Part shown: one piece after another, positions 1 to 64,000 of the stretch | How positions within the stretch are numbered: position 1 is the stretch's first letter | Layout: the number at the start of each line of letters is the position of its first letter | DNA from: Candidatus Saccharimonadales bacterium | Lineage (GTDB): Bacteria > Patescibacteriota > Saccharimonadia > Saccharimonadales > Saccharimonadaceae | Assembly (NCBI GenBank): GCA_035704495.1 | Contig: DASSWW010000038.1 | Coordinates: forward strand, 24,389-88,388 | Direction of reading: 5' to 3' | Length of the DNA: 64,000 nucleotides | Notes under the pieces: generated by a model | Told to the model about the DNA's origin: nothing | What the model saw: only the letters and a program-made list of their open reading frames with translations | Databases searched by the model: none | Made by a program: the position numbers and the translations under genes

Positions 1-1
1 T

Positions 2-985
2 GACGAAGTTGGGCGTGGGCCATGGGCGGGGCCGCTTGTTATTGGCGCGGTTGTTTTGGGTGGCGCGACTATCGACGGGTTAACGGATAGTAAAAAATTG
101 AGTAAAAAACGTCGCGAGGAATTAGATATCATTATTCGCTCGCAGGCGTCAGGCTATGGCCTGGGCTGGGTCAGTGCAGCAGAGATAGATCAGATTGGGT
201 TGTCGGCATCGTTACGGCTAGCGACAAAACGAGCGGTCGAGCAGATTACCGCGCCCTATCACGAGATTGTTATTGATGGCACGAGTAACTTTTTAAAAGA
301 CACATCTAAAGAAAATTATGTTACGACAATGAAGAAAGCCGATTTGTTAGTCCCAAGTGTGTCTGCGGCATCGATTATCGCCAAAGTGGCGCGGGATACC
401 TATATGACCGAACAAGACGATGTATACACAGGGTATAAGTTTAAAAGTCACGTCGGTTACGGCACGGCGGTACATCGAGCAGCGATAGAATTATTAGGTG
501 TCACGCCTTTGCACCGCTTGTCATTTGCGCCGTTAGTGAAGTATCAAATGACGGGTCCTGTCGACGAGTCCGTCCCTGATTTTCGTCCGATTGCGGACGC
601 AAACCAGAGTGCTGGCCCGCTCGTCGCCACCCGTGCGCAAGTTACGACCAAGCAAATCGGTGATGCTGGAGAAGACGAAGCGGCCAACTACTTGGTGCGC
701 GAAGGGCACGAAATCATTGATCGTAACTGGAAAACAAAATACTGTGAAATTGACATTATATCTCATCATAAGGGAACGGTTTATTTTACCGAGGTAAAAT
801 ATCGTAAAAAAGATGATCAGGGTGGTGGATTGGCAGCGGTAACAGCTAAAAAGCAGCGACAAATGAAGTTCGCGGCTGAGTATTATGTGTTAAAAAATAA
901 TTTACAAAATTATGATTTACGGTTAGCGGCAATCGATGTCAGCGGACAGCCGCCGCATGTCCGTGATTTTTTAAAGCTTGGCTAG
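2..985 (+). CDS. rnhB: Ribonuclease HII fused to a C-terminal YraN/UPF0102 endonuclease-like domain (5' end runs off the window)
   Basis: The frame stays open from nt 2 and reads DEVGRGPWAGPLVIGAVV (RNase HII catalytic DE.GRG motif), so the Met at 56 is internal. The C-terminal part from about nt 650 (GEDEAANYL..RNW..CEIDII..VYFTEVKYR..GGG..AV) fits the YraN family pattern. Confidence 0.85.
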   Translation, partial: DEVGRGPWAGPLVIGAVVLGGATIDGLTDSKKLSKKRREELDIIIRSQASGYGLGWVSAAEIDQIGLSASLRLATKRAVEQITAPYHEIVIDGTSNFLKDTSKENYVTTMKKADLLVPSVSAASIIAKVARDTYMTEQDDVYTGYKFKSHVGYGTAVHRAAIELLGVTPLHRLSFAPLVKYQMTGPVDESVPDFRPIADANQSAGPLVATRAQVTTKQIGDAGEDEAANYLVREGHEIIDRNWKTKYCEIDIISHHKGTVYFTEVKYRKKDDQGGGLAAVTAKKQRQMKFAAEYYVLKNNLQNYDLRLAAIDVSGQPPHVRDFLKLG

Positions 986-3496
986 GGCAGCGCGAACCGC
1001 GGCGCTGTCACGTTCGATTAGTTCCACGCGGCCTTCGATTTCGCTTAGACCCATGCTGATGACGCGTGATAATGCAACGACGTCTTTCATAGGCGTAAAG
1101 AATGCACGGTATTCATCAAGTTGTTGACGGGTGACTAAACTACTAGCAGCGTAGCGTGGATAGTCATCGTAGCTTTTATCGCCACCAAAGGTTTTTTCGA
1201 CCCATTGCCAGTTGTCGCGTAGCCACTGCCAGGCAAGGGCGCGTCCGTCGCGGCTACGAATTGTCCAGACAAACCAACGCGCAGCATCTTGGGGGCGGAC
1301 AACTGATTCGTCTTTAATCAGCGCCAGTACTTGTTTGATTTTATCTGCGTCTCGCGATGATGTAATTCCGCTAGCGATATCTTGTTGCAGTTCGGCTGAT
1401 GACGATGCTTTATAAGCCGTCTTTAAATCATCGATAATCGAATTGTCGTTACCGTGACGAACAGCAGCGCCAATAATCAGTGCGCGAAGTTCGGGGTCGA
1501 GTTGTTCCAGCGGTGTTGAACGGTATAAATCAATCGCTGTCTGAATCGCATCATTATGTTCGCCATATAGCACCAAACCAATAATTGCTGGACGTAGCTT
1601 GGTGTCGGTTTCTGGTTCGGTGTCGGCTGCGTACCATCCTAGACGTTCGTATTGATTGTGTGCAAGTTTTGCTGACAAGGCGCGTAGTTGTTTCTCGCTA
1701 ACGTCGTCATTTTCGACAAACTTTTTTAACTCTCCAATAGTCATAGCAATAATATCCCATACCGCTTCAGTCTGCTCGTCTTTATACGCATCAAGTAGCG
1801 GAATAAGCGTGGCGCTGGTGATGATACCGCCGCGCGCGAGTAGTGTCTGTTCGTTCAGTAGCTGCAACCGATCGAGTGGCGTCATTGTGCCAGCGTGAAT
1901 TTCATCAATCAATCGAGCGAGTAAATCGTTGTCGTAATGAGTTATAAAATGAGCCGTATCACCGACGTTTAGTCGCAGTGAATTCGCAGAAACGTGCGTA
2001 ACGTTTGCTTCGTTGGTATCTAATATTTCTGACATGGTATCGTCAGATGCATTAAGCGGGATTGGCCATAATTTATCTGATGATTCGTGTGGGCCGACAA
2101 AGAATTGCTTTTGCGATAGGTATATTGAATCGCCGTCTTGCGTTGCGGTAACGACTGGGTAGCCTGATTGTGAAATCCAAGTATTCATAAAATGAGCGAT
2201 ATCTTTGCCGCTTGCTGCCGTTAACGCTTGCCACAAATCATTTTGCGTGGTGTTGTGATAGGCGTGTTTGGCAAAGTAATCTTTTAAGCCTGTCTGAAAG
2301 GCTTCGTGACCGATGTATTGTTGCAGCATGCGCAGCAAGCGCGCACCTTTGGCATAAACGATTGCACCGTCGAACAGGGTACTAATTTCGTCTGGGTGAT
2401 GAACGTCGACTTGGACGGATTGTACCCCGTCGATTGCGTCGCGGCGCAATGCCATAATGCTTTCGGCAGTCGAAAAATCAAGCCAGATATCCCATTCGGG
2501 ATGGAGCGCGTCAATAGCGATGTATTCCATTAGCGTGGCAAAACTTTCGTTCAGCCATAGGTTATTCCACCACTCCATCGTTACCAAGTTGCCAAACCAC
2601 TGATGGCTTAGTTCGTGGGCGATGACTGTTGCGATGTAATGTTTGCTGCTGATGCTGGTGGTTGCTGGGTCGGCCAGTAACGCGACTTCGCGGTAGGTAA
2701 TTAATCCCCAGTTTTCCATAGCGCCGCTGCTAAAATCTGGCAGCGCGATGTGATCAGATTTTGGTAATGGATATTTGGTATCAAAGTATTCGTCAAAAAA
2801 ATCAATCGTACGCGTCGCGATATCTAGGGCAAAATCCAAACTATTGGCGGGTTGTGCTGGTGTGGCCCACACATTTACTTCGACACCGCCTTTTGTGGTT
2901 GCCGTTTTGCGGTGCAGGTCGCCAGTCACCCAAGCAAGCAGGTAGGTGCTCATACGTGGTGTCGTGTCAAAACTGGTAACAAGTTTATCATTCTGGACGT
3001 TCTGCTGTTTGATCGGCATATTGCCGAGGACAGTGACGTCTTGTTCAGTAGTGAGGGTCACGTCAAACGTAGCTTTTGCTTCGGGCTCATCAATACACGG
3101 AAAAACTTCGCGGGCATGATGGCTCTCGAATTGAGTAGCAAGAAGTTCTTTTTTAGTACCATCATGTTCGTAGTAACAAGGGTACAAACCATGCATCGCG
3201 TCAGTAATGGTGCCGCTAAACGTAATCACTACGATATGCTTGCCTGTAGTGATATCTGGATGACTAATTGTAAGCTCGTCATTCGTTCCTTCGGTGAATT
3301 CGGCTGCTTTGCCATCTAGGATGACCGATTCAATTTGTAATTGTTTGGCGTGAACGACAATGTTGTTTGCGTCCGCTACCGTGCTGCCGTTAATTGTCAC
3401 AGTACCATTAAAGGTTCGTTCGGTTCGGTTGAGATGAAGTGAAAGCTGATAGTGATCAGGAATAAATTGCTGGATGAGTCGGGATACTGTATTCAT
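971..3496 (-). CDS. pepN: Aminopeptidase N (M1 family zinc metallopeptidase)
   Basis: 841 aa ORF with the GAMENWG exopeptidase motif and HELSHQWFGNLVT..(18)..WLNESFA (HExxH-18-E). Confidence 0.93.
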   Translation of the reverse strand: MNTVSRLIQQFIPDHYQLSLHLNRTERTFNGTVTINGSTVADANNIVVHAKQLQIESVILDGKAAEFTEGTNDELTISHPDITTGKHIVVITFSGTITDAMHGLYPCYYEHDGTKKELLATQFESHHAREVFPCIDEPEAKATFDVTLTTEQDVTVLGNMPIKQQNVQNDKLVTSFDTTPRMSTYLLAWVTGDLHRKTATTKGGVEVNVWATPAQPANSLDFALDIATRTIDFFDEYFDTKYPLPKSDHIALPDFSSGAMENWGLITYREVALLADPATTSISSKHYIATVIAHELSHQWFGNLVTMEWWNNLWLNESFATLMEYIAIDALHPEWDIWLDFSTAESIMALRRDAIDGVQSVQVDVHHPDEISTLFDGAIVYAKGARLLRMLQQYIGHEAFQTGLKDYFAKHAYHNTTQNDLWQALTAASGKDIAHFMNTWISQSGYPVVTATQDGDSIYLSQKQFFVGPHESSDKLWPIPLNASDDTMSEILDTNEANVTHVSANSLRLNVGDTAHFITHYDNDLLARLIDEIHAGTMTPLDRLQLLNEQTLLARGGIITSATLIPLLDAYKDEQTEAVWDIIAMTIGELKKFVENDDVSEKQLRALSAKLAHNQYERLGWYAADTEPETDTKLRPAIIGLVLYGEHNDAIQTAIDLYRSTPLEQLDPELRALIIGAAVRHGNDNSIIDDLKTAYKASSSAELQQDIASGITSSRDADKIKQVLALIKDESVVRPQDAARWFVWTIRSRDGRALAWQWLRDNWQWVEKTFGGDKSYDDYPRYAASSLVTRQQLDEYRAFFTPMKDVVALSRVISMGLSEIEGRVELIERDSAAVRAALAKL

Positions 3497-3567
3497 ATAT
3501 CTAGTATAGCACTCGCTGAAATAGGTCGCACTCGGTCAAATATGAACAAGTTCATATTTTTCTTTCG

Positions 3568-3594
3568 TTGCTACTATTATAACAAAGGTATAAT
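3568..3594 (+). promoter_or_regulatory. Putative promoter whose -10 TATAAT (3589-3594) lies 6 nt before the ATG at 3601 (leaderless configuration)
   Basis: ggTATAATaagtttATG. Possible -35 TTGCTA at 3568-3573, with a short 15-nt spacer. Confidence 0.45.
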
Positions 3595-3600
3595 AAGTTT

Positions 3601-4308
3601 ATGAAACGTGCGCACAAAGTTAGACGAACGATACTTGTTATAGTTGCGCTCATTAGCTTTGCGATGACATTACTGGTAAATCCTGATTTATATCAATCAT
3701 ACGTGGCTCAACAACCTATTCAGACTACAGAAAACCAATCGGCGACGGGTGATGCGGCGCGTGTATTAGCGAAGTTGGACGTAAAAGGTCGTGCGCCACG
3801 AACAGACTATTCGCGCAGTCAGTTTGGTAATGGTTGGGCAATTCAGCAGGGGTGTGACATGCGGAATATTATTTTACATCGAGATTTAACAGACACGCGC
3901 ATTGACGATTCATGCAGGGTGCAAAGTGGAATGCTTGTCGATCCGTATACAAGCAAAACAATTAGTTTTACACGTGGTTCGACTAGCAGCCAGGACGTAC
4001 AGATCGATCACGTAGTAGCATTAAGTAACGCATGGCAGACAGGAGCGCAGGCGCTAAGCACCGAGAAACGCGAACAGTTTGCGAATGATCCACTCGAGCT
4101 ATTGGCAGTCGATGGGCCAGCTAATCAACAAAAATCTGATGGCGATGCGGCAACTTGGCTACCGGCAAACAAAGCGTTTCGCTGCCAGTACGTGGCCCGG
4201 CAAATCGCTGTCAAAGCAAAGTATGACTTGTGGGTGACGTTAGCCGAAAAGCAAGCAATGACACGCGTATTAACAAAATGTCCCGGACAGCCATTACCGT
4301 CGTCATAA
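3601..4308 (+). CDS. Membrane-anchored or secreted DUF1524/HNH-type nuclease
   Basis: N-terminal hydrophobic anchor (ILVIVALISFAMTLLV). The C-terminal IDHVVALSNAW...DGPANQQKSDGDAATWLP resembles the DUF1524 (GmrSD C-terminal) His-Me finger. Confidence 0.65.
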   Translation: MKRAHKVRRTILVIVALISFAMTLLVNPDLYQSYVAQQPIQTTENQSATGDAARVLAKLDVKGRAPRTDYSRSQFGNGWAIQQGCDMRNIILHRDLTDTRIDDSCRVQSGMLVDPYTSKTISFTRGSTSSQDVQIDHVVALSNAWQTGAQALSTEKREQFANDPLELLAVDGPANQQKSDGDAATWLPANKAFRCQYVARQIAVKAKYDLWVTLAEKQAMTRVLTKCPGQPLPSS

Positions 4309-4326
4309 TGAATTTGAAATGATAAA

Positions 4327-4385
4327 GGGCGGCTATCAAGTGTCTCGTCATGTCATGCGACATGCCAGTGTCTTGGTAGCCGCCC
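4327..4385. terminator. Long stem-loop between convergent genes (bidirectional terminator candidate)
   Basis: gggcggctatcaag pairs with cttggtagccgccc (14 bp, one G-U). The loop contains a nested catgtc/gacatg hairpin. Confidence 0.5.
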
Positions 4386-4391
4386 GGGCGG

Positions 4392-5093
4392 TTAGGGATT
4401 TGGTAGCGAACGTACTTCTTTGATTGGCGGTTTGCCTTTGCGCTTTTCGGTGGCGCTTTGATGTACCACCATTGTCAGCGTGTTGTTGTAGTCGATGTTA
4501 AAACCAGGAATGGTAAGCAGGGGCTGCTCTTTGACGATTTCCTTTAGTGTTTCAGAATCAAGTACCGAGACGATTTTTCGCGTCACCAGTACTTTCAGTC
4601 GAGACACAAGTTCGTCGGCAACCTCGTCACCCAGAACTTTCCGCAAGGTAATCATCATATCACTATTCTGAATATTCCTCAGATAGGCGATGACTTCCTT
4701 TTCGTTAGCGCTCTTTGTGCCAATTTTGTCGATGTGCCGTTTGAACGTGACCGCATTAAGCTTTGCGTTTTCGGGCGACTGGCGCGGCGCAAGTTCGTCC
4801 CAATGTTCAACAGTGTAGGTAAACACCCTGTCGAGCAATGGATCGAGCATTTCGTTGATTGCCACGTTGCGCGCGTCGATTTCTTTGTCGACGGCGATAT
4901 GACGACGTTGCCTCGTCTGTTCATTTCGGGTCACCCGATGCAGTTGCTTGATTGCACTGCTTAAATCTGCGTTGAACGCTTCAAAATTTGTGATAGCGCT
5001 GTCCGGTGTGCCAATGCGCTTCGCCGGTTTCCGTGATGCCACGGTCACCACCTCCAATTTAATAGGTACGCCAGTAATCCCTAGCACTGTCAA
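4392..5093 (-). CDS. Hypothetical protein
   Basis: 233 aa ORF with no recognised motif. The start is uncertain: TTG at 5093, or GTG at 5042, which lies 8 nt behind a GGAGG. Confidence 0.6.
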   Translation of the reverse strand: MTVLGITGVPIKLEVVTVASRKPAKRIGTPDSAITNFEAFNADLSSAIKQLHRVTRNEQTRQRRHIAVDKEIDARNVAINEMLDPLLDRVFTYTVEHWDELAPRQSPENAKLNAVTFKRHIDKIGTKSANEKEVIAYLRNIQNSDMMITLRKVLGDEVADELVSRLKVLVTRKIVSVLDSETLKEIVKEQPLLTIPGFNIDYNNTLTMVVHQSATEKRKGKPPIKEVRSLPNP

Positions 5094-5127
5094 TTATACA
5101 CGGTATAACTGTACTATGCAGCCAATG

Positions 5128-6291
5128 CTAACGTGTTGAGTATATATTGTTGTGAAAATTCATGATGCTACGCTGTAGAGTGAGCTTTAGTTTGGTGGCG
5201 GAGGGTAGTGTGCGGACCAACATTGTAAAAATCTGGACAGCGAGTTGCACATAAAGCAGGATATACATTACTGGTATACAAAACGTTAATTCAATTTTTT
5301 TAGACATAGTCATTTGATCGTTTGACCAGGTGGCGGTGAATAACCACAAACTAACGACTAGCCAGCTGAGGGTGAGTAGTATATGACTTTGTAATGTCGC
5401 GGCGGTGTAAAAGAAATAGGTCATAGTAATCGCAACAAGTAGCAAGAATGACGCGCCAATGATAGTGGGCACATTACGTCGATGACGCTGAGCGCCTTTT
5501 TGTTTATTTGTTGTGGGAATTGTTAACGAAGTAGCGACAGACTCGGTTCGGGTAAATAGCAGGTCGCTTGCATAACAAGAAGATAGCTTTGTTGGAAGTG
5601 TTTTATTTTTAAAAATCGTACTTCGTAGGAATATACCTGCATCACCTATGTCAGACGGACGGATAGATAAAGATAACGGCGAGATAGCTTTGTTATACAG
5701 GTTTGTACTCAGCAGCATAAATTGATAAACGAGGAGTGAAAGATTTATATCGGCATCGTTATAATGTTGTAGTCGAAGTGCATCTAAACGATTATTAGCC
5801 ACAAAACGTGTGGCCGCATCTTTTAACAAATTCGGTGTTATCGTATCGGTGGCGTCGAGGATAAATACTAAATCATTTGGTTGAGTTTTTTTGTACCCCA
5901 GGCGAAGTGCCGTCAGCCGGTCGGTTGTCTTACGTTTCGCATACAATGACACAGATTTCTTTGTACGTTTTCGTTGGTAGTGAAGAACGGCTTGCTTAGT
6001 AGTATCGGTGGAGACGTTATCAACGACCATGACATGATAATTTTTATATCGACTGCAGCTGATACTGCGCAGACAATCCTGAATAGTTGTCGCATTATTA
6101 TGCGCATATACCATGACCGCAATATGTGGCTGGCGTGGTTTGCGCAGCGTCGCGGCGATGGTTTGCCATGATTGACGGCGGGCTACTCCGCGCAGATCAT
6201 ACCAGGTTGCTGTAAGTATTATGGTGACACCAGCAACAATGCTTGCACCCAGTAGCGCTACGGATAATTGGATTAGTAAGGTTTCAATCAT
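5128..6291 (-). CDS. Integral-membrane family 2 glycosyltransferase
   Basis: N-terminal TM helix, a GT2-like core (IAVMVYAHNNATTIQDCLRSI...VMVVDNVSTDTT, ILDATD) and several C-terminal TM helices. It overlaps the sortase stop by 4 nt. Confidence 0.7.
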   Translation of the reverse strand: MIETLLIQLSVALLGASIVAGVTIILTATWYDLRGVARRQSWQTIAATLRKPRQPHIAVMVYAHNNATTIQDCLRSISCSRYKNYHVMVVDNVSTDTTKQAVLHYQRKRTKKSVSLYAKRKTTDRLTALRLGYKKTQPNDLVFILDATDTITPNLLKDAATRFVANNRLDALRLQHYNDADINLSLLVYQFMLLSTNLYNKAISPLSLSIRPSDIGDAGIFLRSTIFKNKTLPTKLSSCYASDLLFTRTESVATSLTIPTTNKQKGAQRHRRNVPTIIGASFLLLVAITMTYFFYTAATLQSHILLTLSWLVVSLWLFTATWSNDQMTMSKKIELTFCIPVMYILLYVQLAVQIFTMLVRTLPSATKLKLTLQRSIMNFHNNIYSTR

Positions 6292-6869
6292 AATTGTTCT
6301 ATCGATTCTAATTTAAAGGAAAATAATGCGCGGTACTCACTCCAATTACCCGTACACGTTTGAAGTACTAGTTTTGGCGGTCCGCTTGACGTAAAAACGG
6401 TGGTATTATTTGGTTCGACTGTTTGCGTAGCGATGTAGCGATAATGGAATACATAGCCAGTGTCGGTGTGTATCTGTGCAGTTGCACCCGTTTTAATTTG
6501 CGGTAGCGTGGCAAAGACGGGTGATTGGGCATGGCCGTATATGAGCGTTGTGCCGTTGCTGTTGTTGACAGGCATTGATGAATCGGCAAAGTAAGCTTTG
6601 GTCGTATCAAGTGTCCAGCTGTCGTTTGCTTGGTTGTATGTGCCAATACCAACGGGTAAATTAATTGTTAAACTGGGTATAATAACTCGGGTGGGGATGC
6701 CTTTGGTGGCTGGTATGGCTTGAACGACGACTGGCGGTTTTGGCGGTGGGACACTGGCAAGTACCGGCGCCGGTGTGATGTTTATGACATAAAACATCAC
6801 ACCGATAGCTAGGTTGAAAAATCCAATCAAGCTATAAAATTTTACTTTTTCGCCGATACGCAGTGACAT
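6288..6869 (-). CDS. Sortase family transpeptidase
   Basis: N-terminal TM anchor, the conserved His (TLIYGHA), the catalytic LVLQTCTG (TLxTC-type) motif and a downstream Arg (EYRALFSF). Confidence 0.85.
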   Translation of the reverse strand: MSLRIGEKVKFYSLIGFFNLAIGVMFYVINITPAPVLASVPPPKPPVVVQAIPATKGIPTRVIIPSLTINLPVGIGTYNQANDSWTLDTTKAYFADSSMPVNNSNGTTLIYGHAQSPVFATLPQIKTGATAQIHTDTGYVFHYRYIATQTVEPNNTTVFTSSGPPKLVLQTCTGNWSEYRALFSFKLESIEQL

Positions 6870-6892
6870 AGTAAACGTACTTTACGGTATCG

Positions 6893-7474
6893 TTATGACT
6901 TTAATCGGCTATAGGTGCTGACGGCAAAACGAGAACCAAGTACGGTGGTCGCAAGAGCTGAAACTCCCGCTACTATATAGGCAATAGCTGAACTTGCGCT
7001 AGTGTTTGGCAAAACTTCTGGTGCTGCTGCCTGAGGCGCCGCTACGGGTGTCACAGGGGTTGAAGGTGGGGTTGTTGCCCCTTGACCTGGCACGACTGGT
7101 GTTTCCTTGTCTTCTTGTGGAGTTACCGGTGTCGGCACTGTCGCAGTAACGACTTCACATGTATCATTTGTAATCTCTACCTCAAAGACAGTGCCATTAC
7201 TGTTTGTCGCTGTACCTGTTCGAGCGTCTCCGGCGGTTGTCGAATCTTCTGACTCTGCATCACCCGAATCGGCAACTTGTAAGTTTTCGTTATTAATTGT
7301 GACTTCGTTTTCATTAGCAACTTCACAGGTATACTCTTCTTCGACGACAATTGAATTGTCAGATCCTGGGCCAGTGTTGCTAATTGTGTGGTCTTGTGCA
7401 GATGCGTTTCCGCTGACCGCAAATGGTGCGACAATAAGTGCAAACACCGCTAAAGTTTGTGATAGTTTTTTCAT
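6893..7474 (-). CDS. Secreted cell-wall-anchored surface protein with an LPNTS sorting signal
   Basis: Signal peptide (MKKLSQTLAVFALIVAPFAVSGNASA), a Pro/Thr-rich linker, then LPNTS followed by a hydrophobic stretch and a basic tail (SRFAVSTYSRLKS). Confidence 0.8.
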   Translation of the reverse strand: MKKLSQTLAVFALIVAPFAVSGNASAQDHTISNTGPGSDNSIVVEEEYTCEVANENEVTINNENLQVADSGDAESEDSTTAGDARTGTATNSNGTVFEVEITNDTCEVVTATVPTPVTPQEDKETPVVPGQGATTPPSTPVTPVAAPQAAAPEVLPNTSASSAIAYIVAGVSALATTVLGSRFAVSTYSRLKS

Positions 7475-7644
7475 AATCTACCTCCTTATGAATTTATCTA
7501 TACTTTTTATCAAACGATGTTTGTCTTCGGTGTCTTTATCATAATCTTTAACGAACGATTTGTAAACAATGTATTTATGTTTATATAAAACTGAGAAACG
7601 ACTGGTAATGTTTTACAGATTGATATATAAATTAATTTTAATAA

Positions 7645-7896
7645 CTATACAATTTGTTTTTTGCGACGCAAAAATACTTTACCAAGTGCGGTAATTGATA
7701 CTAACGCCCAGACTACTTCAAGTAGCAAAAATCCCCATTGTTGTTCAATAAATGCGTTGACTGCCAGCACGCTAGCGCCAATAAAATTAATTATCAAGTA
7801 TTTCCACGAATCTACTGAAAATTTGTTGGTTTGTAGTAACAGAAAAGCAATAAGGATCATAAGTGATCCGCTAATCTGAATTAATTGAGTAAGCAT
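7645..7896 (-). CDS. Small multi-pass membrane protein
   Basis: 83 aa with three hydrophobic segments and a basic C-terminus. Confidence 0.6.
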   Translation of the reverse strand: MLTQLIQISGSLMILIAFLLLQTNKFSVDSWKYLIINFIGASVLAVNAFIEQQWGFLLLEVVWALVSITALGKVFLRRKKQIV

Positions 7897-7925
7897 AACG
7901 TGATTATAACAGAGAAATCAGCGAC

Positions 7926-8312
7926 TTATGACAGCGAAACAAGTTCGATATCAAAAACTAAATCAGAGTTTGGTGGAATATTAGCTGCAGCACGAACTGA
8001 ACCATATGCCATACCTGACGGAATAACTAAACGGCGAGCACCACCAACTTTCATACCCGGAACACCTTTTGTCCAACCGGCGATAACTTGATTAAGTCCA
8101 AAAGTAATCGGGTCGCCAAAATCGTGTGAGCTTTGGAAAATGGTGCCATCGCTACATAGCGCGCCGGTGTAGTGCGCAGTAATAGTCGCGTTTTCAGGAA
8201 CAGTTTCGCCCGTCCCCTCGACAACGTCGATAATTTGTAATTCTGTAACTGATGATATAGGTTCGAAGTTTGCTAATTTTGTGCCCTCAAGCGGGGTCGT
8301 TTGATCATTCAT
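7926..8312 (-). CDS. FKBP-type peptidyl-prolyl cis-trans isomerase
   Basis: VEGTGE..A..HYTG.L.DGT.F.SS......F.L..VI.GW..G..GMKVGG.R.L.IP...AYG, the classical FKBP_C pattern. Confidence 0.9.
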   Translation of the reverse strand: MNDQTTPLEGTKLANFEPISSVTELQIIDVVEGTGETVPENATITAHYTGALCSDGTIFQSSHDFGDPITFGLNQVIAGWTKGVPGMKVGGARRLVIPSGMAYGSVRAAANIPPNSDLVFDIELVSLS

Positions 8313-8389
8313 GTCTATAGTGTACTATGGATCGACATTTTATACGAACCACTGAAGGGTGTAAAATAGATATGTGAAGGGAGGTAGAT

Positions 8390-8731
8390 ATGGACGCACA
8401 ACAACAAGAAGATGAAGCGCGAAAATTAGAAGCCAAGGCCCAAAGTGAACAGCAGTTAGCGCAACGTTACGAGCAGAACGCTGAGGCACATGCTAATGAT
8501 GGCGACGAACGGCGGGCAGACGTTGAAAAACGACAAGCCGATCAATTGGCGCAAGAAGCCGAAAATCTGAATATGAGAGCACAATCATTACACAGCAATG
8601 CAAGCGATAACATTCGCCAAGCAAATCAGATTAAAGATGAGATCGAAAAATTAGAGGCCGACCACAAAAAGCAAATCGATAAGTTAGAGTCAGAGAGAAA
8701 ACGTTTGCTCGGCGGAGCGATGTTACTGTAG
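8390..8731 (+). CDS. Hypothetical Gln/Glu-rich coiled-coil protein
   Basis: 113 aa ORF behind GAAGGGAGG. Low-complexity, helical-looking sequence. Confidence 0.6.
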   Translation: MDAQQQEDEARKLEAKAQSEQQLAQRYEQNAEAHANDGDERRADVEKRQADQLAQEAENLNMRAQSLHSNASDNIRQANQIKDEIEKLEADHKKQIDKLESERKRLLGGAMLL

Positions 8732-8767
8732 TAAAAATAAGCAATAAGCTGCCGAAAGGAGTTTGGT

Positions 8768-8998
8768 ATGCCATATAACAACACAAGTGAACTACCGGAC
8801 AGCGTTAAAAATGTTCTCCCTGAACATGCCCAAGCTATCTATAAAGAAGCGTTTAACAGCGCCTACGATCAGTATGATGACCCAGAGGATCGACGCGGTG
8901 ATGCCGACCGTGAAGAAACCGCGCACCGTGTGGCGTGGTCGGCGGTAAAAAGTAAATACGAAAAAGGCGATGACGATTCGTGGCACCCCAAAGAGTAG
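8768..8998 (+). CDS. ChaB-family protein
   Basis: LPDSVKNVLPEHAQAIYKEAFNSAY........EETAHRVAWSAVK..Y is typical of the ChaB domain. AAGGAG precedes the ATG. Confidence 0.7.
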   Translation: MPYNNTSELPDSVKNVLPEHAQAIYKEAFNSAYDQYDDPEDRRGDADREETAHRVAWSAVKSKYEKGDDDSWHPKE

Positions 8999-9585
8999 TT
9001 CCAGACGACTTTGCTGTTTTAAAAACTGACGTTGGTACGGCGGCACAACGATTGCTCGGCTGTGTATTAGAACGTGAAATTGATGGACAGACAGTACGTG
9101 TAAGAATCGTCGAGACCGAAGCGTATGATCAAACAGATGCCGCCAGCCACAGCTATAATGGCCGAACACCACGGGTAGAAACGATGTTTGGTCCAGCGGC
9201 TCATACCTATATTTATTTCACCTATGGCATGCACTATTGCTGCAATATAGTGGTCGGAGAAGCGGGATATGGTGCCGGCGCACTGATTCGTGCAGTCGAG
9301 CCGCTAGACGGCCACGAAAAGCTAGCAGAACGACGTGGTGGCAAAACTGGTATCGAAGTGACGAACGGCCCAGCAAAACTTTGCCAAGCATTGGGCATCG
9401 ATTTACGCATGAATGGGCATGATTTAAAACGCTCACCGCTGCGATTGCGCATGCAGCCTGCTTTGTCGCAAAATAAAATAACCAGGACGACCCGCATAGG
9501 CATTAGCAAAGCCAAAGACGTGCGATGGCGTTTTTATATTACCGACAATCCGTTCGTATCGGTAAAAGAGCGGGTTGTTAAATAA
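8980..9585 (+). CDS. mpg: DNA-3-methyladenine glycosylase (Mpg/AAG family)
   Basis: RIVETEAY...D.ASHS..GRTPR...MFGP.GH.YIYFTYGMHYC.NIV is the Mpg signature. GTG start overlaps the ChaB gene end. Confidence 0.85.
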   Translation: MAPQRVVPDDFAVLKTDVGTAAQRLLGCVLEREIDGQTVRVRIVETEAYDQTDAASHSYNGRTPRVETMFGPAAHTYIYFTYGMHYCCNIVVGEAGYGAGALIRAVEPLDGHEKLAERRGGKTGIEVTNGPAKLCQALGIDLRMNGHDLKRSPLRLRMQPALSQNKITRTTRIGISKAKDVRWRFYITDNPFVSVKERVVK

Positions 9586-9587
9586 AC

Positions 9588-9616
9588 TTGCGACAGGCTG
9601 TTACGAGTGGTATACT
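9588..9616 (+). promoter_or_regulatory. Putative nusA promoter
   Basis: TTGCGA (9588-9593), 17-nt spacer, TATACT (9611-9616). Confidence 0.55.
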
Positions 9617-9633
9617 ATACGAAGTACATTGTT

Positions 9634-9656
9634 CCGGCCGCCAGGTCGGATTTTTT
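9634..9656 (+). terminator. Hairpin plus T6 inside the nusA 5' leader (attenuator candidate)
   Basis: ccggccgccaggtcgg forms a 6-bp stem with one G-U, followed by aTTTTTT. It sits between the promoter and the AAGGAG RBS. Confidence 0.45.
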
Positions 9657-9677
9657 CATAAAAAGGAGATAAAACTC

Positions 9678-10808
9678 ATGGAAGATATCAATATTAAGCA
9701 GCTGACTTTAGCAGTTCGCACTATCGCTGAAGAAAAGAACCTACCAGAAGAAATCGTATTATCGGTTATTGAACAAGCGATTGCGGCTGCATGGCGTCGT
9801 GATAACGGCGAACGTGATCAGGAAGTTCGTGCAGAATTAAATGTAAATGACGGCACGGCGAATGTTTTTGTCGCCCGTGAAGTTGTCGAAGAAGTCGGTA
9901 GTGATGCCGTCGAAATTAGCTTGGCTGATGCAAAAAAAGCCAAAAAAGATGCCGCTATTGGTGATACTATCGAGGAAAAATTCGAGGTAATCAGCTTTGG
10001 TCGTGTTGCAGCCCAAACAGCAAAACAAGTGGTATTGCAGCGCCTGCGCGAAGCGGAACGCGAAGTTGTACTAGAAGAATATGAAGATAAAATTGGTACG
10101 ATTGTTAATGGTACTGTCCAACGGGTTGAACCGCGCGTAATCCGCGTTGATTTAGGCAAAGCGACTGGTATTATTCCTCAAAGTGAGCAAATTCAAGGTG
10201 AATTTTATAGTATTGGTAGTCGTATCAAGGTCTTTATCAAGGATATTGAACGTGATAACCGCGGTCCACAACTTATCTTGTCGCGCGGCAACGAAGCCTT
10301 TGTTGAATACCTATTCCGTCAAGAAGTGCCAGAGATCGAAACTGGTGCCGTCGAAGTAAAAGCAATCGCCCGTGAAGCCGGTCGTCGTACAAAACTAGCC
10401 GTCGCTTCGACTGTTCCTGGCGTTGATCCAGTCGGTACGTTTGTTGGCGGACACGGAACCCGTGTACAGGCAGTCATGAACGAAATTGGTGATCAAGAAA
10501 AAATCGACATCATTACGTTCGACGAAAATAGCGAACAGTTCATCCGCAACGCACTCAGCCCAGCTGAAGTAGCAAAAGTAGAAATCGATGAAGCAGCCAA
10601 GCGTGCCAAGGTGTTTGTCTACGAAGACCAACAATCAATTGCTATTGGACGCGGTGGTCAAAATGTTCGCTTGGCAAGTCGTTTGACAGGTTACGAGCTA
10701 GATATCGAAACCGCTCAAGCCGCTAGCGAAAAGCCAGCCGAAGCAAAACCTCGTAAAAATATCGAAGATAGTCTAATGAACGCAGTCGAGGAATCGTCTG
10801 ACGAATAG
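9678..10808 (+). CDS. nusA: Transcription termination/antitermination factor NusA
   Basis: N-terminal domain, S1 and two KH domains (GIIPQSEQIQGE, RIKV.I.D......GPQ..LSR, AVAS....VDPVG..VG..G.R). Start moved to the ATG at 9678, behind AAAAGGAG. Confidence 0.93.
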   Translation: MEDINIKQLTLAVRTIAEEKNLPEEIVLSVIEQAIAAAWRRDNGERDQEVRAELNVNDGTANVFVAREVVEEVGSDAVEISLADAKKAKKDAAIGDTIEEKFEVISFGRVAAQTAKQVVLQRLREAEREVVLEEYEDKIGTIVNGTVQRVEPRVIRVDLGKATGIIPQSEQIQGEFYSIGSRIKVFIKDIERDNRGPQLILSRGNEAFVEYLFRQEVPEIETGAVEVKAIAREAGRRTKLAVASTVPGVDPVGTFVGGHGTRVQAVMNEIGDQEKIDIITFDENSEQFIRNALSPAEVAKVEIDEAAKRAKVFVYEDQQSIAIGRGGQNVRLASRLTGYELDIETAQAASEKPAEAKPRKNIEDSLMNAVEESSDE

Positions 10809-10826
10809 ACATACTTAGCTAATAAT

Positions 10827-10860
10827 AAAACCTCCGCTGTTAAAAACGGAGGTTTTTTAT
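10827..10860. terminator. Bidirectional rho-independent terminator
   Basis: aaaacctccg ... cggaggtttt, flanked by A and T runs. Confidence 0.8.
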
Positions 10861-10882
10861 TATTTCAGCGGAACGATAGGTT

Positions 10883-11104
10883 TTAACGCTGTTTAATCAT
10901 GATTTCCAAATTGGAAAGATAATGAGCAGGATTGACCTGGTGGTGTTTGCGCAGGTAGGTAAGGTGTACTTGAACAAACGGTAACTGATTATCGGGATAA
11001 TCAATCGCCGCAGGGCTGTAAAGGCTTTTCGTCGCCATTTTTGGATTAGCTTGTAATTCCTCAAGCCGTGTCGTGATTTCCTCGATGGTCATTAGTGGTG
11101 GCAT
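10883..11104 (-). CDS. Hypothetical protein (73 aa)
   Basis: ORF preceded by a coupled mini-ORF (TAATG overlap). Confidence 0.5.
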   Translation of the reverse strand: MPPLMTIEEITTRLEELQANPKMATKSLYSPAAIDYPDNQLPFVQVHLTYLRKHHQVNPAHYLSNLEIMIKQR

Positions 11105-11163
11105 TAGACTGTCGCAATCTTTTTTGGTTTTTTTGTCTCTTTGCGGCCTTTATCTTTTGACAT
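11104..11163 (-). CDS. Candidate 19-aa Lys-rich upstream mini-ORF (MSKDKGRKETKKPKKIATV)
   Basis: AAAGGA sits 8 nt upstream of the ATG. The stop overlaps the next start as TAATG. It is too short to appear in the ORF track. Confidence 0.3.
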   Translation of the reverse strand: MSKDKGRKETKKPKKIATV

Positions 11164-11247
11164 ACACTATTCCTTTCATGGGGTATTCCACATGCGTTGT
11201 TTCCATTATGCGCCTATTTGCAATAAATAGCTAATTTAGAAAAAATG

Positions 11248-11274
11248 TTAGCACTCTATTGACGAGAGTGCTAA
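11248..11274. promoter_or_regulatory. CIRCE (HrcA operator) inverted repeat upstream of clpC
   Basis: TTAGCACTC-tattgacga-GAGTGCTAA, a perfect match to the TTAGCACTC-N9-GAGTGCTAA consensus. Confidence 0.85.
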
Positions 11275-11288
11275 ACAGTCTGTATACT
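11259..11288 (+). promoter_or_regulatory. Putative clpC promoter embedded in CIRCE
   Basis: -35 TTGACG (inside the CIRCE spacer), 18-nt spacer, -10 TATACT (11283-11288). Confidence 0.55.
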
Positions 11289-11354
11289 TGTAGATAGTAG
11301 AGTAAATCAGGCAGAATGCTTGCGCTACGTCAAAGGAGGATTGATAATAGAATT

Positions 11355-13835
11355 ATGGCAGATGATTTCGCTGATTTTTTATCCCATTTAACTGACAATG
11401 CACGTGTTAGTTTGCAACACGCGGATGCTATTGCGCGTGGGTACGGTAGCGCTTATATCGGCACCGAACATTTGCTGCTTGGTGTACTTGCCCAAGGGTC
11501 ATCAGTAGGGGCGAAAGTGCTAGCTGATGCTGGTATTACCCTGGACCGAGCAGAGCTAGCTTTGAATTTAACACCACGTACTTTAGTGGTGAGCACTGGC
11601 GCCAAAGGGTTGTCGGAAACGGCAAAACTAACCTTAAAAATGGGGTGGGATATTGCACAAGAGTTTCATCAGGATTATTTAGGAACCGAACATATTTTAT
11701 ATAGCATTCTAAACCAAAAGAATGCACGTGCTACGGTGTTGCTGCGGGATATGAATATTGATATCGCAGAACTAACGAGTGAACTAGAAGAATTTTTTGA
11801 TCGCCAACATGCGGTGATCCAAGACAACGAGACAACTCAGACGAATCCGTTTAAAAAGCGTACAGGCCGCGGAGGCATGCTGGAAACATTTGGTATTGAT
11901 TTGACCGCAAAAGCCAAACTCGGCGAACTAGACCCTGTGATTGGGCGGGACAGCCAGGAAGAGCGAATGGTTACGATTTTGAGCCGCCGCACAAAAAACA
12001 ATCCGGTGCTGATTGGTGAACCAGGCGTTGGTAAAACCGCAATTGTCGAGGGTCTGGCACAGCGGATTGCCCGCGAAGATGTGCCTGACCATCTACTCGA
12101 TAAACGAGTGGTGCAATTAGATTTGGCCGCGATGATTGCCGGTACAAAATATCGTGGCGAGTTTGAAGAACGACTCAAAAAGACAATCGAAGAACTCAAA
12201 CAACAAAAGAATGTGATTCTTTTCATTGATGAGTTACATCTGTTAGTGGGCGCAGGTGCAGCCGAAGGTGCATTGGACGCGGCGAATATGTTAAAACCAG
12301 CGCTTGCTCGCGGCGAACTGCATTTAATTGGTGCAACCACGCTTGACGAATACCGCAAACACATCGAAAAAGACAGCGCCCTGGAACGACGTTTCCAAAC
12401 GATTGTTGTTCCCGAACCTAGTTTAAAAGATACGATTGCTATCATTAAAGGACTCCGTAGTTACTACGAAAGTCATCACGGCGTCACGATGAGCGACGAA
12501 GTGCTAGAAGACGCTGTTTATATGGCTGATCGCTACGTCAGCGAGCGATTTATGCCCGATAAAGCAATTGATGTAATTGATGAAGCAGCGGCATTGGTAC
12601 GCGTAAAATCCGGTCGAAAACCAAGTAAACTACGCGATTTGACCAGACAACTAAAAAATCTGAATGAAAAGATGGAAGACGCAGTTAATAGTGAAGATTA
12701 TGAGCGAGCTGCGCTATATAAAACACGCATTAGTCAGATTACGGCAAAATTAGATGAAACGCGTCAGGATTACGAACAAAACACACCTATCAAATTGAAA
12801 GATGACGATATTGCCCATGCGATTGCAACCATGACGGGTATACCTGTAAAACGTGTCCAAAAGTCAGAGGCGAAATTACTCCGTTCGCTTGAAAAACATC
12901 TTGCTAAATACATTATCGGCCAAAAAGAAGCAGTCGAAAAAGTGTCACGGGCAATTCGACGAAGTCGTAGCGGTGTCGCTAGTAATAAACGCCCCATCGG
13001 GTCATTTGTCTTTATGGGTCCGACTGGTGTCGGCAAAACCGAGCTGGCGCGCGTATTAGCCCGCGAAGTGTTTGGCAGTGACGATGCATTGATTAAAATC
13101 GACATGAGTGAGTTCGGTGAACGACACACCAGCAGCCGACTGGTGGGTGCGCCTGCAGGATATGTTGGCTACGAAGATGGCGGGCAATTGACCGATAAGA
13201 TTCGTCGTCAACCCTACAGTGTCGTGTTGTTTGATGAAATAGAAAAAGCACATCCTGAAGTATTTCAGATGTTACTGCAGCTACTTGAAGACGGCAAATT
13301 GACCGATGCAAAGGGCCGTAGTGTCGACTTTACAAACGCCATCATCATTCTAACCAGCAACCTTGGTGCTGATCGCATGATGAAAGAATCCAGCCTAGGA
13401 TTCCACGCCAGCAGCAAATCTGATACACAAAAACTCGATTCTATTCATGATGAAAATGCGACAGCAGCCAAAGAAGCGCTATCAAAGATGATGCGCCCCG
13501 AGTTGATTAATCGGTTTGATGCAGTAGTGACATTCCGTGCGCTAACTCGAAAAGAAATCGGTAAAATATTCGACAACCTGATTGATGAGTTGCAACAACG
13601 CCTTATCCGTAAAGGTATTCATTTGGTTATCAAATCATCGGCTAAACGATTATTAATCGACAAAGGCTATGACGAAAAGTTTGGCGCGCGGCCGCTGCGT
13701 CGGGCTATTCAGGATGAAGTTGAACATCAAATTGCGGACGGTGTTTTGTCGGGTGAGTATGAAAAAGGAAGCGTGCTTGAAATCAGTGCACAAAAAGGAA
13801 ATGTAGTTGTTAATGTTAGACACGAAACGGCGTAG
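11355..13835 (+). CDS. clpC: ATP-dependent Clp protease ATP-binding subunit ClpC (class III AAA+)
   Basis: Two Clp_N repeats ([22 protein letters not shown]), Walker A motifs GEPGVGKTA and GPTGVGKTE, and a UVR-like linker ([13 protein letters not shown]). Start set at the ATG at 11355, downstream of GGAGG. Confidence 0.92.
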
Positions 13836-14814
13836 TTCATTCGGTTACGTAACGAGTTTGGTTGTGACGCTTATTTCGGTTGGCGTAGCGCTTTTACTGC
13901 TCGTTAATCGTCAATATATTATTGATCAAGTGTACGCGTGGCAATACCAGCCGACAGATCAGATTAGTGCGTTTGCCGAGCGGACTGATATGAGCGACAC
14001 GGGCAAATTTTTGTTTTATGCCAGTCAACCAGAACTAGAAAACGCGCAGGAGTTTAACACGGAATGTTCACGTATCGAACAGGGAACAGCAATACTGGGA
14101 TGCTATGATGGTCGTAAAATTTATATTTATAATGTGACCAATCCAAGGTTAGACGGTATTCGTGCGGTCACATCGGCACATGAAATGCTGCATGCTGCGT
14201 ACATTCGGTTGGACGATAGCGAACGTACTCAGCTCGACAAGTTGCTAGAGGTAGAATATGACAAGTTGAAAGATACGGCTGACTTTTCTGAACGTATGGC
14301 ATTTTATGCGAGGACCGAACCAGGCGAGCGTTATAATGAACTCCACTCGATTATTGGTACAGAAGTAAAAAAGATTAGTCCAGAACTAGAAGAGCATTAT
14401 GCTAGGTATTTTAACGACCGTAGTAAAGTAGTGCAGCTACATCTACAGTACGCTAGTGTCTTTGCGGCTTTGCAAGCTCGCAGCCAAGAATTATCGAGGC
14501 AATTAAATGCGCTGGCTGATGCAATTGAAAGCAGTTCTGCTGCCTACAATCGTAACGTTAATCAATTAAACCAGGACATTGCACAATTCAATGCACGGGC
14601 AAATAACGGGGATTTTTCGTCACAAACAGAGTTTGAAAGTGAACGTGCTGCGTTAGAGGCGCGGGCGAATACACTTGATAGTCAGCGCGCTGCCATCAGT
14701 AGCGACCGAGCACGCTATAACGAACTACGCGAGGAACTGTTGCTTGTTGCCAGTGAATCAGAAGCCCTTAATCGTAGTATCGATAGTAGTTTAGCGCCGT
14801 CGCCGAGTATATAA
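13813..14814 (+). CDS. Membrane-anchored HExxH protein with a C-terminal coiled coil (putative metalloprotease)
   Basis: N-terminal TM helix (VTSLVVTLISVGVALLLLV), SAHEMLHAAY (HExxH), and a Gln/Ala/Asn-rich helical tail. It overlaps the clpC 3' end. Confidence 0.6.
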   Translation: MLDTKRRSSFGYVTSLVVTLISVGVALLLLVNRQYIIDQVYAWQYQPTDQISAFAERTDMSDTGKFLFYASQPELENAQEFNTECSRIEQGTAILGCYDGRKIYIYNVTNPRLDGIRAVTSAHEMLHAAYIRLDDSERTQLDKLLEVEYDKLKDTADFSERMAFYARTEPGERYNELHSIIGTEVKKISPELEEHYARYFNDRSKVVQLHLQYASVFAALQARSQELSRQLNALADAIESSSAAYNRNVNQLNQDIAQFNARANNGDFSSQTEFESERAALEARANTLDSQRAAISSDRARYNELREELLLVASESEALNRSIDSSLAPSPSI

Positions 14815-14896
14815 TGTGGCATACTAAAACGCATCGTTATTCGGAAAAACCAGCAAGCGCATTATTCACTCGTGTCCTAAGGTATAATAAAAACTA

Positions 14897-16249
14897 ATGG
14901 TTAAAAGTAGAACTCAATTTATCTGTCAAAACTGTGGTGCAAGCTACCCTAAATGGACAGGAAAGTGCGACAACTGTGGTGAGTGGAATACCCTGGTCGA
15001 ACAAGTTGCGCCTAGCCAGGGTAAGTCTGCCGTTGCAAAAAGTGCTCATAGCGGCAACGTCCTAAAACCTCAAACCATGCAATCGATATCGATTGAAGAG
15101 ACGGCAAAGCGCATGTCGACTGGCTACAGCGACTTAGACGCGGTGCTAGGTGGTGGTATTTTGCCAGGCGGTGTCATGTTGATGGCGGGTCAGCCAGGTA
15201 TTGGTAAAAGTACGCTACTTTTGCAGGTAGCAAGCGAAATTGGTAAAGTGCAGCCTGTGCTATATGCAAGTGGCGAAGAATCAGCCAGTCAAGTCAAGTT
15301 GCGCGCCGAACGGCTAGGCGCAAATACCCGCGAACAACTGCACTTTGTTGCCAGTACAAGCGCTGACGATATAGCGGCAACCATTCGATCAGGCGCGTAC
15401 AAATTAGTGGTTATTGATTCGATTCAAACGCTTAGTTTAGACGAAATTACTTCTGCACCTGGAACGGTCAGTCAAATTACCAATAGTAGTAACGTGATTA
15501 TCCGGGCTGCCAAAGAAGCTGGTGCAGCAGTTGTGTTGGTTGGACACGTCACTAAAGAAGGAAGTATCGCTGGTCCAAAAGTGTTGGAGCACTTAGTTGA
15601 CGTGGTGTTGCAGTTCGAGGGCGATCGTTATGGTGGATTTAAAGTAGTGCGCGCGGTTAAAAACCGATTTGGATCAACAAACGAAGCGGCTATTTTTGAA
15701 ATGTACGAACAAGGGCTGCGTGTCGTTGAAAACCCATCTGCTGCACTGCTTGCCGAACGTCAAAATGCCGACGGATCAGTCGTTATGGCAACGTTAGAGG
15801 GCACCAGGCCGCTGCTGGTCGAGATTCAAGCGCTTGTCAATCCGACCAGTTTCGGGTATCCTAAACGGACAGCCTCGGGTTTTGACTTGAACCGACTTAA
15901 TCTTTTGATCGCCGTACTAGAACGACGGACAAAATTGAATTTATCGGATAAAGACATTTATATAAATGTCGTCGGCGGGCTGAAGCTAAACGATCCGGCA
16001 GCCGATTTGGCGATTTGTATAGCAATTGCTAGTGCAGCAGCAGGCAAACGATTAGGCGATGAACTGGTCGTCTTTGGTGAAGTAGGATTGGGCGGTGAGA
16101 TACGAAGTGTTCATAGTATTGAACGTCGTGTCGCCGAAGCAAAAAAGCTTGGCTTTACCCAAGCAATTGCTCCAAAAAGTGGGCAAAAAGATTTATTTAT
16201 CAAAGGAGTTGGCAATTTACGCCAAGCTCTCATAGATTACTTACAATAG
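14897..16249 (+). CDS. radA: DNA repair protein RadA/Sms
   Basis: C4 zinc finger (CQNCG...CDNCGEWN), Walker A GQPGIGKST, KNRFG motif and a Lon-like C-terminal domain. Confidence 0.95.
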   Translation: MVKSRTQFICQNCGASYPKWTGKCDNCGEWNTLVEQVAPSQGKSAVAKSAHSGNVLKPQTMQSISIEETAKRMSTGYSDLDAVLGGGILPGGVMLMAGQPGIGKSTLLLQVASEIGKVQPVLYASGEESASQVKLRAERLGANTREQLHFVASTSADDIAATIRSGAYKLVVIDSIQTLSLDEITSAPGTVSQITNSSNVIIRAAKEAGAAVVLVGHVTKEGSIAGPKVLEHLVDVVLQFEGDRYGGFKVVRAVKNRFGSTNEAAIFEMYEQGLRVVENPSAALLAERQNADGSVVMATLEGTRPLLVEIQALVNPTSFGYPKRTASGFDLNRLNLLIAVLERRTKLNLSDKDIYINVVGGLKLNDPAADLAICIAIASAAAGKRLGDELVVFGEVGLGGEIRSVHSIERRVAEAKKLGFTQAIAPKSGQKDLFIKGVGNLRQALIDYLQ

Positions 16250-16309
16250 TCAAAACGAACTATCGTACGTCATCACAACGATTAGCGGGATTAATCAGAA
16301 AGAACAATT

Positions 16310-17263
16310 ATGCAAACAATAGAAATTTTATTAGTCGTCGTTACTTTGGCGATTTTGGCAGAGGCTACCTATTTAGTCGTCAAATTACCTAGACAGAATT
16401 TGTCACGAAAGCAAGCTCGGCCAATTTTGGTTGATACATCCGTACTAATTGATGGACGTATCATCGCTGTCGCGCAGTCGGGATTTATCGGCGATACGCT
16501 AGTCATTCCTCGGAGTGTTATTGGCGAATTGCAGTTTTTGGCCGATAACGCCGATCATGACAAGCGAGCACGCGCTCGCTACGGACTGGATGTCGTCAAA
16601 GAATTGCAAGCAATGCCACACTTAAAAGTAGAAATATTACAGGATGGCAGCAAGGCTGAAGAAGGCGTCGATGAACGCTTACTAACGCTCGCTAAAAAGC
16701 ATAGTGCTGCGGTCTGTACTATCGACTACAACCTGAACAAAGTTGCAGTTGTCGAAGGTATTACTGTATTGAATGTTAACGAATTGGCACAAAGTTTACG
16801 AATGGCTTATTTGCCTGGTGAAAAAATGTTGCTTGAATTAGTACAAAAAGGACAAGATGCGCACCAGGGAGTCGGTTACCTCGCTGACGGAACGATGGTT
16901 GTCGTCGAACACGCCAACAAGAATATTGGTCAAACTATCGAAATCGAGTTTATACGTAGCCTGCAAACAGCCGCAGGTAAAATGATGTTTGCAAAGCCAG
17001 TCGAACGACAGCAGCCCGCCAAAGTACAGCATCCTTCGGGCAAAAAACCAATCAACAAACCACGCCCAACTCCAAAAGAAGCCCCAGAAAAGGTAACGGC
17101 TTATCATAGCGATGCGAATGATCGCCGCACAAAGAAAGCGCAAAATACAAAATCTCAGCCAAAACCACGATCAAATAACAATAATCGTCGTCAGCAACAA
17201 AAACCGCGTACTTCCGTCCAACGTGAAGCAGCATTGATTGATTTAGTAGAAAACCAAAAATAA
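16310..17263 (+). CDS. PIN/TRAM domain protein (YacL-like) with a basic disordered tail
   Basis: N-terminal TM helix, PIN core (ILVDTSVLIDGRI...VIPRSVIGELQ), a TRAM-like region (G..IEIEF) and a Lys/Arg/Asn/Gln-rich C-terminus. It follows radA, as in Firmicutes. Confidence 0.8.
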   Translation: MQTIEILLVVVTLAILAEATYLVVKLPRQNLSRKQARPILVDTSVLIDGRIIAVAQSGFIGDTLVIPRSVIGELQFLADNADHDKRARARYGLDVVKELQAMPHLKVEILQDGSKAEEGVDERLLTLAKKHSAAVCTIDYNLNKVAVVEGITVLNVNELAQSLRMAYLPGEKMLLELVQKGQDAHQGVGYLADGTMVVVEHANKNIGQTIEIEFIRSLQTAAGKMMFAKPVERQQPAKVQHPSGKKPINKPRPTPKEAPEKVTAYHSDANDRRTKKAQNTKSQPKPRSNNNNRRQQQKPRTSVQREAALIDLVENQK

Positions 17264-17278
17264 TACTTTATTCATAAC

Positions 17279-17309
17279 AAAATACCATTCCGTTTGGAAT
17301 GGTATTTTT
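17279..17309. terminator. Bidirectional rho-independent terminator
   Basis: aataccattcc-gttt-ggaatggtatt, flanked by A and T runs. Confidence 0.8.
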
Positions 17310-17340
17310 ATTGTAACGAGATTATCGTAAGTAGTAATAC

Positions 17341-20007
17341 TTAATCGTCATCATCGTCGTTGTTGCCAGAATTGTCAGCTTTAAATGTCGCTGATTGACT
17401 CTTTGTCGCCGTGTAGTAGACGGAGTCGGTTACAGTGACGGTAATCGTTTGGGTCTCATCGCCGTTTGGCGAGTAGTTTGTTCTATAGGTGTTGCCACTA
17501 CCTGGAAGGGTAGCGATAATCGTGCCTCCAACCCTAATTTCTACTTCCCTGATTGCGTGTTCACCCTGTGCGACGCTTACTTCGATGTCGCCGTCATTAC
17601 TTGCGCTAATCGTACCAACGGATGGTTTGCTGTCGTCGCAGTTATGGACGTCATCGTCCTCGGTGGCGTCATAGCCTTCTGTTGTGATGTAGCCTACACG
17701 CTTTGTAATTGGATCGGTGAATTTGACGACAAATATTTCAATACGAGCACCATCAGGCGTACAGTCCGTGGCTTTCTTTTTTGATACCTTATCAAAGACC
17801 AGTTTAGCGTTGGTTTGGCCTTGGTTCTTGCTGTACCACGAAGGATATAGCTCGCCGTTAATCACCTGAATACCTTCGGGTCGGTCGTACCAATTTCCGC
17901 CATTTTCAGGACTCCACTTGTCTTCAGCTGCGTAGACTTCTTTGTGGGCGTATTCCATGACTTCACCGATAATTTTGGCTGGTAAGGATGAGTTACCATT
18001 TGTCAGTACGCGTGTATCAGGGTTGCCAAACCAGACACCCATTGTTAGTGCCGGACTATAGCTCATCGTCCAAATGTCTTTTGGCTTGCCACCTTTGTCT
18101 GATGTGCCGGTCTTTGCAGCCGTTTTAACACCAGGAATATACAGTCCATAGAACTGACTACCGTACAGACCAGCACGGGCGCTATCGTCGCTTAGGATAT
18201 CAGCAAGAATATAGGCAACTTGTGGGTCGATAACTTGCTTACTTTCGTCTTTGTATTTTTTAATTACTTCGCCTTGGCTATTTTTTACTTCGAGTATAGT
18301 GCTGACGGGTTTATATACGCCCATGCGTGCTAGCGAGGCAAATGCATTGACATGCTCGACTTGACGGGTTCCACACCCACCAATAGCTGCGGAAAGCCCG
18401 GCCTGAGCATCGGCTCCCTGAGTACAGTAGTTAATGTCACCCAGCGCACGAATCGTTTCTAGAGTTGGTTTAATGCCGGCAATATGCATCGCTTTGACGG
18501 CAGGGATATTGCGAGACAGTGCCAACGATTTACGTATATCAATCGCGCCCATGTATCGGCCATCGGCATTTTTTAATTCTGCACCGTAAATTTCATCCAT
18601 AGAACTGTCATCCGCGAGGATAGAACCACTACCGTAGTTTGCTTTGCCCTTGCCTTGGTTAGAGAAAAGTTCAGCGTAGACTAACGGTTTGATTGTGGAC
18701 CCTGGTTGGATATATGCCATTGCGGCGTTGTCTTGGCCAAATCCAGGGTAGTTAAAGTCACGGCTACCCATCATGGCAACGATCTGTCCTGTTTTGGTGT
18801 CTTCGACGGTGGCGGCACCATTTGTGAAGCCAGCAAAATCAGGTACGGATGAGTTAAACATATCATCCATCGACTGCTTCAATCGTTCTTGAATACGAAT
18901 ATCCAGCGTGGTTTTGACGGTCAGGCCACCGCGGCCAACCGTCGCTTTGCCAAGTTCGCGTTCTAACTGCGCACGTACCATTTGTACGAAGTGGGGTGCT
19001 TTTATATTTTTGTAGGGATTGGAAGCAGGTAGAATACTGTCGAGGATTGGATATTCCTTGGCTTCTTCGGCCTCTGTTTTCGTAATATAATCTTGTGCCG
19101 CCATGCTATTTAACACTTTGTGCTGGCGCGAAATGAGTGCTTCGTGGCCAGCAATGTTATATGGATCATATAGACCAGGTTGGTTTGGGATAGCTGCAAG
19201 TAGTGCCGCTTGTGGAAGCGTCAAGTCTTTTGCGGGTATACCAAAGTATGTCTGTGCGGCTGACTCAGCCCCGTTGCGTCGCCCACCGTAGGGTGACTCG
19301 TTGAGATATAAAGCAAGAATGCTTTCCTTGTCATACATGCGCTCTACTTCAACTGACAAAATCATTTCTTTTATCTTGCGGGGAATGCCGCCAATGCCAC
19401 GTTTGTGTGCTTGCTCGGCGAAAAAGACTTGTTTGACCAGCTGTTGCGTCAAGGTCGATCCGCCCTGAACACTGCCACCCTGGGCATTATTAATAAGCGA
19501 TCGCATAATACCACTGACGCTAATGCCACCGTGATCATAAAAATCTTGATCTTCGATTGCGATTGTCGCTTCTTTCAGATAAGGGCTGATATCTTCGCTG
19601 TCGACAACTAATTTATAGTTGCCGTTGCCTTTATCTTCCCACAACAAAACCCCGTTACGGTCAACGTACCTTGTGACGGTTGTCTGAACCCGTTTGTTGA
19701 TTTCGCCAGGTCGGATAGAGTCGAGGTCTTTGCGGTAATAGGCAAACAATGCGCCGACGCTGAGTACCATCATTAAAATACCGACGCCAGTGACTTTTAG
19801 CGCCATGATACCACCACGTTTACTAAACCAGTAACCAAAGAAGTTTCTTGGTTGTACACGGTGCAAAAATCGTTTGACGGGGTGTTTTGGCAAGCTCGCT
19901 AAGTACTCGGCCTTTTTACGCGCCTCGGCATCCTTCCGCGTCCTTCGCTTGCGCGTCAGATTAGAATACACGTTCATATTACGCGATTTGTTCGGTTTCT
20001 TAGCCAC
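17341..20007 (-). CDS. Class A penicillin-binding protein (transglycosylase/transpeptidase, PBP1A-like) with an extra C-terminal domain and a poly-Asp tail
   Basis: GT51 motifs (IEDQDFYDHGGIS, GGSTLTQQLVK), transpeptidase PGSTIKP (SxxK) and KTGTS. About 170 extra C-terminal residues end in NNDDDDD. Confidence 0.92.
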   Translation of the reverse strand: MAKKPNKSRNMNVYSNLTRKRRTRKDAEARKKAEYLASLPKHPVKRFLHRVQPRNFFGYWFSKRGGIMALKVTGVGILMMVLSVGALFAYYRKDLDSIRPGEINKRVQTTVTRYVDRNGVLLWEDKGNGNYKLVVDSEDISPYLKEATIAIEDQDFYDHGGISVSGIMRSLINNAQGGSVQGGSTLTQQLVKQVFFAEQAHKRGIGGIPRKIKEMILSVEVERMYDKESILALYLNESPYGGRRNGAESAAQTYFGIPAKDLTLPQAALLAAIPNQPGLYDPYNIAGHEALISRQHKVLNSMAAQDYITKTEAEEAKEYPILDSILPASNPYKNIKAPHFVQMVRAQLERELGKATVGRGGLTVKTTLDIRIQERLKQSMDDMFNSSVPDFAGFTNGAATVEDTKTGQIVAMMGSRDFNYPGFGQDNAAMAYIQPGSTIKPLVYAELFSNQGKGKANYGSGSILADDSSMDEIYGAELKNADGRYMGAIDIRKSLALSRNIPAVKAMHIAGIKPTLETIRALGDINYCTQGADAQAGLSAAIGGCGTRQVEHVNAFASLARMGVYKPVSTILEVKNSQGEVIKKYKDESKQVIDPQVAYILADILSDDSARAGLYGSQFYGLYIPGVKTAAKTGTSDKGGKPKDIWTMSYSPALTMGVWFGNPDTRVLTNGNSSLPAKIIGEVMEYAHKEVYAAEDKWSPENGGNWYDRPEGIQVINGELYPSWYSKNQGQTNAKLVFDKVSKKKATDCTPDGARIEIFVVKFTDPITKRVGYITTEGYDATEDDDVHNCDDSKPSVGTISASNDGDIEVSVAQGEHAIREVEIRVGGTIIATLPGSGNTYRTNYSPNGDETQTITVTVTDSVYYTATKSQSATFKADNSGNNDDDDD

Positions 20008-20117
20008 GTTGTATCTTTCCCCTAAGCATTACTAGTTCCCATTATAACATTGTTTTCGGTCAGACTAACAGGTTTTTCTGCTATACTTACTAATGAAATA
20101 ACAGATAAGGAGCAGAA

Positions 20118-21338
20118 ATGAAGCTATCAGAAGAACTGCAATGGCGTGGTTTTTATAATCAAACGACATTTGATTCACCAACTAATTTGGATGAGCAGCA
20201 GTACACTCTTTATCTAGGAACAGACCCTTCGGCTGACAGTTTGCATGTTGGTCACTTGGCTGTTTATATGATGGTGCGCCGTTTTTTGGACCACGGACAC
20301 AAGGTAGTGCTGTTGGTCGGTGGTGGCACTGGGATTGTCGGTGATCCAGGCGGACGCGACGATGAACGGCAGATACTGTCGTTAGAAAAAATTGCCGAAA
20401 ACAAAGCCGCACTGGGGCAACAGGTTGCTGGGCTCTTTAGCGGTAAAGATTTTGAACTGGTCGATAATTACGATTGGCTAAAAGACGTCAGTATTCTAGA
20501 ATTTTTACGCGACGTCGGCAAACATTTTGGCATGAGTCAGTTAGTCCAGCGTGATTACATCGCCAAACGTATCGGTGAGGGTGGTAGTGGTATTAGCTAT
20601 GCAGAATTTAGCTATACATTATTACAGGGTTATGATTACTGGCACCTGCATAACAATCATGGAGTTAATCTACAAATTGGTGGTAGCGACCAATGGGGTA
20701 ATATTTTATCGGGCGTTGAGTTGATACGTAAAAAAGAGGGTGACATCGTACATGCGATGACCGCCCCGCTGGTAATTAACAAAGCGACTGGAAAAAAATT
20801 TGGCAAGTCAGAGGGCGGCGCAGTCTGGCTTGACCCATCAAAAACTAGTATTTATAAATTTTATCAATTTTGGCTGAATGCTGATGATGAGGGTGCGGTT
20901 GAATATCTGAAACTGTTTACATTACTCGGTAAAGACGATATCGACACCATCACCGAAAATCATGCCGCTAATCCTGGCGCGCGTATTGCGCAAAAGACTT
21001 TGGCGCGAGAGTTAACTGATTTGGTACACGGCAAAGAACGCCGCGAATCTGTCGAACGCGTCACCGAAGTGTTATTCGGCTCACGTCAATTCAGCGACCT
21101 TAGCCAGGCTGATCTAGACGCATTAGCTGAAGAGATTCCAGTAGTAAATACTGGTAAAACGATCGTCGAAAGTTTAGTCGAAGCACAGCTAGCCAGCAGC
21201 AACGGCGAGGCGCGCCGGTTAATTGTTGGCGGAGCAATTTCGGTTAATGGTCAAAAGGTCGTCGACGACCGACAACTAGTTGAGGTATCGCTACTAAAAA
21301 AGGGAAAGAACAGCTTCGCACTCGTTCGCACTTCATAA
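20118..21338 (+). CDS. tyrS: Tyrosine--tRNA ligase
   Basis: HIGH-type HVGHL, KMSKS-type KFGKS, and a C-terminal S4 domain. AAGGAG RBS. Confidence 0.95.
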   Translation: MKLSEELQWRGFYNQTTFDSPTNLDEQQYTLYLGTDPSADSLHVGHLAVYMMVRRFLDHGHKVVLLVGGGTGIVGDPGGRDDERQILSLEKIAENKAALGQQVAGLFSGKDFELVDNYDWLKDVSILEFLRDVGKHFGMSQLVQRDYIAKRIGEGGSGISYAEFSYTLLQGYDYWHLHNNHGVNLQIGGSDQWGNILSGVELIRKKEGDIVHAMTAPLVINKATGKKFGKSEGGAVWLDPSKTSIYKFYQFWLNADDEGAVEYLKLFTLLGKDDIDTITENHAANPGARIAQKTLARELTDLVHGKERRESVERVTEVLFGSRQFSDLSQADLDALAEEIPVVNTGKTIVESLVEAQLASSNGEARRLIVGGAISVNGQKVVDDRQLVEVSLLKKGKNSFALVRTS

Positions 21339-21387
21339 TCAGCCGTCGTAACATTACTTGCGTTGATACGACTGCTACAATAAACAT

Positions 21388-23421
21388 ATGAATTTAGTGA
21401 CATCGCTGGAAAAAGTAAAAGGGGTTGGGGTGAAGACTGCCGAGCAATTTGCTGCGGCTGGTTTGTATACGGTTGGCGATTTAATTCATTTTTTGCCGAG
21501 GACTCATGAAGATTTTTCCGAAGTTGTTAATATTGCCGATATTCATCCGGGTAAAACGACGATTAAAGCTCGCTGCGAAAAGATCGCCACGCGTCCAGTG
21601 CGACGCGGTTTGCGTATTACAACGGCAACGTTGGTTGATGATAGCGGCAAACTGCAAGCCGTCTGGTTTAATCAGCCGTATCGCACAACACAACTTGCCA
21701 AAGCGGACGACGAATTTTATTTTTCGGGGGAATTTGAATTTAACTATAATAAATATCAATTGACTAACCCCAGTGCCGAAAAAGTGAGTGATATGCCTGT
21801 CCAAACTGATCGGTTGCTGCCAGTTTATCGCTCGATCAAAGGTTTAAAAAGCCAACTAGTTCGCAAAATTTTAGCCGAATTACGGCCACTGATGACGATG
21901 CTGCCCGAAACCTTGCCGCCAGAGATTGTGGCCAGCGAAAGGTTACTATCGCGTGCCGATGCGATGCTAGGCGTGCATTTTCCAAAAACCAGTGCGGATA
22001 TTCAACAGGCGCGCGAACGATTGGCGTTTGAAGAATTATTTCAACTATTACTTGCCAGTCAGTTAAACCGACAGGATAACGCCAAACTTACCGGCTGGCA
22101 TATTCCATTTGATCAATCTGTCGTAAAAGATTTTGTAAAGCAATTACCATTCGATTTGACTGGGGCACAGCGACGCGCCGCTTGGGAAGTTATTCAGGAT
22201 TTTGAACGACAAGCCCCGATGAACCGCCTGTTGCAGGGTGATGTTGGGTCGGGTAAAACGGTCGTTGCGGGGTTGGCAGCCCGCCAAGCGGCAGCAGCCG
22301 GCTTTCAAACAGCATTAATGGCGCCGACCGAAATACTTGCGTCGCAGCACGCCGAAACGCTGAGCGAATTATTGCAGCCATTTGGTGTGACTGTCGGATT
22401 ATTGACCGGCGGTGTTAAAGGCGCTGCCCGAAAAACGCTATACGAACAAATTGCAGCCGGTAGTGTCGATGTAGTGGTCGGTACTCACGCACTTATCCAA
22501 GAAACCGTTCAATTTCATAAATTAGGTTTTGTGGTGATTGACGAACAACATCGTTTTGGCGTCAAACAGCGTCAGGAATTACTCAAAAAGTCTCAGCACA
22601 TGCCTCATTTACTAGCGATGACGGCTACACCTATTCCGCGTAGTTTGGCGCTGACTGTTTACGGCGAATTAGACGTTAGTATTATTAATGAGCTGCCAAA
22701 GGGTCGTAAACCGATAGAAACAAAAATCTGGTCACCAAATAGTCAGGCGCAGTTATACCAACAGTTTGATGCGCAGATTGCAGTCGGCCGCCAAGGCTAC
22801 ATTATCTGTAGTTTGATTGATGATAATCCAGATAACGAAATAAAAAGCGTTCAGGCTGAATATGTGAAATTGCAAAATTCTATTTTTAAACACCGCAAAA
22901 TCGGGTTACTACACGGTAAATTAAAGTCCGATGAAAAAGAAGCGGTGATGCAACAATTTACTGATGGCAAACTGGATATTTTAGTCAGCACCACCGTCGT
23001 CGAGGTGGGCGTAGATGTACCAAACGCGACCGTCATGATTATCGAAAACGCCGATCGATTCGGTTTAAGTCAGTTGCACCAGCTACGCGGTCGCGTGGGG
23101 CGGTCATCACACCAAAGCTATTGTTATTTGGTCATGAGTGACAGCAGTAAACCATCGCAACGACTAAAAGAAATCGAAAAGTCAAACGATGGGTTTTATT
23201 TGGCCGAAGTTGATTTAAAATTACGTGGTCCTGGCGAAATTTATGGTCGGTCGCAACATGGCGCACTTAACCTGCAGATCGCCTCGTTATCAGACACAAA
23301 ATTGATTGCTCGGGTACAAAAACAAGCCAAGTGGTTCGCGACGTCCAGCGGTAATCTGTTACAATATAAGCAATTAGCCGCGCAAGTCGAACAATATCAG
23401 CGGCTGACAACGTTAAATTAA
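21388..23421 (+). CDS. recG: ATP-dependent DNA helicase RecG
   Basis: OB wedge domain, helicase motif I GDVGSGKT, motif II DEQHRFG, and QLHQLRGRVGR. Confidence 0.95.
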   Translation: MNLVTSLEKVKGVGVKTAEQFAAAGLYTVGDLIHFLPRTHEDFSEVVNIADIHPGKTTIKARCEKIATRPVRRGLRITTATLVDDSGKLQAVWFNQPYRTTQLAKADDEFYFSGEFEFNYNKYQLTNPSAEKVSDMPVQTDRLLPVYRSIKGLKSQLVRKILAELRPLMTMLPETLPPEIVASERLLSRADAMLGVHFPKTSADIQQARERLAFEELFQLLLASQLNRQDNAKLTGWHIPFDQSVVKDFVKQLPFDLTGAQRRAAWEVIQDFERQAPMNRLLQGDVGSGKTVVAGLAARQAAAAGFQTALMAPTEILASQHAETLSELLQPFGVTVGLLTGGVKGAARKTLYEQIAAGSVDVVVGTHALIQETVQFHKLGFVVIDEQHRFGVKQRQELLKKSQHMPHLLAMTATPIPRSLALTVYGELDVSIINELPKGRKPIETKIWSPNSQAQLYQQFDAQIAVGRQGYIICSLIDDNPDNEIKSVQAEYVKLQNSIFKHRKIGLLHGKLKSDEKEAVMQQFTDGKLDILVSTTVVEVGVDVPNATVMIIENADRFGLSQLHQLRGRVGRSSHQSYCYLVMSDSSKPSQRLKEIEKSNDGFYLAEVDLKLRGPGEIYGRSQHGALNLQIASLSDTKLIARVQKQAKWFATSSGNLLQYKQLAAQVEQYQRLTTLN

Positions 23422-23519
23422 TTAAAACAAGGGAAAGTGCAGCCCATCTGGCGAATTTATTTCGACACCGGGCGCGATGAAAAACCGCTAGGTTTTTCTC
23501 GTAAAGCAGAGCCATAAAT

Positions 23520-24332
23520 ATGTATTCTGGAACAACATTTCGTACCAAATCGGGACGTGTGATGGGCGTGCACCAAAAAATTGACCGTGTTGCGCACCGT
23601 CATATTAAAGCGCATGTTCCGAAATCGCTCCATTTTCCGACGACACACGATGTGCTCCATTTCGAAGGCCTGAATGGTCCAGATGGCATAAAACGTAAAA
23701 GCCCGGCTAAGGACGAGCCGTGGCACTACATTGACCCTAATAACACTCACGACCGGGCGCTCATAGGTATGATTAATGACCATATTCATAACATGTCGCA
23801 AGCACTGGCGCAGGGTAATAATGAACGTGCAGCGTTCGAGGCCGCCTGGATGGCTCATGCGATTACTGACGGTCTGACTCCAGCCCATCACTATCCTTTG
23901 GAGGCAAAATTAGAAGAACTACGAGGTGGGGCAAGTATCGAAACGCGCATTACAACCAAGGACAAATTAGTGCTTCCTGGTACAAATCGCCGTCATCAAA
24001 TAAAAAATAACTGGGAGTATTGGGGTGTCAAGGGAGTGATGACGACACACTTAGGGTTTGAACTAGGTGTCGCATCAACAATTGCGGGGCTAAAGTTTGA
24101 ACAAACAACACCTCTGGCAAAAGATTTTGCTCGTGTTCGACGCGATGGGTACGAAACGGTTTTTGATAGTATTCTTCAGAAAGTTGCTGAAATGAAAATG
24201 TACGAAGAGTTTAGCAGGCTAGGGTGGACCAGGCACCTGGCAAATCAGACGAAAAGGGCGCTTGTTCCCGAAATTATCAAAGCCGTCACACTAGCCTGGT
24301 ATCAAGCAGTTATTCTGGCGGAGAAAAAGTAG
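23520..24332 (+). CDS. Hypothetical His-rich protein, possibly zinc-dependent phospholipase C / S1-P1 nuclease-like fold
   Basis: 270 aa. GVHQKIDRVAHRHI, WHYIDP and AWMAHAITDGLTPAHH resemble metal-ligand motifs of that superfamily. The assignment is weak. Confidence 0.55.
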   Translation: MYSGTTFRTKSGRVMGVHQKIDRVAHRHIKAHVPKSLHFPTTHDVLHFEGLNGPDGIKRKSPAKDEPWHYIDPNNTHDRALIGMINDHIHNMSQALAQGNNERAAFEAAWMAHAITDGLTPAHHYPLEAKLEELRGGASIETRITTKDKLVLPGTNRRHQIKNNWEYWGVKGVMTTHLGFELGVASTIAGLKFEQTTPLAKDFARVRRDGYETVFDSILQKVAEMKMYEEFSRLGWTRHLANQTKRALVPEIIKAVTLAWYQAVILAEKK

Positions 24333-24875
24333 ATGAACATCCGGATTATCGGCGGGTACTATGGTGGCCAGCAAATTGCTGCGCCAAAAAACCGTCGGAC
24401 TCATCCGATGAGTGAGCGTATTCGTAATGCGCTATTTAATAGCTTGGCAAGCGAAATAACTGATGCCGAGGTATTAGACGTGTTTGCGGGTACAGGGGCA
24501 ATTGGTTTAGAAGCACTTAGTCGTGGGGCAAAATCAGTCACGTTTGTTGATCGCGACCGTACGGCACAGCGCTATCTGACACGCAACGTCGCATCTATTG
24601 GTGTACAGGAGCAATCAACGATTATTCGCACAACTGTTTCAAGTTGGCTTGGTACTAAAAATCCAAAATTATTCGACATTATTTTCGCCGATCCACCCTA
24701 CTACGACGTGCAGTTTTCCACAGTTGAGCGTATTTTCGACCTATTAAAGCCGGGCGGTCTTATGGTATTATCACATCCAGGTAGGGGTGAGGTACCAACC
24801 AAAACCGGAGTTGTTGTGGTGGACAATCGTAGTTATGGAAATGCATACCTCACCTTTTACCGCCGAGATGCCTAA
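24333..24875 (+). CDS. rsmD: 16S rRNA (guanine966-N2)-methyltransferase RsmD
   Basis: RPT/HPMSERIRNALFN, SAM-binding DVFAGTGAIGLEALSRGA, and the catalytic FADPPY. Confidence 0.9.
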   Translation: MNIRIIGGYYGGQQIAAPKNRRTHPMSERIRNALFNSLASEITDAEVLDVFAGTGAIGLEALSRGAKSVTFVDRDRTAQRYLTRNVASIGVQEQSTIIRTTVSSWLGTKNPKLFDIIFADPPYYDVQFSTVERIFDLLKPGGLMVLSHPGRGEVPTKTGVVVVDNRSYGNAYLTFYRRDA

Positions 24876-24917
24876 AAAGGTGTCTTTTTTATTTTGCGGT
24901 TATGCTAAAGTCAGATT

Positions 24918-25220
24918 ATGACTAAATTAAAAAATAAATCACGACGATTCAATAAACCAAGCGCGACATCTGTTATTGCAGTGGCGGCATTCTTTTTAGC
25001 GCTTATCGCGCTTGGAAACGTATGGCAAATGCAGTACACGTTATCACTTTGGTCGAATTTGGACATGCAACAAAGTATCAATGATAATCGATGGCAGGCC
25101 CGTTACGAGTTTTGCTTCAATAACGGTATTCGGCCATGTGACGATGTATCTATTCGGGAATTTAATAACCAACCAGAAAACAAAGAGTCAGACAACACAT
25201 TTAATTTATTTACCGAATAA
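24918..25220 (+). CDS. Hypothetical membrane-anchored protein
   Basis: 100 aa with a basic N-terminus followed by one TM helix. Confidence 0.55.
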   Translation: MTKLKNKSRRFNKPSATSVIAVAAFFLALIALGNVWQMQYTLSLWSNLDMQQSINDNRWQARYEFCFNNGIRPCDDVSIREFNNQPENKESDNTFNLFTE

Positions 25221-25228
25221 AAAAGCAG

Positions 25229-25252
25229 CTCCCCGGCATTGCTGTCGGGGAG
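25229..25252 (-). terminator. Rho-independent terminator read on the minus strand
   Basis: On the minus strand, ctccccg-acagcaatgc-cggggag is followed by ctgcTTTTTTatt. No T-tract follows on the plus strand. Confidence 0.6.
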
Positions 25253-25281
25253 TGCGATCATAACGTAGGACTGTTATAGAT

Positions 25282-25410
25282 TTATAGTAACAGGGAATGG
25301 GAATGAATGCAAGGGAGTGGATTGTCAAAATTGTGCTGCATTACACAAGAGAGAACTTGGTTACGTTCCTCTGGCCAACGAAATTTCACGATTGGCAAAC
25401 CAGTTGCCAT
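25282..25410 (-). CDS. Candidate 42-aa small protein (MATGLPIVKFRWPEERNQVLSCVMQHNFDNPLPCIHSHSLLL), or part of an sRNA
   Basis: On the minus strand there is an extended -10 TGaTAGAAT (25474-25482), GAGGGA 9 nt before the ATG, and a downstream terminator at 25229-25252. It is below the ORF-track length cutoff. Confidence 0.3.
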   Translation of the reverse strand: MATGLPIVKFRWPEERNQVLSCVMQHNFDNPLPCIHSHSLLL

Positions 25411-25495
25411 CGGAAAGTTTCCCTCAAACTGCCACTGGCAGTTTTCGCCTCCACGCCCAGGGTGAAAGTTAAAATTCTATCACGATACCAAATTG

Positions 25496-25521
25496 AAAAG
25501 CAGGCCAGCCGACCTGCTTTT
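25496..25521. terminator. Hairpin terminator just 3' of tRNA-Leu(UAG)
   Basis: aaaagcagg-ccagccga-cctgctttt. Confidence 0.65.
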
Positions 25522-25526
25522 CAATT

Positions 25527-25611
25527 TGGTACGCGAGAGAGGACTTGAACCTCCACGCCCGAAGGCACTAGCTCCTAAGGCTAGCGTGTCTACCAATTCC
25601 ACCACTCGCGC
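25527..25611 (-). tRNA. tRNA-Leu (anticodon UAG), CCA encoded
   Basis: The reverse complement, GCGCGAGTGGTGGAATTGGTAGACACGCTAGCCTTAGGAGCTAGTGCCTTCGGGCGTGGAGGTTCAAGTCCTCTCTCGCGTACCA, folds as a cloverleaf with a long variable arm. The anticodon loop is CTTAGGA. Confidence 0.9.
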
Positions 25612-25710
25612 ATAACTTTTTAGTGCACTGTATTGCGTAGATCTATTGTTGTTTTAGAAGTCTACACGCTGCGTGTCTACTATTAATTTGCGTTTCACGC
25701 AGCCACCAAA
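25612..25710 (-). repeat. Conserved tRNA-Leu upstream leader block, copy A
   Basis: Read on the minus strand: tggctgcgtgaaacgcaaattaatagtagacacgca...ttctaa...atacagtgcactaa. This aligns with copy B upstream of the second tRNA-Leu. Confidence 0.7.
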
Positions 25711-25914
25711 AATGGTTGCTTATGATGCGTCTACATTATTAGTAGGTTACCACTTGTACTTATCTATATAGATACCCAGTAACTATAGCAAAATACGGGA
25801 TAAAAATAAAGCTTTGTGGGTATTTTTTATTGTTGGTCACCTCTAGGGGTTGACTATTTCGCTCACATCCCGTCATGCTTGTGCTATCATAGAACAAATG
25901 ACAGAGGGAGACTT

Positions 25915-27546
25915 ATGAGTAAAGTTGCTGGCTATCTTCAAGAACATATATTAGGTGAGGTGTCGACCAACCCCGCCATTCTAAAAGCGATGAGTACGGA
26001 TGCAAGCGTGCTTGAAATGACACCAGAAATGGTCGTCTATCCACGTGTGACGAATGATATTCGTAAAGTCGCGCGTTTTGCCTATCAGCTTGCCGAAAAG
26101 GGCCACGTATTGCCACTGACTGCACGCGGTAGCGGGACTGATCAAACGGGCGCAGCAATTGGTAAAGGCATTGTGCTGGCGTTACCCGCACACATGAACC
26201 GTATTTTCGAATTTGACAGCAAACAAAAGCTTATTCGTGTCCAACCTGGTGCCAACGCCAAAGCAGTTAATGATGCGTTAGCGCTACACGGTATGGCGAT
26301 CCCGTCATTGCCGGTGTCGGCTGAATATAGCACCCTTGGTGGCGCCGTGATGAATAATGCCAGCGGGCCGCTATCTGGCCGCTATGGCGATACTAGCGAG
26401 TGGGTGCACCAACTAGAGGTTATACTTGCGAATGGTGATGTTTTGCAGACGGAACGACTTAGTAAACGCGAATTGAGTAAGAAAAAAGGCTTGCAGACGT
26501 TCGAGGGTGAAATTTACCGTAATTTGGATAATTTGATCGAAGACAATAAACAGCTGATCGCCGATAACTTTACGGATGATGTTCGCGACAATGTTGGCTA
26601 CTCGTCGATTGCAAAGGTTAAACAAAAAGACGGATCATTCGATCTGACACCACTGATTATTGGCAGTCAGGGAACGCTAGGTATTGTGTCGGAGATGATT
26701 ATGAAAGCGCAATTCATGAGTTCGCAGCAGTCAGTTGCTGCCATTGCCTTTACTGACAAAGAAGTGGCGCGTGACGTATTAGACAAACTGAATGCTTTGA
26801 CGCCGACTGTGCTGGAATATTTTGACGGTAGCCTATTTACTGAAGCAGCAAAACAAGGCAAAAAGTATGATTTTTACAAATCTATTGATGGACTTTTAGA
26901 AGCAGTCATTCTTGTGGGATTTGACGATTTTAGCGAAAGAACTCGTCAACACAAAATCAAAAAAGTACGTAAAGTTATCGGTGACATCGAAGCACAAATA
27001 GTCAGTGCCGATGGCCAAGAAGCCGAACAATTGTTAGCTATTCGCGAAGTAACCGCTTATTCACTAGCACCCGCTGGCAAAGATACGTCTGCGCCACCAC
27101 TCGTCGAGGGCGCGTACGTTCCAAAAGAACGATTTGAAGATTTTCAATCAGCTATTAACGCACTTGCGACCAAACATCGGGTTGCTTTACCGCTCCACAG
27201 CCGGTCACTTGACGGTACGGTGTATACGCGACCGGTTTTGCAGCTGCACAAAGTTGGTGATAAACAAAAAATATTCAAACTATTAGATGAATATGCCAAC
27301 GTCGTCGATCATCACGGCGGTCATTTGATTGGCGAGGCAGGTGAGGGACGCGTTAAAGCAAAATTTGCACATAAACAACTGGACGATGACGTTATAAAGT
27401 TGTTCGCTGCAATCAAGAATGTTTTTGATTCACACGGCATTCTGAACCCTGGCGTCAAACAAACAGTCGAACTGCGTCAATTGGTAGCCCAGCTACGCGC
27501 CAATTACGACATGGCAGCATTTAGTCAGCACGGACTATACAACTAA
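25915..27546 (+). CDS. FAD-linked oxidase (GlcD / D-lactate dehydrogenase-like)
   Basis: PCMH-type FAD-binding region (VVYPRVTNDIRKV...LTARGSGTDQTGAA..GKGIVL) and a C-terminal HGG..IGEAGEG / HGILNPG. Start moved to the ATG at 25915, behind GAGGGAG. Confidence 0.85.
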   Translation: MSKVAGYLQEHILGEVSTNPAILKAMSTDASVLEMTPEMVVYPRVTNDIRKVARFAYQLAEKGHVLPLTARGSGTDQTGAAIGKGIVLALPAHMNRIFEFDSKQKLIRVQPGANAKAVNDALALHGMAIPSLPVSAEYSTLGGAVMNNASGPLSGRYGDTSEWVHQLEVILANGDVLQTERLSKRELSKKKGLQTFEGEIYRNLDNLIEDNKQLIADNFTDDVRDNVGYSSIAKVKQKDGSFDLTPLIIGSQGTLGIVSEMIMKAQFMSSQQSVAAIAFTDKEVARDVLDKLNALTPTVLEYFDGSLFTEAAKQGKKYDFYKSIDGLLEAVILVGFDDFSERTRQHKIKKVRKVIGDIEAQIVSADGQEAEQLLAIREVTAYSLAPAGKDTSAPPLVEGAYVPKERFEDFQSAINALATKHRVALPLHSRSLDGTVYTRPVLQLHKVGDKQKIFKLLDEYANVVDHHGGHLIGEAGEGRVKAKFAHKQLDDDVIKLFAAIKNVFDSHGILNPGVKQTVELRQLVAQLRANYDMAAFSQHGLYN

Positions 27547-27678
27547 GCCTTGAAAACCACTCTGTAAACCGTTATTATAACGAAGCACACGGCCCCTATG
27601 ATAATCGTAGACGGCTGCGCATAAAAAGTGCAGTCCGAAAACGACAATAAACTACCGTACCTCAATAAGTCGTGTCGA

Positions 27679-27772
27679 TGTGGCGGCTGCGGTAAACGCA
27701 AATTTATAGTAGACGCGCACGTAGTTTTCTAACTCGTGAGAGGCTATCGTGATACATTGCACTAATATATAT
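27679..27772 (+). repeat. Conserved tRNA-Leu upstream leader block, copy B
   Basis: tggcggctgcggtaaacgcaaatttatagtagacgcgca...ttctaa...atacattgcactaa. Confidence 0.7.
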
Positions 27773-27859
27773 GCAGATGTGGCGGAATTGGTAGACGCGC
27801 TAGCTTCAGGTGCTAGTGTCCTTCGGGACGTGGAGGTTCAAGTCCTCTCATCTGTACCA
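27773..27859 (+). tRNA. tRNA-Leu (anticodon CAG), CCA encoded
   Basis: GCAGATGTGGCGGAATTGGTAGACGCGCTAGCTTCAGGTGCTAGTGTCCTTCGGGACGTGGAGGTTCAAGTCCTCTCATCTGTACCA. The anticodon loop is TTCAGGT and the variable arm is long. Confidence 0.9.
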
Positions 27860-27863
27860 AAGT

Positions 27864-27890
27864 AAAAAGAGACCGTTTGGTCTCTTTTTA
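27864..27890. terminator. Rho-independent terminator after tRNA-Leu(CAG)
   Basis: aaaagagacc-gttt-ggtctctttt. Confidence 0.8.
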
Positions 27891-27930
27891 CTTTGGTATG
27901 CATAAGAAAATTTAATTAGGCAGTCTCCTA

Positions 27931-28821
27931 CTACATCAACTCTCTAATCGCTTTCGTTTCTTCCTCATTCGTCACCTTGCCATACTCCAACAAACTTAGC
28001 AGCGCCATTACTTGCGCCGCTCGCGCCGACTCTGCGTGTCCGACAATGATTTTTTCGTTGTAACTTCCAAACAAAATATCATTAAACTGTAAATCATTCA
28101 TGTCCCGCTCTTCTTGATTGACAATTTGATTATGCGCCAGTAATTCAGCGGGTATGTCTTCTTCCGGTGTTTCGTTTTCTTCTGTGTCGTAGTAGCCCGT
28201 CGGCGCGTCGAATGTTTCTCCGCCATATCCCAACTCAACACGATAATCAATCGCTTCCTGTGATTCGGCTATCGTAAAAATCTGTCTTTTGTTCAGCAAA
28301 ATCGTACTGTCAAATTCCTCATCCGTCATAGCTGCGTCATTTTCGTATACCGTACTCTCGTATTCTTTTAGGTGCTGGGTATATGCGGCGTGCAATTTTT
28401 CTTGTACTTGTCCGGCAACCATTGGTGGAACATCACCTATGTCCGCTATCGGCACAGCTTCTTGTAGTTCGACGGTATAGACGGTCGAGATTTCATTGTC
28501 GTCATCTTCATCTGGCATCAAGCGCTCGGCTGTAAACGATATTTCGGTCGTGCGACAACGCCCTATGTCTTCAATCGCCAGTTCGTTGTCCAGTTCATCG
28601 TCAGAAGTAACTTTATCTGTATCTTGATTAAAGTAATCGTGAATCAGCGATTCGGCATGATTGAGCAGGTAGACGTCAATCACGCTACTTCCTATCACTC
28701 GGCGTATGCGTCCGTGCTCCCATTCGCCACCGGTACGTTTATTGGCATACGCGTCTAGCAAATCAAACATTTTTTCGATTTCAAAATTGGCCGATTTTTC
28801 TGCTGTCATAAAAATAATCAT
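27931..28821 (-). CDS. Hypothetical highly acidic protein
   Basis: 296 aa ORF, rich in Asp/Glu, with no recognised domain. Confidence 0.6.
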   Translation of the reverse strand: MIIFMTAEKSANFEIEKMFDLLDAYANKRTGGEWEHGRIRRVIGSSVIDVYLLNHAESLIHDYFNQDTDKVTSDDELDNELAIEDIGRCRTTEISFTAERLMPDEDDDNEISTVYTVELQEAVPIADIGDVPPMVAGQVQEKLHAAYTQHLKEYESTVYENDAAMTDEEFDSTILLNKRQIFTIAESQEAIDYRVELGYGGETFDAPTGYYDTEENETPEEDIPAELLAHNQIVNQEERDMNDLQFNDILFGSYNEKIIVGHAESARAAQVMALLSLLEYGKVTNEEETKAIRELM

Positions 28822-28853
28822 AACATGTAACGGTTAGATAACAATAAGCGTCA

Positions 28854-29504
28854 GTGTTTGATACAGTAAGATATATGGAAAATATATCAACGTCATCCAT
28901 CGGCGTCGGTCCGCACCCAAAACCATGGCCGACTGGCGAACAGTACGATGCTGAATTGTTAGCGAATGGCGACCGCCGTAACGTCGAAGACAAATATCGC
29001 TACCTGACAGTCGAAGCAATCAAAGCCGATCTTGATAAAAAAAGAGTCGATCTGCATATCGCCATCGAAAACTGGCAACATGATATAAATATCGGTACGA
29101 TTGTGCGCAGCGGTAACGCATTCAATGTGGCGGCGATACATATCATTGGCAAACGCCACTGGAACCGGCGTGGTGCAATGGTCACCGATCGCTATTTGTC
29201 TGTTTTTCATCACGCGTCAGTCGATGAATTTGTCGCGGCAATGCAATCTGACAAACGTCATATTATTGCCGTCGATAATCTTGAGAGGGCCATGCCACTT
29301 GCTCAAACCACACTGCCACAACACGCAGTATTGGTTTTTGGTGGTGAAGGGCCGGGGTTGAGTGCAGGAATGGTCGCTGCAAGCGAACGACTCGTCATGA
29401 TTGAACAATTCGGCAGCACGCGTTCGGTAAATGTCGGTGTTGCGGCTGGGATTATAATCTACGCTTGGATGCAACAACATATATTGACTTCTTTACAACA
29501 ATAA
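28854..29504 (+). CDS. SpoU/TrmH family RNA 2'-O-methyltransferase
   Basis: IVRSGNAF, VLVFGGEGPGLS and IEQFGSTRSVNVGVAAGIIIY are SpoU motifs 1-3. The start could instead be the ATG at 28875. Confidence 0.8.
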   Translation: MFDTVRYMENISTSSIGVGPHPKPWPTGEQYDAELLANGDRRNVEDKYRYLTVEAIKADLDKKRVDLHIAIENWQHDINIGTIVRSGNAFNVAAIHIIGKRHWNRRGAMVTDRYLSVFHHASVDEFVAAMQSDKRHIIAVDNLERAMPLAQTTLPQHAVLVFGGEGPGLSAGMVAASERLVMIEQFGSTRSVNVGVAAGIIIYAWMQQHILTSLQQ

Positions 29505-29518
29505 CGCATGATAAGTAT

Positions 29519-30154
29519 ATGAGTATGGAATCTGAAGCTGTGTATCATCCCATCCCTTCGTTCGCCGGTAAATCGACGATTCAGCTTGCGTTTCAGCCAA
29601 GTGACAACCTAGAACAATCGATACAACAATTTGTTAAACCAGATATGCGCGGTAAGCACCGCGTTCATTTTAATTCTGATCCTATTATGCAGTTGCGATA
29701 CACGGGTGGCGACTCAAATGGCATTAAGTATTTGAACGTTCCTGATAAACGTGGTGAGCCGAGTGACGAAGAACTGTTGTATGCGTATACACAGCGCATC
29801 GAAACGATACAGAATCAAAATATTCCTGTTGCTGCGTATCATCCGCGACTAGAACGGCTTGAAAACGGTGATTTATCAATACAACTGGCGCTATTGCCGT
29901 CGGAACAAACAAAACGACGAATAGGCGATACAATTTTGCGCCACATTGGCAGGGATGAGGTGATATACGCCAGAACAGCCATTTCTTATGGAAAACTCGG
30001 TGATGACGAAACATTGCAAACGGCGCAAGAAGCAATGATTGAGCGTTTAGCGGTACCAAAACCTTCGGCAGATGAAGATTATTTAAAGCCGTCGCCAATT
30101 GCTCGTCGTATGTATGTTACAGATACGTACGTTACTAGCCATCCAAATCGGTAG
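29519..30154 (+). CDS. Hypothetical protein
   Basis: ORF 29465-30154 trimmed to the first ATG past the upstream gene. No recognised domain. Confidence 0.5.
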   Translation: MSMESEAVYHPIPSFAGKSTIQLAFQPSDNLEQSIQQFVKPDMRGKHRVHFNSDPIMQLRYTGGDSNGIKYLNVPDKRGEPSDEELLYAYTQRIETIQNQNIPVAAYHPRLERLENGDLSIQLALLPSEQTKRRIGDTILRHIGRDEVIYARTAISYGKLGDDETLQTAQEAMIERLAVPKPSADEDYLKPSPIARRMYVTDTYVTSHPNR

Positions 30155-30221
30155 CACGGATTCATCGATTATAACGCTTTTGCTTGCAAACAGTGGTCAA
30201 ATATGCAACGATATAAAGTAA

Positions 30222-31562
30222 ATGAGCACACTATCACCACAGTCTTATAAGGGCACTCGCGATTATTATCCCGAGGATAAACGTATACAAAATTTCATTT
30301 TCAATAATTGGAAACGAGTTTCGATGCGTTTTGGGTACGAAGAGTACGGCGCACCATTACTCGAACCGCTTGATGTATACGCGGCAAAATCCGGCCAAGA
30401 ACTAGCCAACGAGCAGACATATTCCTTTACTGATCGTGGCGGTAGGACTGTCGCAATCCGCCCCGAAATGACCCCTAGTATTAGTCGTATGGTTGCTGCA
30501 CGTCGCCAGGAAATGGCCTATCCCGCCCGCTTATTCTCGATAGCGAACTTTATGCGTTACGAACGACCACAGCGTGGCCGTGAACGAGAGTTTTGGCAAC
30601 TAAACGTCGATATTTTTGGGGCCGAAGGCGCACTTCCTGAATCCGAAATTATTGCGATGGGTGCAGAGTTTTTAAAAGTCTTTGGCGCGACTGACGATAT
30701 GTACGTCATCAGGATCAACAACCGCAAAGTCATTAATTACATGATGGCGCAGTATTTAGGACTAGACGCGATTCAAGCCCAGCTGATGATAAAACTATTC
30801 GATCGCAAGAATAAAATTAGCAATGAAGAGTTTAGGGATCAGGCGATCGATATTTTTGGCGAATCAATGGCTAGCAGCGGACTCGCGAAGATATCCGCAT
30901 TATTAAGTGCAAAAAGTATGGCTGAATTACCTGGTGAAATACGTGAAAGTTCGGCAGTCAAAGAAGTACAAGAACTATTTACACTACTAGAACGCGCTGG
31001 CGTAAAAAACGCTATGTTCGACATTACTCTGATGCGCGGTTTGGACTATTACACGGGCACAGTATTCGAGTTTTTTGATCTGCATCCTGACAACAATCGT
31101 TCGTTATTTGGCGGTGGTCGCTACGATGGGTTGGTCGGGTTATTTGGAGCCGAGCAGATTTCTGCTGTTGGTATGGCACCAGGTCTGACAATGACTGAAT
31201 TGTTTTTACAAACCCATAACTTGCTACCAAAACTATCTTCAACGACCGAAGTTTACATTGTTGTACTAGGCGAAGACACGCTAAAAGGCGCAATGGCCGT
31301 TGCAGCAAACCTTCGTAATGAAGGCGTTAATACCGAGCTAGATATTACAGGGCGCAAACTGGATAAACAACTGAAAACAGCTATTAAAAAAGATATTCCT
31401 TATATTATTTTCATCGGTGAAGATGAGCTAAAAAGTGAAGTGTACTCATTTAAAGATACCGTTTCGAGTGAAGAGCAAAAACTGAGCTTTGAACGTATCA
31501 TCAGCACGGTAAAAGATCGCCGTCACGCACACGTCGACGATTTCGACGATTTATTCGAATAG
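30222..31562 (+). CDS. hisS: Histidine--tRNA ligase
   Basis: Class II motifs (GTRDY, RPEMTPS, ERPQ.GR.REF.Q, GGGRYDGL) and a C-terminal anticodon-binding domain. Confidence 0.93.
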   Translation: MSTLSPQSYKGTRDYYPEDKRIQNFIFNNWKRVSMRFGYEEYGAPLLEPLDVYAAKSGQELANEQTYSFTDRGGRTVAIRPEMTPSISRMVAARRQEMAYPARLFSIANFMRYERPQRGREREFWQLNVDIFGAEGALPESEIIAMGAEFLKVFGATDDMYVIRINNRKVINYMMAQYLGLDAIQAQLMIKLFDRKNKISNEEFRDQAIDIFGESMASSGLAKISALLSAKSMAELPGEIRESSAVKEVQELFTLLERAGVKNAMFDITLMRGLDYYTGTVFEFFDLHPDNNRSLFGGGRYDGLVGLFGAEQISAVGMAPGLTMTELFLQTHNLLPKLSSTTEVYIVVLGEDTLKGAMAVAANLRNEGVNTELDITGRKLDKQLKTAIKKDIPYIIFIGEDELKSEVYSFKDTVSSEEQKLSFERIISTVKDRRHAHVDDFDDLFE

Positions 31563-31611
31563 TTCGCTGGTTTGACACGTTCAGCTAGCTCCCATATAGT
31601 GAAAGCTAGTT

Positions 31612-32187
31612 ATGCTTACTATGCAAAAAACAAAAAGTGGATTTACTATTGTCGAACTATTGATTGTTATTGTGGTGATCGGCATTTTGGCAGCTATTAC
31701 AATTGTGACGTATAGCGGAGTGCAGGATCGAGCTGTCGACACCCGTATGCGCGTTGCTGCTAATAAGGTTGAAAAGGCGCTTCGGCTTTGGCATATTGAT
31801 ACAGGCGAATCGCCACAAGGCGGCTGGGCGTCGACGCTACCCATCAGTGGTAATAATTGCCCTGACGGCGACGTGGTGAATGGGTGGGTAGCAACAGATA
31901 CCTATCCGTGCACACTGGAGGATATTTTGGTGGCTGGCGATTATTTGTCAGAAGATTTTATAGGTGGGCTACCTAGTAATACCTATCAACACACCAGTAC
32001 CCAATCTGGCCGTTATTCGATGATGTTTTATCCGTGTAACGAAACCGATGAATTCGCCTTGTACTGGACGCTGCGAGCACCTAGTGTCGAAGACGGTACG
32101 CAGTTGCAAGCGGTGTTGGATGACGGCTGTCCAACTGCCCCCGAAACCACGCATGGCATGCGTGGCGCAAAGATTATCCAACTGTAA
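31612..32187 (+). CDS. Type IV pilin-like protein (prepilin N-terminal cleavage/methylation domain)
   Basis: MQKTKSG/FTIVELLIVIVVIGILAAI, with the prepilin peptidase site G|F and Glu5. Confidence 0.85.
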   Translation: MLTMQKTKSGFTIVELLIVIVVIGILAAITIVTYSGVQDRAVDTRMRVAANKVEKALRLWHIDTGESPQGGWASTLPISGNNCPDGDVVNGWVATDTYPCTLEDILVAGDYLSEDFIGGLPSNTYQHTSTQSGRYSMMFYPCNETDEFALYWTLRAPSVEDGTQLQAVLDDGCPTAPETTHGMRGAKIIQL

Positions 32188-32229
32188 TCTTTGACCTCTT
32201 TAAAGGGCTCTGCTATACTAACCGTTTGT

Positions 32230-33519
32230 ATGAAGACGACTGTAAAAAACCTATCCGACACCAAAGTCGAGCTGACCATTTCGCTTGGCAAAGAAGAACT
32301 TGATGCAGCAGAAAAAGTTGCAATCTCTAAACTCGCAAAAACAATGAAAGTACAAGGTTTCCGCAAAGGAAAAGTACCTGCTAGCGTTGCTATCAAAAAT
32401 GTTGATCCAGAAACGCTCGCCCAACAAACCCTAGAAGACGCGTTATCTAAAGCCGTTGCGCAGGCCTATATGGATGAAAAAATTCAAGCACTCGACCGTC
32501 CTGCAGTCGAGATTAAAAAGTTTGTCCCTGGCCAGGAACTAGAATTCACCGCCGAAGCAGAAATTCTGCCAAAGGTAACATTAGGTGACTATAAAAAATT
32601 AAAAGTTGAATCACCAAAAATCTCTGTTACTGCAAAAGAAGTCGACGAAATTATTGAACGAATGCGTACTGGTATGGCAGAAAAAAAGCCAGTTGACCGA
32701 GCGGCAAAAATGGGCGACGAAACCAAAATTGACTTCGTCGGTAAAAAAGACGATGTTGCGTTTGACGGTGGCACTGCACAAGATTACGAGCTGACACTTG
32801 GTAGCAATTCGTTCATTCCTGGGTTTGAAGAGGGAATTGTCGGCAAAAAACCCGGCGAAACTTTTGATATTGAACTATCATTCCCTGACAACTACCACGT
32901 CGAAGATTTAAAGGGTGCAAAAGTCACTTTTACGACGACGCTAAAAGAAATTAAAGAAGTTGTATTACCAGAAGTCACCGATGAATTTGCCGCAAAAGCT
33001 GGCCCATTCAAAACCGTTGCTGATTTGAAAAGTGACATCAAACGCGAACTGACTGCTCAAAAAGAACGTGAAGCAGGCGAAAAAATTAAAGATACACTAG
33101 TAAAGCAACTGGTTGAAGTCAGTAAAGTACCTGTTCCAGAAATCTTGCTAAAAGACCAAGCCGAATCAATCGAACGTGATATGACGCAGAACTTGATGTA
33201 CCAGGGATTAACACTTGATCAGTACCTGGAAAACAAAGGATTTGAAAACAAAGAAAAATGGCTGGAAAGCGAAGTGCATGACGCTGCTGAAAAGCGCGTA
33301 CAAGCAGGTTTAGTATTGGCCGAACTAAGCAAAGTTGAAAAAATCGAAGCCACCAACAAAGAATTAGACGAACATGTAGCGCAGTACAAACAACAATACG
33401 CTAATAATCCCGAAATGGTTGCGCAGCTTGACCAACCCGAAGCACGTCGTGATGTCGCTAACCGATTGCTAACAGAAAAAACTGTTGATCGATTAGTCGA
33501 GCTAAATACGAAAAAGTAA
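32230..33519 (+). CDS. tig: Trigger factor
   Basis: Ribosome-binding GFRKGKVP motif, a central FKBP-like domain (F.PGFEEG..G) and a C-terminal chaperone arm. Start set at the ATG at 32230. Confidence 0.92.
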   Translation: MKTTVKNLSDTKVELTISLGKEELDAAEKVAISKLAKTMKVQGFRKGKVPASVAIKNVDPETLAQQTLEDALSKAVAQAYMDEKIQALDRPAVEIKKFVPGQELEFTAEAEILPKVTLGDYKKLKVESPKISVTAKEVDEIIERMRTGMAEKKPVDRAAKMGDETKIDFVGKKDDVAFDGGTAQDYELTLGSNSFIPGFEEGIVGKKPGETFDIELSFPDNYHVEDLKGAKVTFTTTLKEIKEVVLPEVTDEFAAKAGPFKTVADLKSDIKRELTAQKEREAGEKIKDTLVKQLVEVSKVPVPEILLKDQAESIERDMTQNLMYQGLTLDQYLENKGFENKEKWLESEVHDAAEKRVQAGLVLAELSKVEKIEATNKELDEHVAQYKQQYANNPEMVAQLDQPEARRDVANRLLTEKTVDRLVELNTKK

Positions 33520-33540
33520 TACGCTTTATACATGAAATTA

Positions 33541-33573
33541 CCCCCGACACGCGTTGCGCGTCGGGGGCTTTTC
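33541..33573. terminator. Rho-independent terminator between convergent tig and an ORFan gene
   Basis: cccccgacacgc-gt-tgcgcgtcggggg followed by cttttc. Confidence 0.75.
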
Positions 33574-33602
33574 GTACCTCTCGTTACTAGGCTGGGTGAT
33601 GG

Positions 33603-34118
33603 TTATTCAACCAAACGAATACGACCCGAAGGCAGAAATACGTGTACCGAATGGTATATCTGGATACGGCGACTGCCTTGATCGTTAACGACCGTCAATT
33701 CGACTACTCCAGCGATAGTCAACCGCTGCTCGTAACGAGCGTTGGTTGGCTTTTCCGAATCGATTTTCTTTGCAGGATTATCGACCGACGTTTGCCACAA
33801 GCGAACCGCTTTTAGACGATCGTCGTCGTGAAAACGTGACGAATCAAAACCAGGAACAGCATAGTCACCAAGCAAAGGGTAATTACCCTGTTCGTCCGGC
33901 GTGCACTCTATGAGTAGCCGTGCCTCTGCGTCGCGGTTGTTGAACATCAATATTTCATATGGCATGACGCCGTGTGTCGACAAATCGTTTTGCACAGTAA
34001 CTGGCGGATTCCACTGTCCAGTTTCCTGGTTGTATACATAGTTCTTGTACGACAGTTGCGTCTGGCGTGACAACGTTGTCGTCCAAAAAATGCTAACAGC
34101 TTGTTCGGTTGCGTTCAT
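33603..34118 (-). CDS. Hypothetical protein
   Basis: Start set at the ATG at 34118, behind GAGAGGTG. No recognised domain. Confidence 0.6.
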   Translation of the reverse strand: MNATEQAVSIFWTTTLSRQTQLSYKNYVYNQETGQWNPPVTVQNDLSTHGVMPYEILMFNNRDAEARLLIECTPDEQGNYPLLGDYAVPGFDSSRFHDDDRLKAVRLWQTSVDNPAKKIDSEKPTNARYEQRLTIAGVVELTVVNDQGSRRIQIYHSVHVFLPSGRIRLVE

Positions 34119-34195
34119 AACAAACACCTCTCTAGCGATGGTAAGGTACGTTAAGGTAATTTTAACACATTTCGTTAAAAATAGCAATAATATAT

Positions 34196-34228
34196 AAAAA
34201 AGACGAGTAGGGAGGTCTACTCGTCGGG
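34196..34228 (-). terminator. Repeated terminator element, copy 1 (identical 33-mer)
   Basis: Minus strand reads cccgacgagtagacctccctactcgtcttttt. The same sequence recurs at 34651-34683. Confidence 0.8.
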
Positions 34229-34268
34229 ATCGCTATGATCATCGGTGTCATAGCGATTAATCGCGGCG

Positions 34269-34568
34269 TTATTTGATTGTCTTTTTCACATACGTTGCTA
34301 GATGAGTCAGTATCTTGACAAACTCATCCGCCAGTACTGCTGCTGCGCCGCCGGCTACTGCCGCAGCAGTAGAAACAATATAGACGTCGTTCACAGCGTA
34401 ATATAGATGCGAAAAGACATACTGGAAAACGAAAGCAAAAGCCAGTATAGGCAGCCACGTGGCACAAAAGTTATAGAAAAGCGAGTGTTCATCATTAATC
34501 AGATATAACTCGTTCTCACCAACTTTTACATGCTCACCTGTTGTAGGTGCGTTCTCTTCGATATTCAC
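34269..34568 (-). CDS. Hypothetical small membrane protein
   Basis: 99 aa with two hydrophobic segments. AGGAGGAA precedes the start codon. Confidence 0.6.
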   Translation of the reverse strand: MNIEENAPTTGEHVKVGENELYLINDEHSLFYNFCATWLPILAFAFVFQYVFSHLYYAVNDVYIVSTAAAVAGGAAAVLADEFVKILTHLATYVKKTIK

Positions 34569-34650
34569 GGTTCCTCCTGGTGGATTGGATGAAAAGAATC
34601 GTTAGTAATATTATAATTTTTTAGCATAAAAAGCAATAGTTCGAAAAATG

Positions 34651-34683
34651 AAAAAGACGAGTAGGGAGGTCTACTCGTCGGGG
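34651..34683 (-). terminator. Repeated terminator element, copy 2
   Basis: Identical to 34196-34228. A second, unrelated hairpin (34684-34710) lies immediately after the gene stop. Confidence 0.8.
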
Positions 34684-34720
34684 CCTCTAAAATCGTCGAT
34701 GTTTTAGAGGTGGGTGGTGG

Positions 34721-35077
34721 CTAGTCTTTTGACAGCTCTTCTACTATTATGTGGACAATCCGCAGTGGCCAGAATTTAGCCATCACACGGGTTATGCGGC
34801 CATAAAATCTGAAGCCTTTCGGCCATGAATAGTATAGCAACAGTGCGATACCGCTCAGTATACCCAACACGAATAGGTACAAACTAACTAGCGTAAGGAC
34901 GACTGCGATTGATGTAAGAAAAATCTGGAGGATAATTCCAACATCATTAACTATCACTAGGATAAACAGCTGTTCAGCTATGTATTGCAAGAACATAATC
35001 GTTCCGAACCATATCATGCCAATTGCTCCCAGTACGGCTATCGCCCGTATATTCGAGGTACGATCCTTCGATTTCAT
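34721..35077 (-). CDS. Hypothetical multi-pass membrane protein
   Basis: Start set at the ATG at 35077 (MKSKDRTS), behind TAGGAG. Three or four TM helices. Confidence 0.6.
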   Translation of the reverse strand: MKSKDRTSNIRAIAVLGAIGMIWFGTIMFLQYIAEQLFILVIVNDVGIILQIFLTSIAVVLTLVSLYLFVLGILSGIALLLYYSWPKGFRFYGRITRVMAKFWPLRIVHIIVEELSKD

Positions 35078-35142
35078 AACAACTCCTAGGTAGTCCGAAA
35101 GATTCAATAGTACTATACCACAACGAGACAGTATAACGACTT

Positions 35143-35169
35143 TTAGCACTCATTTGCGCAGAGTGCTAA
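35143..35169. promoter_or_regulatory. CIRCE (HrcA operator) inverted repeat upstream of clpP
   Basis: TTAGCACTC-atttgcgca-GAGTGCTAA, a perfect match to the consensus. Confidence 0.85.
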
Positions 35170-35181
35170 TTTTGCTATACT
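35154..35181 (+). promoter_or_regulatory. Putative clpP promoter embedded in CIRCE; the -10 lies 6 nt from the ATG
   Basis: -35 TTGCGC (in the CIRCE spacer), 16-nt spacer, -10 TATACT (35176-35181), then agaaatATG with no SD. Confidence 0.55.
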
Positions 35182-35187
35182 AGAAAT

Positions 35188-35784
35188 ATGAACAAACCAA
35201 CCAATTACCTGGTTCCGACAGTCGTCGAAAAAACACACGAAGGCGAACGTGCCTTTGATATTTATTCACGTTTGTTGAATGAACGAATCATCTTTTTAGG
35301 CGAAGACGTTAACGAACATACCGCCAACATTGTGGTGGCGCAGTTGCTACACCTGGCCTATGATGATCCAAAAAAAGACATCAAACTGTATATTAATAGC
35401 CCAGGCGGCAGCGTGTATGACGGTTTGGCAATCTATGACACCATGCAATATATTGCCCCAGATGTTATGACAATTGGGATTGGTTTGCAGGCAAGTATGG
35501 GCGCATTCTTGCTATCTAGCGGTGCCAAAGGTAAACGATTTGCTCTACCAAGTAGCCGTATTATGATTCATCAGCCATCTAGCGGTACACAGGGTAAAGT
35601 CAGTGACCAAGAGATTACACTACGCGAAAGCCTGTTTTTGAAACATCGTTTGAATGAAATCCTTGCTAAAAACACTGGTCAAAAACTAACCAAGATTGAA
35701 AAAGACGCCGACCGCGATTTTTGGATGAGCGCCGAAGAGGCTGTCACCTATGGGTTAGTCGACGAAGTTATCGAAAAAGCGTAA
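35188..35784 (+). CDS. clpP: ATP-dependent Clp protease proteolytic subunit
   Basis: [11 protein letters not shown], catalytic Ser ([11 protein letters not shown]), His (IMIHQP) and Asp (DADRDFWM). Confidence 0.95.
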
Positions 35785-35872
35785 CATACTCAGACCACTA
35801 TATTGACACTTTGTACCAAAAGTGATTAAATAATCCTATCCCACATCTCTATGAAAGGAAGGCGGGAGGATC

Positions 35873-36622
35873 TTGGAAAATCTATTGAATATTGCACTCA
35901 GTTCGCTCGAGTGGATAACGGACATGGAGTTGTTTGTTTACATTCCATGGCTTGCTGCTGTTGGCTTGGCAGTTGTCGCCGCTGTGATGCAGCGGAACTT
36001 TCGTACACCACTTTTGGTCGGCACAATTATCTACACGGCGACTAACTTTTTGGTGTTTCTGTATGTCTTTTTGCAGCCTAATCGTTCAGTCGACGACAAT
36101 CGCTGGCTAGAAGGCGCAAAGGTAATAAAAGCACCAAAAATGCCAGAAGTACCTGCTGCGCCAGATTTGAGCGGTATACCGCTTGCTGGTGATACACTGT
36201 CGGAATCTCTGAATGGTTTTAGTGATTCCATGAATGACATTGGCAACACCTTTAATCAGACAAGTGCGTCTGTTACAGCAAATGCTAATCTCTTCAGCGC
36301 GTATCAACATACGTTCGGTCTGTCTAGTGAGTTTCTTCTTTATACGATGTACGGAGTAGGCGCTACACTAGTGGCGTTAATGATTTACATTGTTGCTCAA
36401 TGGTGGCAAAAACGGGCTGAAAAGAAGGCACTTTACGATGTAGTCGCAGAACTACGCAACTTCAAAGCGTATTCAGTTGGTCGTGACATGGCAGGTCATG
36501 CTGCTGAAGGCTGGCCATATAGCGAAAGCTTTGACTTCACTGTCGAAAATGGCTATAGCGGATACGATGCAGTTATGAGACAAGCGCAACAGTCTAATAA
36601 CCAGTATCAGTACGCTGAGTAA
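35873..36622 (+). CDS. Hypothetical membrane protein
   Basis: 249 aa ORF with three or four TM helices. GGGAGGA lies just upstream of the TTG/ATG start region. Confidence 0.6.
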   Translation: MENLLNIALSSLEWITDMELFVYIPWLAAVGLAVVAAVMQRNFRTPLLVGTIIYTATNFLVFLYVFLQPNRSVDDNRWLEGAKVIKAPKMPEVPAAPDLSGIPLAGDTLSESLNGFSDSMNDIGNTFNQTSASVTANANLFSAYQHTFGLSSEFLLYTMYGVGATLVALMIYIVAQWWQKRAEKKALYDVVAELRNFKAYSVGRDMAGHAAEGWPYSESFDFTVENGYSGYDAVMRQAQQSNNQYQYAE

Positions 36623-36665
36623 TCGACGCGCATGCACAATTCTAGATTTAATCCACTATAACCGT

Positions 36666-36721
36666 AGTAGGGTCCACCGGGACCTACTGACGCTCATTCG
36701 AGCGCCAGTAGGTCCCTTTTT
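36666..36721 (+). terminator. Three-arm element: alternative hairpins ending in a terminator (ggacctact...agtaggtcc + CTTTTT)
   Basis: Arm 2 (36680-36688) can pair with arm 1 (36666-36675) or with arm 3 (36707-36715). Only the arm 2/arm 3 pairing is followed by a T-tract. Confidence 0.55.
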
Positions 36722-36763
36722 ACTCGTATAAATACTATTATGCTTTGACATTTATCTTTACGA

Positions 36764-37579
36764 ATGCTTATATATCAGAATATGCTTGAAATAATTGATT
36801 CTGGGGTAGCACAGATAAACAAGCGCGAAAAAGCGGCTCGACTTAACAAGGCCTATTACCCAGACCAACCCACAGGCCAAGATGCCTGGGTGGCGGACAA
36901 AGATAACGGTGTTTTTGCTGTTGCTGACGGCGTGGCGCAGTCGCCAGATGCTGATAAAGCAGCACAGGCAGCCTGCCATGAGTTTCTGACGCGACTAACA
37001 GGCAGTGATCGACCGCAAACTGCCGAACAAGCAAAAGATCTAATCAAGCACCACGATCTGCTCGGTCATCTACATAGAGCAGCGTTGCAAGCGGATGCGA
37101 TGACTACATTTACTGGCATGGTAGTAACACCTGACGACATGATGACGTATGTGCATGTTGGTGATTCGCGACTTTATTTGCGCCGCGGTGACCAAATCGA
37201 AGCACTGACCAGTGAACAAGTTATCGATAATAAATATCGCAATATGCTTTATAACTACCTAGGTTATGATAAGTATTATGATAGAATTCGATCGATTAAT
37301 TTGACGCCGCAACCAAACACCATGGCTGGCTATCCGCTAGCTCAGGCAGAATGGGGAACGCGGCAATTGCAAGCAAATGATCGATTTTTGCTGGTAACCG
37401 ATGGTGTTACGGGTGATTTGGACGCAGACCGACTGAGTGACGAAACATTACTGTTGCATACTTCTTTAAAGTTGGGCGCGGCCGCAGCAGCCTACGCACT
37501 GGTTGATCGTTCGACTAAAATTGATGATACAACGGCCGTCGTTTTTGATATTGGTACATCTGGAAAAACCTCTGTATAA
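36764..37579 (+). CDS. PP2C-family Ser/Thr protein phosphatase
   Basis: FAVADGV, MTTFTGMVV, VHVGDSRLYL, LLVTDGV and DDTTAVVFDI match PP2C motifs. The start may instead be the ATG at 36782. Confidence 0.8.
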   Translation: MLIYQNMLEIIDSGVAQINKREKAARLNKAYYPDQPTGQDAWVADKDNGVFAVADGVAQSPDADKAAQAACHEFLTRLTGSDRPQTAEQAKDLIKHHDLLGHLHRAALQADAMTTFTGMVVTPDDMMTYVHVGDSRLYLRRGDQIEALTSEQVIDNKYRNMLYNYLGYDKYYDRIRSINLTPQPNTMAGYPLAQAEWGTRQLQANDRFLLVTDGVTGDLDADRLSDETLLLHTSLKLGAAAAAYALVDRSTKIDDTTAVVFDIGTSGKTSV

Positions 37580-37583
37580 ACCC

Positions 37584-37612
37584 TTGACTATTACGTAAAA
37601 CTTACGCATAAT
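37584..37612 (+). promoter_or_regulatory. Putative rpoBC promoter
   Basis: TTGACT, 17 nt, CATAAT. About 135 nt of leader precede the GAGGAG RBS. Confidence 0.6.
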
Positions 37613-37749
37613 GAATAGTAAGAAGTAGTGTACCTTTGGTTACTTATGCCCGCTAGTTAGATGGCACTAACTACAGAGCAGACCAGAGTTTAGGGAATCT
37701 TCGGCGCCGATTACCCAAAACAATTTAATCCTAATAGCGAGGAGATACA

Positions 37750-40700
37750 ATGGCAAAATCCAAGCCTGACGTGGCTAAGCGCGTGTTTTTTACAAAAGAA
37801 GATACGGCTTTACCAATACCAAATCTAATCGCTCACCAAAAAGATTCTTGGCGTGAATTCGTCGAGACTGGTTTGAGCGAAATTTTTGCAGAACTTAATC
37901 CGATAGAGGATTACACTGGTCAAAAGTTAGAACTGCGTTTCAAAGAATATGCGTTCCAAGAACCAAAAACCAGTGAGCAAGACGCCAAAGAAAACAACTT
38001 GACATTTGACGCGCCGCTGCACGCCAACGTCGAATTGACCAACAAAGTCACTGGCGAAGTCAAAGAACAAGAAATCTACCTAGGTGATTATCCATGGATG
38101 ACCGACCGCGGTACATTTGTGATTAACGGTACGGAACGTGTTGTCGTTTCACAGCTTATCCGATCTGCTGGTGTATTCTTTACTGCTGACAATACCGTCG
38201 GCCGTCACAATTACGGTGCCAAACTGATTCCTGGCCGTGGTGCATGGTTAGAATTTGAAACCGCAGCAAACGGAACGATCTATGTCAAAATCGACCGCCG
38301 CCGTAAACTACCAATTACGACATTGCTACGCGCACTTGGTCATAACAAAACATCCGAAATTAAAAGTCTGTTTGCCGATGTTGACACCGGCGATGTGAAA
38401 TACATCGATGCGACACTCGAAAAAGATCCAGCTCGTGGTGCCAACGAAGCATTAATCGAAGTCTACCGCCGCCTGCGACCAGGTGACTTGGCGACTGTCG
38501 ATAACGCTCGTAGCATGATTGAACGTATGTTCTTTGACTTTAAACGATTCGACTATAGTCGTGTCGGCCGCTACAAATTAAACCAACGCCTAGGACTGGA
38601 AGTGCCAAACACGACCGAAAACCGTGTTTTCCAGATGAGTGACTTGATTGCCATTATCAAGGAAATTATTCGCTTGAATAATACTCAGGATCCTGCCGAC
38701 GATATTGACGCATTGTCTAATCGCCGCGTCAAATTAGTTGGTGAATTGGTTGCCCGCCAGTTCCGCGTTGGTATGCTTCGCATGCAACGTAACGCTATGG
38801 ACCGCATGAGTATGAGTGATTTGGAAACAGTGACCCCTGGTCAGTTGATTAATGCTCGTCCAGTTGTTGCCGCTGTCCGCGAATTCTTTGCCAGCTCACA
38901 GCTGTCACAGTTGATGGACGAAGTAAATCCGCTATCAGAACTATCACACAAACGCCGCCTAAGTAGCATGGGTCCTGGTGGACTTTCACGCGAACGCGCC
39001 GGCTTTGACGTTCGTGACGCTCACCCAACGCATTATGGCCGTCTGAGCGCCGTCGAAACACCAGAAGGTGCCAACATTGGACTGGTACTTAACCTGGCAA
39101 CGTATGCTCGCGTTAATGAATACGGTTTTATTGAAACACCATATCGAAAAGTTGTTAACGGTAAAGTCACTGACAAAATTGAATTCCTCGATGCTGCTCA
39201 GGAACTTGACGAAGTGATTGCCGATGCTGGTGCACCATTAAATAACGACGGCAGTTTTGCTGTCGAACGTGTCAGTGCTCGTAACAGCCTGAATCCAGAA
39301 CAAGTTGACGCTAGTGAAGTGACCTACATGGACGCTGCCTACAAACAGATTCTTGGTCCACCAGATAGCTTGATTCCATTCATCGAGAAAAACCGTGTCG
39401 ACCGTTCACTGACAGGTACAAACATGCAGAAGCAGGCTGTACCACTTTTGACACCAGAATCTCCTACTGTTGGAACTGGTATCGAAACAGAAGTTGCCAA
39501 AAACACTAGCCAATTAGTCTGCGCTGAAGCTGCTGGCGAAGTGGTTCGTGCTGATGCCGACGAAGTACATGTTAAATACAAAGACGGTGTCAAAATTTAC
39601 GAAGTGATTCACTTTGCAAAATCAAATGACGACCGCTCAATTAACCAAAAAGTGTGTGTAACTCGTGGTCAAAAAGTTTCTGCTGGTGACGCGCTAATCC
39701 AGGGTGCGTCAGTCGCTGATAGCGAAATCGCACTCGGTCGTGACCTAACTGTGGCCTTTATGCCATGGGGCGGTTACAACATGGACGACGCTATCGTACT
39801 TTCAGACCGTATCGTAAAAGACGACGCATTGACCAGTATTAACATCAAAGATTACACCGTTGAAGTTCGCGAAACCAAACTTGGTCCAGAAATCGTCACT
39901 CGTGACATTCCAAACGTTTCCGAAGATTCACTTCGTCACCTAGACGAAAACGGTATCGTTCAAGTTGGTTCAGAGGTAAAAGCTGGCGATGTACTTGTTG
40001 GTAAAATTACGCCAAAGGGCGAGCAAGAGCTCAGTTCAGAAGAACGACTACTCCGCGCTATCTTTGGTGAAAAAGCCAAAGACGTTCGCGACACATCACA
40101 ACGTATGAACAACGCTGGTGGTGGTAAAGTTGTCGGTGTTAAAATCTTTAGCCGCGAAAACGGCCACGAATTAAAAGCTGGCGTATTGATGCAGATTCAA
40201 ATCTTCGTTGCACAACTACGCAAAATTAGCGTTGGTGACAAGTTAGCTGGTCGTCACGGTAACAAGGGTGTTGTAGCGCGTATTTTGCCTGTTGAAGATA
40301 TGCCATTCATGGAAGACGGCACACCTGTTGACGTCATTCTCAACCCACTTGGTGTCCCAAGCCGTATGAATATCGGACAGTTGTTCGAAACTCACCTAGG
40401 TATGGCTGCACGCGCACTTGGCTACAAAGTAGCAACCCCACCATTTAACGGCGTAAGTGACGCAATCATCAGCGACGAGCTAGAAAAAGCTGGCTATGCC
40501 CGCGATGGTAAATCACAGCTATTTGACGGCCGAACTGGTGATGCATTTGAAGAACGTACTACTGTTGGTGTCATGCACATCATCAAACTGCACCACATGG
40601 TTAGTGACAAAATCCACGCTCGTTCAACCGGACCGTACACAATGGTCACGCAGCAACCACTTGGTGGTAAAGCGCAAAACGGTGGTCAGCGATTCGGAGA

Positions 40701-41106
40701 GATGGAAGTCTGGGCACTTGAAGCTTACGGCGCAGCAACAACCTTGCAGGAAATGCTGACAATCAAATCGGACGATGTCTATGGTCGTGCCAAGGCCTAC
40801 GAATCAATCATCAAAAACGAAGCGATTGTTGGTCCAAAACTGCCAGAATCGTTCAACGTGTTGGTGAAAGAATTGCAAGGACTTGGTCTGCGTGTTGATT
40901 TGCTTGATGAAAGCGAAGACGCCGTTATCGATGCCGAACAAATCATTGCTACCAGTGGCCCTGCCGATAAAACGGTACCAGCTGAATTTGTTGCTGATGA
41001 TAATCCTGAAACAGTCCTGGACGAAGCCGATGAACTTGGTGACATGGAAGACGGTGTAAGTATTCAAGATATTGATGAAATAGAAGAAATAAAGGAGGAG
41101 GCGTAA
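37750..41106 (+). CDS. rpoB: DNA-directed RNA polymerase subunit beta
   Basis: 1118 aa with the Rif-cluster region SQLSQLMDEVNPLSELSHKRRLS..GPGGLSRERAGFDVRD and the catalytic-region GRHGNKGV. Confidence 0.97.
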   Translation: MAKSKPDVAKRVFFTKEDTALPIPNLIAHQKDSWREFVETGLSEIFAELNPIEDYTGQKLELRFKEYAFQEPKTSEQDAKENNLTFDAPLHANVELTNKVTGEVKEQEIYLGDYPWMTDRGTFVINGTERVVVSQLIRSAGVFFTADNTVGRHNYGAKLIPGRGAWLEFETAANGTIYVKIDRRRKLPITTLLRALGHNKTSEIKSLFADVDTGDVKYIDATLEKDPARGANEALIEVYRRLRPGDLATVDNARSMIERMFFDFKRFDYSRVGRYKLNQRLGLEVPNTTENRVFQMSDLIAIIKEIIRLNNTQDPADDIDALSNRRVKLVGELVARQFRVGMLRMQRNAMDRMSMSDLETVTPGQLINARPVVAAVREFFASSQLSQLMDEVNPLSELSHKRRLSSMGPGGLSRERAGFDVRDAHPTHYGRLSAVETPEGANIGLVLNLATYARVNEYGFIETPYRKVVNGKVTDKIEFLDAAQELDEVIADAGAPLNNDGSFAVERVSARNSLNPEQVDASEVTYMDAAYKQILGPPDSLIPFIEKNRVDRSLTGTNMQKQAVPLLTPESPTVGTGIETEVAKNTSQLVCAEAAGEVVRADADEVHVKYKDGVKIYEVIHFAKSNDDRSINQKVCVTRGQKVSAGDALIQGASVADSEIALGRDLTVAFMPWGGYNMDDAIVLSDRIVKDDALTSINIKDYTVEVRETKLGPEIVTRDIPNVSEDSLRHLDENGIVQVGSEVKAGDVLVGKITPKGEQELSSEERLLRAIFGEKAKDVRDTSQRMNNAGGGKVVGVKIFSRENGHELKAGVLMQIQIFVAQLRKISVGDKLAGRHGNKGVVARILPVEDMPFMEDGTPVDVILNPLGVPSRMNIGQLFETHLGMAARALGYKVATPPFNGVSDAIISDELEKAGYARDGKSQLFDGRTGDAFEERTTVGVMHIIKLHHMVSDKIHARSTGPYTMVTQQPLGGKAQNGGQRFGEMEVWALEAYGAATTLQEMLTIKSDDVYGRAKAYESIIKNEAIVGPKLPESFNVLVKELQGLGLRVDLLDESEDAVIDAEQIIATSGPADKTVPAEFVADDNPETVLDEADELGDMEDGVSIQDIDEIEEIKEEA

Positions 41107-41107
41107 G

Positions 41108-44100
41108 ATGAGTCGTATTCTCGCTAATAACGGTATTGCTGACTTTGATGCAGTCCGCCTGGCAGTTGCTAGCCCTGATGACATTATGAAATGGAGTCAC
41201 GGTGAAGTTACAAAACCAGAAACGATTAACTATCGTACACAAAAACCAGAACGTGATGGTTTGTTCTGTGAACGTATTTTCGGGCCAGTCAAAGACATCA
41301 ACCCGCACGATAACAAACTAAAGGGCGTCCGATCACGCGAGGCAGCAATCGATAAAAACGGTGAACTTGTCACCAAATCTATCGTTCGCCGCGAACGCAT
41401 GGCGCATATCAGCCTAGCAGCACCAGTAGCACACATTTGGTTTATGCGCGGCACCCCAAGTGCGATGTCACTACTGCTTGGTATTACTGTTCGCAACCTA
41501 GAACGTATCGCTTATTTTGCAACCTATGTTGTATTAGATGTTGATGTAGAAAAGCGTGATCAGATGCTCGCTGACCTAGAAGCCGAAACCGAAGCTGCCC
41601 GTATGGCAATTAAGCTACGCTTTGAAAAAGAAGCGGAAGTTGAAAACGCTGACGTTAAACAGCTAGCTGAACAACAATCACGCGAAATCGAAGAACTAGA
41701 AGAAAACTACACTACCAAAAAAACTCAGCTAGACAGCTTGGTCAAAAATGCGCTCATTAGCGAAACTGACTATCGTAACCTTCCCGAAGAATACGAAGAG
41801 CTCGTCAAAGTAGGCATGGGTGGTACGGCAATGAAAGCACTTCTCGACGAGATCGACCTGCCACAACTGATTGCTGAACTGACCGAAGAAGTCGAAAGTG
41901 CCAAAGGACAGCGCGAAAAGAAGCTGTTGAAGCGTCTGAAGGTGCTAGAAGCAATGCATGCTGCTGGCATCAAACCAAACAGCCTGACACTCACTGTCCT
42001 ACCGGTGATTCCACCGGACCTTCGTCCAATGGTGCAATTGACCGGTGGTCGTTTTGCGACGTCAGATTTGAACGATCTGTATCGCCGTGTCATTAACCGT
42101 AACAACCGTCTGAAAAAACTGATGGATCTTAACGCTCCTGAAGTCATCTGCCGTAACGAAATGCGCATGCTACAAGAAGCCGTCGATGCACTGATTGATA
42201 ACAGCGCTGCCCGTGGTGGTCGTGCCGTTAATGCGACTGGTGGCCGCCGCCGACTCAAATCTATTAGCGACATGCTAAAGGGTAAACAAGGTCGTTTCCG
42301 TCAGAACTTGCTAGGTAAACGTGTCGACTATTCCGCTCGTTCCGTGATTGTGGTTGGTCCAAAGCTAAAGATTCACCAGTGTGGATTGCCAAAACAAATG
42401 GCCCTCGAACTGTTTAAGCCATTCGTCATTAGCTGGTTGATTCGTGGTGAACACGCACACAATATCCGTTCAGCAACTCGTTTGATCGAAGCTGGCGACA
42501 CATTGGTATGGGATGCGCTGGATTCAGTCATCGAAGGCAAATACGTCCTACTAAACCGTGCTCCATCACTTCACCGTCTATCTATCCAAGCGTTTCAGCC
42601 AAAACTAGTCGAAGGCAAAGCAATCCAGCTGCATCCACTGGTTGCAAACGGATTTAACGCCGACTACGATGGTGACCAGATGGCTGTTCACTTGCCGCTA
42701 TCAGACGACGCGCAGCGTGAAGCTCGCGAACTGATGAGTGCAACGAACAACCTGCTAAAACCAGCTGACGGTGCGCCGGTTCTGAACATTGGTCAGGACG
42801 TTGTACTTGGTAACTATTACTTAACGTACGAAAAACCAAGTGCTCAAACTGATGATGTCAAAGCCTACAGTTCTGTCTATGAAGCCGAAATGGCCTATGA
42901 TAACCACAAATTGCAGCTGCAAAGCCCGATTCGTGTCTATGCAAAGGGTGAAATCCGCAATACGACGCTTGGCCGAGTATTCTTTAACGAAATTCTGCCA
43001 GCTGACTATCCGTACGACAATTCGGTTCAGAACAAAAAGCAGTTGAAAAAAGTATTGGCAAAAATCTTTACCAAGTATGGTGCCGAAGAAACAGCCAAAA
43101 CAGCTGACAAAATGAAGGGACTTGCTTTCCGATTTGCAACGATTGCCGCTGTATCGACCGGTAAAGACGACTACATTCAGTTTGATGAAATTGGTGAGTT
43201 TGTGGCCGAAGGTGACGCCAAAACGACATTGATTTCGGAACAGTTTGACCAAGGTCTTGTTACCGAGGACGAACGATATACGCTGACTGTTGCTGCATGG
43301 CGTAGTGTTGACCGTAAAGTAACCGAATTCTTGCAGGACAAGTTGAAAGACATGGATACAAGTATCAGTGTCATGGTCAACTCTGGTGCCCGTGGTGATA
43401 TTAGTAACGTCAAGCTTGCTAGCGCGATGGTTGGTATCATGGTGGACGCCAGCAACAAAGAAATTGAGTTGCCGATTCGCTCTAACTACAAAGACGGGCT
43501 TAGTTCACTTGAACAATTTGTGGCTACTCGTGGTGCACGTAAGGGTCTGATCGACACCGCTCTAAAGACCGCTGACTCGGGTTATCTGACTCGTCGTCTG
43601 GTTGATGTGTCGCAAGACGTCTTTACAGTGGAAGATTCTGCTGGTGACGATGATGGTTTTGCTATCAACCGTAGCGAATCTGAACTGACGATGATCGACT
43701 TTGGTAACCGTTTGGCTGGTCGTTTTACCGCCGAAGAAGTACCTGGTCATGTTGGCAAGGACGAGCTGATTACGCGAGAAATTGCTGACAGTATCGAAGC
43801 TGACAGCAAGATTGAAAGTGTCAAAATCCAATCAGTACTTTCTACCAAGAACCTACGCGGTATTCCACAGCGAAGCTACGGCCTAGATATGGCGACTGGC
43901 GCTTTGGTCGCCAAAGCACAGCCAGTCGGCGTTATCGCCGCCCAGTCTGTCGGTGAACCTGGTACACAGCTGACGCTGAAAACCTTCCACGCCGGTGGTG
44001 TGGCTGGTGGTGACATCACCCAGGGTCTGCCACGTGTTGAAGAGTTGTTCGAAGCACGCTCTCCAAAAGGTCAAGCAAATATGACAGAAGTCGCTGGTAC

Positions 44101-44938
44101 GGTTGATGTTTGGGAAGATGGCAAAAAGTATGTTGTCCAAGTCACCCCTGAAGCTGGCCATGTTGAACGTATCGCCCTCGAAGGTCGTACGGTAACAGTC
44201 AAAGCTGGCAGTAATGTCAAAGTTGGCGATGTACTGGCAACCGCCGAAAGCGAAAGCAAGCCACTTGTCGCACCATTTGATGGTGTCGTCGAGATAGCCG
44301 GAAAGACACTTGTACTGGCCGCTAACGCTGGTGCGCCAGTTCGTTACGAAATCCCAGGCAGTACACAATTAGTCGTTCGTGCGGGTGATGCCGTCGAAGC
44401 GGGTGATCGCCTGACAATTGGTTCATTGAACTTGCACGACTTGATGCGTCTAAAGGGTACCGAAGCGACGCAACGTTATATCATTAACGAAGTATTGCGC
44501 ATTTACGCTGCACAGGGTCAAGACGTTGCTGACAAGCACCTCGAGATCATCGTGCGACAAATGTTCAGCCGTGTTCAAATCGAAGATCCAGGCGATAGTG
44601 CATTTGTCACCGGCGACATTGTGTCAAAAGCATCTGTTGTCGAAGCAAACGCCGAACTGGCTGCCGAAGGCAAAGACTTGGTTGGTTACACGCAACTGTT
44701 GCTTGGTATCACCAAGGTGTCTATCTGGAGTGATAGCTGGCTATCTGCTGCATCGTTCCAAGATACGACTCGTGTGCTGATTAACGCAGCCGTCAGTGGT
44801 CGTGCCGACCGACTGCATGGTCTAAAAGAAAACGTTATCATTGGCCGCAAGATTCCTGTCGGAACTGGTGTCATTAATAACGAACAAGAAGACGATATCG
44901 CTCAAGATATCGCCGAAGACCTAGAACTGTCTGCTTAG
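41108..44938 (+). CDS. rpoC: DNA-directed RNA polymerase subunit beta-prime (both canonical Zn sites lack Cys)
   Basis: 1276 aa with the NADYDGDQM active site, the RRERM.HI.LA.P.AHIWF clamp region, and bridge-helix and trigger-loop regions. Confidence 0.97.
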
Positions 44939-44953
44939 GTAGCTGTTCATTCT

Positions 44954-44987
44954 AAAATAACCCGCTTCATACGAGGCGGGTTATTTT
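44954..44987 (+). terminator. Rho-independent terminator after rpoC
   Basis: aaaataacccgc-ttcatacgag-gcgggttatttt. Confidence 0.85.
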
Positions 44988-45028
44988 CTATTATGTTAAT
45001 CCGTATATTTGCTAGTGGTTTTTATAGC

Positions 45029-45057
45029 TTGAAATTCAACAGCTAATCTGTTAGTAT
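45029..45057 (+). promoter_or_regulatory. Putative rpsL-rpsG promoter
   Basis: TTGAAA, 17 nt, TAGTAT. About 150 nt of leader follow. Confidence 0.55.
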
Positions 45058-45212
45058 GATATATGAGTTTCCTCTAGTCGGATTATTTGGTGAATAGAAT
45101 GTGTACACACCGAATAAACGCTTACTAGAATGACATAGCGAGGCGATGCTGAAGCCAGACTATACAACCGAGGTACTACTTACCTCAATTTAATTGAATA
45201 ACAGGAGTTTTA

Positions 45213-45629
45213 ATGCCAACAATCAATCAATTGGTGCGTAAACCACGTACGACGGCGAATAAAAAGTCGAAGTCGCCAGCGCTTGGCCGCATCCACAACG
45301 CACTAAAAACGCGTTATTATGATCAAAACGCTCCACTAAAACGTGGCGTTTGTATCAAAGTAACAACCAAAACGCCTAAAAAGCCAAACTCAGCCCTACG
45401 TAAAGTAGCGCGTGTTCGTTTGACTAATGGCCAAGAAGTTTGGGCTTATATCGGTGGTGAAGGTCACAACCTACAAGAACACGCCGTTGTGCTGGTTCGT
45501 GGTGGTCGTGTTCCTGACCTTCCAGGTGTTCGTTATCACATCGTCCGTGGTGCACTTGACCTGCAAGGCGTTGCAAAACGCCAGCAAGGCCGTTCTAAAT
45601 ACGGTGCAAAGAAGGAGGATAAGAAGTAA
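45213..45629 (+). CDS. rpsL: 30S ribosomal protein S12
   Basis: [20 protein letters not shown] and [10 protein letters not shown]. The otherwise universal RVKDLPGVRY reads [10 protein letters not shown] here. Confidence 0.97.
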
Positions 45630-46108
45630 TGCCACGTAAAGTAACCAAAAGCCTGCAGCGTGTCTTGACACCAGACCGCAAATACCAGTCGGTACTTGTA
45701 CAGCGCTTGATTAACAAATCAATCCTTGATGGCAAAAAATCTATCGCAGAAAAAGCCGTTTATACCGCACTAGAAGTCGCTGCCAAAAAGCTTGATAGCG
45801 AAGATCCACTGGCTGTATTTGAAAAAGCATTGAAAAACGTCGCCCCTAACTTCGAAGTAAAATCTCGTCGTGTCGGTGGTGCAAACTATCAGATTCCTTT
45901 CCCAGTTTCGGGCCACCGTCAGCTGCACTACGCGTTTAGCTGGTTGGTGCAGTCTGCACGTGCTCGCAATGGTATTCCATATTCTCAGCGTTTGGCGCTC
46001 GAGATTATCGATGCTCACAACGAAGCTGGTGCTGCGTTCAAAAAGAAAGAAGATACTCACAAAATGGCCGAAGCCAACCGTGCTTTCGCTCACTTTGCTC
46101 GTACATAA
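45629..46108 (+). CDS. rpsG: 30S ribosomal protein S7
   Basis: The ATG overlaps the rpsL stop (TAATG). VKSRRVGGANYQIP and AFAHFAR are present. Confidence 0.97.
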   Translation: MPRKVTKSLQRVLTPDRKYQSVLVQRLINKSILDGKKSIAEKAVYTALEVAAKKLDSEDPLAVFEKALKNVAPNFEVKSRRVGGANYQIPFPVSGHRQLHYAFSWLVQSARARNGIPYSQRLALEIIDAHNEAGAAFKKKEDTHKMAEANRAFAHFART

Positions 46109-46127
46109 GTTCAGCTAGTCTGATACT

Positions 46128-46163
46128 AAATACATCCTCGTTTATTGCGAGGATGTATTATTA
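46128..46163 (+). terminator. Rho-independent terminator directly after rpsG
   Basis: tacatcctcg-tttattg-cgaggatgta followed by ttatt. Confidence 0.75.
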
Positions 46164-46208
46164 TGGTATGATAGGTAAATAATACGACGTGTCGGTAAAG
46201 GAGTAACG

Positions 46209-46805
46209 ATGTCTGAAAAATTATTATCTGGTGCGTGTGACGACTGTCCGCTGCGAAAAAAGATTAATTGTGACGCAGCCGAACGGATAACAACACGAGC
46301 CGCTAGAGCCTCTGACGGCACGGACATAATGGGTTATCCTATTGGACCTGTGAGTCTATCTTTAAGTTATGAGTTTTGTGATAATCCAAATGATGAAAAT
46401 GCTCCTCGATATGAAATTAAAGCTAACAATGCCGAGAAATACTTAGCAGCGGCTGACGAAGTGGAACAAGCACTGCAATCGGATCCGAAATTTGATATGC
46501 CAAAACGCAGACTGGGCGATATCGACGCGTCGATACGACACATGTCGGCCGTACGTATATTACAAGATGCTCGTCATAATAGTTTGAAATCATCGATTGC
46601 CGACGAATTTACACAATGTGAAGCACCAGTAGAGGATGAGACGTCGTGGTTCCGTCGCAAAAAATGTGGTGCCGATGTCGTAGGGAGAGTATTACCGCGT
46701 TCGGAGATGGTTAAACGAAACGAAGAAGCGGAATTAATGCGCAAGTATGGCACAACGGGGTTTGTGGCCGTAAGTAAATTACAAAAATTCAAACCAATTC
46801 GTTAA
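46209..46805 (+). CDS. Hypothetical Cys-containing protein (island A)
   Basis: 198 aa ORF behind AAAGGAG. N-terminal CDDCP...C. No recognised family. Confidence 0.6.
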   Translation: MSEKLLSGACDDCPLRKKINCDAAERITTRAARASDGTDIMGYPIGPVSLSLSYEFCDNPNDENAPRYEIKANNAEKYLAAADEVEQALQSDPKFDMPKRRLGDIDASIRHMSAVRILQDARHNSLKSSIADEFTQCEAPVEDETSWFRRKKCGADVVGRVLPRSEMVKRNEEAELMRKYGTTGFVAVSKLQKFKPIR

Positions 46806-46882
46806 ACTCATCATTCTTGCGCAATAGTTGATTACCAATGCACTAATCGTAATTTATGCGCCAACTGCATCAGATCGGTTCT

Positions 46883-47719
46883 TCATGTAAAATTAGTGCT
46901 ATCTGGATCGGCGCCAATTCGTTCGCCAGTATCAAGGGTGGCGATTTGCGCCATATCATCAGCGTCTAGGGTAAAGTCAAACACGTCGAAGTTTTGTTCG
47001 ATGCGTTCTGCGTGCACGGATTTTGGAATAACAATCGACCCGTTTTCAATGTGCCAGCGGATGATAATCTGCGCGGCACTTTTACCGTGTTTGTGTCCGA
47101 TATCGATAATCTTTTGGTTTGTCAACAAGCCGCCAGTGCTGCCACCTAACGGACTCCATGATTCGACAGCAATATCGTGTTGATTACACAATAAACGCGT
47201 GCCATGTTGCGGAAATTGCGGATGGAGTTCGATTTGGTTAACTGCTGGGGGAATGACAGCATGGTCTAGTAAATCCTCTAAATGATGTGGTTTAAAATTG
47301 CTGACACCAATAGATCGAGCTAGTCCGTCATTAAATATTTTTTCGAACGCGCGCCACGTATCATTGTATTTATTTGCCGCTGGCGCTGGCCAGTGAATCA
47401 GGTATAGATCGATATAATCAAGCTGTAATCTTTCCAAACTTTTCGCAAACGCCTGCAACGTCTTGTCGTATCCCTGATCAGCGTTCCATAGTTTGGTCGT
47501 CACAAATATTTCGTCTCGTGGAATGCCGCTGGCTTTGATTGCTCGGCCGACGCCTTTTTCGTTGCCGTACACGGCAGCTGTATCAATCATCCGATAGCCT
47601 GCTTTTAAAGCCGCGCTGACCGCTGCTTCAACTTCTTTGCCATCTTTGGCCTGCCAGACGCCCAATCCGACCTGTGGTATTGTAATGCCATTGTTAAGTG
47701 TAATATGTGGTTGTGTCAT
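46883..47719 (-). CDS. Aldo/keto reductase (2,5-diketo-D-gluconate reductase-like)
   Basis: LGVWQ, GYRMIDTAAVYGNE, FVTTKLWN, LDYIDLYLIHWP and IPKS are the AKR signature. Confidence 0.9.
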   Translation of the reverse strand: MTQPHITLNNGITIPQVGLGVWQAKDGKEVEAAVSAALKAGYRMIDTAAVYGNEKGVGRAIKASGIPRDEIFVTTKLWNADQGYDKTLQAFAKSLERLQLDYIDLYLIHWPAPAANKYNDTWRAFEKIFNDGLARSIGVSNFKPHHLEDLLDHAVIPPAVNQIELHPQFPQHGTRLLCNQHDIAVESWSPLGGSTGGLLTNQKIIDIGHKHGKSAAQIIIRWHIENGSIVIPKSVHAERIEQNFDVFDFTLDADDMAQIATLDTGERIGADPDSTNFT

Positions 47720-47798
47720 GCGTCCTCCAATCTGTCTGGCTGCAATAGTAGCAGTAAATATATGGAGCGGCAGTAAGATACCTTACTGAGAGCCAATT

Positions 47799-48419
47799 CT
47801 AGATAACACAGCGGTCAACGTAAATAATAAATTGAGTGCGGCTATAGTCGATACAACCCTGGGCACGCAGCTTTTGCAGTTCGACTGATGTTGTTTCGCG
47901 GGTGGAACTAATCATTTCGGCCAAATCTTTATGAGTAAGCTGTAGGCCTAATTTGTATAAATCAACTGTAGTATCAGCGCTAAAACGCTTGGCAAGGTAG
48001 GACAGAGTGGCGATTAATTTGTCACGCACACTGGCTTGTTCGGCAGAATTAATTCTTGATAATAAATCATCATAATGGCTACTCATGCTAGTCGCGATTT
48101 CGGTCATCAATCCCAAATCGGTTTTGGCAGCTGCTAAAAAATCATCTTTACGGATTTGATAGACGGTCCCACTGGATAGCGCAGTATAAAAAAACTGTAG
48201 TGGTTGATGGCGCGAAAAAAGTCGTTCTGTCGGTACAATATCATAACGCCCGGCAATCCATAACATTCGTTCGTTTCCTGCTTCGTCGACGGACGTTACT
48301 TTTACATAGCCGTTTTGAATCGCTAGCAAAACATCAGAAACATCGCCCTCGCTGAGGATAACTTCGCCTTTGGTGAAGTTTTTGATGGGAAAGTTTTTGA
48401 CAAATCTGGTGACATCCAT
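47799..48419 (-). CDS. Crp/Fnr family transcriptional regulator
   Basis: N-terminal cNMP-binding barrel (GEVILSEGD....L.I..G.VKV) and a C-terminal HTH (LTHKDLAEMISSTRETTSVELQKL). Confidence 0.85.
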   Translation of the reverse strand: MDVTRFVKNFPIKNFTKGEVILSEGDVSDVLLAIQNGYVKVTSVDEAGNERMLWIAGRYDIVPTERLFSRHQPLQFFYTALSSGTVYQIRKDDFLAAAKTDLGLMTEIATSMSSHYDDLLSRINSAEQASVRDKLIATLSYLAKRFSADTTVDLYKLGLQLTHKDLAEMISSTRETTSVELQKLRAQGCIDYSRTQFIIYVDRCVI

Positions 48420-48512
48420 ATTCTAATATTATAGCGTTTTTGTATGATTTCTTACAACGGCGCAAATCGAAATACGATATCATACCTCTAACGTAATAAA
48501 AGGAGGACAATT

Positions 48513-48899
48513 ATGTCATTACGATTTATACCAACAAAAGTACACGGAGCGCTCGATTATATCGTTGCTATCGCGTTAATATTTGCACCAATGATTTTCG
48601 GTTTTCAAGAAGTCGGTGGCGCTGCAGTTTATATTCCAATAATTCTAGGTGTCGGTCTGTTCTTGTATAGCTTGCTGACTAACTATGAATGGGGTCTAAT
48701 CAAGGTAATTGGTATGCCATACCACTTGGTTATCGATATTCTTGCGTCAACATTGCTAGTCTTGTCACCGTTTTTGTTCGGATTCATCGACGAAGCACCA
48801 AACGCATGGTTGCCACACATCGCCGTCGGTGTCACTGTTATTTTGGTTGTTCTATTTTCACAGACACAACCTGCAGTTGATAAAAATACCGTCGCTTAA
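48513..48899 (+). CDS. Small four-TM membrane protein (SPW-repeat-like)
   Basis: AAGGAGGA RBS. Repeated ..FAPMIFGF / LSPFLFGF helices. Confidence 0.6.
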   Translation: MSLRFIPTKVHGALDYIVAIALIFAPMIFGFQEVGGAAVYIPIILGVGLFLYSLLTNYEWGLIKVIGMPYHLVIDILASTLLVLSPFLFGFIDEAPNAWLPHIAVGVTVILVVLFSQTQPAVDKNTVA

Positions 48900-48928
48900 A
48901 TCCGCATAGGTACACAACACTATTCAGC

Positions 48929-48959
48929 AAAATATCCCGCTCACCACGCGGGATATTTT
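48929..48959 (+). terminator. Rho-independent terminator
   Basis: aaaatatcccgc-tcaccac-gcgggatatttt. Confidence 0.85.
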
Positions 48960-48997
48960 GATGGATTACGCTGCCCGTAATCGGTAATACGAGGCTT

Positions 48998-49987
48998 ATG
49001 CTTGAGTTAACGTCGCAATTACTATTTAATATATACATGGAACACCCAACAAGTGCCGACTTATCGTTTTTAGATCGCTTAGAATCCGTAACGACAGATC
49101 CGATGGTGGATAAAGTATTCGCTACTGCGCGTGAATACGAAGAAATGATTAATTCTACTGGCAGCGTTACAGCCGAAGACAGGATTGCACTAATCGCAGA
49201 ATTAAACGATACGTGGCCTTTTATGGGTATGAAGCTGCAGGTCTCGGGCCGTTTGTCATTTGCTGACACTGAATCGGGTGAGGTTAAGGCCAAATATTAT
49301 GACGACAGGCCGATGATATCAAATGGTTTCTGTTTTATCGAAGACCATATTATGTCAGACGAAGAAGTAGTCGCCGAACACTACAAAGTTGGTTTGCATA
49401 TGATTCGATTTGCCGACGAGACATCTAACGAAGGCGAGCTTGGTGTGGGGCTACTTGACGATGTTGCAATTGATTACCCCGTACATTCACCCGAAATGAT
49501 TGAAAATCGATTACGATATTTTCATTCAGAAACGATGGAAAGGCTAGATACAATCGTCTTAAACTGCGAGACCGAAGAACAAGCGGTCATGCAGTTAAAA
49601 GATTTTACTATCGATGCCATACCATCTGATACGGAGAGTATGCAGGTGGCGAGTGATCTGCAAGTTTACCTGTCATCAATACTTGAATTTGATGATCGAC
49701 TACCGTACAACATCACTATAGCGGGCGATTGTTTTGCTGAGGTGGATGGTGTGGTTTGCGCAGCAAAAATTGAAGAAATTATGTCCGGTGTTGCAGGGGT
49801 TGCTGGTGTAAAATTTTTGCAACAAGCCGAGCTACCATCAGACCAAGAACAATGTTTGATGGTCTGTATAGAAATATATTGGTTCACTGCAGATAAAAAA
49901 GCACCTCCTTTGCATCTTTACCTACCATCGAAAAGCATCCAAGACATTACATCTGTCCGCAGGATTACCTACGAAGAAGAGGACTGA
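48998..49987 (+). CDS. Hypothetical acidic protein, paralog family P (copy 1)
   Basis: Aligns by eye with the 51131-52069 product (LI.EL...W.YM....VSG.L; YP..SP...E.RL.Y.H; .FD..LPY). The start may be the ATG at 49037. Confidence 0.6.
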   Translation: MLELTSQLLFNIYMEHPTSADLSFLDRLESVTTDPMVDKVFATAREYEEMINSTGSVTAEDRIALIAELNDTWPFMGMKLQVSGRLSFADTESGEVKAKYYDDRPMISNGFCFIEDHIMSDEEVVAEHYKVGLHMIRFADETSNEGELGVGLLDDVAIDYPVHSPEMIENRLRYFHSETMERLDTIVLNCETEEQAVMQLKDFTIDAIPSDTESMQVASDLQVYLSSILEFDDRLPYNITIAGDCFAEVDGVVCAAKIEEIMSGVAGVAGVKFLQQAELPSDQEQCLMVCIEIYWFTADKKAPPLHLYLPSKSIQDITSVRRITYEEED

Positions 49988-50015
49988 GCGTCGACCGCTA
50001 TTACGGTTTGTCGTT

Positions 50016-50044
50016 TTGTGATAAATGGTTAAATATGGCATAAT
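50016..50044 (+). promoter_or_regulatory. Putative promoter of the 50071 gene
   Basis: TTGTGA, 17 nt, CATAAT. AGGGGAGG RBS downstream. Confidence 0.5.
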
Positions 50045-50070
50045 TCTAAGTGAATTAGGGGAGGAATTGG

Positions 50071-51114
50071 ATGACTGAGCAACTAGGTGAGCCGACGGAA
50101 CCGATACAAAACATCGTGGCAGAACGCTTTGGTGCAGAAAAGCAAGCCAGAGAGAGTGTCGCTTGTGTCATGGGGCTAGGGAGGCTTTTGTCGCAAAAAG
50201 AGTTTGAATCGCTCGCAGATGCACGGCAGAACGTTGCCGAGTATATAAAGCAGTTTCACCAAGAAATGGGCAAGGTACCAAATATACAATCAGTTTTAAT
50301 GCAGGCAAGTGGTGGTGATGTTTCCGTTGCAAACCCACACTACACTATCGATTCAACGTCTGGCGCGATAACAATTCAATTTAATAACGATCCGCCGGTC
50401 GTCTCACCGCCGCTGCTTAGTTCTCGACTTTTTAGACTTTCTGGTCCTTTTGTGCCGTATCACCAGCGTGATGATGGTAGTGTCGTGGTAAAACCTACCT
50501 TGGTGGGTGACGATCTAGAACGAAAGTCGTGGGGTATTAATCCTGTATCCGGTTTGCCGATGACAACGGTTCATATGACCTCGAAAATTATGATTCCCTG
50601 TGACAGCGATGATGCACACATAGAAATTATCGAACTAGAAAATGAAGAAAAGCGCATACGGGCCGTCGAAGAGTTGGCCGCGTACGTATCTGAAGAAACA
50701 GGTTTGGTTGATGACGTCAACGAAATGAATCAGGCCTTGTACAAATCCGATACTGAACGCATGCGCCACAAGAATTTACCAGACATTGATTTACTGCGAT
50801 CATTAGGCAGAAAAGGTATAGAATATATCCAACAAGGCTCAAAGGCTGCCGATGCATTGAACACGGCCATCGCTGCAACTATTGGTAAGCGGCCGTTGAT
50901 GATTGACGGTAAAGCCTACGAAACAAACGGCGGCGGCGCACTTACCGAAAGTCACGTAGCGGGTTACGAAGGTCGCGTCATGGATGTCGTTTCTGAAATA
51001 CCTATGTCCGACGAATACATCGGCCCAACGCTCGCGATGACGTCACGCAGTGCCAAAGACCCTAACCGCATTTCATATTTGCCGTTGACTGATGTCACCG
51101 CATTACAGTTTTAA
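50071..51114 (+). CDS. Hypothetical protein (flanked by the two family-P paralogs)
   Basis: 347 aa ORF with a strong RBS and no recognised domain. Confidence 0.6.
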   Translation: MTEQLGEPTEPIQNIVAERFGAEKQARESVACVMGLGRLLSQKEFESLADARQNVAEYIKQFHQEMGKVPNIQSVLMQASGGDVSVANPHYTIDSTSGAITIQFNNDPPVVSPPLLSSRLFRLSGPFVPYHQRDDGSVVVKPTLVGDDLERKSWGINPVSGLPMTTVHMTSKIMIPCDSDDAHIEIIELENEEKRIRAVEELAAYVSEETGLVDDVNEMNQALYKSDTERMRHKNLPDIDLLRSLGRKGIEYIQQGSKAADALNTAIAATIGKRPLMIDGKAYETNGGGALTESHVAGYEGRVMDVVSEIPMSDEYIGPTLAMTSRSAKDPNRISYLPLTDVTALQF

Positions 51115-51130
51115 ATAATGGAGTATCGTC

Positions 51131-52069
51131 GTGGATAAAGAAGATTTACATCAATCGCTAGAGGGCCGAACGGTGGATTTTGACGCGCTTGATCATCTGG
51201 AAGGTCTGACGCGCAATGACTACATGAACACCGTGTTCCAAAGAGTTAAAGAGGCGGAGCAGACACTCAACCAAGAAACGACGACGACCAACCAACAAGC
51301 TAAGCTGATTCAACAACTCGATGAAAGTTGGTGGTACATGGATCAAGAAATTCCCGTATCTGGAACACTACATGTAAAAACTGGCCATCTGACACCAGAA
51401 CTACCTGAATATACCCTAGTGCCTGTTGACGAGATAGAACTAGAAAGCAAAGGTTTTATTATATTAACGTTCGGCGCAACAATAGATGATGAGTCGATAG
51501 TATACCGCCGCATGGCGCTATGCTTTAAGCAAGACGACACCCTTGTAGCAATGTTGCCAGAAGACATCATTAACACTTTTCCTGATTATTCGCCTGACAT
51601 TTCAGAAAGACGATTGCTCTATCATCACAAAGACGAAGTGCTACGGATTACCGATCGTGTCGAATCGTCAGATATTGCAGCCAGGACACCGCTGGTAATG
51701 AATTTTACCGATTATGCGGTTGATATCTTGATGCATGCCAAATATGACGATGAATACAAAAGCGATCTAGAAAATTATTTATTTAAAGCGATGGATTTTG
51801 ATAACGAATTGCCGTACGTTGTAAGTTGCGCTCTGACCGAAGATGATTTCGATGATAATAGAACGCTCCAGTTCATTGCGCAACCTGATGCCATTACCCT
51901 TGTACCACTTATCAATAATCAACAGACGGATGGCCCTCAGCGACACATTCCACGGTTGGAATTATCAGTATTTGCCGATAACCCCAAAGATCCAAATATT
52001 AACGTGAGCGTACCACTACATACATTACGCCAGGTGACACCAGTGCGGCAAATGGGCAATAAACAGTAG
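51131..52069 (+). CDS. Hypothetical acidic protein, paralog family P (copy 2)
   Basis: GTG start behind TGGAG. Similar to the 48998-49987 product. Confidence 0.6.
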   Translation: MDKEDLHQSLEGRTVDFDALDHLEGLTRNDYMNTVFQRVKEAEQTLNQETTTTNQQAKLIQQLDESWWYMDQEIPVSGTLHVKTGHLTPELPEYTLVPVDEIELESKGFIILTFGATIDDESIVYRRMALCFKQDDTLVAMLPEDIINTFPDYSPDISERRLLYHHKDEVLRITDRVESSDIAARTPLVMNFTDYAVDILMHAKYDDEYKSDLENYLFKAMDFDNELPYVVSCALTEDDFDDNRTLQFIAQPDAITLVPLINNQQTDGPQRHIPRLELSVFADNPKDPNINVSVPLHTLRQVTPVRQMGNKQ

Positions 52070-52168
52070 TAATACTAGCAATATCCATTGATTTTTGTTA
52101 AAATAAGTATCAAGCGCTATTTTTGATGGCAAAAATTATATAACTCACAAAGGAAGAGCACACACGCT

Positions 52169-54262
52169 ATGGCAGAAAAAACCGTCCCCCTAAAGGACTT
52201 TCGTAATATTGGTATTATCGCGCATATTGATGCAGGTAAAACCACAACCACCGAAGGTATTTTGTACCGAACCGGCATTAATCACAAAATCGGTGAAGTC
52301 CGTGGTGACGGCGACGGCGCGACGACCGACTGGATGGCGCAGGAAAAAGAGCGTGGTATCACGATTACTTCTGCTGCCGTTACGTGTTTCTGGAAGGGTC
52401 ACAAGATTAACATCATCGATACCCCAGGTCACATCGACTTTACCGCCGAAGTCGAACGTTCACTGCGTGTGCTTGACGGTGCGGTAACTGTTTTTGATGG
52501 CAAGATGGGCGTTGAAGCCCAGTCTGAAACTGTATGGCGCCAGGCCAACAAATACGGTGTACCTCGCATTTGTTTTATTAACAAAATCAATCAAACCGGT
52601 GGTGATTTTTACAAATCTCTTCAGAGTATTCATACTCGTCTTTCTAAAAATGCTCTTCCTGTCCATCTGCCAATTGGATTTGAAAAAGACATCAACGGTG
52701 TTGTTGATTTGGTCGAGATGAAGGCCTATACCTACGGTGATTACACCGACAAGCAACTTGTTGAAGGCGAAATTCCTGCTGATATGCTTGATAAAGCAAA
52801 GAACGCTCGTAGCCTTTTGGTTGAAGCAGCCGTCGAAGCCGATGACGAATTGTTCGAACGCTTCCTTGAAAAGGGTGAAGAATCAATCACTACCGATGAA
52901 CTAAAAGCCGCGCTTCGCAAACGTGTCCTCGCTGGTGACTTTTATCTTGTCAGTGGTGGTGATGGCCGTGGCGTCATCGTTGAAAAACTTCTCGACTTGA
53001 TGACCGAATTCCTGCCAAGCCCACTCGATGTTGATGCTATTTGGGGTAGCAATCCAAAAACTGGCGACGAAGTCTCGCGCAAACCAGACGAAAAAGAGCC
53101 TATGGCAGCACTAGCATTTAAACTTGCAACAGACCCATTTGTCGGTAAGCTAATTTTTGTTCGTGTTTATTCAGGTAAATTGACCGCTGGTAGTTACGTT
53201 CTAAACACTACAACTGGTGAAAAAGAACGCGTCGGCCGTATCGTCCGTATGCACGCCGACAAGCGTGAAGAGATCGACTCTGTTAGCGCTGGCGACATCG
53301 CGGCAGTTGTAGGCCTAAAGGGTACCTTTACTGGTCACACGCTTACCGATCCTACGCATCCAATTGCGCTTGAATCAATTACTTTCCCAGATCCTCCGGT
53401 ATCGATTGCGGTTGAGCCAAAGACAAAAGCCGATCAAGAAAAAATGGGTATCGCATTGCAACGCCTGGCCGAAGAAGACCCGACTTTCCGTGTCCACACC
53501 GACGACGAAACAGGTCAGACAATCATGTCAGGTATGGGTGAATTGCACCTTGATATTTTGATCGATCGTATGAAACGTGAGTTTAACGTCGAAGCGAACA
53601 TTGGTGAGCCACAAGTTGCTTTCCGTGAATCAATCAAAGGCACATCAGAAGTCCAGGGTAAGCACGCCAAACAATCTGGTGGTCGCGGTCAGTATGGTGA
53701 TGTATGGATTCGCTTTGAAGCTAACGAAGCTGGCAAAGGTTTTGAGTTTCTTGACGCAATCAAGGGTGGTGTTGTGCCACAGGAATACCGCAAACCTGTC
53801 GAACAAGGCGTTCGTGAAACATTAGATGGTGGTGTTATCGCTGGTTATCCAGTTGTTGATGTTAAAGCGACACTCTACGACGGTAGCTACCACGATGTTG
53901 ACTCAAGCGAACTAGCCTTTAAGTTGGCCGGATCACTGGCGACACGTGAAGGTATCAAGCAAGCCAAACCAATTCTGCTAGAACCTGTTATGAAAGTTGA
54001 AGTAACCACACCAGAAGATTTCATGGGTGATATCATTGGCGACCTTAACTCTCGCCGTGGCCGTATTGACGCAATGGAAGATCTGATGGGCGGCGCCAAA
54101 TTGATCAAAGCTTTTGTACCACTGGCCAGTATGTTTGGTTACACCGGCGATATTCGTTCGATGAGTCAGGGCCGTGCTGCCAGCACAATGGAACTTGCCA
54201 ACTACGAAGAAGTTCCACCGAACGTTGCACAGGAAATCATCGAGAAGCGCGCCAGCAAATAG
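52169..54262 (+). CDS. fusA: Elongation factor G (atypical G4 motif NKIN)
   Basis: [19 protein letters not shown] and the domain IV YHDVDSS. AAGGAAG RBS. Confidence 0.96.
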
Positions 54263-54281
54263 TAGTGTAATCGTTGAAAAT

Positions 54282-54313
54282 AAAATCACCGTCAGAGATG
54301 GCGGTGATTTTAT
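54282..54313 (+). terminator. Rho-independent terminator after fusA
   Basis: aaaatcaccg-tcagagatgg-cggtgatttt followed by at. Confidence 0.85.
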
Positions 54314-54388
54314 ATTGTCTAAAAAATCCAATAGTGGTATTGTATCGCAATAGAAGATGCGTTGCATAAGAAGCAGGGGGAAGCAAAA

Positions 54389-55672
54389 ATGTCACTAGAA
54401 AAAGCCTCGTTAGATAACGGCCTTTCAATATATGTTGATCGAATTCCAGGTGCTAATACAAATGATGTCACTATGTTTGTACCGTTTGGCAGTGTCGACG
54501 AGACACCTGGTGACGAAGGTGTCGCACATGCTTTTGAACATTGCGTCCATTTACAAACAGATGAGTTTGAAGATCGTACGGCGTTACGACAATATGCCAA
54601 GCTAAACGGCATGGAAACGAATGCTAACACGTATTACACCAGAACACTGTACTATGCCAATGGTTTGGATTTGGAACCTAACGTGAATTATTTAAGCCAG
54701 ATTTTACGCCACACGCACTTTCCCGAAGATAAAGTTGAACACGAGATGAAAGCGATTCGTCGTGAAGCTGTAACGCGCCTGGACAGTCCGAGTGAAGCGC
54801 ATATAGTGGCGTCACAATACGCTATGTTTGGTGCACCTTACGGCAGAAGCGTCATTGGTTTTCATGATAAATTGGATTTTGAAGCAGACGAACTCAAGAA
54901 GCTGCACGCACAGCATTACAAATTAGGCAACATGGCACTCGTCGTATCAGGAGCGGCCAAATTAGATGAAGTAGCAAACCTAGCTGAACGCTATTTCGAA
55001 GGCGATGAAGTGCCATTCCAGCCCACAGACAGTGAACTAGCCGTATCACTTGGGCAAGACAGATCAACGGCATTTATCAGAGAAGACTCGCAGAACGTTC
55101 GACTACGCGTTTCGTATCCGATGACACCAGAATTTCGCGAGAAATATAATGAGAATCGACTTGCTTTAGGGATTGCATCTTCGGCAATGCGTGAGTCTGC
55201 ATTTCAGGCGTTACGATACGATAAAGGCATTTCATACGACGGAGGTGTCACTATAGCCGCTCACAATCATCCGAATGCCTGGAGCATAGGTGGTTATGTA
55301 ACCACAGATCAAGAAAATATCGATACAGCGCAGGGTGTGTTTGCAAACACGTTTCAAAAGCATGGCTCCGAATACTCAGACGAGGACATAAACGGCGCCC
55401 TTGCGATGTACAAATACTATTTTAGCAAATACCTTACTTCTACCGAGGATAGGTCTGACCACATCGTTTCTAAGCTAGAGTCATATCGCCAGCCCATAGA
55501 TATTCGATCAGTACTGCGTCGTCTTAAGAAAACCACTCCACAGGATGTCAGAGCAGCGCTAGATGAAATCGTGGAATTTGCTGCTAACACTGACAAGTAT
55601 ACGCATGTAACGGGTAAAAAGTCGGCAGTGGGTGACGTCGATCGAATCATTACACAAGAAGAAATCGGCTAA
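54389..55672 (+). CDS. M16 (pitrilysin) family zinc peptidase
   Basis: Inverted zinc motif HAFEHCVH (HxxEH) near the N-terminus, and a two-domain length. Start set at the ATG at 54389. Confidence 0.8.
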   Translation: MSLEKASLDNGLSIYVDRIPGANTNDVTMFVPFGSVDETPGDEGVAHAFEHCVHLQTDEFEDRTALRQYAKLNGMETNANTYYTRTLYYANGLDLEPNVNYLSQILRHTHFPEDKVEHEMKAIRREAVTRLDSPSEAHIVASQYAMFGAPYGRSVIGFHDKLDFEADELKKLHAQHYKLGNMALVVSGAAKLDEVANLAERYFEGDEVPFQPTDSELAVSLGQDRSTAFIREDSQNVRLRVSYPMTPEFREKYNENRLALGIASSAMRESAFQALRYDKGISYDGGVTIAAHNHPNAWSIGGYVTTDQENIDTAQGVFANTFQKHGSEYSDEDINGALAMYKYYFSKYLTSTEDRSDHIVSKLESYRQPIDIRSVLRRLKKTTPQDVRAALDEIVEFAANTDKYTHVTGKKSAVGDVDRIITQEEIG

Positions 55673-55719
55673 CAACAAAAGTCGCGCTAGCAAATAAGAA
55701 TAGTGCATCGAAGCTATGC

Positions 55720-55747
55720 TTGCAGTGTACGATAACGAGGCTATAAT
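55720..55747 (+). promoter_or_regulatory. Promoter with -10 9 nt before the ATG of the 55757 gene
   Basis: TTGCAG, 16 nt, TATAAT, then aacgatactATG. No SD. Confidence 0.55.
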
Positions 55748-55756
55748 AACGATACT

Positions 55757-56389
55757 ATGAACGAATCAAATCCCGGCAACAACTATGAGCAGCCACCCAT
55801 TAGCGCAGTGACTCGCTATTATGCTGATATTAATTATGCCGACGGTTCCTATGCGACGATAGTCATGGCTGTCGACAGCCTACTCGAGAGCCTTCCATTC
55901 AAGTCTGATCTGCGCGTAGACTCGCTCGGTAGTGAATTCTTGCCTCTGGAGTGGAAGGTAGAATTAGAACCGCGGATTGCGACTGAAAGACTGTCGCTAT
56001 TGCCGCTGGCACACATCGGTCCGCAACTAGATAAATCGGATTGTCCGACTGCTGAAATAAAAAAATGGTACGACCATGCACTGACTGGCGTTCGCCGACG
56101 GACAGGGGATAATCACGACAACTCCTGCCTAGAGAGCGGAAATGCGCAACATCTGATGTGTAAAAGTAGTACGATTTGCCCGCAACGTTTTATGGAACGC
56201 TACGTTTCAGACGATTTGATGCACCCAGATTTCAGCGACGACCGCTATCAAACCGATCCGTCACGTATGTATACGATTACTTCAGATAAGTTAGAACTCG
56301 CTATTAAACACGGTATTATATTGAAAGAGTTCGGTGAAACGCTAAAAAAGTCATACGCAAACGAATGGCACAAACGTTTTCAGGCATAA
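55757..56389 (+). CDS. Hypothetical protein, paralog family Q (copy 1)
   Basis: Shares D.(S/D)CL..(9-10)..C....CP and DF(S/T)...YQTD blocks with the 56460 product. Confidence 0.6.
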   Translation: MNESNPGNNYEQPPISAVTRYYADINYADGSYATIVMAVDSLLESLPFKSDLRVDSLGSEFLPLEWKVELEPRIATERLSLLPLAHIGPQLDKSDCPTAEIKKWYDHALTGVRRRTGDNHDNSCLESGNAQHLMCKSSTICPQRFMERYVSDDLMHPDFSDDRYQTDPSRMYTITSDKLELAIKHGIILKEFGETLKKSYANEWHKRFQA

Positions 56390-56424
56390 TACAAGCACCA
56401 CCGTCGTTACCGTGATGTCTATGC

Positions 56425-56453
56425 TTGCAACATCGCTACAATAACGTTATACC
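56425..56453 (+). promoter_or_regulatory. Promoter with -10 6 nt before the ATG of the 56460 gene (leaderless)
   Basis: TTGCAA, 17 nt, TATACC, then agaaatATG. This is the same -10-to-ATG module seen at clpP. Confidence 0.6.
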
Positions 56454-56459
56454 AGAAAT

Positions 56460-57113
56460 ATGACCGAACGATTTACCTATAGAAACAAGGAGCCGCTGCC
56501 ACCAACAGCGCCGATTCGGACGCTAGATGAAGATTTGCGTGTTCTGAGCGATGAATGCGCACTTGTTATGGCATATCAACGTTATATCAAAGACGAGCTT
56601 GGTATATCTGAAGAAGAAGCAGATGCACTGTTTCTGTTATTACAAAGCGAAGGAACATTACCATCCAGCGAGGCTTTTGACTCGGATGAATTATTGAATG
56701 GTATAAAAGAAGAATATCGCCTAGGTATTTTTAGCGGTATAGAGCCCCTGTATCGGAATATGCATACGTCTGAAGAGTACGAGGAATGGTTGCCGGCAGC
56801 ACTCAACGTCGTGGTGCCAAAAGACGGTCGCCATCAGCCAGACGATTGCCTGCGGACAAACGGAATCATCCATGGGTGCTGCGAGATTGGAACGTGCCCG
56901 GTACACATTGTGATTGATAGCGCGAAAGAATCGCTAGAATCCTCTGATTTTACTTCGTATGAATACCAAACAGATAGTGAAAAGGCCTGCCGAGATAGTT
57001 TAACGCTACTTTCCGAGTTGGTTGATCGTCATTACATCCCTTTGTTTGAAGCAAATAGGCTAAAATATGGCTACATCAATACATACAACCAAACCTTTAG
57101 TAAATCCGAGTAA
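56460..57113 (+). CDS. Hypothetical protein, paralog family Q (copy 2)
   Basis: 217 aa ORF in tandem with copy 1. Confidence 0.6.
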   Translation: MTERFTYRNKEPLPPTAPIRTLDEDLRVLSDECALVMAYQRYIKDELGISEEEADALFLLLQSEGTLPSSEAFDSDELLNGIKEEYRLGIFSGIEPLYRNMHTSEEYEEWLPAALNVVVPKDGRHQPDDCLRTNGIIHGCCEIGTCPVHIVIDSAKESLESSDFTSYEYQTDSEKACRDSLTLLSELVDRHYIPLFEANRLKYGYINTYNQTFSKSE

Positions 57114-57120
57114 TTACTCT

Positions 57121-57148
57121 TTACGAACACTTATAAACACTGTATAAT
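57121..57148 (+). promoter_or_regulatory. Putative tuf promoter
   Basis: TTACGA, 16 nt, TATAAT. AGGAGAA RBS before the ATG at 57212. Confidence 0.55.
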
Positions 57149-57211
57149 CAACATCATACGTCGCGGAGTCTATATGGGCTGTGCGCGAAAATAATTAATC
57201 AGGAGAACTAA

Positions 57212-58396
57212 ATGGCAGATTTTGATCGAACCAAACCTCACGTTAACGTTGGTACTATGGGTCACGTTGACCACGGTAAAACAACTTTGACCGCAGCGAT
57301 TACACACGTCCTTGCAAAGAAACTTCCAAGCGACACAAACAAAGCGCGCGCATACGCAGATATTGACAACGCACCAGAAGAGAAAGCTCGTGGTATCACG
57401 ATCGCTTCATCTCACCAGGAATACGAGTCAGAAGCTCGTCACTACGCACACGTCGACATGCCAGGTCACGCCGACTACGTTAAAAACATGATCACTGGTG
57501 CCGCTCAAATTGATGGTGCTATCCTAGTGGTTGCTGCAAACGACGGTCCACTGCCACAAACTCGTGAACACGTATTGCTTGCTCACCAGGTGAACGTTCC
57601 AAAAATCGTTGTTTTCCTAAACAAAATGGATCTTGCGGACGAAGAACTTGTTGAATTGGTTGAAATGGATGTTCGTGAATTGTTAACTAAAAACGGTTAC
57701 GACGGCGACAACGCACCAATCATCAAAGGCTCTGCAACAAAAGCTCTAGAAGGCGATGCAGCTAACGAAGAAGCAATCATGGAACTCGTCGCTGCACTCG
57801 ATAGCTACGTCGAAGAACCACAGCGCGACCTAGACAAACCATTCCTGATGCCTATCGAAGACGTTTTCTCGATCAAAGGTCGTGGAACAGTTGCAACTGG
57901 TCGTATCGAACAAGGTATCGTTAAAATTAACGATCCAGTCGAAATCGTCGGTGTGAAAGCAACTCAGAACTCAGTTGTTACTGGTATCGAAGCTTTCAAA
58001 AAGAACCTAAACCAAGGTCAAGCAGGCGACAACGCTGGTATCTTGCTACGCGGTATTGAACGCGAACAAGTTGAACGCGGTCAAGTTTTGGCAAAACCAG
58101 GTTCAATCACTCCACACACAGAATTCGAAGCCGAAGTCTACATCCTTAAAAAAGATGAAGGCGGACGTCACACTCCATTCAGCAAGGGTTACAAACCTCA
58201 GTTCTACTTCCGCACCACTGACGTTACCGGTGAAGTTGAACTTCCAGCTGACAAAGAAATGGTTATGCCAGGTGACACGTTGACTTTCAAAGTCAAACTA
58301 CTTGCTCCAATCGCCATGGAACAAGGTCTAAACTTCGCCATTCGCGAAGGTGGCAAGACCGTTGGTGCTGGTGTCGTTACCAAAATCACCAAATAA
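57212..58396 (+). CDS. tuf: Elongation factor Tu
   Basis: [17 protein letters not shown] and NKMD. Full-length 394 aa. Confidence 0.97.
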
Positions 58397-58413
58397 TTAG
58401 TCTCCTAATTATC

Positions 58414-58448
58414 AAAAATACCTCCGAATTATATCGGAGGTATTTTTT
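58414..58448 (+). terminator. Rho-independent terminator after tuf
   Basis: aaaaatacctccga-attata-tcggaggtatttttt. Confidence 0.9.
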
Positions 58449-58465
58449 GTATTGATTTATATAAA

Positions 58466-58536
58466 GAAAAACACCCCATCATATCCGGAGTACTCAATTG
58501 ATGAGGTGTCTTCTTAAACAGATATAGTGGGGTGGT
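58466..58536 (-). repeat. Cassette 3'-end structured element, copy 1
   Basis: Minus strand: ACCCCA, about 48 nt containing caattgagtactccgg, then TGGGGTGTTTTTC. It starts 5 nt after the stop of the 58540 gene. Confidence 0.6.
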
Positions 58537-58539
58537 TGA

Positions 58540-58902
58540 TCAAAGGCCTTTAATCGTGACGTACAGACGGCAACAATTGCTGTCATTGTTCATACTGACG
58601 ACCTTGCATCTGAATGCTAATGGCATGTCACCGGCACGATGAGCAATTTTTTGCTCGAACACGAGGGCGAGCCCAACAGGATTAATGCCGTCCATCGAAG
58701 CTTCTTTACACCACGGAACAGTAAACAGTACTGTTGGTTGATTTTTGCCAATAGCACGTTGAACGCCTCCACAAGGTAGTTTCAAACAAAAATCGTTCAA
58801 CTGTACGTCAAACGTAATATTACTACACAGAGTGGTCATTACGAAGTTGTCGATATCAGCGTTGATGGTGCTGATACCGTTTGCGGCCACATGGCTAGTC
58901 AT
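58540..58902 (-). CDS. Hypothetical Cys-rich protein (island C)
   Basis: 120 aa with 7 Cys. AAAGGA lies 6 nt before the ATG. Confidence 0.6.
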   Translation of the reverse strand: MTSHVAANGISTINADIDNFVMTTLCSNITFDVQLNDFCLKLPCGGVQRAIGKNQPTVLFTVPWCKEASMDGINPVGLALVFEQKIAHRAGDMPLAFRCKVVSMNNDSNCCRLYVTIKGL

Positions 58903-58977
58903 TTTAAGTCCTTTGAATGTATGTGTACGTCAAATTGGTACACATAGTACGAGCAAATAAAACAAGTGCTTATGTAA

Positions 58978-59006
58978 ATAATACCATAAATACAACTAGT
59001 TGTAAA
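58978..59006 (-). promoter_or_regulatory. Promoter of the 58540 gene, overlapped by a 14-bp palindrome
   Basis: Minus strand: TTTACA, 17 nt, TATTAT. The palindrome TACAACTAGTTGTA (58991-59004) spans the -35 and spacer. Confidence 0.55.
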
Positions 59007-59020
59007 TACACCATGATATG

Positions 59021-59090
59021 AAAGCACCCCGCCATGCCCAGAGGCACAGAGGAGTGCAGCTCAATAGGAATGTCGGGGTGAGTAGACGAG
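59021..59090 (-). repeat. Cassette 3'-end structured element, copy 2
   Basis: Minus strand: CACCCCG, about 42 nt containing ctattgagctgcactcctctgtgcctctggg, then CGGGGTGCTTTC. It lies 33 nt after the stop of the 59124 gene. Confidence 0.6.
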
Positions 59091-59123
59091 TGAAAAATTA
59101 CTGGGTATTTGCGTTGACCGACA

Positions 59124-59534
59124 CTACAGCATCAGGAAGTAGACCTGCTTTTGCTTTTCAGCATAGCCGTCAAACGCTACAACTCCCGGCCTAAAAACCC
59201 GATCGCAGTGACTGTTCATCACGTTTCGCAAATCATTGCCCTCTGTAAACACGCCTTTCAAGCTGTCGGGCTTGCTGAGGTAATCTGCGACAGCAGACGA
59301 AACGTCAACGGCAATAACGGTAGAGATGTCAGCTTCTAGTTGCAACTTTGCGTCTAGGCAACTAACCGCTTCTTCGGCTAACTGATGGAGTGCCACTAGC
59401 TGGTTGGGCGAGGCGTCTACGGCTGTAGCCGTATCTATTTCAATCCCTTCTGCCGGCGCGTTGGTGCGATCAATGTCAAATTTACTGCTATGCACGATAA
59501 CTCCTTTGTTGCTATTGAAACCGGTCAGGTTCAA
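59124..59534 (-). CDS. Hypothetical protein (second gene of a two-gene unit)
   Basis: The TTG start overlaps the upstream stop (TTGA). 136 aa. Confidence 0.55.
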   Translation of the reverse strand: MNLTGFNSNKGVIVHSSKFDIDRTNAPAEGIEIDTATAVDASPNQLVALHQLAEEAVSCLDAKLQLEADISTVIAVDVSSAVADYLSKPDSLKGVFTEGNDLRNVMNSHCDRVFRPGVVAFDGYAEKQKQVYFLML

Positions 59535-59812
59535 TTTTTGTATGCGACGTCAGCGACGCATAGGTATTCATTACCGAGTGTTTTGGTCATAGTAACCGAA
59601 ACGGTATCGGCTGAAAGTGTTTCTTTCAGGTTTTCTGCGACAGTATCACAGAAATCTTTTAACACGATCACGCGGTCACGACGCACTGTGTCTCGACTAA
59701 CAGTAGTCGAAGCCGTACTATCGCGACCGATAGTTTTCTGAAGTTTCGGTAGTAACATATTGGCAACATGGGTTGCACCGGTGCAGCGCACGTCACATGA
59801 TGTTGTATCCAA
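59531..59812 (-). CDS. Hypothetical protein (first gene of a two-gene unit)
   Basis: TTG start 5 nt behind GAGGAG. 93 aa. Confidence 0.55.
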   Translation of the reverse strand: MDTTSCDVRCTGATHVANMLLPKLQKTIGRDSTASTTVSRDTVRRDRVIVLKDFCDTVAENLKETLSADTVSVTMTKTLGNEYLCVADVAYKN

Positions 59813-59903
59813 TTTTTCTCCTCATCGAATTGTCTTTCTGGCAAATGCCAGAAATGAACTAATTGCCAGATATTATGTAAAGATAGGTGGTAATTCATTA
59901 TAT

Positions 59904-59932
59904 TTTATACCAAAAATAGGTTCGTATGTCAA
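59904..59932 (-). promoter_or_regulatory. Promoter of the 59812-59124 unit
   Basis: Minus strand: TTGACA, 17 nt, TATAAA. The leader contains three CTGGCA/TGCCAG repeats. Confidence 0.6.
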
Positions 59933-59976
59933 TAAATCACCATCAAACCAGTGAAACACGTTCACGTTTTTGTAAG

Positions 59977-60016
59977 TGAGGACATTGGAGCGAGCAGAAG
60001 CTCCGTTGTCCTCACT
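59977..60016. repeat. Inverted repeat / hairpin downstream of the 60033 gene, without a clear U-tract
   Basis: gtgaggaca..ggagc..gctcc..tgtcctcac, a nested stem. Confidence 0.4.
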
Positions 60017-60032
60017 CGTTACGAACGGATAG

Positions 60033-60389
60033 TTATTTTCGATATGTGGCCGTTATGGTCATAGCCGTATGCTTTGTCGGGCCGCTTAATGTCAGTGACA
60101 CGGGTTCTTTACCCAGAATACGCTGCATGTTAACACGAACGTCGCGCACCAACAACAACCTCCAACGCTTATGTGTTGTATCTGCCAGCGAATGATCAAA
60201 GCTGTACGCTCCTTTGGCAGGGCGTACAAAATCCAAAGTTGTCTGATCGACCTGTAGATTATCTAGCAGGCCGGCAACAACAAACCGCACGAGACCATCT
60301 CCAATTTTCATTACTCTTTCATCTGTTAACCATGCCGGGCCAGATTCATTAGTCTGTCGATGCGCATCAAAATCGATAATTTTCGCCAT
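60033..60389 (-). CDS. Hypothetical protein (island C)
   Basis: Start set at the ATG at 60389 (MAKIIDF), 6 nt behind a GGAG core. The ORF track extends to a TTG at 60440. Confidence 0.55.
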   Translation of the reverse strand: MAKIIDFDAHRQTNESGPAWLTDERVMKIGDGLVRFVVAGLLDNLQVDQTTLDFVRPAKGAYSFDHSLADTTHKRWRLLLVRDVRVNMQRILGKEPVSLTLSGPTKHTAMTITATYRK

Positions 60390-60484
60390 TTCTTGCTCCA
60401 ATGTCCGAATTGTTATTGGCGGTATCGCCACTTTATACAAATCACATCAATACTTGAAGTGATTATAAACACACTATACCATAT

Positions 60485-60572
60485 AAAAAGCAAACACCCC
60501 GCCTGTGACACCCAGAGGCGCCCAAGGTAGGGTGCTGCTCGATAGATGCAAAAACGGGGTTAGGTGATGACG
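60485..60572 (-). repeat. Cassette 3'-end structured element, copy 3
   Basis: Minus strand: cacctAACCCCG, about 53 nt containing ctatcgagcagcaccctaccttgggcgcctctggg, then CGGGGTGTTTGCTTTTT. The 5' arm contains the stop codon of the 60560 gene. Confidence 0.6.
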
Positions 60573-60805
60573 AGGAAATGGTGTTTGGATTCGAGCGATC
60601 GCAGGTGGCGAATCTTTTTCTCCTTCGATGCTTGAATCATCAGCACCATATTCACCTCGTTGACAGTAAAACAATCGTAATCGATCTGGTATTCGATTTC
60701 TACGACGCAGCCTGGTTTGGCATAATCGGCGTAATCGGCGGCCTTTGAAACGATTTCTTCGGCGATTTCTTTGCAGGTTTGCTGTTTGGTCGGTGTCATA
60801 ATCAT
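60560..60805 (-). CDS. Hypothetical protein (81 aa, second gene of a two-gene unit)
   Basis: GAAGG precedes the ATG. It starts 6 nt after the upstream gene. Confidence 0.55.
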   Translation of the reverse strand: MIMTPTKQQTCKEIAEEIVSKAADYADYAKPGCVVEIEYQIDYDCFTVNEVNMVLMIQASKEKKIRHLRSLESKHHFLVIT

Positions 60806-60811
60806 AGCCTT

Positions 60812-61312
60812 CTATCGGTGTGTGCCAGTTTTGTATTTGTCGTACTTGTCTATGAACTGAACACGAAACGTATGTTCTGTTGCATCCCAGACAAGTCGGA
60901 AATAGTGCTTAACAGTAACAGTTTTACGAAAAAAGTTTTTCCGTTTTTCGTGCCGAAACCACTCTTCAGATTCAATATAAGCAATAATCTGCTCCAAATC
61001 GCTGCCAGAGAATTGCCGCATCGCTCTCCTGACCGGTAATAAAAACCCATCAGGTGTATCGTTTACATATAGACGCGTCGAAGCGTAAATCGAAATCCTT
61101 GAAGCAACATTAGATGCTGCCGCGTTGTCAATTCGCGCTAACTTTGCAAGCGAGTCCCGTAGACCCGGCGTGCTCAATATAAAAGCTGGCGGATTTACAT
61201 CCCGTAACATCTGATTGACCTTTTTGCGAGCCTCTTGATCACTCATATTGGACACGGTCATCTCCTGTCGGTAGGTACAAACTAACTCATTAGTTATATG
61301 TATATCATGCAT
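60812..61312 (-). CDS. Hypothetical protein (start uncertain)
   Basis: 166 aa ORF. A TTGACA-17-CATGAT promoter overlaps the listed ATG, so the GTG at 61255, behind AGGAG, may be the real start. Confidence 0.5.
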   Translation of the reverse strand: MHDIHITNELVCTYRQEMTVSNMSDQEARKKVNQMLRDVNPPAFILSTPGLRDSLAKLARIDNAAASNVASRISIYASTRLYVNDTPDGFLLPVRRAMRQFSGSDLEQIIAYIESEEWFRHEKRKNFFRKTVTVKHYFRLVWDATEHTFRVQFIDKYDKYKTGTHR

Positions 61313-61332
61313 AATATAGTTAATTATGTCAA

Positions 61333-61361
61333 TTTACAAAGGGCAGGCTATCTGCTACACT
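61333..61361 (+). promoter_or_regulatory. Putative rpsJ promoter, back to back with the divergent island C promoter
   Basis: TTTACA, 17 nt, TACACT. About 95 nt of leader precede AAAGGAG. Confidence 0.55.
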
Positions 61362-61460
61362 ACCAAGGTATTATTAAATTTATATCGAGAACTCGGCCAG
61401 ACTGAACAAAGCAGATTCGAGCAGAGGTTACGGTATAGCACATAAAAGGAGTCTTATCTG

Positions 61461-61781
61461 ATGGCAGATAAACAAGAAGGCCTGCGTATTCGCATTCGCC
61501 TAAAGGCCTATGACCACAAGGTTATTGACCAATCAGCAAAACAAATTATCGACACGGCAATCCGTACCGGTGCCAGCATCGCAGGGCCAGTGCCACTGCC
61601 AACTCGTCGCAGCACGTTTACGGTCGTTAAATCACCACATGTTTACAAAACCGGTGGTGAAGCGTTTGAAATGCGCGTTCACAAACGTCTGATCGACATT
61701 ACTAACGCAACGCCAAAGACAATCGACAGTTTGCAAAACCTCAGCCTTCCAGCTGGTGTTGATGCCGAAATTCGTATGTAA
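61461..61781 (+). CDS. rpsJ: 30S ribosomal protein S10
   Basis: [20 protein letters not shown]......GA...GP.PLPT........SPH..K....FE.R.HKRLIDI. Confidence 0.97.
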
Positions 61782-61798
61782 TTGTCGCCACTTAGCAA

Positions 61799-61828
61799 CA
61801 AAAACACCTCGCCTGGCGAGGTGTTTTT
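61799..61828. terminator. Bidirectional rho-independent terminator directly after rpsJ
   Basis: aaaaacacctcg-cctgg-cgaggtgttttt. Confidence 0.85.
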
Positions 61829-61844
61829 GATTGATTACCGAATA

Positions 61845-62171
61845 CTATTCAGCTTTTTCGGCTTTGGCTGCAGGCTGAAAATTATTATCAGTATAAGCAG
61901 AATTCAACTCTACTTGATCATACAGTTTTTGAATCTGCATGTTCAATGTCATAACCCACAAGCCAAGCGCCAAGATAAGGCCACCCAGAATGATCCAATA
62001 GAGGGTTTGTGTCGTAAACCTGTAGGTAAAGAACGGAACGGTTTCTTCTGAGCGTCGGAATGAGCGGACAGATGCTACCTTTGCTTTCTTTGTGCCTGCT
62101 TTTTTAGGGGCCTTATGGGCCGCAGTTGATTTTACCGATTTAACTGGTGACTTCTTTTTTGTTGCTGCCAT
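61845..62171 (-). CDS. Hypothetical membrane protein with a Lys-rich N-terminus (island D)
   Basis: AGGGGA RBS, one TM helix (LYWIILGGLILALGLWVM) and a basic N-terminal tail. Confidence 0.6.
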   Translation of the reverse strand: MAATKKKSPVKSVKSTAAHKAPKKAGTKKAKVASVRSFRRSEETVPFFTYRFTTQTLYWIILGGLILALGLWVMTLNMQIQKLYDQVELNSAYTDNNFQPAAKAEKAE

Positions 62172-62186
62172 AAATTCCCCTATAAT
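62159..62186 (+). promoter_or_regulatory. Putative promoter of the 62224 gene
   Basis: TTGTTG, 16 nt, TATAAT. This argues against the longer 62092 start. Confidence 0.5.
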
Positions 62187-62223
62187 TAAACGTTACCAGT
62201 ATTATGACTTATTTTACCCACCG

Positions 62224-62607
62224 ATGCAATATCTAATTGTACTTATGGTTTTTGCTTTGGTATACTACCTTGTAATGACACGCGAAAAACAAAAACGACC
62301 CCGCACGTATGCACGCAACCGTGCCGCAGTTATTAGTCGACGTGGTTACGAAAAAGTTTTCGAATCTGACAGCACATACCTCTTAAAACTTGTTGCATTT
62401 GTACTGCTTGGAACGTTATGGCTACGGTTCGCAGAGCCGGTGTTCTGGCTAGGAGTACCGCTGACCGGTATACCAATTGGCTTATTTATCGGTTTACTAC
62501 TGGTCAGACAGTTTGAAAAATATCAACTTGATCGCAAGATTTGGTACGCGATTTTAATTGTCGTCACTATTATTTGCTACTTCGTGCCTGCCGGTATTGT
62601 TATCTAG
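62224..62607 (+). CDS. Hypothetical multi-pass membrane protein (island D)
   Basis: ORF 62092-62607 trimmed to the ATG at 62224, which removes the overlap with the antisense gene. Four hydrophobic helices. Confidence 0.55.
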   Translation: MQYLIVLMVFALVYYLVMTREKQKRPRTYARNRAAVISRRGYEKVFESDSTYLLKLVAFVLLGTLWLRFAEPVFWLGVPLTGIPIGLFIGLLLVRQFEKYQLDRKIWYAILIVVTIICYFVPAGIVI

Positions 62608-62612
62608 AAATT

Positions 62613-62640
62613 AAAATGCCCCGACTTGCCGAGGCATTTT
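62613..62640. terminator. Bidirectional rho-independent terminator
   Basis: aaaatgcccc-gacttgcc-gaggcatttt. Confidence 0.8.
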
Positions 62641-62653
62641 AACTACCTAACGG

Positions 62654-63052
62654 TCAAGACGGGGCTCCTCCACGGAAATCGTCCAGAATTGCATCGCATG
62701 TCGTTGGCACACCTTGCGTCAGATGACCACGAATGGGATATGTTTCGTGCATATCGTAATATGTCAGTACTACTGTTGGATTGCGTGGATTTTTAGTTAA
62801 TGTGACGTGTAACAGAAACATACTAAAGAATTCGCTATGTGCATTCAATACGTCTGGCACAGTCAGCACTGGAAACTGGCGATCAAATAATGATTCGAAA
62901 TGCGCCTCTATCCATTGTCGAAGGTCGGCGGTGATGTAACGCGTATCCACGTTCCAGCCACCTAGGTTGTCGATATAGATATATATTGGATCATGATCAC
63001 TAAACATGACCTTAAAACGATTGTCTGTTGGAAACTTCCTGTTGAAGGGCAT
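62654..63052 (-). CDS. Hypothetical protein (island D)
   Basis: Start set at the ATG at 63052 (MPFNRKF), 10 nt behind GGACGGA. The ORF track begins at a GTG at 63061. Confidence 0.55.
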   Translation of the reverse strand: MPFNRKFPTDNRFKVMFSDHDPIYIYIDNLGGWNVDTRYITADLRQWIEAHFESLFDRQFPVLTVPDVLNAHSEFFSMFLLHVTLTKNPRNPTVVLTYYDMHETYPIRGHLTQGVPTTCDAILDDFRGGAPS

Positions 63053-63146
63053 TATTGTCACATCCGTCCTGATAGATATCGGAGACTAATAATTACATGT
63101 ATTATAACCTAAAAATATGGTTGTGTAAATACTTTCAAATTAATAT

Positions 63147-63227
63147 AAAAAGCCCGCACATTCCGGGCTCTAGCTGGCGGACTAACTGTAAAATGGTCAG
63201 TCCGCCAGCGAGCGGTAAGTGCGGGTT
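63147..63227 (-). terminator. Compound nested stem-loop terminator
   Basis: Minus strand: cccgcac..[ctggcggact..agtccgccag]..gtgcgggCTTTT. An alternative gcccg/cgggc hairpin also precedes the T-tract. Confidence 0.6.
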
Positions 63228-63250
63228 GTATTATGTAATGACGCCTATTC

Positions 63251-63583
63251 CTAATAAGGGATGCGTGGATTATATTCAATCTGTCGGATGAGCTGATGGA
63301 ACGCTTCCTCGGGAGGTGTGTCATCGGGCCAGGGCATAAAATCGATAAGCATATACCCGTTGCCGTCACGCTTGGGTTTAAATGCAACAATGACCCTTGC
63401 CGAAAAACGAACTCCTGGTCGAAGTCGTCCGTCGCCAAATTCGTATCCACCAGCTTGTATGTCATCGCATGGCAAGCCGGGTTGTGGAAATGCGTCGTAC
63501 GTCGCCATTCGACATGTGCCTTGCGCAACCATAACAATACCACTAGATGTCATGTATTCGGTAATAGCCGAAATAGGTGCCAT
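63251..63583 (-). CDS. Hypothetical protein (island D)
   Basis: AGGAGGA lies 5 nt before the ATG. 110 aa. Preferred over the overlapping 63109-63543 ORF. Confidence 0.6.
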   Translation of the reverse strand: MAPISAITEYMTSSGIVMVAQGTCRMATYDAFPQPGLPCDDIQAGGYEFGDGRLRPGVRFSARVIVAFKPKRDGNGYMLIDFMPWPDDTPPEEAFHQLIRQIEYNPRIPY

Positions 63584-63701
63584 GGTATCCTCCTAAGAGT
63601 TTATAATGTCCGGACGATCCGAATCATTACCATTTAATTTACTATAGCATAAATAGTATGAATACACAATAGTGGCGGTAGTAATACGTACACCTAAACA
63701 G

Positions 63702-63730
63702 TTGACAACCCGCCTCTGTTGTGATAAATT
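63702..63730 (+). promoter_or_regulatory. Putative rplC (S10-operon remainder) promoter
   Basis: TTGACA, 17 nt, TAAATT. Confidence 0.6.
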
Positions 63731-63801
63731 TGGTAGGTAACTTATTACGTAATAACAACTCGTTCTTGGTGAATTGGCAAGTCTACATCTGTAGAAACTG
63801 C

Positions 63802-63827
63802 CTCCCACCAAGAATTTTAAGTGGGAG
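63802..63827 (+). promoter_or_regulatory. Leader hairpin immediately upstream of the rplC RBS
   Basis: ctcccac-caagaattttaa-gtgggag, ending 10 nt before the ATG. Confidence 0.4.
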
Positions 63828-63837
63828 CAAAAGGGCA

Positions 63838-64000
63838 ATGAAAGCACTTCTCGGTACCAAAATTGGTATGACCCAAATCATCAGTGAGGATGGACGCGCA
63901 GTACCTGTGACGTTAATTCAAGCTGGCCCCGTGACTGTGACTCAAGTCAAGTCTGTCGAAACCGACGGCTACAACGCAGTCCAGGTGGCATATGGTGAGG
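63838..64000 (+). CDS. rplC: 50S ribosomal protein L3 (3' end runs off the window)
   Basis: [38 protein letters not shown] is the typical L3 N-terminus. Confidence 0.93.

Follow-up and report, generated by a model that had tools for sequence, protein, structure and literature searches.

RNA polymerase has for decades been regarded as a zinc enzyme. In Escherichia coli, the N-terminal zinc-binding domain (ZBD) of the β′ subunit plays a part in termination and antitermination and in how promoters with a weak −35 element are used, and earlier biochemical work found a second zinc site (site II) to be required for the folding and assembly of β′. We knew of no C− form of RNA polymerase, that is, one in which a structural Cys4 site is replaced. 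A 2024 paper described the N-terminal ZBD as a feature that every multisubunit RNA polymerase shares, and none was observed in the non-virion RNA polymerase of the jumbo phage AR9 (PMC7618050). Among ribosomal proteins, loss of Cys4 sites has been repeated in evolution (PMC3087516, PMC6094098, PMC5912738), and a report on DksA describes natural variants that have fewer or no Cys in the Cys4 zinc finger and stay functional (PMC4850274). Our search of the literature on RNA polymerase, rpoC, zinc and cysteine in Saccharibacteria, Patescibacteria and TM7x found nothing that describes the trait reported here; a preprint on an endosymbiont RNA polymerase merely lists the Cys.

The window analysed here is a 64-kb stretch of DNA from a Candidatus Saccharimonadales bacterium. 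It carries an intact gene for β′ directly behind the gene for β:

37750..41106, + strand: rpoB, β subunit, 1118 aa, ending 1 nt before rpoC (ORF listing; sequence)
41108..44938, + strand: rpoC, RNA polymerase β′ subunit, intact, 1276 aa (ORF listing; Pfam Rpb1 domains 1–5; E = 0 to solved β′ chains; 100% identity to the NCBI ‘Candidatus Saccharimonadales bacterium’ β′)
42656..42682, + strand: catalytic Mg-binding loop NADYDGDQM, residues 517–525 (sequence; invariant positions in 103 sequences)

The Rpb1 domains of the rpoC product (PF04997, PF00623, PF04983, PF05000 and PF04998) all score above the Pfam cut-offs, and the protein is similar over its full length to β′ chains in the PDB (phmmer; E = 0, 1000–1160 bits). 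The gene order rpoB–rpoC–rpsL–rpsG is standard, with the rpoC start at 41108 right after the rpoB end at 41106. The catalytic motif is intact at residues 517–525, as the original prediction stated; N517, A518, D519, D521, G522, D523 and M525 do not differ among 103 relatives, and only the Y/F position varies. Minus-strand ORFs within rpoC (41770–42273, 43883–44368 and others) are unsupported and were set aside as mechanical by-products. The earlier impression was that rpoC does not look like a pseudogene. We agree that it is not one, given the intact reading frame, the catalytic loop, the same state in 242 homologues and the strong purifying selection that acts on the replaced part. Neither a second rpoC nor Zur was found within the 64-kb window.

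The positions that hold zinc in other bacterial enzymes fall in two parts of the protein:

41279..41383, + strand: zinc-less equivalent of the N-terminal ZBD, residues 58–92 (gapless alignment to Cys4 ZBDs; conservation; codon differences)
41303..41359, + strand: the four former ZBD ligand positions P66, D68, I81 and N84, equivalent to E. coli C70, C72, C85 and C88 (codons, phmmer and HHalign; 242 relatives)
43640..43876, + strand: the former second zinc site, A845, T913, P920 and S923, equivalent to E. coli C814, C888, C895 and C898 (sequence, alignments; AlphaFold2 pLDDT 73–91 for residues 841–930)

In the ZBD, the ligand codons read ccg (P66, 41303), gat (D68, 41309), atc (I81, 41348) and aac (N84, 41357); at site II, the codons start at 43640 (A845), 43844 (T913), 43865 (P920) and 43874 (S923). 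The claim from which this work started, that all eight ligand Cys are absent from β′, holds both in pairwise phmmer alignments and in profile–profile HHalign alignments. Residues 11–144 align gaplessly to the solved β′ chains of C. thermocellum, C. difficile and B. subtilis (phmmer), with the ZBD segment opposite ‘kdwechcgkykriryKgivcdrcgvevt’; at site II, ‘vedsag’ stands opposite ‘etdcg’ and a 14-residue stretch opposite ‘tchseygvcakcyg’. When a profile of 103 Saccharibacteria sequences was aligned with 136 and 130 Cys-containing β′ segments, HHalign returned a probability of 100, and all eight positions face a consensus Cys at the top per-column confidence. The ZBD alignment spans 121 columns without a gap, and the nearest Cys-containing sequence is 60% identical. 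This careful profile alignment, named beforehand as the refuting test, places no Cys or His ligand at any of the eight positions and rules out misalignment as the cause of the missing Cys. Neither the four-Cys pattern of the ZBD (CxC...CxxC) nor that of site II (C...Cx6CxxC) is present here or in the 242 Saccharibacteria-type relatives. The count of only three Cys in the 1276-aa β′ is also correct (C54, C348 and C425). The β subunit has just two (C591 and C636), so rpoB supplies no compensating Cys cluster; these positions, together with the lack of a Cx(1–4)C motif (0 of 102 non-redundant proteins), rule out such a cluster elsewhere in β′ or β.

All 80 species-representative genome loci lack the ligands, including those of Nanosynbacter and TM7 oral taxon 348, as do all 242 Saccharibacteria-type proteins, down to 47% identity; every named Saccharibacteria β′ protein that we retrieved is of the zinc-free type. 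The ZBD positions of the 242 relatives read PDVN (142), PDIN (60) or PDVK (19) in most cases and never contain Cys, and site II retains two relic Cys at most; relics at positions 845 and 913 hint that the decay of this site was gradual. To place this state among other bacteria, we inspected the 150 nearest of more than 6,500 β′ clusters (E < 1e-30). Among the 146 nearest clusters (50% identity) outside the clade, the four ZBD Cys are present wherever a sequence covers that domain, and site II has Cys at three or four positions in all but four clusters. We placed 153 β′ sequences in a neighbour-joining tree, built from distances and without bootstrap values. The 12 zinc-free tips group together to the exclusion of all others, and the stem of this clade is long (0.17). 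The clade is sister to a Parcubacteria/Paceibacterota cluster, and other Patescibacteria come next; these nearest other lineages, also bacteria of the candidate phyla radiation (CPR), all retain the eight Cys (CCCC/CCCC). The replacement of the eight Cys is not chance, and the trait goes back to the ancestor of all Saccharibacteria and is not peculiar to this genome.

The original prediction spoke of a remodelled element, and the ZBD has indeed been remodelled, not deleted: its length is unchanged and its new residues are conserved. Mean column conservation is 0.907 in the ZBD versus 0.758 in the whole protein, and the ZBD is better conserved than 85% of the 35-residue windows in β′. Across 103 sequences the segment has no indels, and N65, R77, A80, D82, G85 and V88 never change. 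Over the 35 ZBD codons at 80 loci, a species pair shows 18.6 synonymous versus 2.4 non-synonymous differences, a ratio of about 8:1. The domain keeps its position, its length and its flanking motifs, and also its basic contact residues: K70 (equivalent to E. coli K74), K72 (K76), R75 (K79), R77 (R81) and K83 (K87) are K/R in 99–100% of relatives, with 100% for K70 and K83. In E. coli, K74 and K87 touch spacer DNA, and an enzyme with the four ZBD Cys changed to Ser still transcribes from lacUV5 (bioRxiv 10.1101/2020.01.02.893370). The β′ of Saccharibacteria is an orthologue of a Cys4 protein in which the ligands are replaced and the module is kept under purifying selection.

Structure prediction was informative only locally. 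With 25 close homologues, AlphaFold2 gave a mean pLDDT of 37 for residues 1–1200. With 103 non-redundant sequences the mean rose to 73.7, with only 50–63 at residues 51–100, and the domain arrangement of the model was wrong (pTM 0.40; Foldseek TM 0.27 and rmsd 34 Å to solved β′). From this unreliable global model we used only the local confidence at the former site II module (residues 841–930, pLDDT 73–91) and at the hairpin 79–89, which lies around DKNG and has strands at 79–81 and 87–89. Because the confidence at the ZBD is low and the global model unreliable, we infer the turns and pair contacts proposed below from sequence alone.

One alternative is that the ZBD still binds a metal through new, non-thiol ligands (H67, D68 and D82, perhaps N65 or E78). 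Conservation at or beside the former ligand positions would suit such a site (D68, 98%; D82 and N65, 100%; H67, 90%), but we consider it unlikely. Among 103 sequences, H67 is replaced by Phe in 7 and by Asn in 3, which fits packing, not ligation, and zinc-containing relatives usually have H, Y or F between the first two Cys (CHC, CYC or CFC), so H67 is inherited rather than new. His67 was rejected as a new ligand on these grounds. Of the ZBD ligand positions, two are Pro and Val/Ile, which are incapable of metal binding, and position 84 can be N, K, R, S, A, E or Q; at site II the only side chains on offer are Ala, Thr, Pro and Ser.

A functionless and decaying ZBD, its roles at the exit channel and in DNA contact given up or passed to another factor, would agree with the low AlphaFold2 confidence at residues 51–100 and with the E. 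coli enzyme, which stays active on a strong promoter when the ZBD or its four Cys are removed (bioRxiv 10.1101/2020.01.02.893370). Decay is nevertheless very improbable in a segment that is more conserved than 85% of comparable windows, is free of indels in 103 sequences, has a synonymous to non-synonymous ratio of about 8:1 and keeps its basic contact residues as K/R in 99–100% of cases. We give even less credence to the idea that the gene is a degenerate or non-essential paralogue, with a canonical zinc-binding rpoC elsewhere, or an assembly artefact. The DNA inspected is 64 kb of a genome, which leaves room for another copy, but this rpoC occupies the standard rpoB–rpoC–rpsL–rpsG position and is intact, with complete catalytic motifs; hundreds of independent assemblies show the same state, contigs of 0.95–1.25 Mb among them, and no named Saccharibacteria β′ that we retrieved departs from it.

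Our preferred reading, to which we assign a probability of roughly 0.8, is that this is a working rpoC whose two Zn(Cys)4 sites would have given way to metal-independent packing in the common ancestor of Saccharibacteria, with purifying selection since. The lineage probably runs a zinc-free RNA polymerase, because the eight zinc-holding Cys have been replaced while strong selection persists. The zinc knuckles ExCxC and CxxCG may have become self-stabilising turns, an Asx-Pro turn at N65-P66-H67-D68 and an Asn-Gly hairpin turn at D82-K83-N84-G85, and the tetrahedral metal centre may have been replaced by a hydrophobic pair (P66 and V/I81) and a polar pair (D68 and N/K84). Site II would have changed to A/T/P/S within a module that still folds. 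Since the ZBD module is kept, with its basic residues and the proposed turn motifs, it probably has the same role without zinc, bounding the RNA exit channel and contacting upstream DNA; some of the conserved basic residues would lie at promoter-spacer DNA, as in E. coli, and others are assumed to lie at the exiting RNA. To our knowledge, the α, β and ω subunits of known bacterial enzymes hold no zinc, and the core enzyme would therefore hold none.

The earlier reading of this DNA had argued from RadA, which retains its N-terminal C4 finger (CxxC...CxxC), that zinc sites have not been lost in general, and this holds. Catalytic zinc motifs are also kept in the window, in PepN (HExxH...E) and in an M16 peptidase (HxxEH). 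Cys content across the 58 ORFs of the window is 0.55%. A further suggestion, that core machinery avoids Cys, fared less well: the replacements behind it stand, with EF-Tu free of Cys (DMPGH, NKMD) and rpoB reading RLSAVETPEG at 431, but the 2–7 non-ligand Cys in β′ resemble the counts in zinc-keeping CPR relatives, which weakens the case.

Saccharibacteria are epibionts that are unable to make amino acids. The change may have saved an epibiont cysteine or zinc that is in short supply, or protected the enzyme against oxidation of its thiols; it may also have arisen by drift and been compensated later. We lean slightly towards a broader interpretation, in which this would be the first known cellular multisubunit RNA polymerase without any zinc, with altered termination and antitermination at the exit channel and altered promoter-spacer contact, and would represent an adaptation of epibionts to scarcity of cysteine or zinc or to oxidative stress. 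If true, the lineage offers a natural experiment on why other RNA polymerases all keep zinc: where both sites are gone and the surrounding structure is kept, the metal would be a replaceable scaffold, not a mechanistic requirement. The ZBDs of Saccharibacteria provide natural sequences for testing the contribution of zinc, and the trait may help to explain how these reduced epibionts manage when cysteine or zinc is limiting or when oxidants are present. Saccharibacteria are a major, cultivable CPR lineage, and because cultivated strains such as Nanosynbacter carry the trait, the idea is directly testable.

Compared with canonical bacterial β′, the protein described here is an orthologue with the same domain order, catalytic loop and ZBD segment length (gapless), the same flanks (FGP...VRRERMGHI.LA.PV.HIWF and LVDV.QD...GVIAAQS.GEPGTQL) and the same basic residues, equivalent to K74, K76, K79, R81 and K87. 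It differs in the eight Cys, which in Saccharibacteria are P, D, V/I and N in the ZBD and A, T, P and S at site II. Four clusters outside the zinc-free clade of the neighbour-joining tree share one half of this change: P0175, P0183, P0185 and P0214 have lost site II (ASSD, DDSS, DHSA and EDTS, respectively) but keep the Cys4 of the ZBD, and they show that site II can be lost independently. The nearest solved relatives of P0185, led by entry 6j9e, are presumably proteobacterial enzymes. The solved structures nearest to P0175 and to P0185 all have the Cys; because those nearest to P0175 retain them, no structure without site II was found in this set.

The C− forms of ribosomal proteins L31, L33, L36, S14, S18 and S4 resemble the Saccharibacteria β′ in that a structural Cys4 site is replaced while place and function are kept. 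They differ in that a C+ paralogue usually exists beside them and that Zur induces them when zinc runs short, whereas β′ here is apparently the sole copy and is fixed in the whole lineage. DksA2 is a zinc-independent variant of DksA, and the DksA variants, with two Cys or none, provide a parallel within the transcription machinery, in which some or all ligands of a Cys4 finger are lost and function is kept; DksA, however, has paralogues and acts as an accessory factor, and β′ is the catalytic subunit. The AR9 enzyme is a highly divergent viral polymerase from which the element is absent. By contrast, the β′ described here is cellular and about 40–50% identical to model enzymes, and it keeps the element without its ligands.

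The β′ subunit of RNA polymerase is encoded directly downstream of rpoB:
41108–44938, forward strand, rpoC, β′ subunit, ORF of 1,276 amino acids

The stop codon of rpoB (product, 1,118 amino acids) and the start codon of rpoC lie 1 base apart. Pfam Rpb1 domains 1–5 are all found in this β′, solved bacterial β′ chains match it at E = 0 and residues 517–525 form the catalytic loop NADYDGDQM. An NCBI entry labelled ‘Candidatus Saccharimonadales bacterium’ is 100% identical, the closest genome loci are exclusively from Saccharibacteria/TM7 assemblies, and G+C content is even at 44–48% throughout the window. Gene order, the intact ORF and recurrence in hundreds of assemblies speak against a pseudogene and make a spare copy unlikely. 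Minus-strand ORFs within rpoC were discarded as mechanical by-products. Relative to Firmicutes β′ there are two insertions: residues 145–210 (window 41540–41737), 66 residues predicted as a pair of long helices directly after the zinc-binding region (pLDDT 76–91), across which actinobacterial β′ chains align; and residues 1019–1078 (44162–44341), about 60 residues and β-rich.

The original prediction held that all eight Cys ligands of the two β′ zinc sites are replaced, and its residues and nucleotide positions proved exact on re-reading. In the second site (site II), the codons are A845 (43640), T913 (43844), P920 (43865) and S923 (43874); the E. coli ligands C814, C888, C895 and C898 fit the 7- and 3-residue spacing in this β′. 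The N-terminal zinc-binding domain (ZBD) has P66 (41303), D68 (41309), I81 (41348) and N84 (41357) in place of E. coli C70, C72, C85 and C88, a numbering confirmed in a published paper. Only three Cys occur in the protein (C54, C348 and C425). Residues 11–144 align without gaps to β′ of C. thermocellum, C. difficile and B. subtilis (phmmer), with the replacements facing Cys. A profile alignment had been set beforehand as a refutation test. When a profile of 103 Saccharibacteria sequences was aligned by HHalign to Cys-containing segments from other lineages (136 for the ZBD and 130 for site II), the probability was 100, the ZBD part was gapless across 121 columns, and all eight positions faced consensus Cys, with none of the ligands restored. 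Because no Cx(1–4)C motif occurs anywhere along 102 non-redundant Saccharibacteria β′ sequences and the two Cys of the rpoB protein are isolated, no new Cys-based site has arisen. The protein is a β′ orthologue in which neither zinc site retains its ligands.

This trait belongs to the whole lineage, beyond this one genome. At 80 species-representative loci (70–90% identity, Nanosynbacter and TM7 oral taxon 348 among them), no ZBD ligand position is Cys and S923 never varies. Across 242 proteins that span Saccharibacteria diversity, with identity as low as 47%, the ZBD positions read PDVN (142), PDIN (60), PDVK (19) or rare variants, never Cys, and site II carries two Cys at most. In 5 of the 242, site II reads CCSS, with Cys at 845 and 913, and about 35 have a lone Cys913; these look like relics of gradual site II decay.

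The boundary of the loss was sought by comparing residues 1–1000 with 1.84 billion cluster representatives and mapping the eight positions. Cys is missing only in the four closest clusters (66–51% identity) and one fragment; from the fifth match onward (50% identity), the four ZBD Cys are kept wherever the sequence covers the ZBD, the few apparent exceptions reflecting local insertions, with the four Cys still visible in their segments. The closest zinc-containing clusters are from Candidatus Peribacteria, Parcubacteria/Paceibacterota and ‘Patescibacteria group’, and the closest named relatives of P0124, the most divergent of the zinc-free clusters, are all Saccharibacteria. In a neighbour-joining tree without support values (153 sequences, 1,053 well-aligned columns), the 12 zinc-free tips group together with no other sequence among them; their stem is long, and their sister is a cluster from Parcubacteria. 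The simplest account is a single loss at the base of the Saccharibacteria. Four unrelated β′ clusters outside this clade (P0175, P0183, P0185 and P0214) have lost the site II Cys alone (ASSD, DDSS, DHSA and EDTS) and keep the four ZBD Cys, so site II has been dispensable more than once; the closest solved relatives of P0185 are enzymes from proteobacteria. Among the 150 closest clusters, ZBD loss is confined to the Saccharibacteria clade.

A ZBD in decay is contradicted by its conservation: segment 58–92 has a mean column conservation of 0.907, versus 0.758 for the whole protein, outranks 85% of 35-residue windows and contains no indels. N65, R77, A80, D82, G85 and V88 are invariant, and at P66, H67, D68, K72, G73, R75 and K83 conservation is 90% or higher. 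Over these 35 codons, comparison with 80 other species gives means of 18.6 synonymous and 2.4 non-synonymous differences; synonymous sites are nearly saturated while the peptide stays fixed. Conservation is lower in the two pieces of site II (0.70 and 0.745), the first of which sits within a variable acidic loop. In E. coli, ZBD residues K74 and K87 touch promoter-spacer DNA, an enzyme with all four Cys changed to Ser is active at lacUV5 and weaker at sigma28 and weak −35 promoters, and deletion of the ZBD was unobtainable in vivo (bioRxiv 10.1101/2020.01.02.893370). The equivalent residues, K70 and K83, are K or R in 100% of the Saccharibacteria sequences compared.

The knuckles themselves have been rewritten, the canonical D-[WYF]-E-C-x-C-G-K becoming D-I-N-P-H-D-x-K and C-[ED]-[KR]-C-G-V-E-V becoming V-D-K-N-G-E-L-V. 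The pairs Asn-Pro and Asn-Gly are well known for forming turns, and here would hold the two ZBD turns without metal, the metal centre being replaced by a putative hydrophobic contact between P66 and V/I81 and a polar contact between D68 and N/K84. Position 84 switches between N and K while D68 stays the same, and one lineage has S68/S84; both observations weakly favour such pair contacts. A metal site rebuilt from His and Asp is unlikely: Pro and Val/Ile now occupy two of the ligand positions, position 84 is variable, and H67, which gives way to Phe or Asn in some lineages, is the residue that separated the first two Cys ancestrally. AlphaFold2, run on the 103-sequence alignment, places strands 79–81 and 87–89 either side of DKNG at a pLDDT of only 50–63 and the former site II module at 73–91, in a global model that is itself untrustworthy (pTM 0.40; TM 0.27 to solved β′).

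Zinc-finger loss is not general, as originally proposed, and this genome still uses zinc: RadA keeps its C4 finger, PepN its HExxH...E and the M16 peptidase its HxxEH. Cys makes up 0.55% of residues across 58 window ORFs, 17 of which have none, and EF-Tu (394 amino acids, 57212–58396, forward strand) is indeed Cys-free, the near-universal DCPGH and NKCD reading DMPGH and NKMD; the genome is thus Cys-poor. Outside the ligand positions, β′ has about as many Cys as zinc-containing relatives in the candidate phyla radiation; the loss is specific to the ligands.

Elsewhere in the window, ORF 56–985 (forward strand) fuses an RNase HII domain (residues 5–161) to a YraN-family domain (196–302), normally two neighbouring genes; its N terminus may be mis-set. 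Opposite-strand tRNA-Leu TAG and tRNA-Leu CAG genes (region 25527–27859) bracket an FAD-linked oxidase gene (25816–27546). Upstream of rpoB, 35873–37579 encodes a membrane protein and a phosphatase of the PP2C type instead of rplJ–rplL, and the usual rpsL–rpsG–fusA–tuf–rpsJ run (45213–61781) is broken three times. No Rho, NusG or sigma genes were identified among scanned window ORFs of at least 90 amino acids. Other features are:
6288–6869, reverse strand, sortase-family protein
9588–10808, NusA
31612–32187, forward strand, protein with a type IV pilin N-terminal methylation motif, 191 amino acids, 4 Cys
46209–52069, rpsG/fusA gap, six ORFs: Cys-rich 198-amino-acid unknown, aldo-keto reductase, Crp-like regulator, SPW-repeat protein and two unknowns
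54362–57113, fusA/tuf gap, M16 peptidase and two unknown ORFs
58540–61312, tuf/rpsJ gap, small ORFs on the minus strand spanning about 3 kb, one with 5.8% Cys

A β′ lacking all eight ligands is thus a real observation, and the interpretation placed on it is supported. A literature search with limited coverage of subscription journals found no report of the trait, which would surprise transcription specialists and is directly testable. In function, the nearest parallels are zinc-ribbon ribosomal proteins in their zinc-free forms (PMC3087516, PMC6094098, PMC5912738) and DksA variants with fewer Cys (PMC4850274); in both of these systems, a zinc-binding paralogue is usually found alongside the zinc-free form.

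Follow-up and report, generated by a model that had tools for sequence, protein, structure and literature searches.

Variable gene islands interrupt the rpsL-rplC ribosomal gene string of a Candidatus Saccharimonadales genome at operon boundaries

Results

Conserved genes and islands in the window

The stretch of DNA analyzed here (64,000 nucleotides, hereafter the window) belongs to a MAG of Candidatus Saccharimonadales (Saccharibacteria/Patescibacteria), the host having an ultra-small genome. The genes rpsL-rpsG-fusA-tuf-rpsJ-rplC are kept in order and strand, and the string is broken at four operon boundaries by blocks of 2-6 kb (Table 1). The ORFs and translations bore out the order and strand of the conserved genes in the original prediction, with the coordinates of Table 1. 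Its gap sizes were exact (rpsG-fusA, 6060 nt; fusA-tuf, 2949 nt; tuf-rpsJ, 3064 nt; rpsJ-rplC, 2056 nt), every junction 3' of rpsG was indeed occupied, and its counts of 7, 3, 6 and 4 island genes agreed with independent gene calls (Logan; PGAP locus tags VFM68_02975-03025). Scored with a hexamer model built from the remainder of the window, all 20 island ORFs did best in the annotated frame, and the ORFs overlapping j4 were found to sit in the wrong frame.

Three contigs of the independent Logan assembly were 100% identical to the window, each spanning one or two whole islands, and every island lay in a single contig together with both flanking genes. The breaks between these contigs fall within fusA (52390-52419) and tuf (58229-58258), where neighbouring contigs share 30 nt. 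This pattern points to graph branches in conserved sequence and is what an assembly or binning chimera, with different strains joined inside conserved genes, could leave behind. Such a chimera is nevertheless exceedingly unlikely, since each island is physically linked to its two flanks, the composition is uniform, and single contigs from other samples run through the same arrangement: rpsG-island-fusA-h-tuf in L084 and L086, and g7-fusA-h3-tuf-island-rpsJ-j1-j2-j3 in L090.

Table 1 Features of the rpsL-rplC region (window positions) and the Logan contigs that cover it
Feature	Position	Strand	Basis
Unit 1 (promoter-like site 45029-45057, rpsL-rpsG, terminator)	45029-46169	+	ORFs, promoter scan, folding
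rpsL	45213-45629	+	ORF and translation
rpsG	45629-46108	+	ORF and translation; rpsL stop overlaps rpsG start
Unit 1 terminator hairpin	46123-46169	+	-22.8 kcal/mol, z -7.1
g1, 198 aa, Cys-rich, no Pfam family	46209-46805	+	ORF
g2, aldo/keto reductase (AKR)	46883-47719	-	Pfam PF00248, E=5e-59
g3, Crp/Fnr-type regulator	47799-48419	-	Pfam PF00027 and PF13545
g4, SPW-repeat membrane protein	48513-48899	+	PF03779, E=3e-13; four TM-like segments
Hairpin 3' of g4	48922-48966	+	Inverted repeat I6
g5, acidic soluble protein	48998 or 49037 to 49987	+	ORF; paralog of g7
g6, acidic soluble protein	50071-51114	+	ORF
g7, acidic soluble protein	51131-52069	+	ORF; paralog of g5
Unit 2 (extended -10 promoter, leader, fusA, terminator)	52096-54313	+	Alignment A9, folding
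fusA extended -10 promoter TGTTAAAAT	52096-52104	+	Kept in 8 genomes (alignment A9)
fusA conserved leader	52114-52136	+	Alignment A9, 8 genomes
fusA	52169-54262	+	ORF
fusA terminator	54280-54313	+	-20.8 kcal/mol, z -5.7
Island 2 (h1, h2, h3)	54362-57113	+	ORFs
h1, M16 peptidase	54362 or 54389 to 55672	+	Pfam PF00675 and PF05193
h2, Cys-motif paralog of h3	55757-56389	+	ORF
h3, Cys-motif paralog of h2	56460-57113	+	ORF
Unit 3 (promoter, tuf, terminator)	57120-58447	+	Alignment A7, folding
tuf promoter TTTACG-N17-(TG)TATAAT	57120-57148	+	Alignment A7
tuf	57212-58396	+	ORF
tuf bidirectional terminator	58414-58447	+	-20.1 kcal/mol, z -6.0
Island 3, six small antisense ORFs (i1-i6)	58540-61312	-	Called by Logan and PGAP; in-frame coding score best
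i1	58540-58902	-	ORF
i2	59124-59495 (or to 59534)	-	ORF
i3	59531-59812	-	ORF
i4	60033-60389 (or to 60440)	-	ORF
i5	60560-60799 (or to 60805)	-	ORF
i6	60812-61255 (or to 61312)	-	ORF
Unit 4 (promoter-like site 61333-61361, conserved leader, rpsJ, terminator)	61333-61833	+	Alignment A8, folding
rpsJ	61461-61781	+	ORF
rpsJ bidirectional terminator	61796-61833	+	-23.1 kcal/mol, z -6.8
Island 4 (j1-j4)	61845-63583	mixed	ORFs
j1, basic N-terminus and one TM segment	61845-62171	-	ORF
j2, three TM segments	62245 or 62275 to 62607	+	ORF
j3	62654-63052	-	ORF
j4	63251-63583	-	ORF
Unit 5 (promoter-like site 63702-63730, leader, rplC start)	63702-64000	+	Promoter scan, alignments A10 and A11
rplC conserved structured leader	63765-63837	+	Alignments A10 and A11
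rplC	from 63838, past window end	+	ORF
L081	41128-52419		Logan contig
L083	52390-58258		Logan contig
L082	58229-63881		Logan contig

Island genes and their homologs

A Pfam family was lacking for 16 of the 20 island genes, compared with 12 of the 37 genes elsewhere in the window (Fisher p=8e-4). The original prediction had recognized three families among the inserted genes; the SPW-repeat protein (ORF 48513-48899) brings the number with a Pfam family to four. The remaining 17 genes had been called ORFans. For at least 9 of the 16 Pfam-less genes this does not hold, since related genomes carry homologs of them at the same junction; i1-i6 and j4 were the only ones without any detected homolog. 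Same-junction homologs of g1, AKR, Crp and g5 were found in L084, and those of g7, h3, j1, j2 and j3 in L090. Most of the supposed ORFans are fast-evolving, clade-specific genes that reside at the same junction in relatives. The two local paralog families were real (g5/g7, E=2e-17; h2/h3, E=7e-6). Taken as a whole, the original observation was confirmed in part.

In the first island (rpsG|fusA), family searches found no family for g1, and its homolog at the matching position in L084 is 35% identical (E=6e-32). AKR and Crp have syntenic orthologs in L084-L088 (62% and 72% identity, respectively), and g4 is absent from the L084 island. A profile search with g5/g7 returned a family of about 240 representative clusters. 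The AF2 model of g5 was confident (pLDDT 93.6), and its fold had no structural match in PDB or BFVD; g6 alone had no match in a word-indexed search. Homologs of g5/g6/g7 lie directly upstream of fusA in L084, L090, L001, L104 and L149, and a g5/g7-family gene occupies this position on the same strand in six genomes. In L001, g5-like and g6-like domains are fused in one gene upstream of fusA (7788-9887), which implies that the two proteins act together.

Between fusA and tuf, L084 and L090 carry just one gene, an h-family homolog (35% and 40% identity, respectively). Identities to positional homologs in closer relatives, whose EF-G is 97%, 94% and 90% identical, were 43% for g5, 35% for g7, 35% for h2, 40% for h3, 53% for j1, 84% for j2 (L090) and 29% for j3 (L090). 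Further homologs of j1 were found in L001, L010, L091, L096, L100 and L109, and of j2 in L001, L006, L012, L014, L017-L019, L042, L098 and L107; j2 lies between rpsJ and rplC across much of Saccharibacteria, down to an EF-G identity of about 71%. No homolog of j4 was detected.

Oriented divergently from rpsJ, the ORFs i1-i6 extend as far as the tuf terminator. They matched no Pfam or PADLOC family and had no homolog among about 170 related loci; the PHROG scan, covering i1-i4, and the NCBIfam scan, covering i6 as the only island 3 ORF, gave no family either. Each of i1-i6 is a singleton 90% cluster, and i6 matched itself alone among 5.8 billion clusters.

Promoters, leaders and terminators

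As had been claimed, each conserved piece looks like its own predicted transcription unit. The four proposed terminators are strong hairpins followed by U-tracts (-20 to -23 kcal/mol, z -5.7 to -7.1), and all of the 200 shuffles folded less stably. The four named promoter-like sites were recovered as predictions by a scan of the window that was overall weakly above chance (50 sites versus 36.7 ± 6.9 expected). No good fusA promoter had been recognized; however, a conserved extended -10 element precedes this gene (Table 1), and no terminator was found between g7 and fusA (z +0.6). The tuf promoter and 5' UTR are kept in the window, L090, L086 and L010, with weaker matches in L007 and L008 (alignment A7), and 6 of the 15 predicted pairs of the rplC leader show compensatory changes (alignments A10 and A11). 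Relatives with compact junctions and those with expanded ones alike keep the promoters of fusA, tuf and rpsJ and the leader of rplC. In strain TM7x, the tuf and rpsJ promoters function as separate strong promoters (PMC10633639).

The same junctions in related genomes

No genome of the window's own species was found; the nearest relatives have 80-85% nucleotide identity in fusA and tuf. Junction lengths in 33 close-clade loci had medians of 2581, 2397, 1605 and 705 nt (range 56-7623 nt), compared with 109, 165, 130 and 181 nt in distant bacteria. The clade relatives are broken at the same boundaries with different, mostly unshared contents, and the rpoC|rpsL boundary also tolerates extra DNA in them. 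Three comparisons served as controls, namely rpsL|rpsG, the interior of S10 and the share of Pfam-less genes elsewhere in the window. Across the 33 loci neither the rpsL-rpsG gap (median 5 nt and unsplit in 19 close relatives) nor the S10 operon interior, which is packed with gaps of 0-3 nt, was ever split.

The 170 island ORFs of 34 loci fell into 115 families, 91 of them singletons, and 15 of the 17 listed families with at least 3 members recurred at the same junction. Island genes of relatives are ordinary (CHASE histidine kinase, ApbE, alpha-amylase, aminotransferase, M48 peptidase, DsbA and others), and there was no integrase or transposase among their 20 largest island proteins. Two relatives, L092 and L093, share about 95% identity across 22 kb, with differences almost confined to the junction islands. 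One gene slot is fully replaced: its flanking genes are 94% and 98.5% identical, whereas the proteins encoded in it, 385 and 565 aa long, are unrelated. The pair shows species-level turnover in a relative of the window. The high variability of junction contents agrees with the original view that more than a single insertion event took place. It had named, as evidence against itself, relatives with the same layout whose inserted genes were housekeeping families: a similar interrupted layout does occur in relatives, but the inserted genes are not of that kind.

Discussion

We consider it probable that the islands are long-standing hotspots of gene turnover at operon boundaries, free of mobile elements. 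The str/S10 string of this clade would be, instead of one or two long operons, a row of short self-contained units (rpsL-rpsG, fusA, tuf, rpsJ, and rplC onwards), each with its own conserved promoter or leader and a predicted strong, often bidirectional, terminator. The boundaries between units, together with rpoC|rpsL in relatives, would tolerate extra DNA and may in this way have become hotspots. They would house old, clade-specific, fast-evolving residents (g5/g6/g7 upstream of fusA, the h family downstream of it, j1/j2/j3 after rpsJ), ordinary accessory genes (AKR, Crp, SPW, M16 peptidase) and slots with genome-specific occupants (i1-i6, j4). Contents may change through gain, loss, local duplication (g5/g7, h2/h3) and whole-cassette replacement, the last presumably when DNA taken up by natural transformation recombines homologously within the highly conserved flanking genes. 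Indeed, Saccharibacteria are naturally transformable, and DNA integrates via homology arms of about 1 kb (PMC10633639). We infer that the inserted genes are accessory and not part of translation.

The original interpretation, in which foreign DNA with genuine ORFans recently and systematically colonized the junctions of a highly expressed operon, is partly supported: all four junctions are occupied, Pfam-less genes are enriched, i1-i6 and j4 have no detectable homolog, and g6 alone went unmatched in the word-indexed search. The DNA is not foreign-looking, however: individual ORFs have a GC of 0.41-0.51, the genome value being about 0.45, and they show native codon and hexamer usage. Moreover, 9 of the 16 Pfam-less genes plus AKR and Crp have same-junction homologs in relatives, which makes the interrupted layout an inherited clade trait with ongoing turnover, and relatives broken at the same boundaries with different contents likewise speak against a recent invasion. 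With the wide range of j2, the size of the g5/g7 family and the lack of an integrase, tRNA gene or flanking repeat, recent colonization is unlikely. A mobile element, prophage remnant or anti-phage defence island is highly unlikely. Variable regions rich in unknown genes are often of this kind, and j1 gave one marginal PADLOC match to NucC (E=6e-4), but there was no credible PADLOC match, no PHROG match with E below 0.007 among the island ORFs scanned, no integrase, transposase or recombinase domain, no match to BFVD predicted viral structures, and neither a tRNA gene nor a flanking repeat in the window's islands. Divergence in place, that is, one ancestral insertion followed by fast evolution and de novo gene birth with no horizontal exchange, would agree with the native composition, the synteny conserved despite very low identity, the local duplications, and the runs of small antisense ORFs in island 3 of both the window and L090. 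Yet divergence alone cannot produce a slot such as that of L092/L093, and island sizes from 56 to 7623 nt and unrelated enzymes of well-known Pfam families also argue against it, so that we regard it as quite improbable.

That g5/g6/g7 and the h family repeatedly lie close beside fusA could also point to a functional connection, and not just to a site where insertions are tolerated. Some residents (candidates are these genes and j1/j2 after rpsJ) would then be clade-specific factors acting with EF-G, EF-Tu or the ribosome and kept adjacent for co-expression. The g5/g7-family gene in front of fusA in six genomes with no terminator in between, the fusion in L001, the solitary h-family gene in L084 and L090, the wide conservation of j1 and j2 at their own junction, and the confident g5 fold unmatched among solved structures all fit. 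On the other hand, identities among the residents are no more than 25-45% in genomes whose EF-G is 94-97% identical, an unusual pattern for proteins working at the core of translation; the compact-junction clade members L010, L004 and L005, as well as L015, lack these residents; fusA retains its own conserved promoter; and no known translation-related domain was detected. We consider this explanation unlikely, and turnover hotspots remain our preferred reading.

In the str operon of cyanobacteria and plastids, rpsJ is attached to rpsL-rpsG-fusA-tufA and separated from rplC; the rpsJ|rplC junction is thus not universally fixed. There, however, rplC and the following genes are relocated, whereas here rplC lies 2 kb downstream on the same strand, with j1 and j2 in between.

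Oliveira et al. (2017, PMC5635113) describe hotspots that lack mobile elements and lie between recombining core genes as common, and over-represented, in bacteria capable of natural transformation. The islands resemble them in being core-gene intervals with diverse, rapidly replaced contents and no recognizable mobile elements; those hotspots are formally defined as the top ~1% of intervals in a species pangenome. Unlike them, the islands lie between translation genes of the highest conservation, one directly after another.

Unrelated genes are also found in other translation-gene clusters: tusDCB between rpoBC and str, bfd-bfr between str and S10, and nrdHEF or ilv/leu in Bacilli (2019, PMC6735719; Brandis 2021, PMC8046335). 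As in these clusters, the order and orientation of the translation genes are kept, with lineage-specific unrelated blocks between units. In contrast to them, three of the four sites here (rpsG|fusA, fusA|tuf and rpsJ|rplC) are intra-operon in E. coli nomenclature, four to five neighbouring junctions are affected together, what they hold changes from one close relative to another and is not a single fixed insertion, and no transposable elements were seen. The proposed constraint of 'operon concatenation' (PMC6735719; PMC8046335) appears to be relaxed in this clade, and the islands are a fresh example of an already known kind of feature.

Results

Layout and assembly of the interrupted gene string

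The str/S10 string is a textbook example of deep gene-order conservation. In the window, the order and orientation rpsL-rpsG-fusA-tuf-rpsJ-rplC are kept, as originally predicted, and the predicted gap sizes were exact: 6060 nt (rpsG-fusA, island 1, genes g1-g7), 2949 nt (fusA-tuf, island 2, h1-h3), 3064 nt (tuf-rpsJ, island 3, i1-i6) and 2056 nt (rpsJ-rplC, island 4, j1-j4). The ORF counts of 7, 3, 6 and 4 agreed with two independent gene-call sets (Logan, and PGAP of the source MAG with VFM68_ tags). All 20 inserted ORFs had their top score in the annotated frame (~0 to +0.17 vs ~-0.5 in the other frames) in a hexamer coding model trained on 18 long genes from the rest of the window; the same score identified the real j4, on the minus strand, and showed that two ORFs overlapping it are in the wrong frame. 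The inserted DNA had been described as foreign-looking, which did not hold: GC content is uniform at ~45% across the 64-kb window, GC and GC3 of the inserted ORFs are genome-like, and their hexamer usage is native.

It is very unlikely that an assembly chimera or artefact explains this layout. Three Logan contigs, assembled independently from run SRR25158396, are identical to the window, and their spans place each of the four islands, with both flanking conserved genes, within one contig. The contigs break inside fusA and tuf with 30-nt overlaps, where a de Bruijn graph would branch given a related strain in the sample. Moreover, single contigs from other samples have the same order: L084 and L086 carry rpsL-rpsG-island-fusA-h-tuf, and L090 carries g7-fusA-h3-tuf-island-rpsJ-j1-j2-j3.

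Upstream of the string (33600-37750), rpoB lacks the usual rplK-rplA-rplJ-rplL and is preceded by three non-standard genes, so the wider secE-rpoBC cluster of this genome has been rearranged too. At the start of the window, one ORF encodes an RNase HII domain and a C-terminal UPF0102 (YraN-like nuclease) domain in a single protein.

Positions of genes, predicted regulatory elements and identical contigs in the window
Feature	Position (nt)	Strand	Basis or remark
RNase HII-UPF0102 ORF	56-985		
ClpP-like gene	35188-35784		upstream of rpoB
Membrane protein gene	35873-36622		upstream of rpoB; no Pfam family
PP2C phosphatase gene	36764-37579		upstream of rpoB
rpoB	37750-41106	same as rpsL-rplC string	
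rpoC	41108-44938	same as rpsL-rplC string	
rpsL	45213-45629	+	window ORF
rpsG	45629-46108	+	start codon overlaps rpsL stop
Hairpin after rpsG	46123-46169		folding energy and shuffles
g4 (SPW-repeat membrane protein)	48513-48899		
g5	48998-49987	+	g5/g7 family; no Pfam, PDB or BFVD match
g7	51131-52069	+	g5/g7 family; no Pfam, PDB or BFVD match
fusA extended -10	52096-52104		
fusA extended -10 and leader	52096-52136		
fusA	52169-54262	+	window ORF
Hairpin after fusA	54280-54313		folding energy and shuffles
tuf	57212-58396	+	window ORF
Hairpin after tuf	58414-58447		folding energy and shuffles; looks bidirectional
rpsJ	61461-61781	+	window ORF
Hairpin after rpsJ	61796-61833		folding energy and shuffles; looks bidirectional
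j4	63251-63583	-	hexamer score
rplC leader	63765-63837		directly 5' of rplC
rplC	63838 onwards	+	only start inside window
Contig L081	41128-52419		Logan contig, 100% identity
Contig L083	52390-58258		Logan contig, 100% identity
Contig L082	58229-63881		Logan contig, 100% identity

Predicted terminators, promoters and leaders

The four terminators claimed after rpsG, fusA, tuf and rpsJ were recovered as hairpins of -20 to -23 kcal/mol (z -5.7 to -7.1), and none of 200 shuffled sequences was as stable; rpoC is trailed by a similar hairpin. Several of the predicted terminators are bordered by an A-run at one end of the hairpin and a U-run (T-run) at the other, and because of such flanks those after tuf and rpsJ appear bidirectional. 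Bidirectional hairpins are predicted to serve plus-strand tuf and rpsJ as well as the convergent minus-strand genes i1 and j1.

The promoter-like sites named in the original prediction were all recovered by a promoter scan that was only weakly above chance overall (50 sites vs 36.7 ± 6.9 expected); conservation of the promoters among relatives is the better argument. For tuf, the promoter CTTTACG-N17-TGTATAAT and the 5' UTR show conservation across the window, L090, L086 and L010 and match less well in L007 and L008, and alignment showed the rpsJ promoter and leader to be conserved among relatives as well. For fusA, no good promoter had been found. We identified an extended -10 element TGnTAnAAT (TGTTAAAAT) conserved in eight genomes, and downstream of it a leader, GCGCTnTTTTTkATGGCAAAAAwT, that is nearly invariant in the eight; the leader motif could fold as a small AU-rich hairpin. 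The 13-mer TTGATGGCAAAAA, which occurs in rpsG (45726), the fusA leader and fusA (52494), was rejected as a meaningful repeat, since its recurrence is at chance level. No terminator was found between g7 and fusA (spacer z = +0.6), which makes read-through into fusA from g6-g7 plausible as well. Compact (L010, L005) and expanded upstream junctions alike are followed by these promoters and leaders, showing that the split into units was not caused by the insertions.

Directly 5' of rplC there is a structured leader, conserved in six Saccharimonadales genomes, with outer (CTTGGTG...CACCAAG) and inner (GCAAGTCy...rGAwACTGC) stems and compensatory changes in 6 of 15 predicted pairs. It had no match in Rfam, whose only hits in the window were two tRNAs, with none above threshold in 44.9-64 kb. 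This may be an undescribed r-protein autoregulatory leader, placed before rplC rather than rpsJ.

In the classical organisation, the genes are co-transcribed as str (rpsL to tuf) and S10 (from rpsJ on) with gaps of about 200 nt or less; the window has 2056-6060-nt gaps, strong predicted terminators after rpsG, fusA, tuf and rpsJ, and separate conserved promoters predicted for fusA, tuf and rpsJ. The use of the TM7x tuf promoter and terminator and rpsJ promoter as separate strong expression elements by Wang et al. (PMC10633639) fits this picture of separate predicted units.

Junctions in related genomes

Anchor genes were located in 160 loci taken from GTDB genomes and from JGI/ENA metagenomes, and in contigs from an exact protein look-up, with 20-kb loci rather than whole genomes of one species as the units of comparison. 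The loci were grouped by EF-G identity to the window: at least 76% (close clade, 33 loci), 62-75% (mostly Saccharibacteria and other Patescibacteria) and below 62% (distant bacteria). Apparent fusA matches 2.6-3.1 kb long, seen in some loci and considered as inteins, arose because the GTPase domain of the neighbouring tuf was matched as well.

Gap lengths at the four junctions by EF-G identity to the window
Junction	Close clade, median (nt)	Close clade, gap >1 kb	62-75%, median (nt)	<62%, median (nt)
rpsG>fusA	2581	13/21	311	109
fusA>tuf	2397	16/24	497	165
tuf>rpsJ	1605	9/13	189	130
rpsJ>rplC	705	2/6	1021	181

The junctions of the close clade ranged from 56 to 7623 nt overall, and rpoC>rpsL was also often expanded (above 1 kb in 9 of 14 loci). 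rpsL>rpsG had a median gap of 5 nt and was never split, and the S10 interior rplC-rplD-rplW-rplB-rpsS-rplV-rpsC had 0-3-nt gaps in the close relatives examined; thus, expansion is restricted to operon boundaries. In 34 close loci, the 170 island ORFs fell into 115 families, 91 of them singletons, and among the 17 listed families of three or more members, 15 keep to one junction. Interrupted junctions are common in the clade, and their contents are mostly unshared, apart from some shared resident genes.

An expanded fusA>tuf junction (1.8-3.6 kb) was also seen outside Saccharibacteria, in records titled Parcubacteria group (L035), Uhrbacteria (L045), "bacterium" (L044) and Gammaproteobacteria (L040), which have small ORF families in common. 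Elsewhere in the superphylum, too, this junction may be permissive.

The inserted genes

Three inserted genes had been assigned to families: g2 (aldo/keto reductase, AKR), g3 (Crp/Fnr regulator) and h1 (M16 peptidase). These assignments stand, but Pfam recognizes four, the SPW-repeat membrane protein g4 having been missed. The remaining 16 had no significant match in Pfam or PADLOC (all 16) or in NCBIfam and PHROG (subsets), and Pfam-less genes are enriched in the islands (16/20 vs 12/37 in the rest of the window; Fisher p = 8e-4). It would be wrong, however, to call all 17 originally listed genes ORFans, since g1, g5, g6, g7, h2, h3, j1, j2 and j3 have homologs.

A profile of g5 and g7 matched 240 representative clusters (50% identity) among 1.84 billion proteins, all members being ~310-330 aa long and matched over the full length. 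An AlphaFold model of g5 from a 50-member alignment (pLDDT 93.6, pTM 0.83) predicts two repeats, each with a three-helix unit and long beta-hairpins; Foldseek against PDB and BFVD found nothing with TM above 0.25. PDB sequences gave no significant match to the g5/g7 profile, the h-family profile or g6 in HMMER searches, and a JGI metagenome scan with a g5-subfamily profile gave no match. In homolog searches, g6 had no match, the g5/g7 profile only 5 word-indexed hits, and i6 only itself. The single-sequence AF2 model of g6 (pLDDT 33) was unusable. An exact look-up of fusA and two other window proteins gave no match, probably due to start-codon differences or contig breaks.

In L084, L090, L001, L104 and L149, the gene immediately preceding fusA belongs to the g5/g7 family, and L002 has a g6-like gene just upstream of fusA. 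In L001, a 699-aa ORF (7788-9887) immediately upstream of fusA consists of a g5/g7-like half (1-324) and a g6-like half (396-699), a Rosetta-stone hint that g5 and g6 may act jointly. Proteins h2 and h3 have a common Cys motif, and their homolog is the sole gene between fusA and tuf in L084 and L090; the family downstream of fusA in L001, L002, L004 and L005, considered as a further h family, is a polytopic membrane protein instead. Homologs of g1 and j3 were found in L084 and L090, respectively. The basic protein j1, with one TM segment, follows rpsJ in L090, L001, L010, L091, L096, L100 and L109, and the gene for j2 (three TM segments) occupies the rpsJ-rplC gap of Saccharibacteria with EF-G ~71-87% identical to that of the window.

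So far, the ORFan label holds for i1-i6 and j4: they had no homolog in about 170 related loci, each is in a singleton 90% cluster by exact-cluster look-up, and i6, the only one of them searched among 5.8 billion clusters, matched only itself. Genes i1-i6 form an antisense, operon-like run that is divergent from rpsJ and ends at the bidirectional predicted terminator after tuf.

Age and turnover of the islands

The nearest relatives are distant (84-85% nucleotide identity in fusA; 92%, 62% and 72% protein identity in RpoC, AKR and Crp), and the unannotated residents are 29-53% identical to their homologs. Given this distance, the low identity of the residents indicates faster-than-average evolution and not recent acquisition. 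Sliding identity between the window and its relatives showed no clear mosaic.

Recent change is visible in the pair L092 and L093, related metagenome contigs that are ~95% identical over 22 kb and in which every break of colinearity falls in a junction island: a ~500-nt indel between rpoC and rpsL, a fusA>tuf stretch of 69% identity, and a divergent patch after tuf. In the fusA>tuf island, one gene slot is wholly replaced (L092 16453-18003, L093 16630-18354), with unrelated acidic proteins of 385 and 565 aa between GlgB-like (94% protein identity) and Tgt-like (98.5%) neighbours. The 500-nt windows beside this slot are 86% (left) and 93% (right) identical vs ~95% elsewhere. Recent dynamics is thus visible in a relative and not in the window's own lineage.

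Discussion

Our results fit islands that are mobile-element-free gene-turnover hotspots at pre-existing operon boundaries, a likeness drawn from 20-kb loci and not from a species pangenome, with the never-split rpsL|rpsG junction and S10 interior as partial controls. As in the hotspot class of Oliveira et al. 2017 (PMC5635113), the intervals are flanked by the same core genes in every genome compared (anchors mapped in more than 160 loci) and their content is diverse and rapidly replaced (91 of 115 families are singletons; L092/L093 slot), so they match this class as element-free turnover intervals. Some old, fast-evolving resident genes share the islands with replaced slots.

The original observation holds, with the corrections given here, and its interpretation as systematic colonisation is partly supported. 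Recent foreign colonisation of the junctions is poorly supported: the inserted genes are native in composition, and their divergence points to fast evolution. Equally poorly supported is a prophage or defence island. PADLOC gave one marginal match for the 20 inserted proteins (j1 to NucC, E=6e-4), and by known defence-system models these proteins form no anti-phage island. The window islands contain no tRNA gene, none of them proved to be bracketed by att-like direct repeats in a repeat search, and the marks of a classical genomic island or integrative element (integrase or recombinase, tRNA/att flanks, direct repeats, atypical composition) are all absent. No integrase or transposase was found among the largest island proteins of relatives, which by their family matches are ordinary accessory or metabolic proteins: CHASE histidine kinase, ferric-reductase-like, ApbE, SPFH, nucleotidyl transferase, alpha-amylase, class V aminotransferase, M48 peptidase, APH-family kinase and DsbA-like proteins. 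A functional link of g5, g6 and g7, or of the h family, to EF-G is a live minority reading; the recurrence of these genes beside fusA is compatible with it.

For turnover at operon boundaries, we infer a mechanism in which natural transformation would be followed by homologous recombination within the flanking genes, which are very conserved, and accessory cassettes would thereby be exchanged at the junctions. Saccharibacteria are competent and integrate DNA via roughly 1-kb homology arms (PMC10633639); this, the lack of mobile-element signs and the L092/L093 replacement are the grounds for proposing cassette exchange. Even across species, fusA, tuf and rpsJ keep ~80-95% nucleotide identity and could therefore be universal homology arms for cross-species cassette swaps by transformation. 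We regard it as unlikely, though conceivable, that in ultra-small epibionts with natural competence the junctions of the best-conserved translation genes are the genome's main cassette ports, with these genes as cross-species arms. The swapped cassettes, including the fast-evolving, acidic, novel-fold g5/g6/g7, might then set host range or host interaction. Independently of this, the g5-g6 pair is conceivably, though again not probably, a new clade-specific EF-G-associated factor.

Multigene insertions between the rpoBC, str and S10 operons are known in Gammaproteobacteria and Bacilli (PMC6735719, PMC8046335). The junctions described here differ in that three of the sites are intra-operon in E. 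coli terms, and in that four to five adjacent sites are involved, with contents still turning over. Our literature search returned no description of this layout in Saccharibacteria or other CPR bacteria, an absence that is no proof of novelty.

"Operon concatenation" has been proposed as enforcing str/S10 contiguity (PMC6735719). In a whole clade of Saccharimonadales, contiguity is dissolved at four or five adjacent boundaries, each essential gene having its own conserved predicted promoter, so the concatenation constraint is lineage-dependent. Where ribosomal-protein marker blocks guide MAG assembly and binning, broken contigs and strain variation are to be expected at these junctions. The fusA-adjacent family of ~240 clusters, with a confident predicted fold unmatched among solved structures, and the unannotated structured rplC leader are leads for further work. 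The clade uses the str/S10 gaps for fast gene turnover; the junctions are natural neutral sites for Saccharibacteria engineering and likely places for strain-specific genes in organisms where at least about a third of genes lack annotation.
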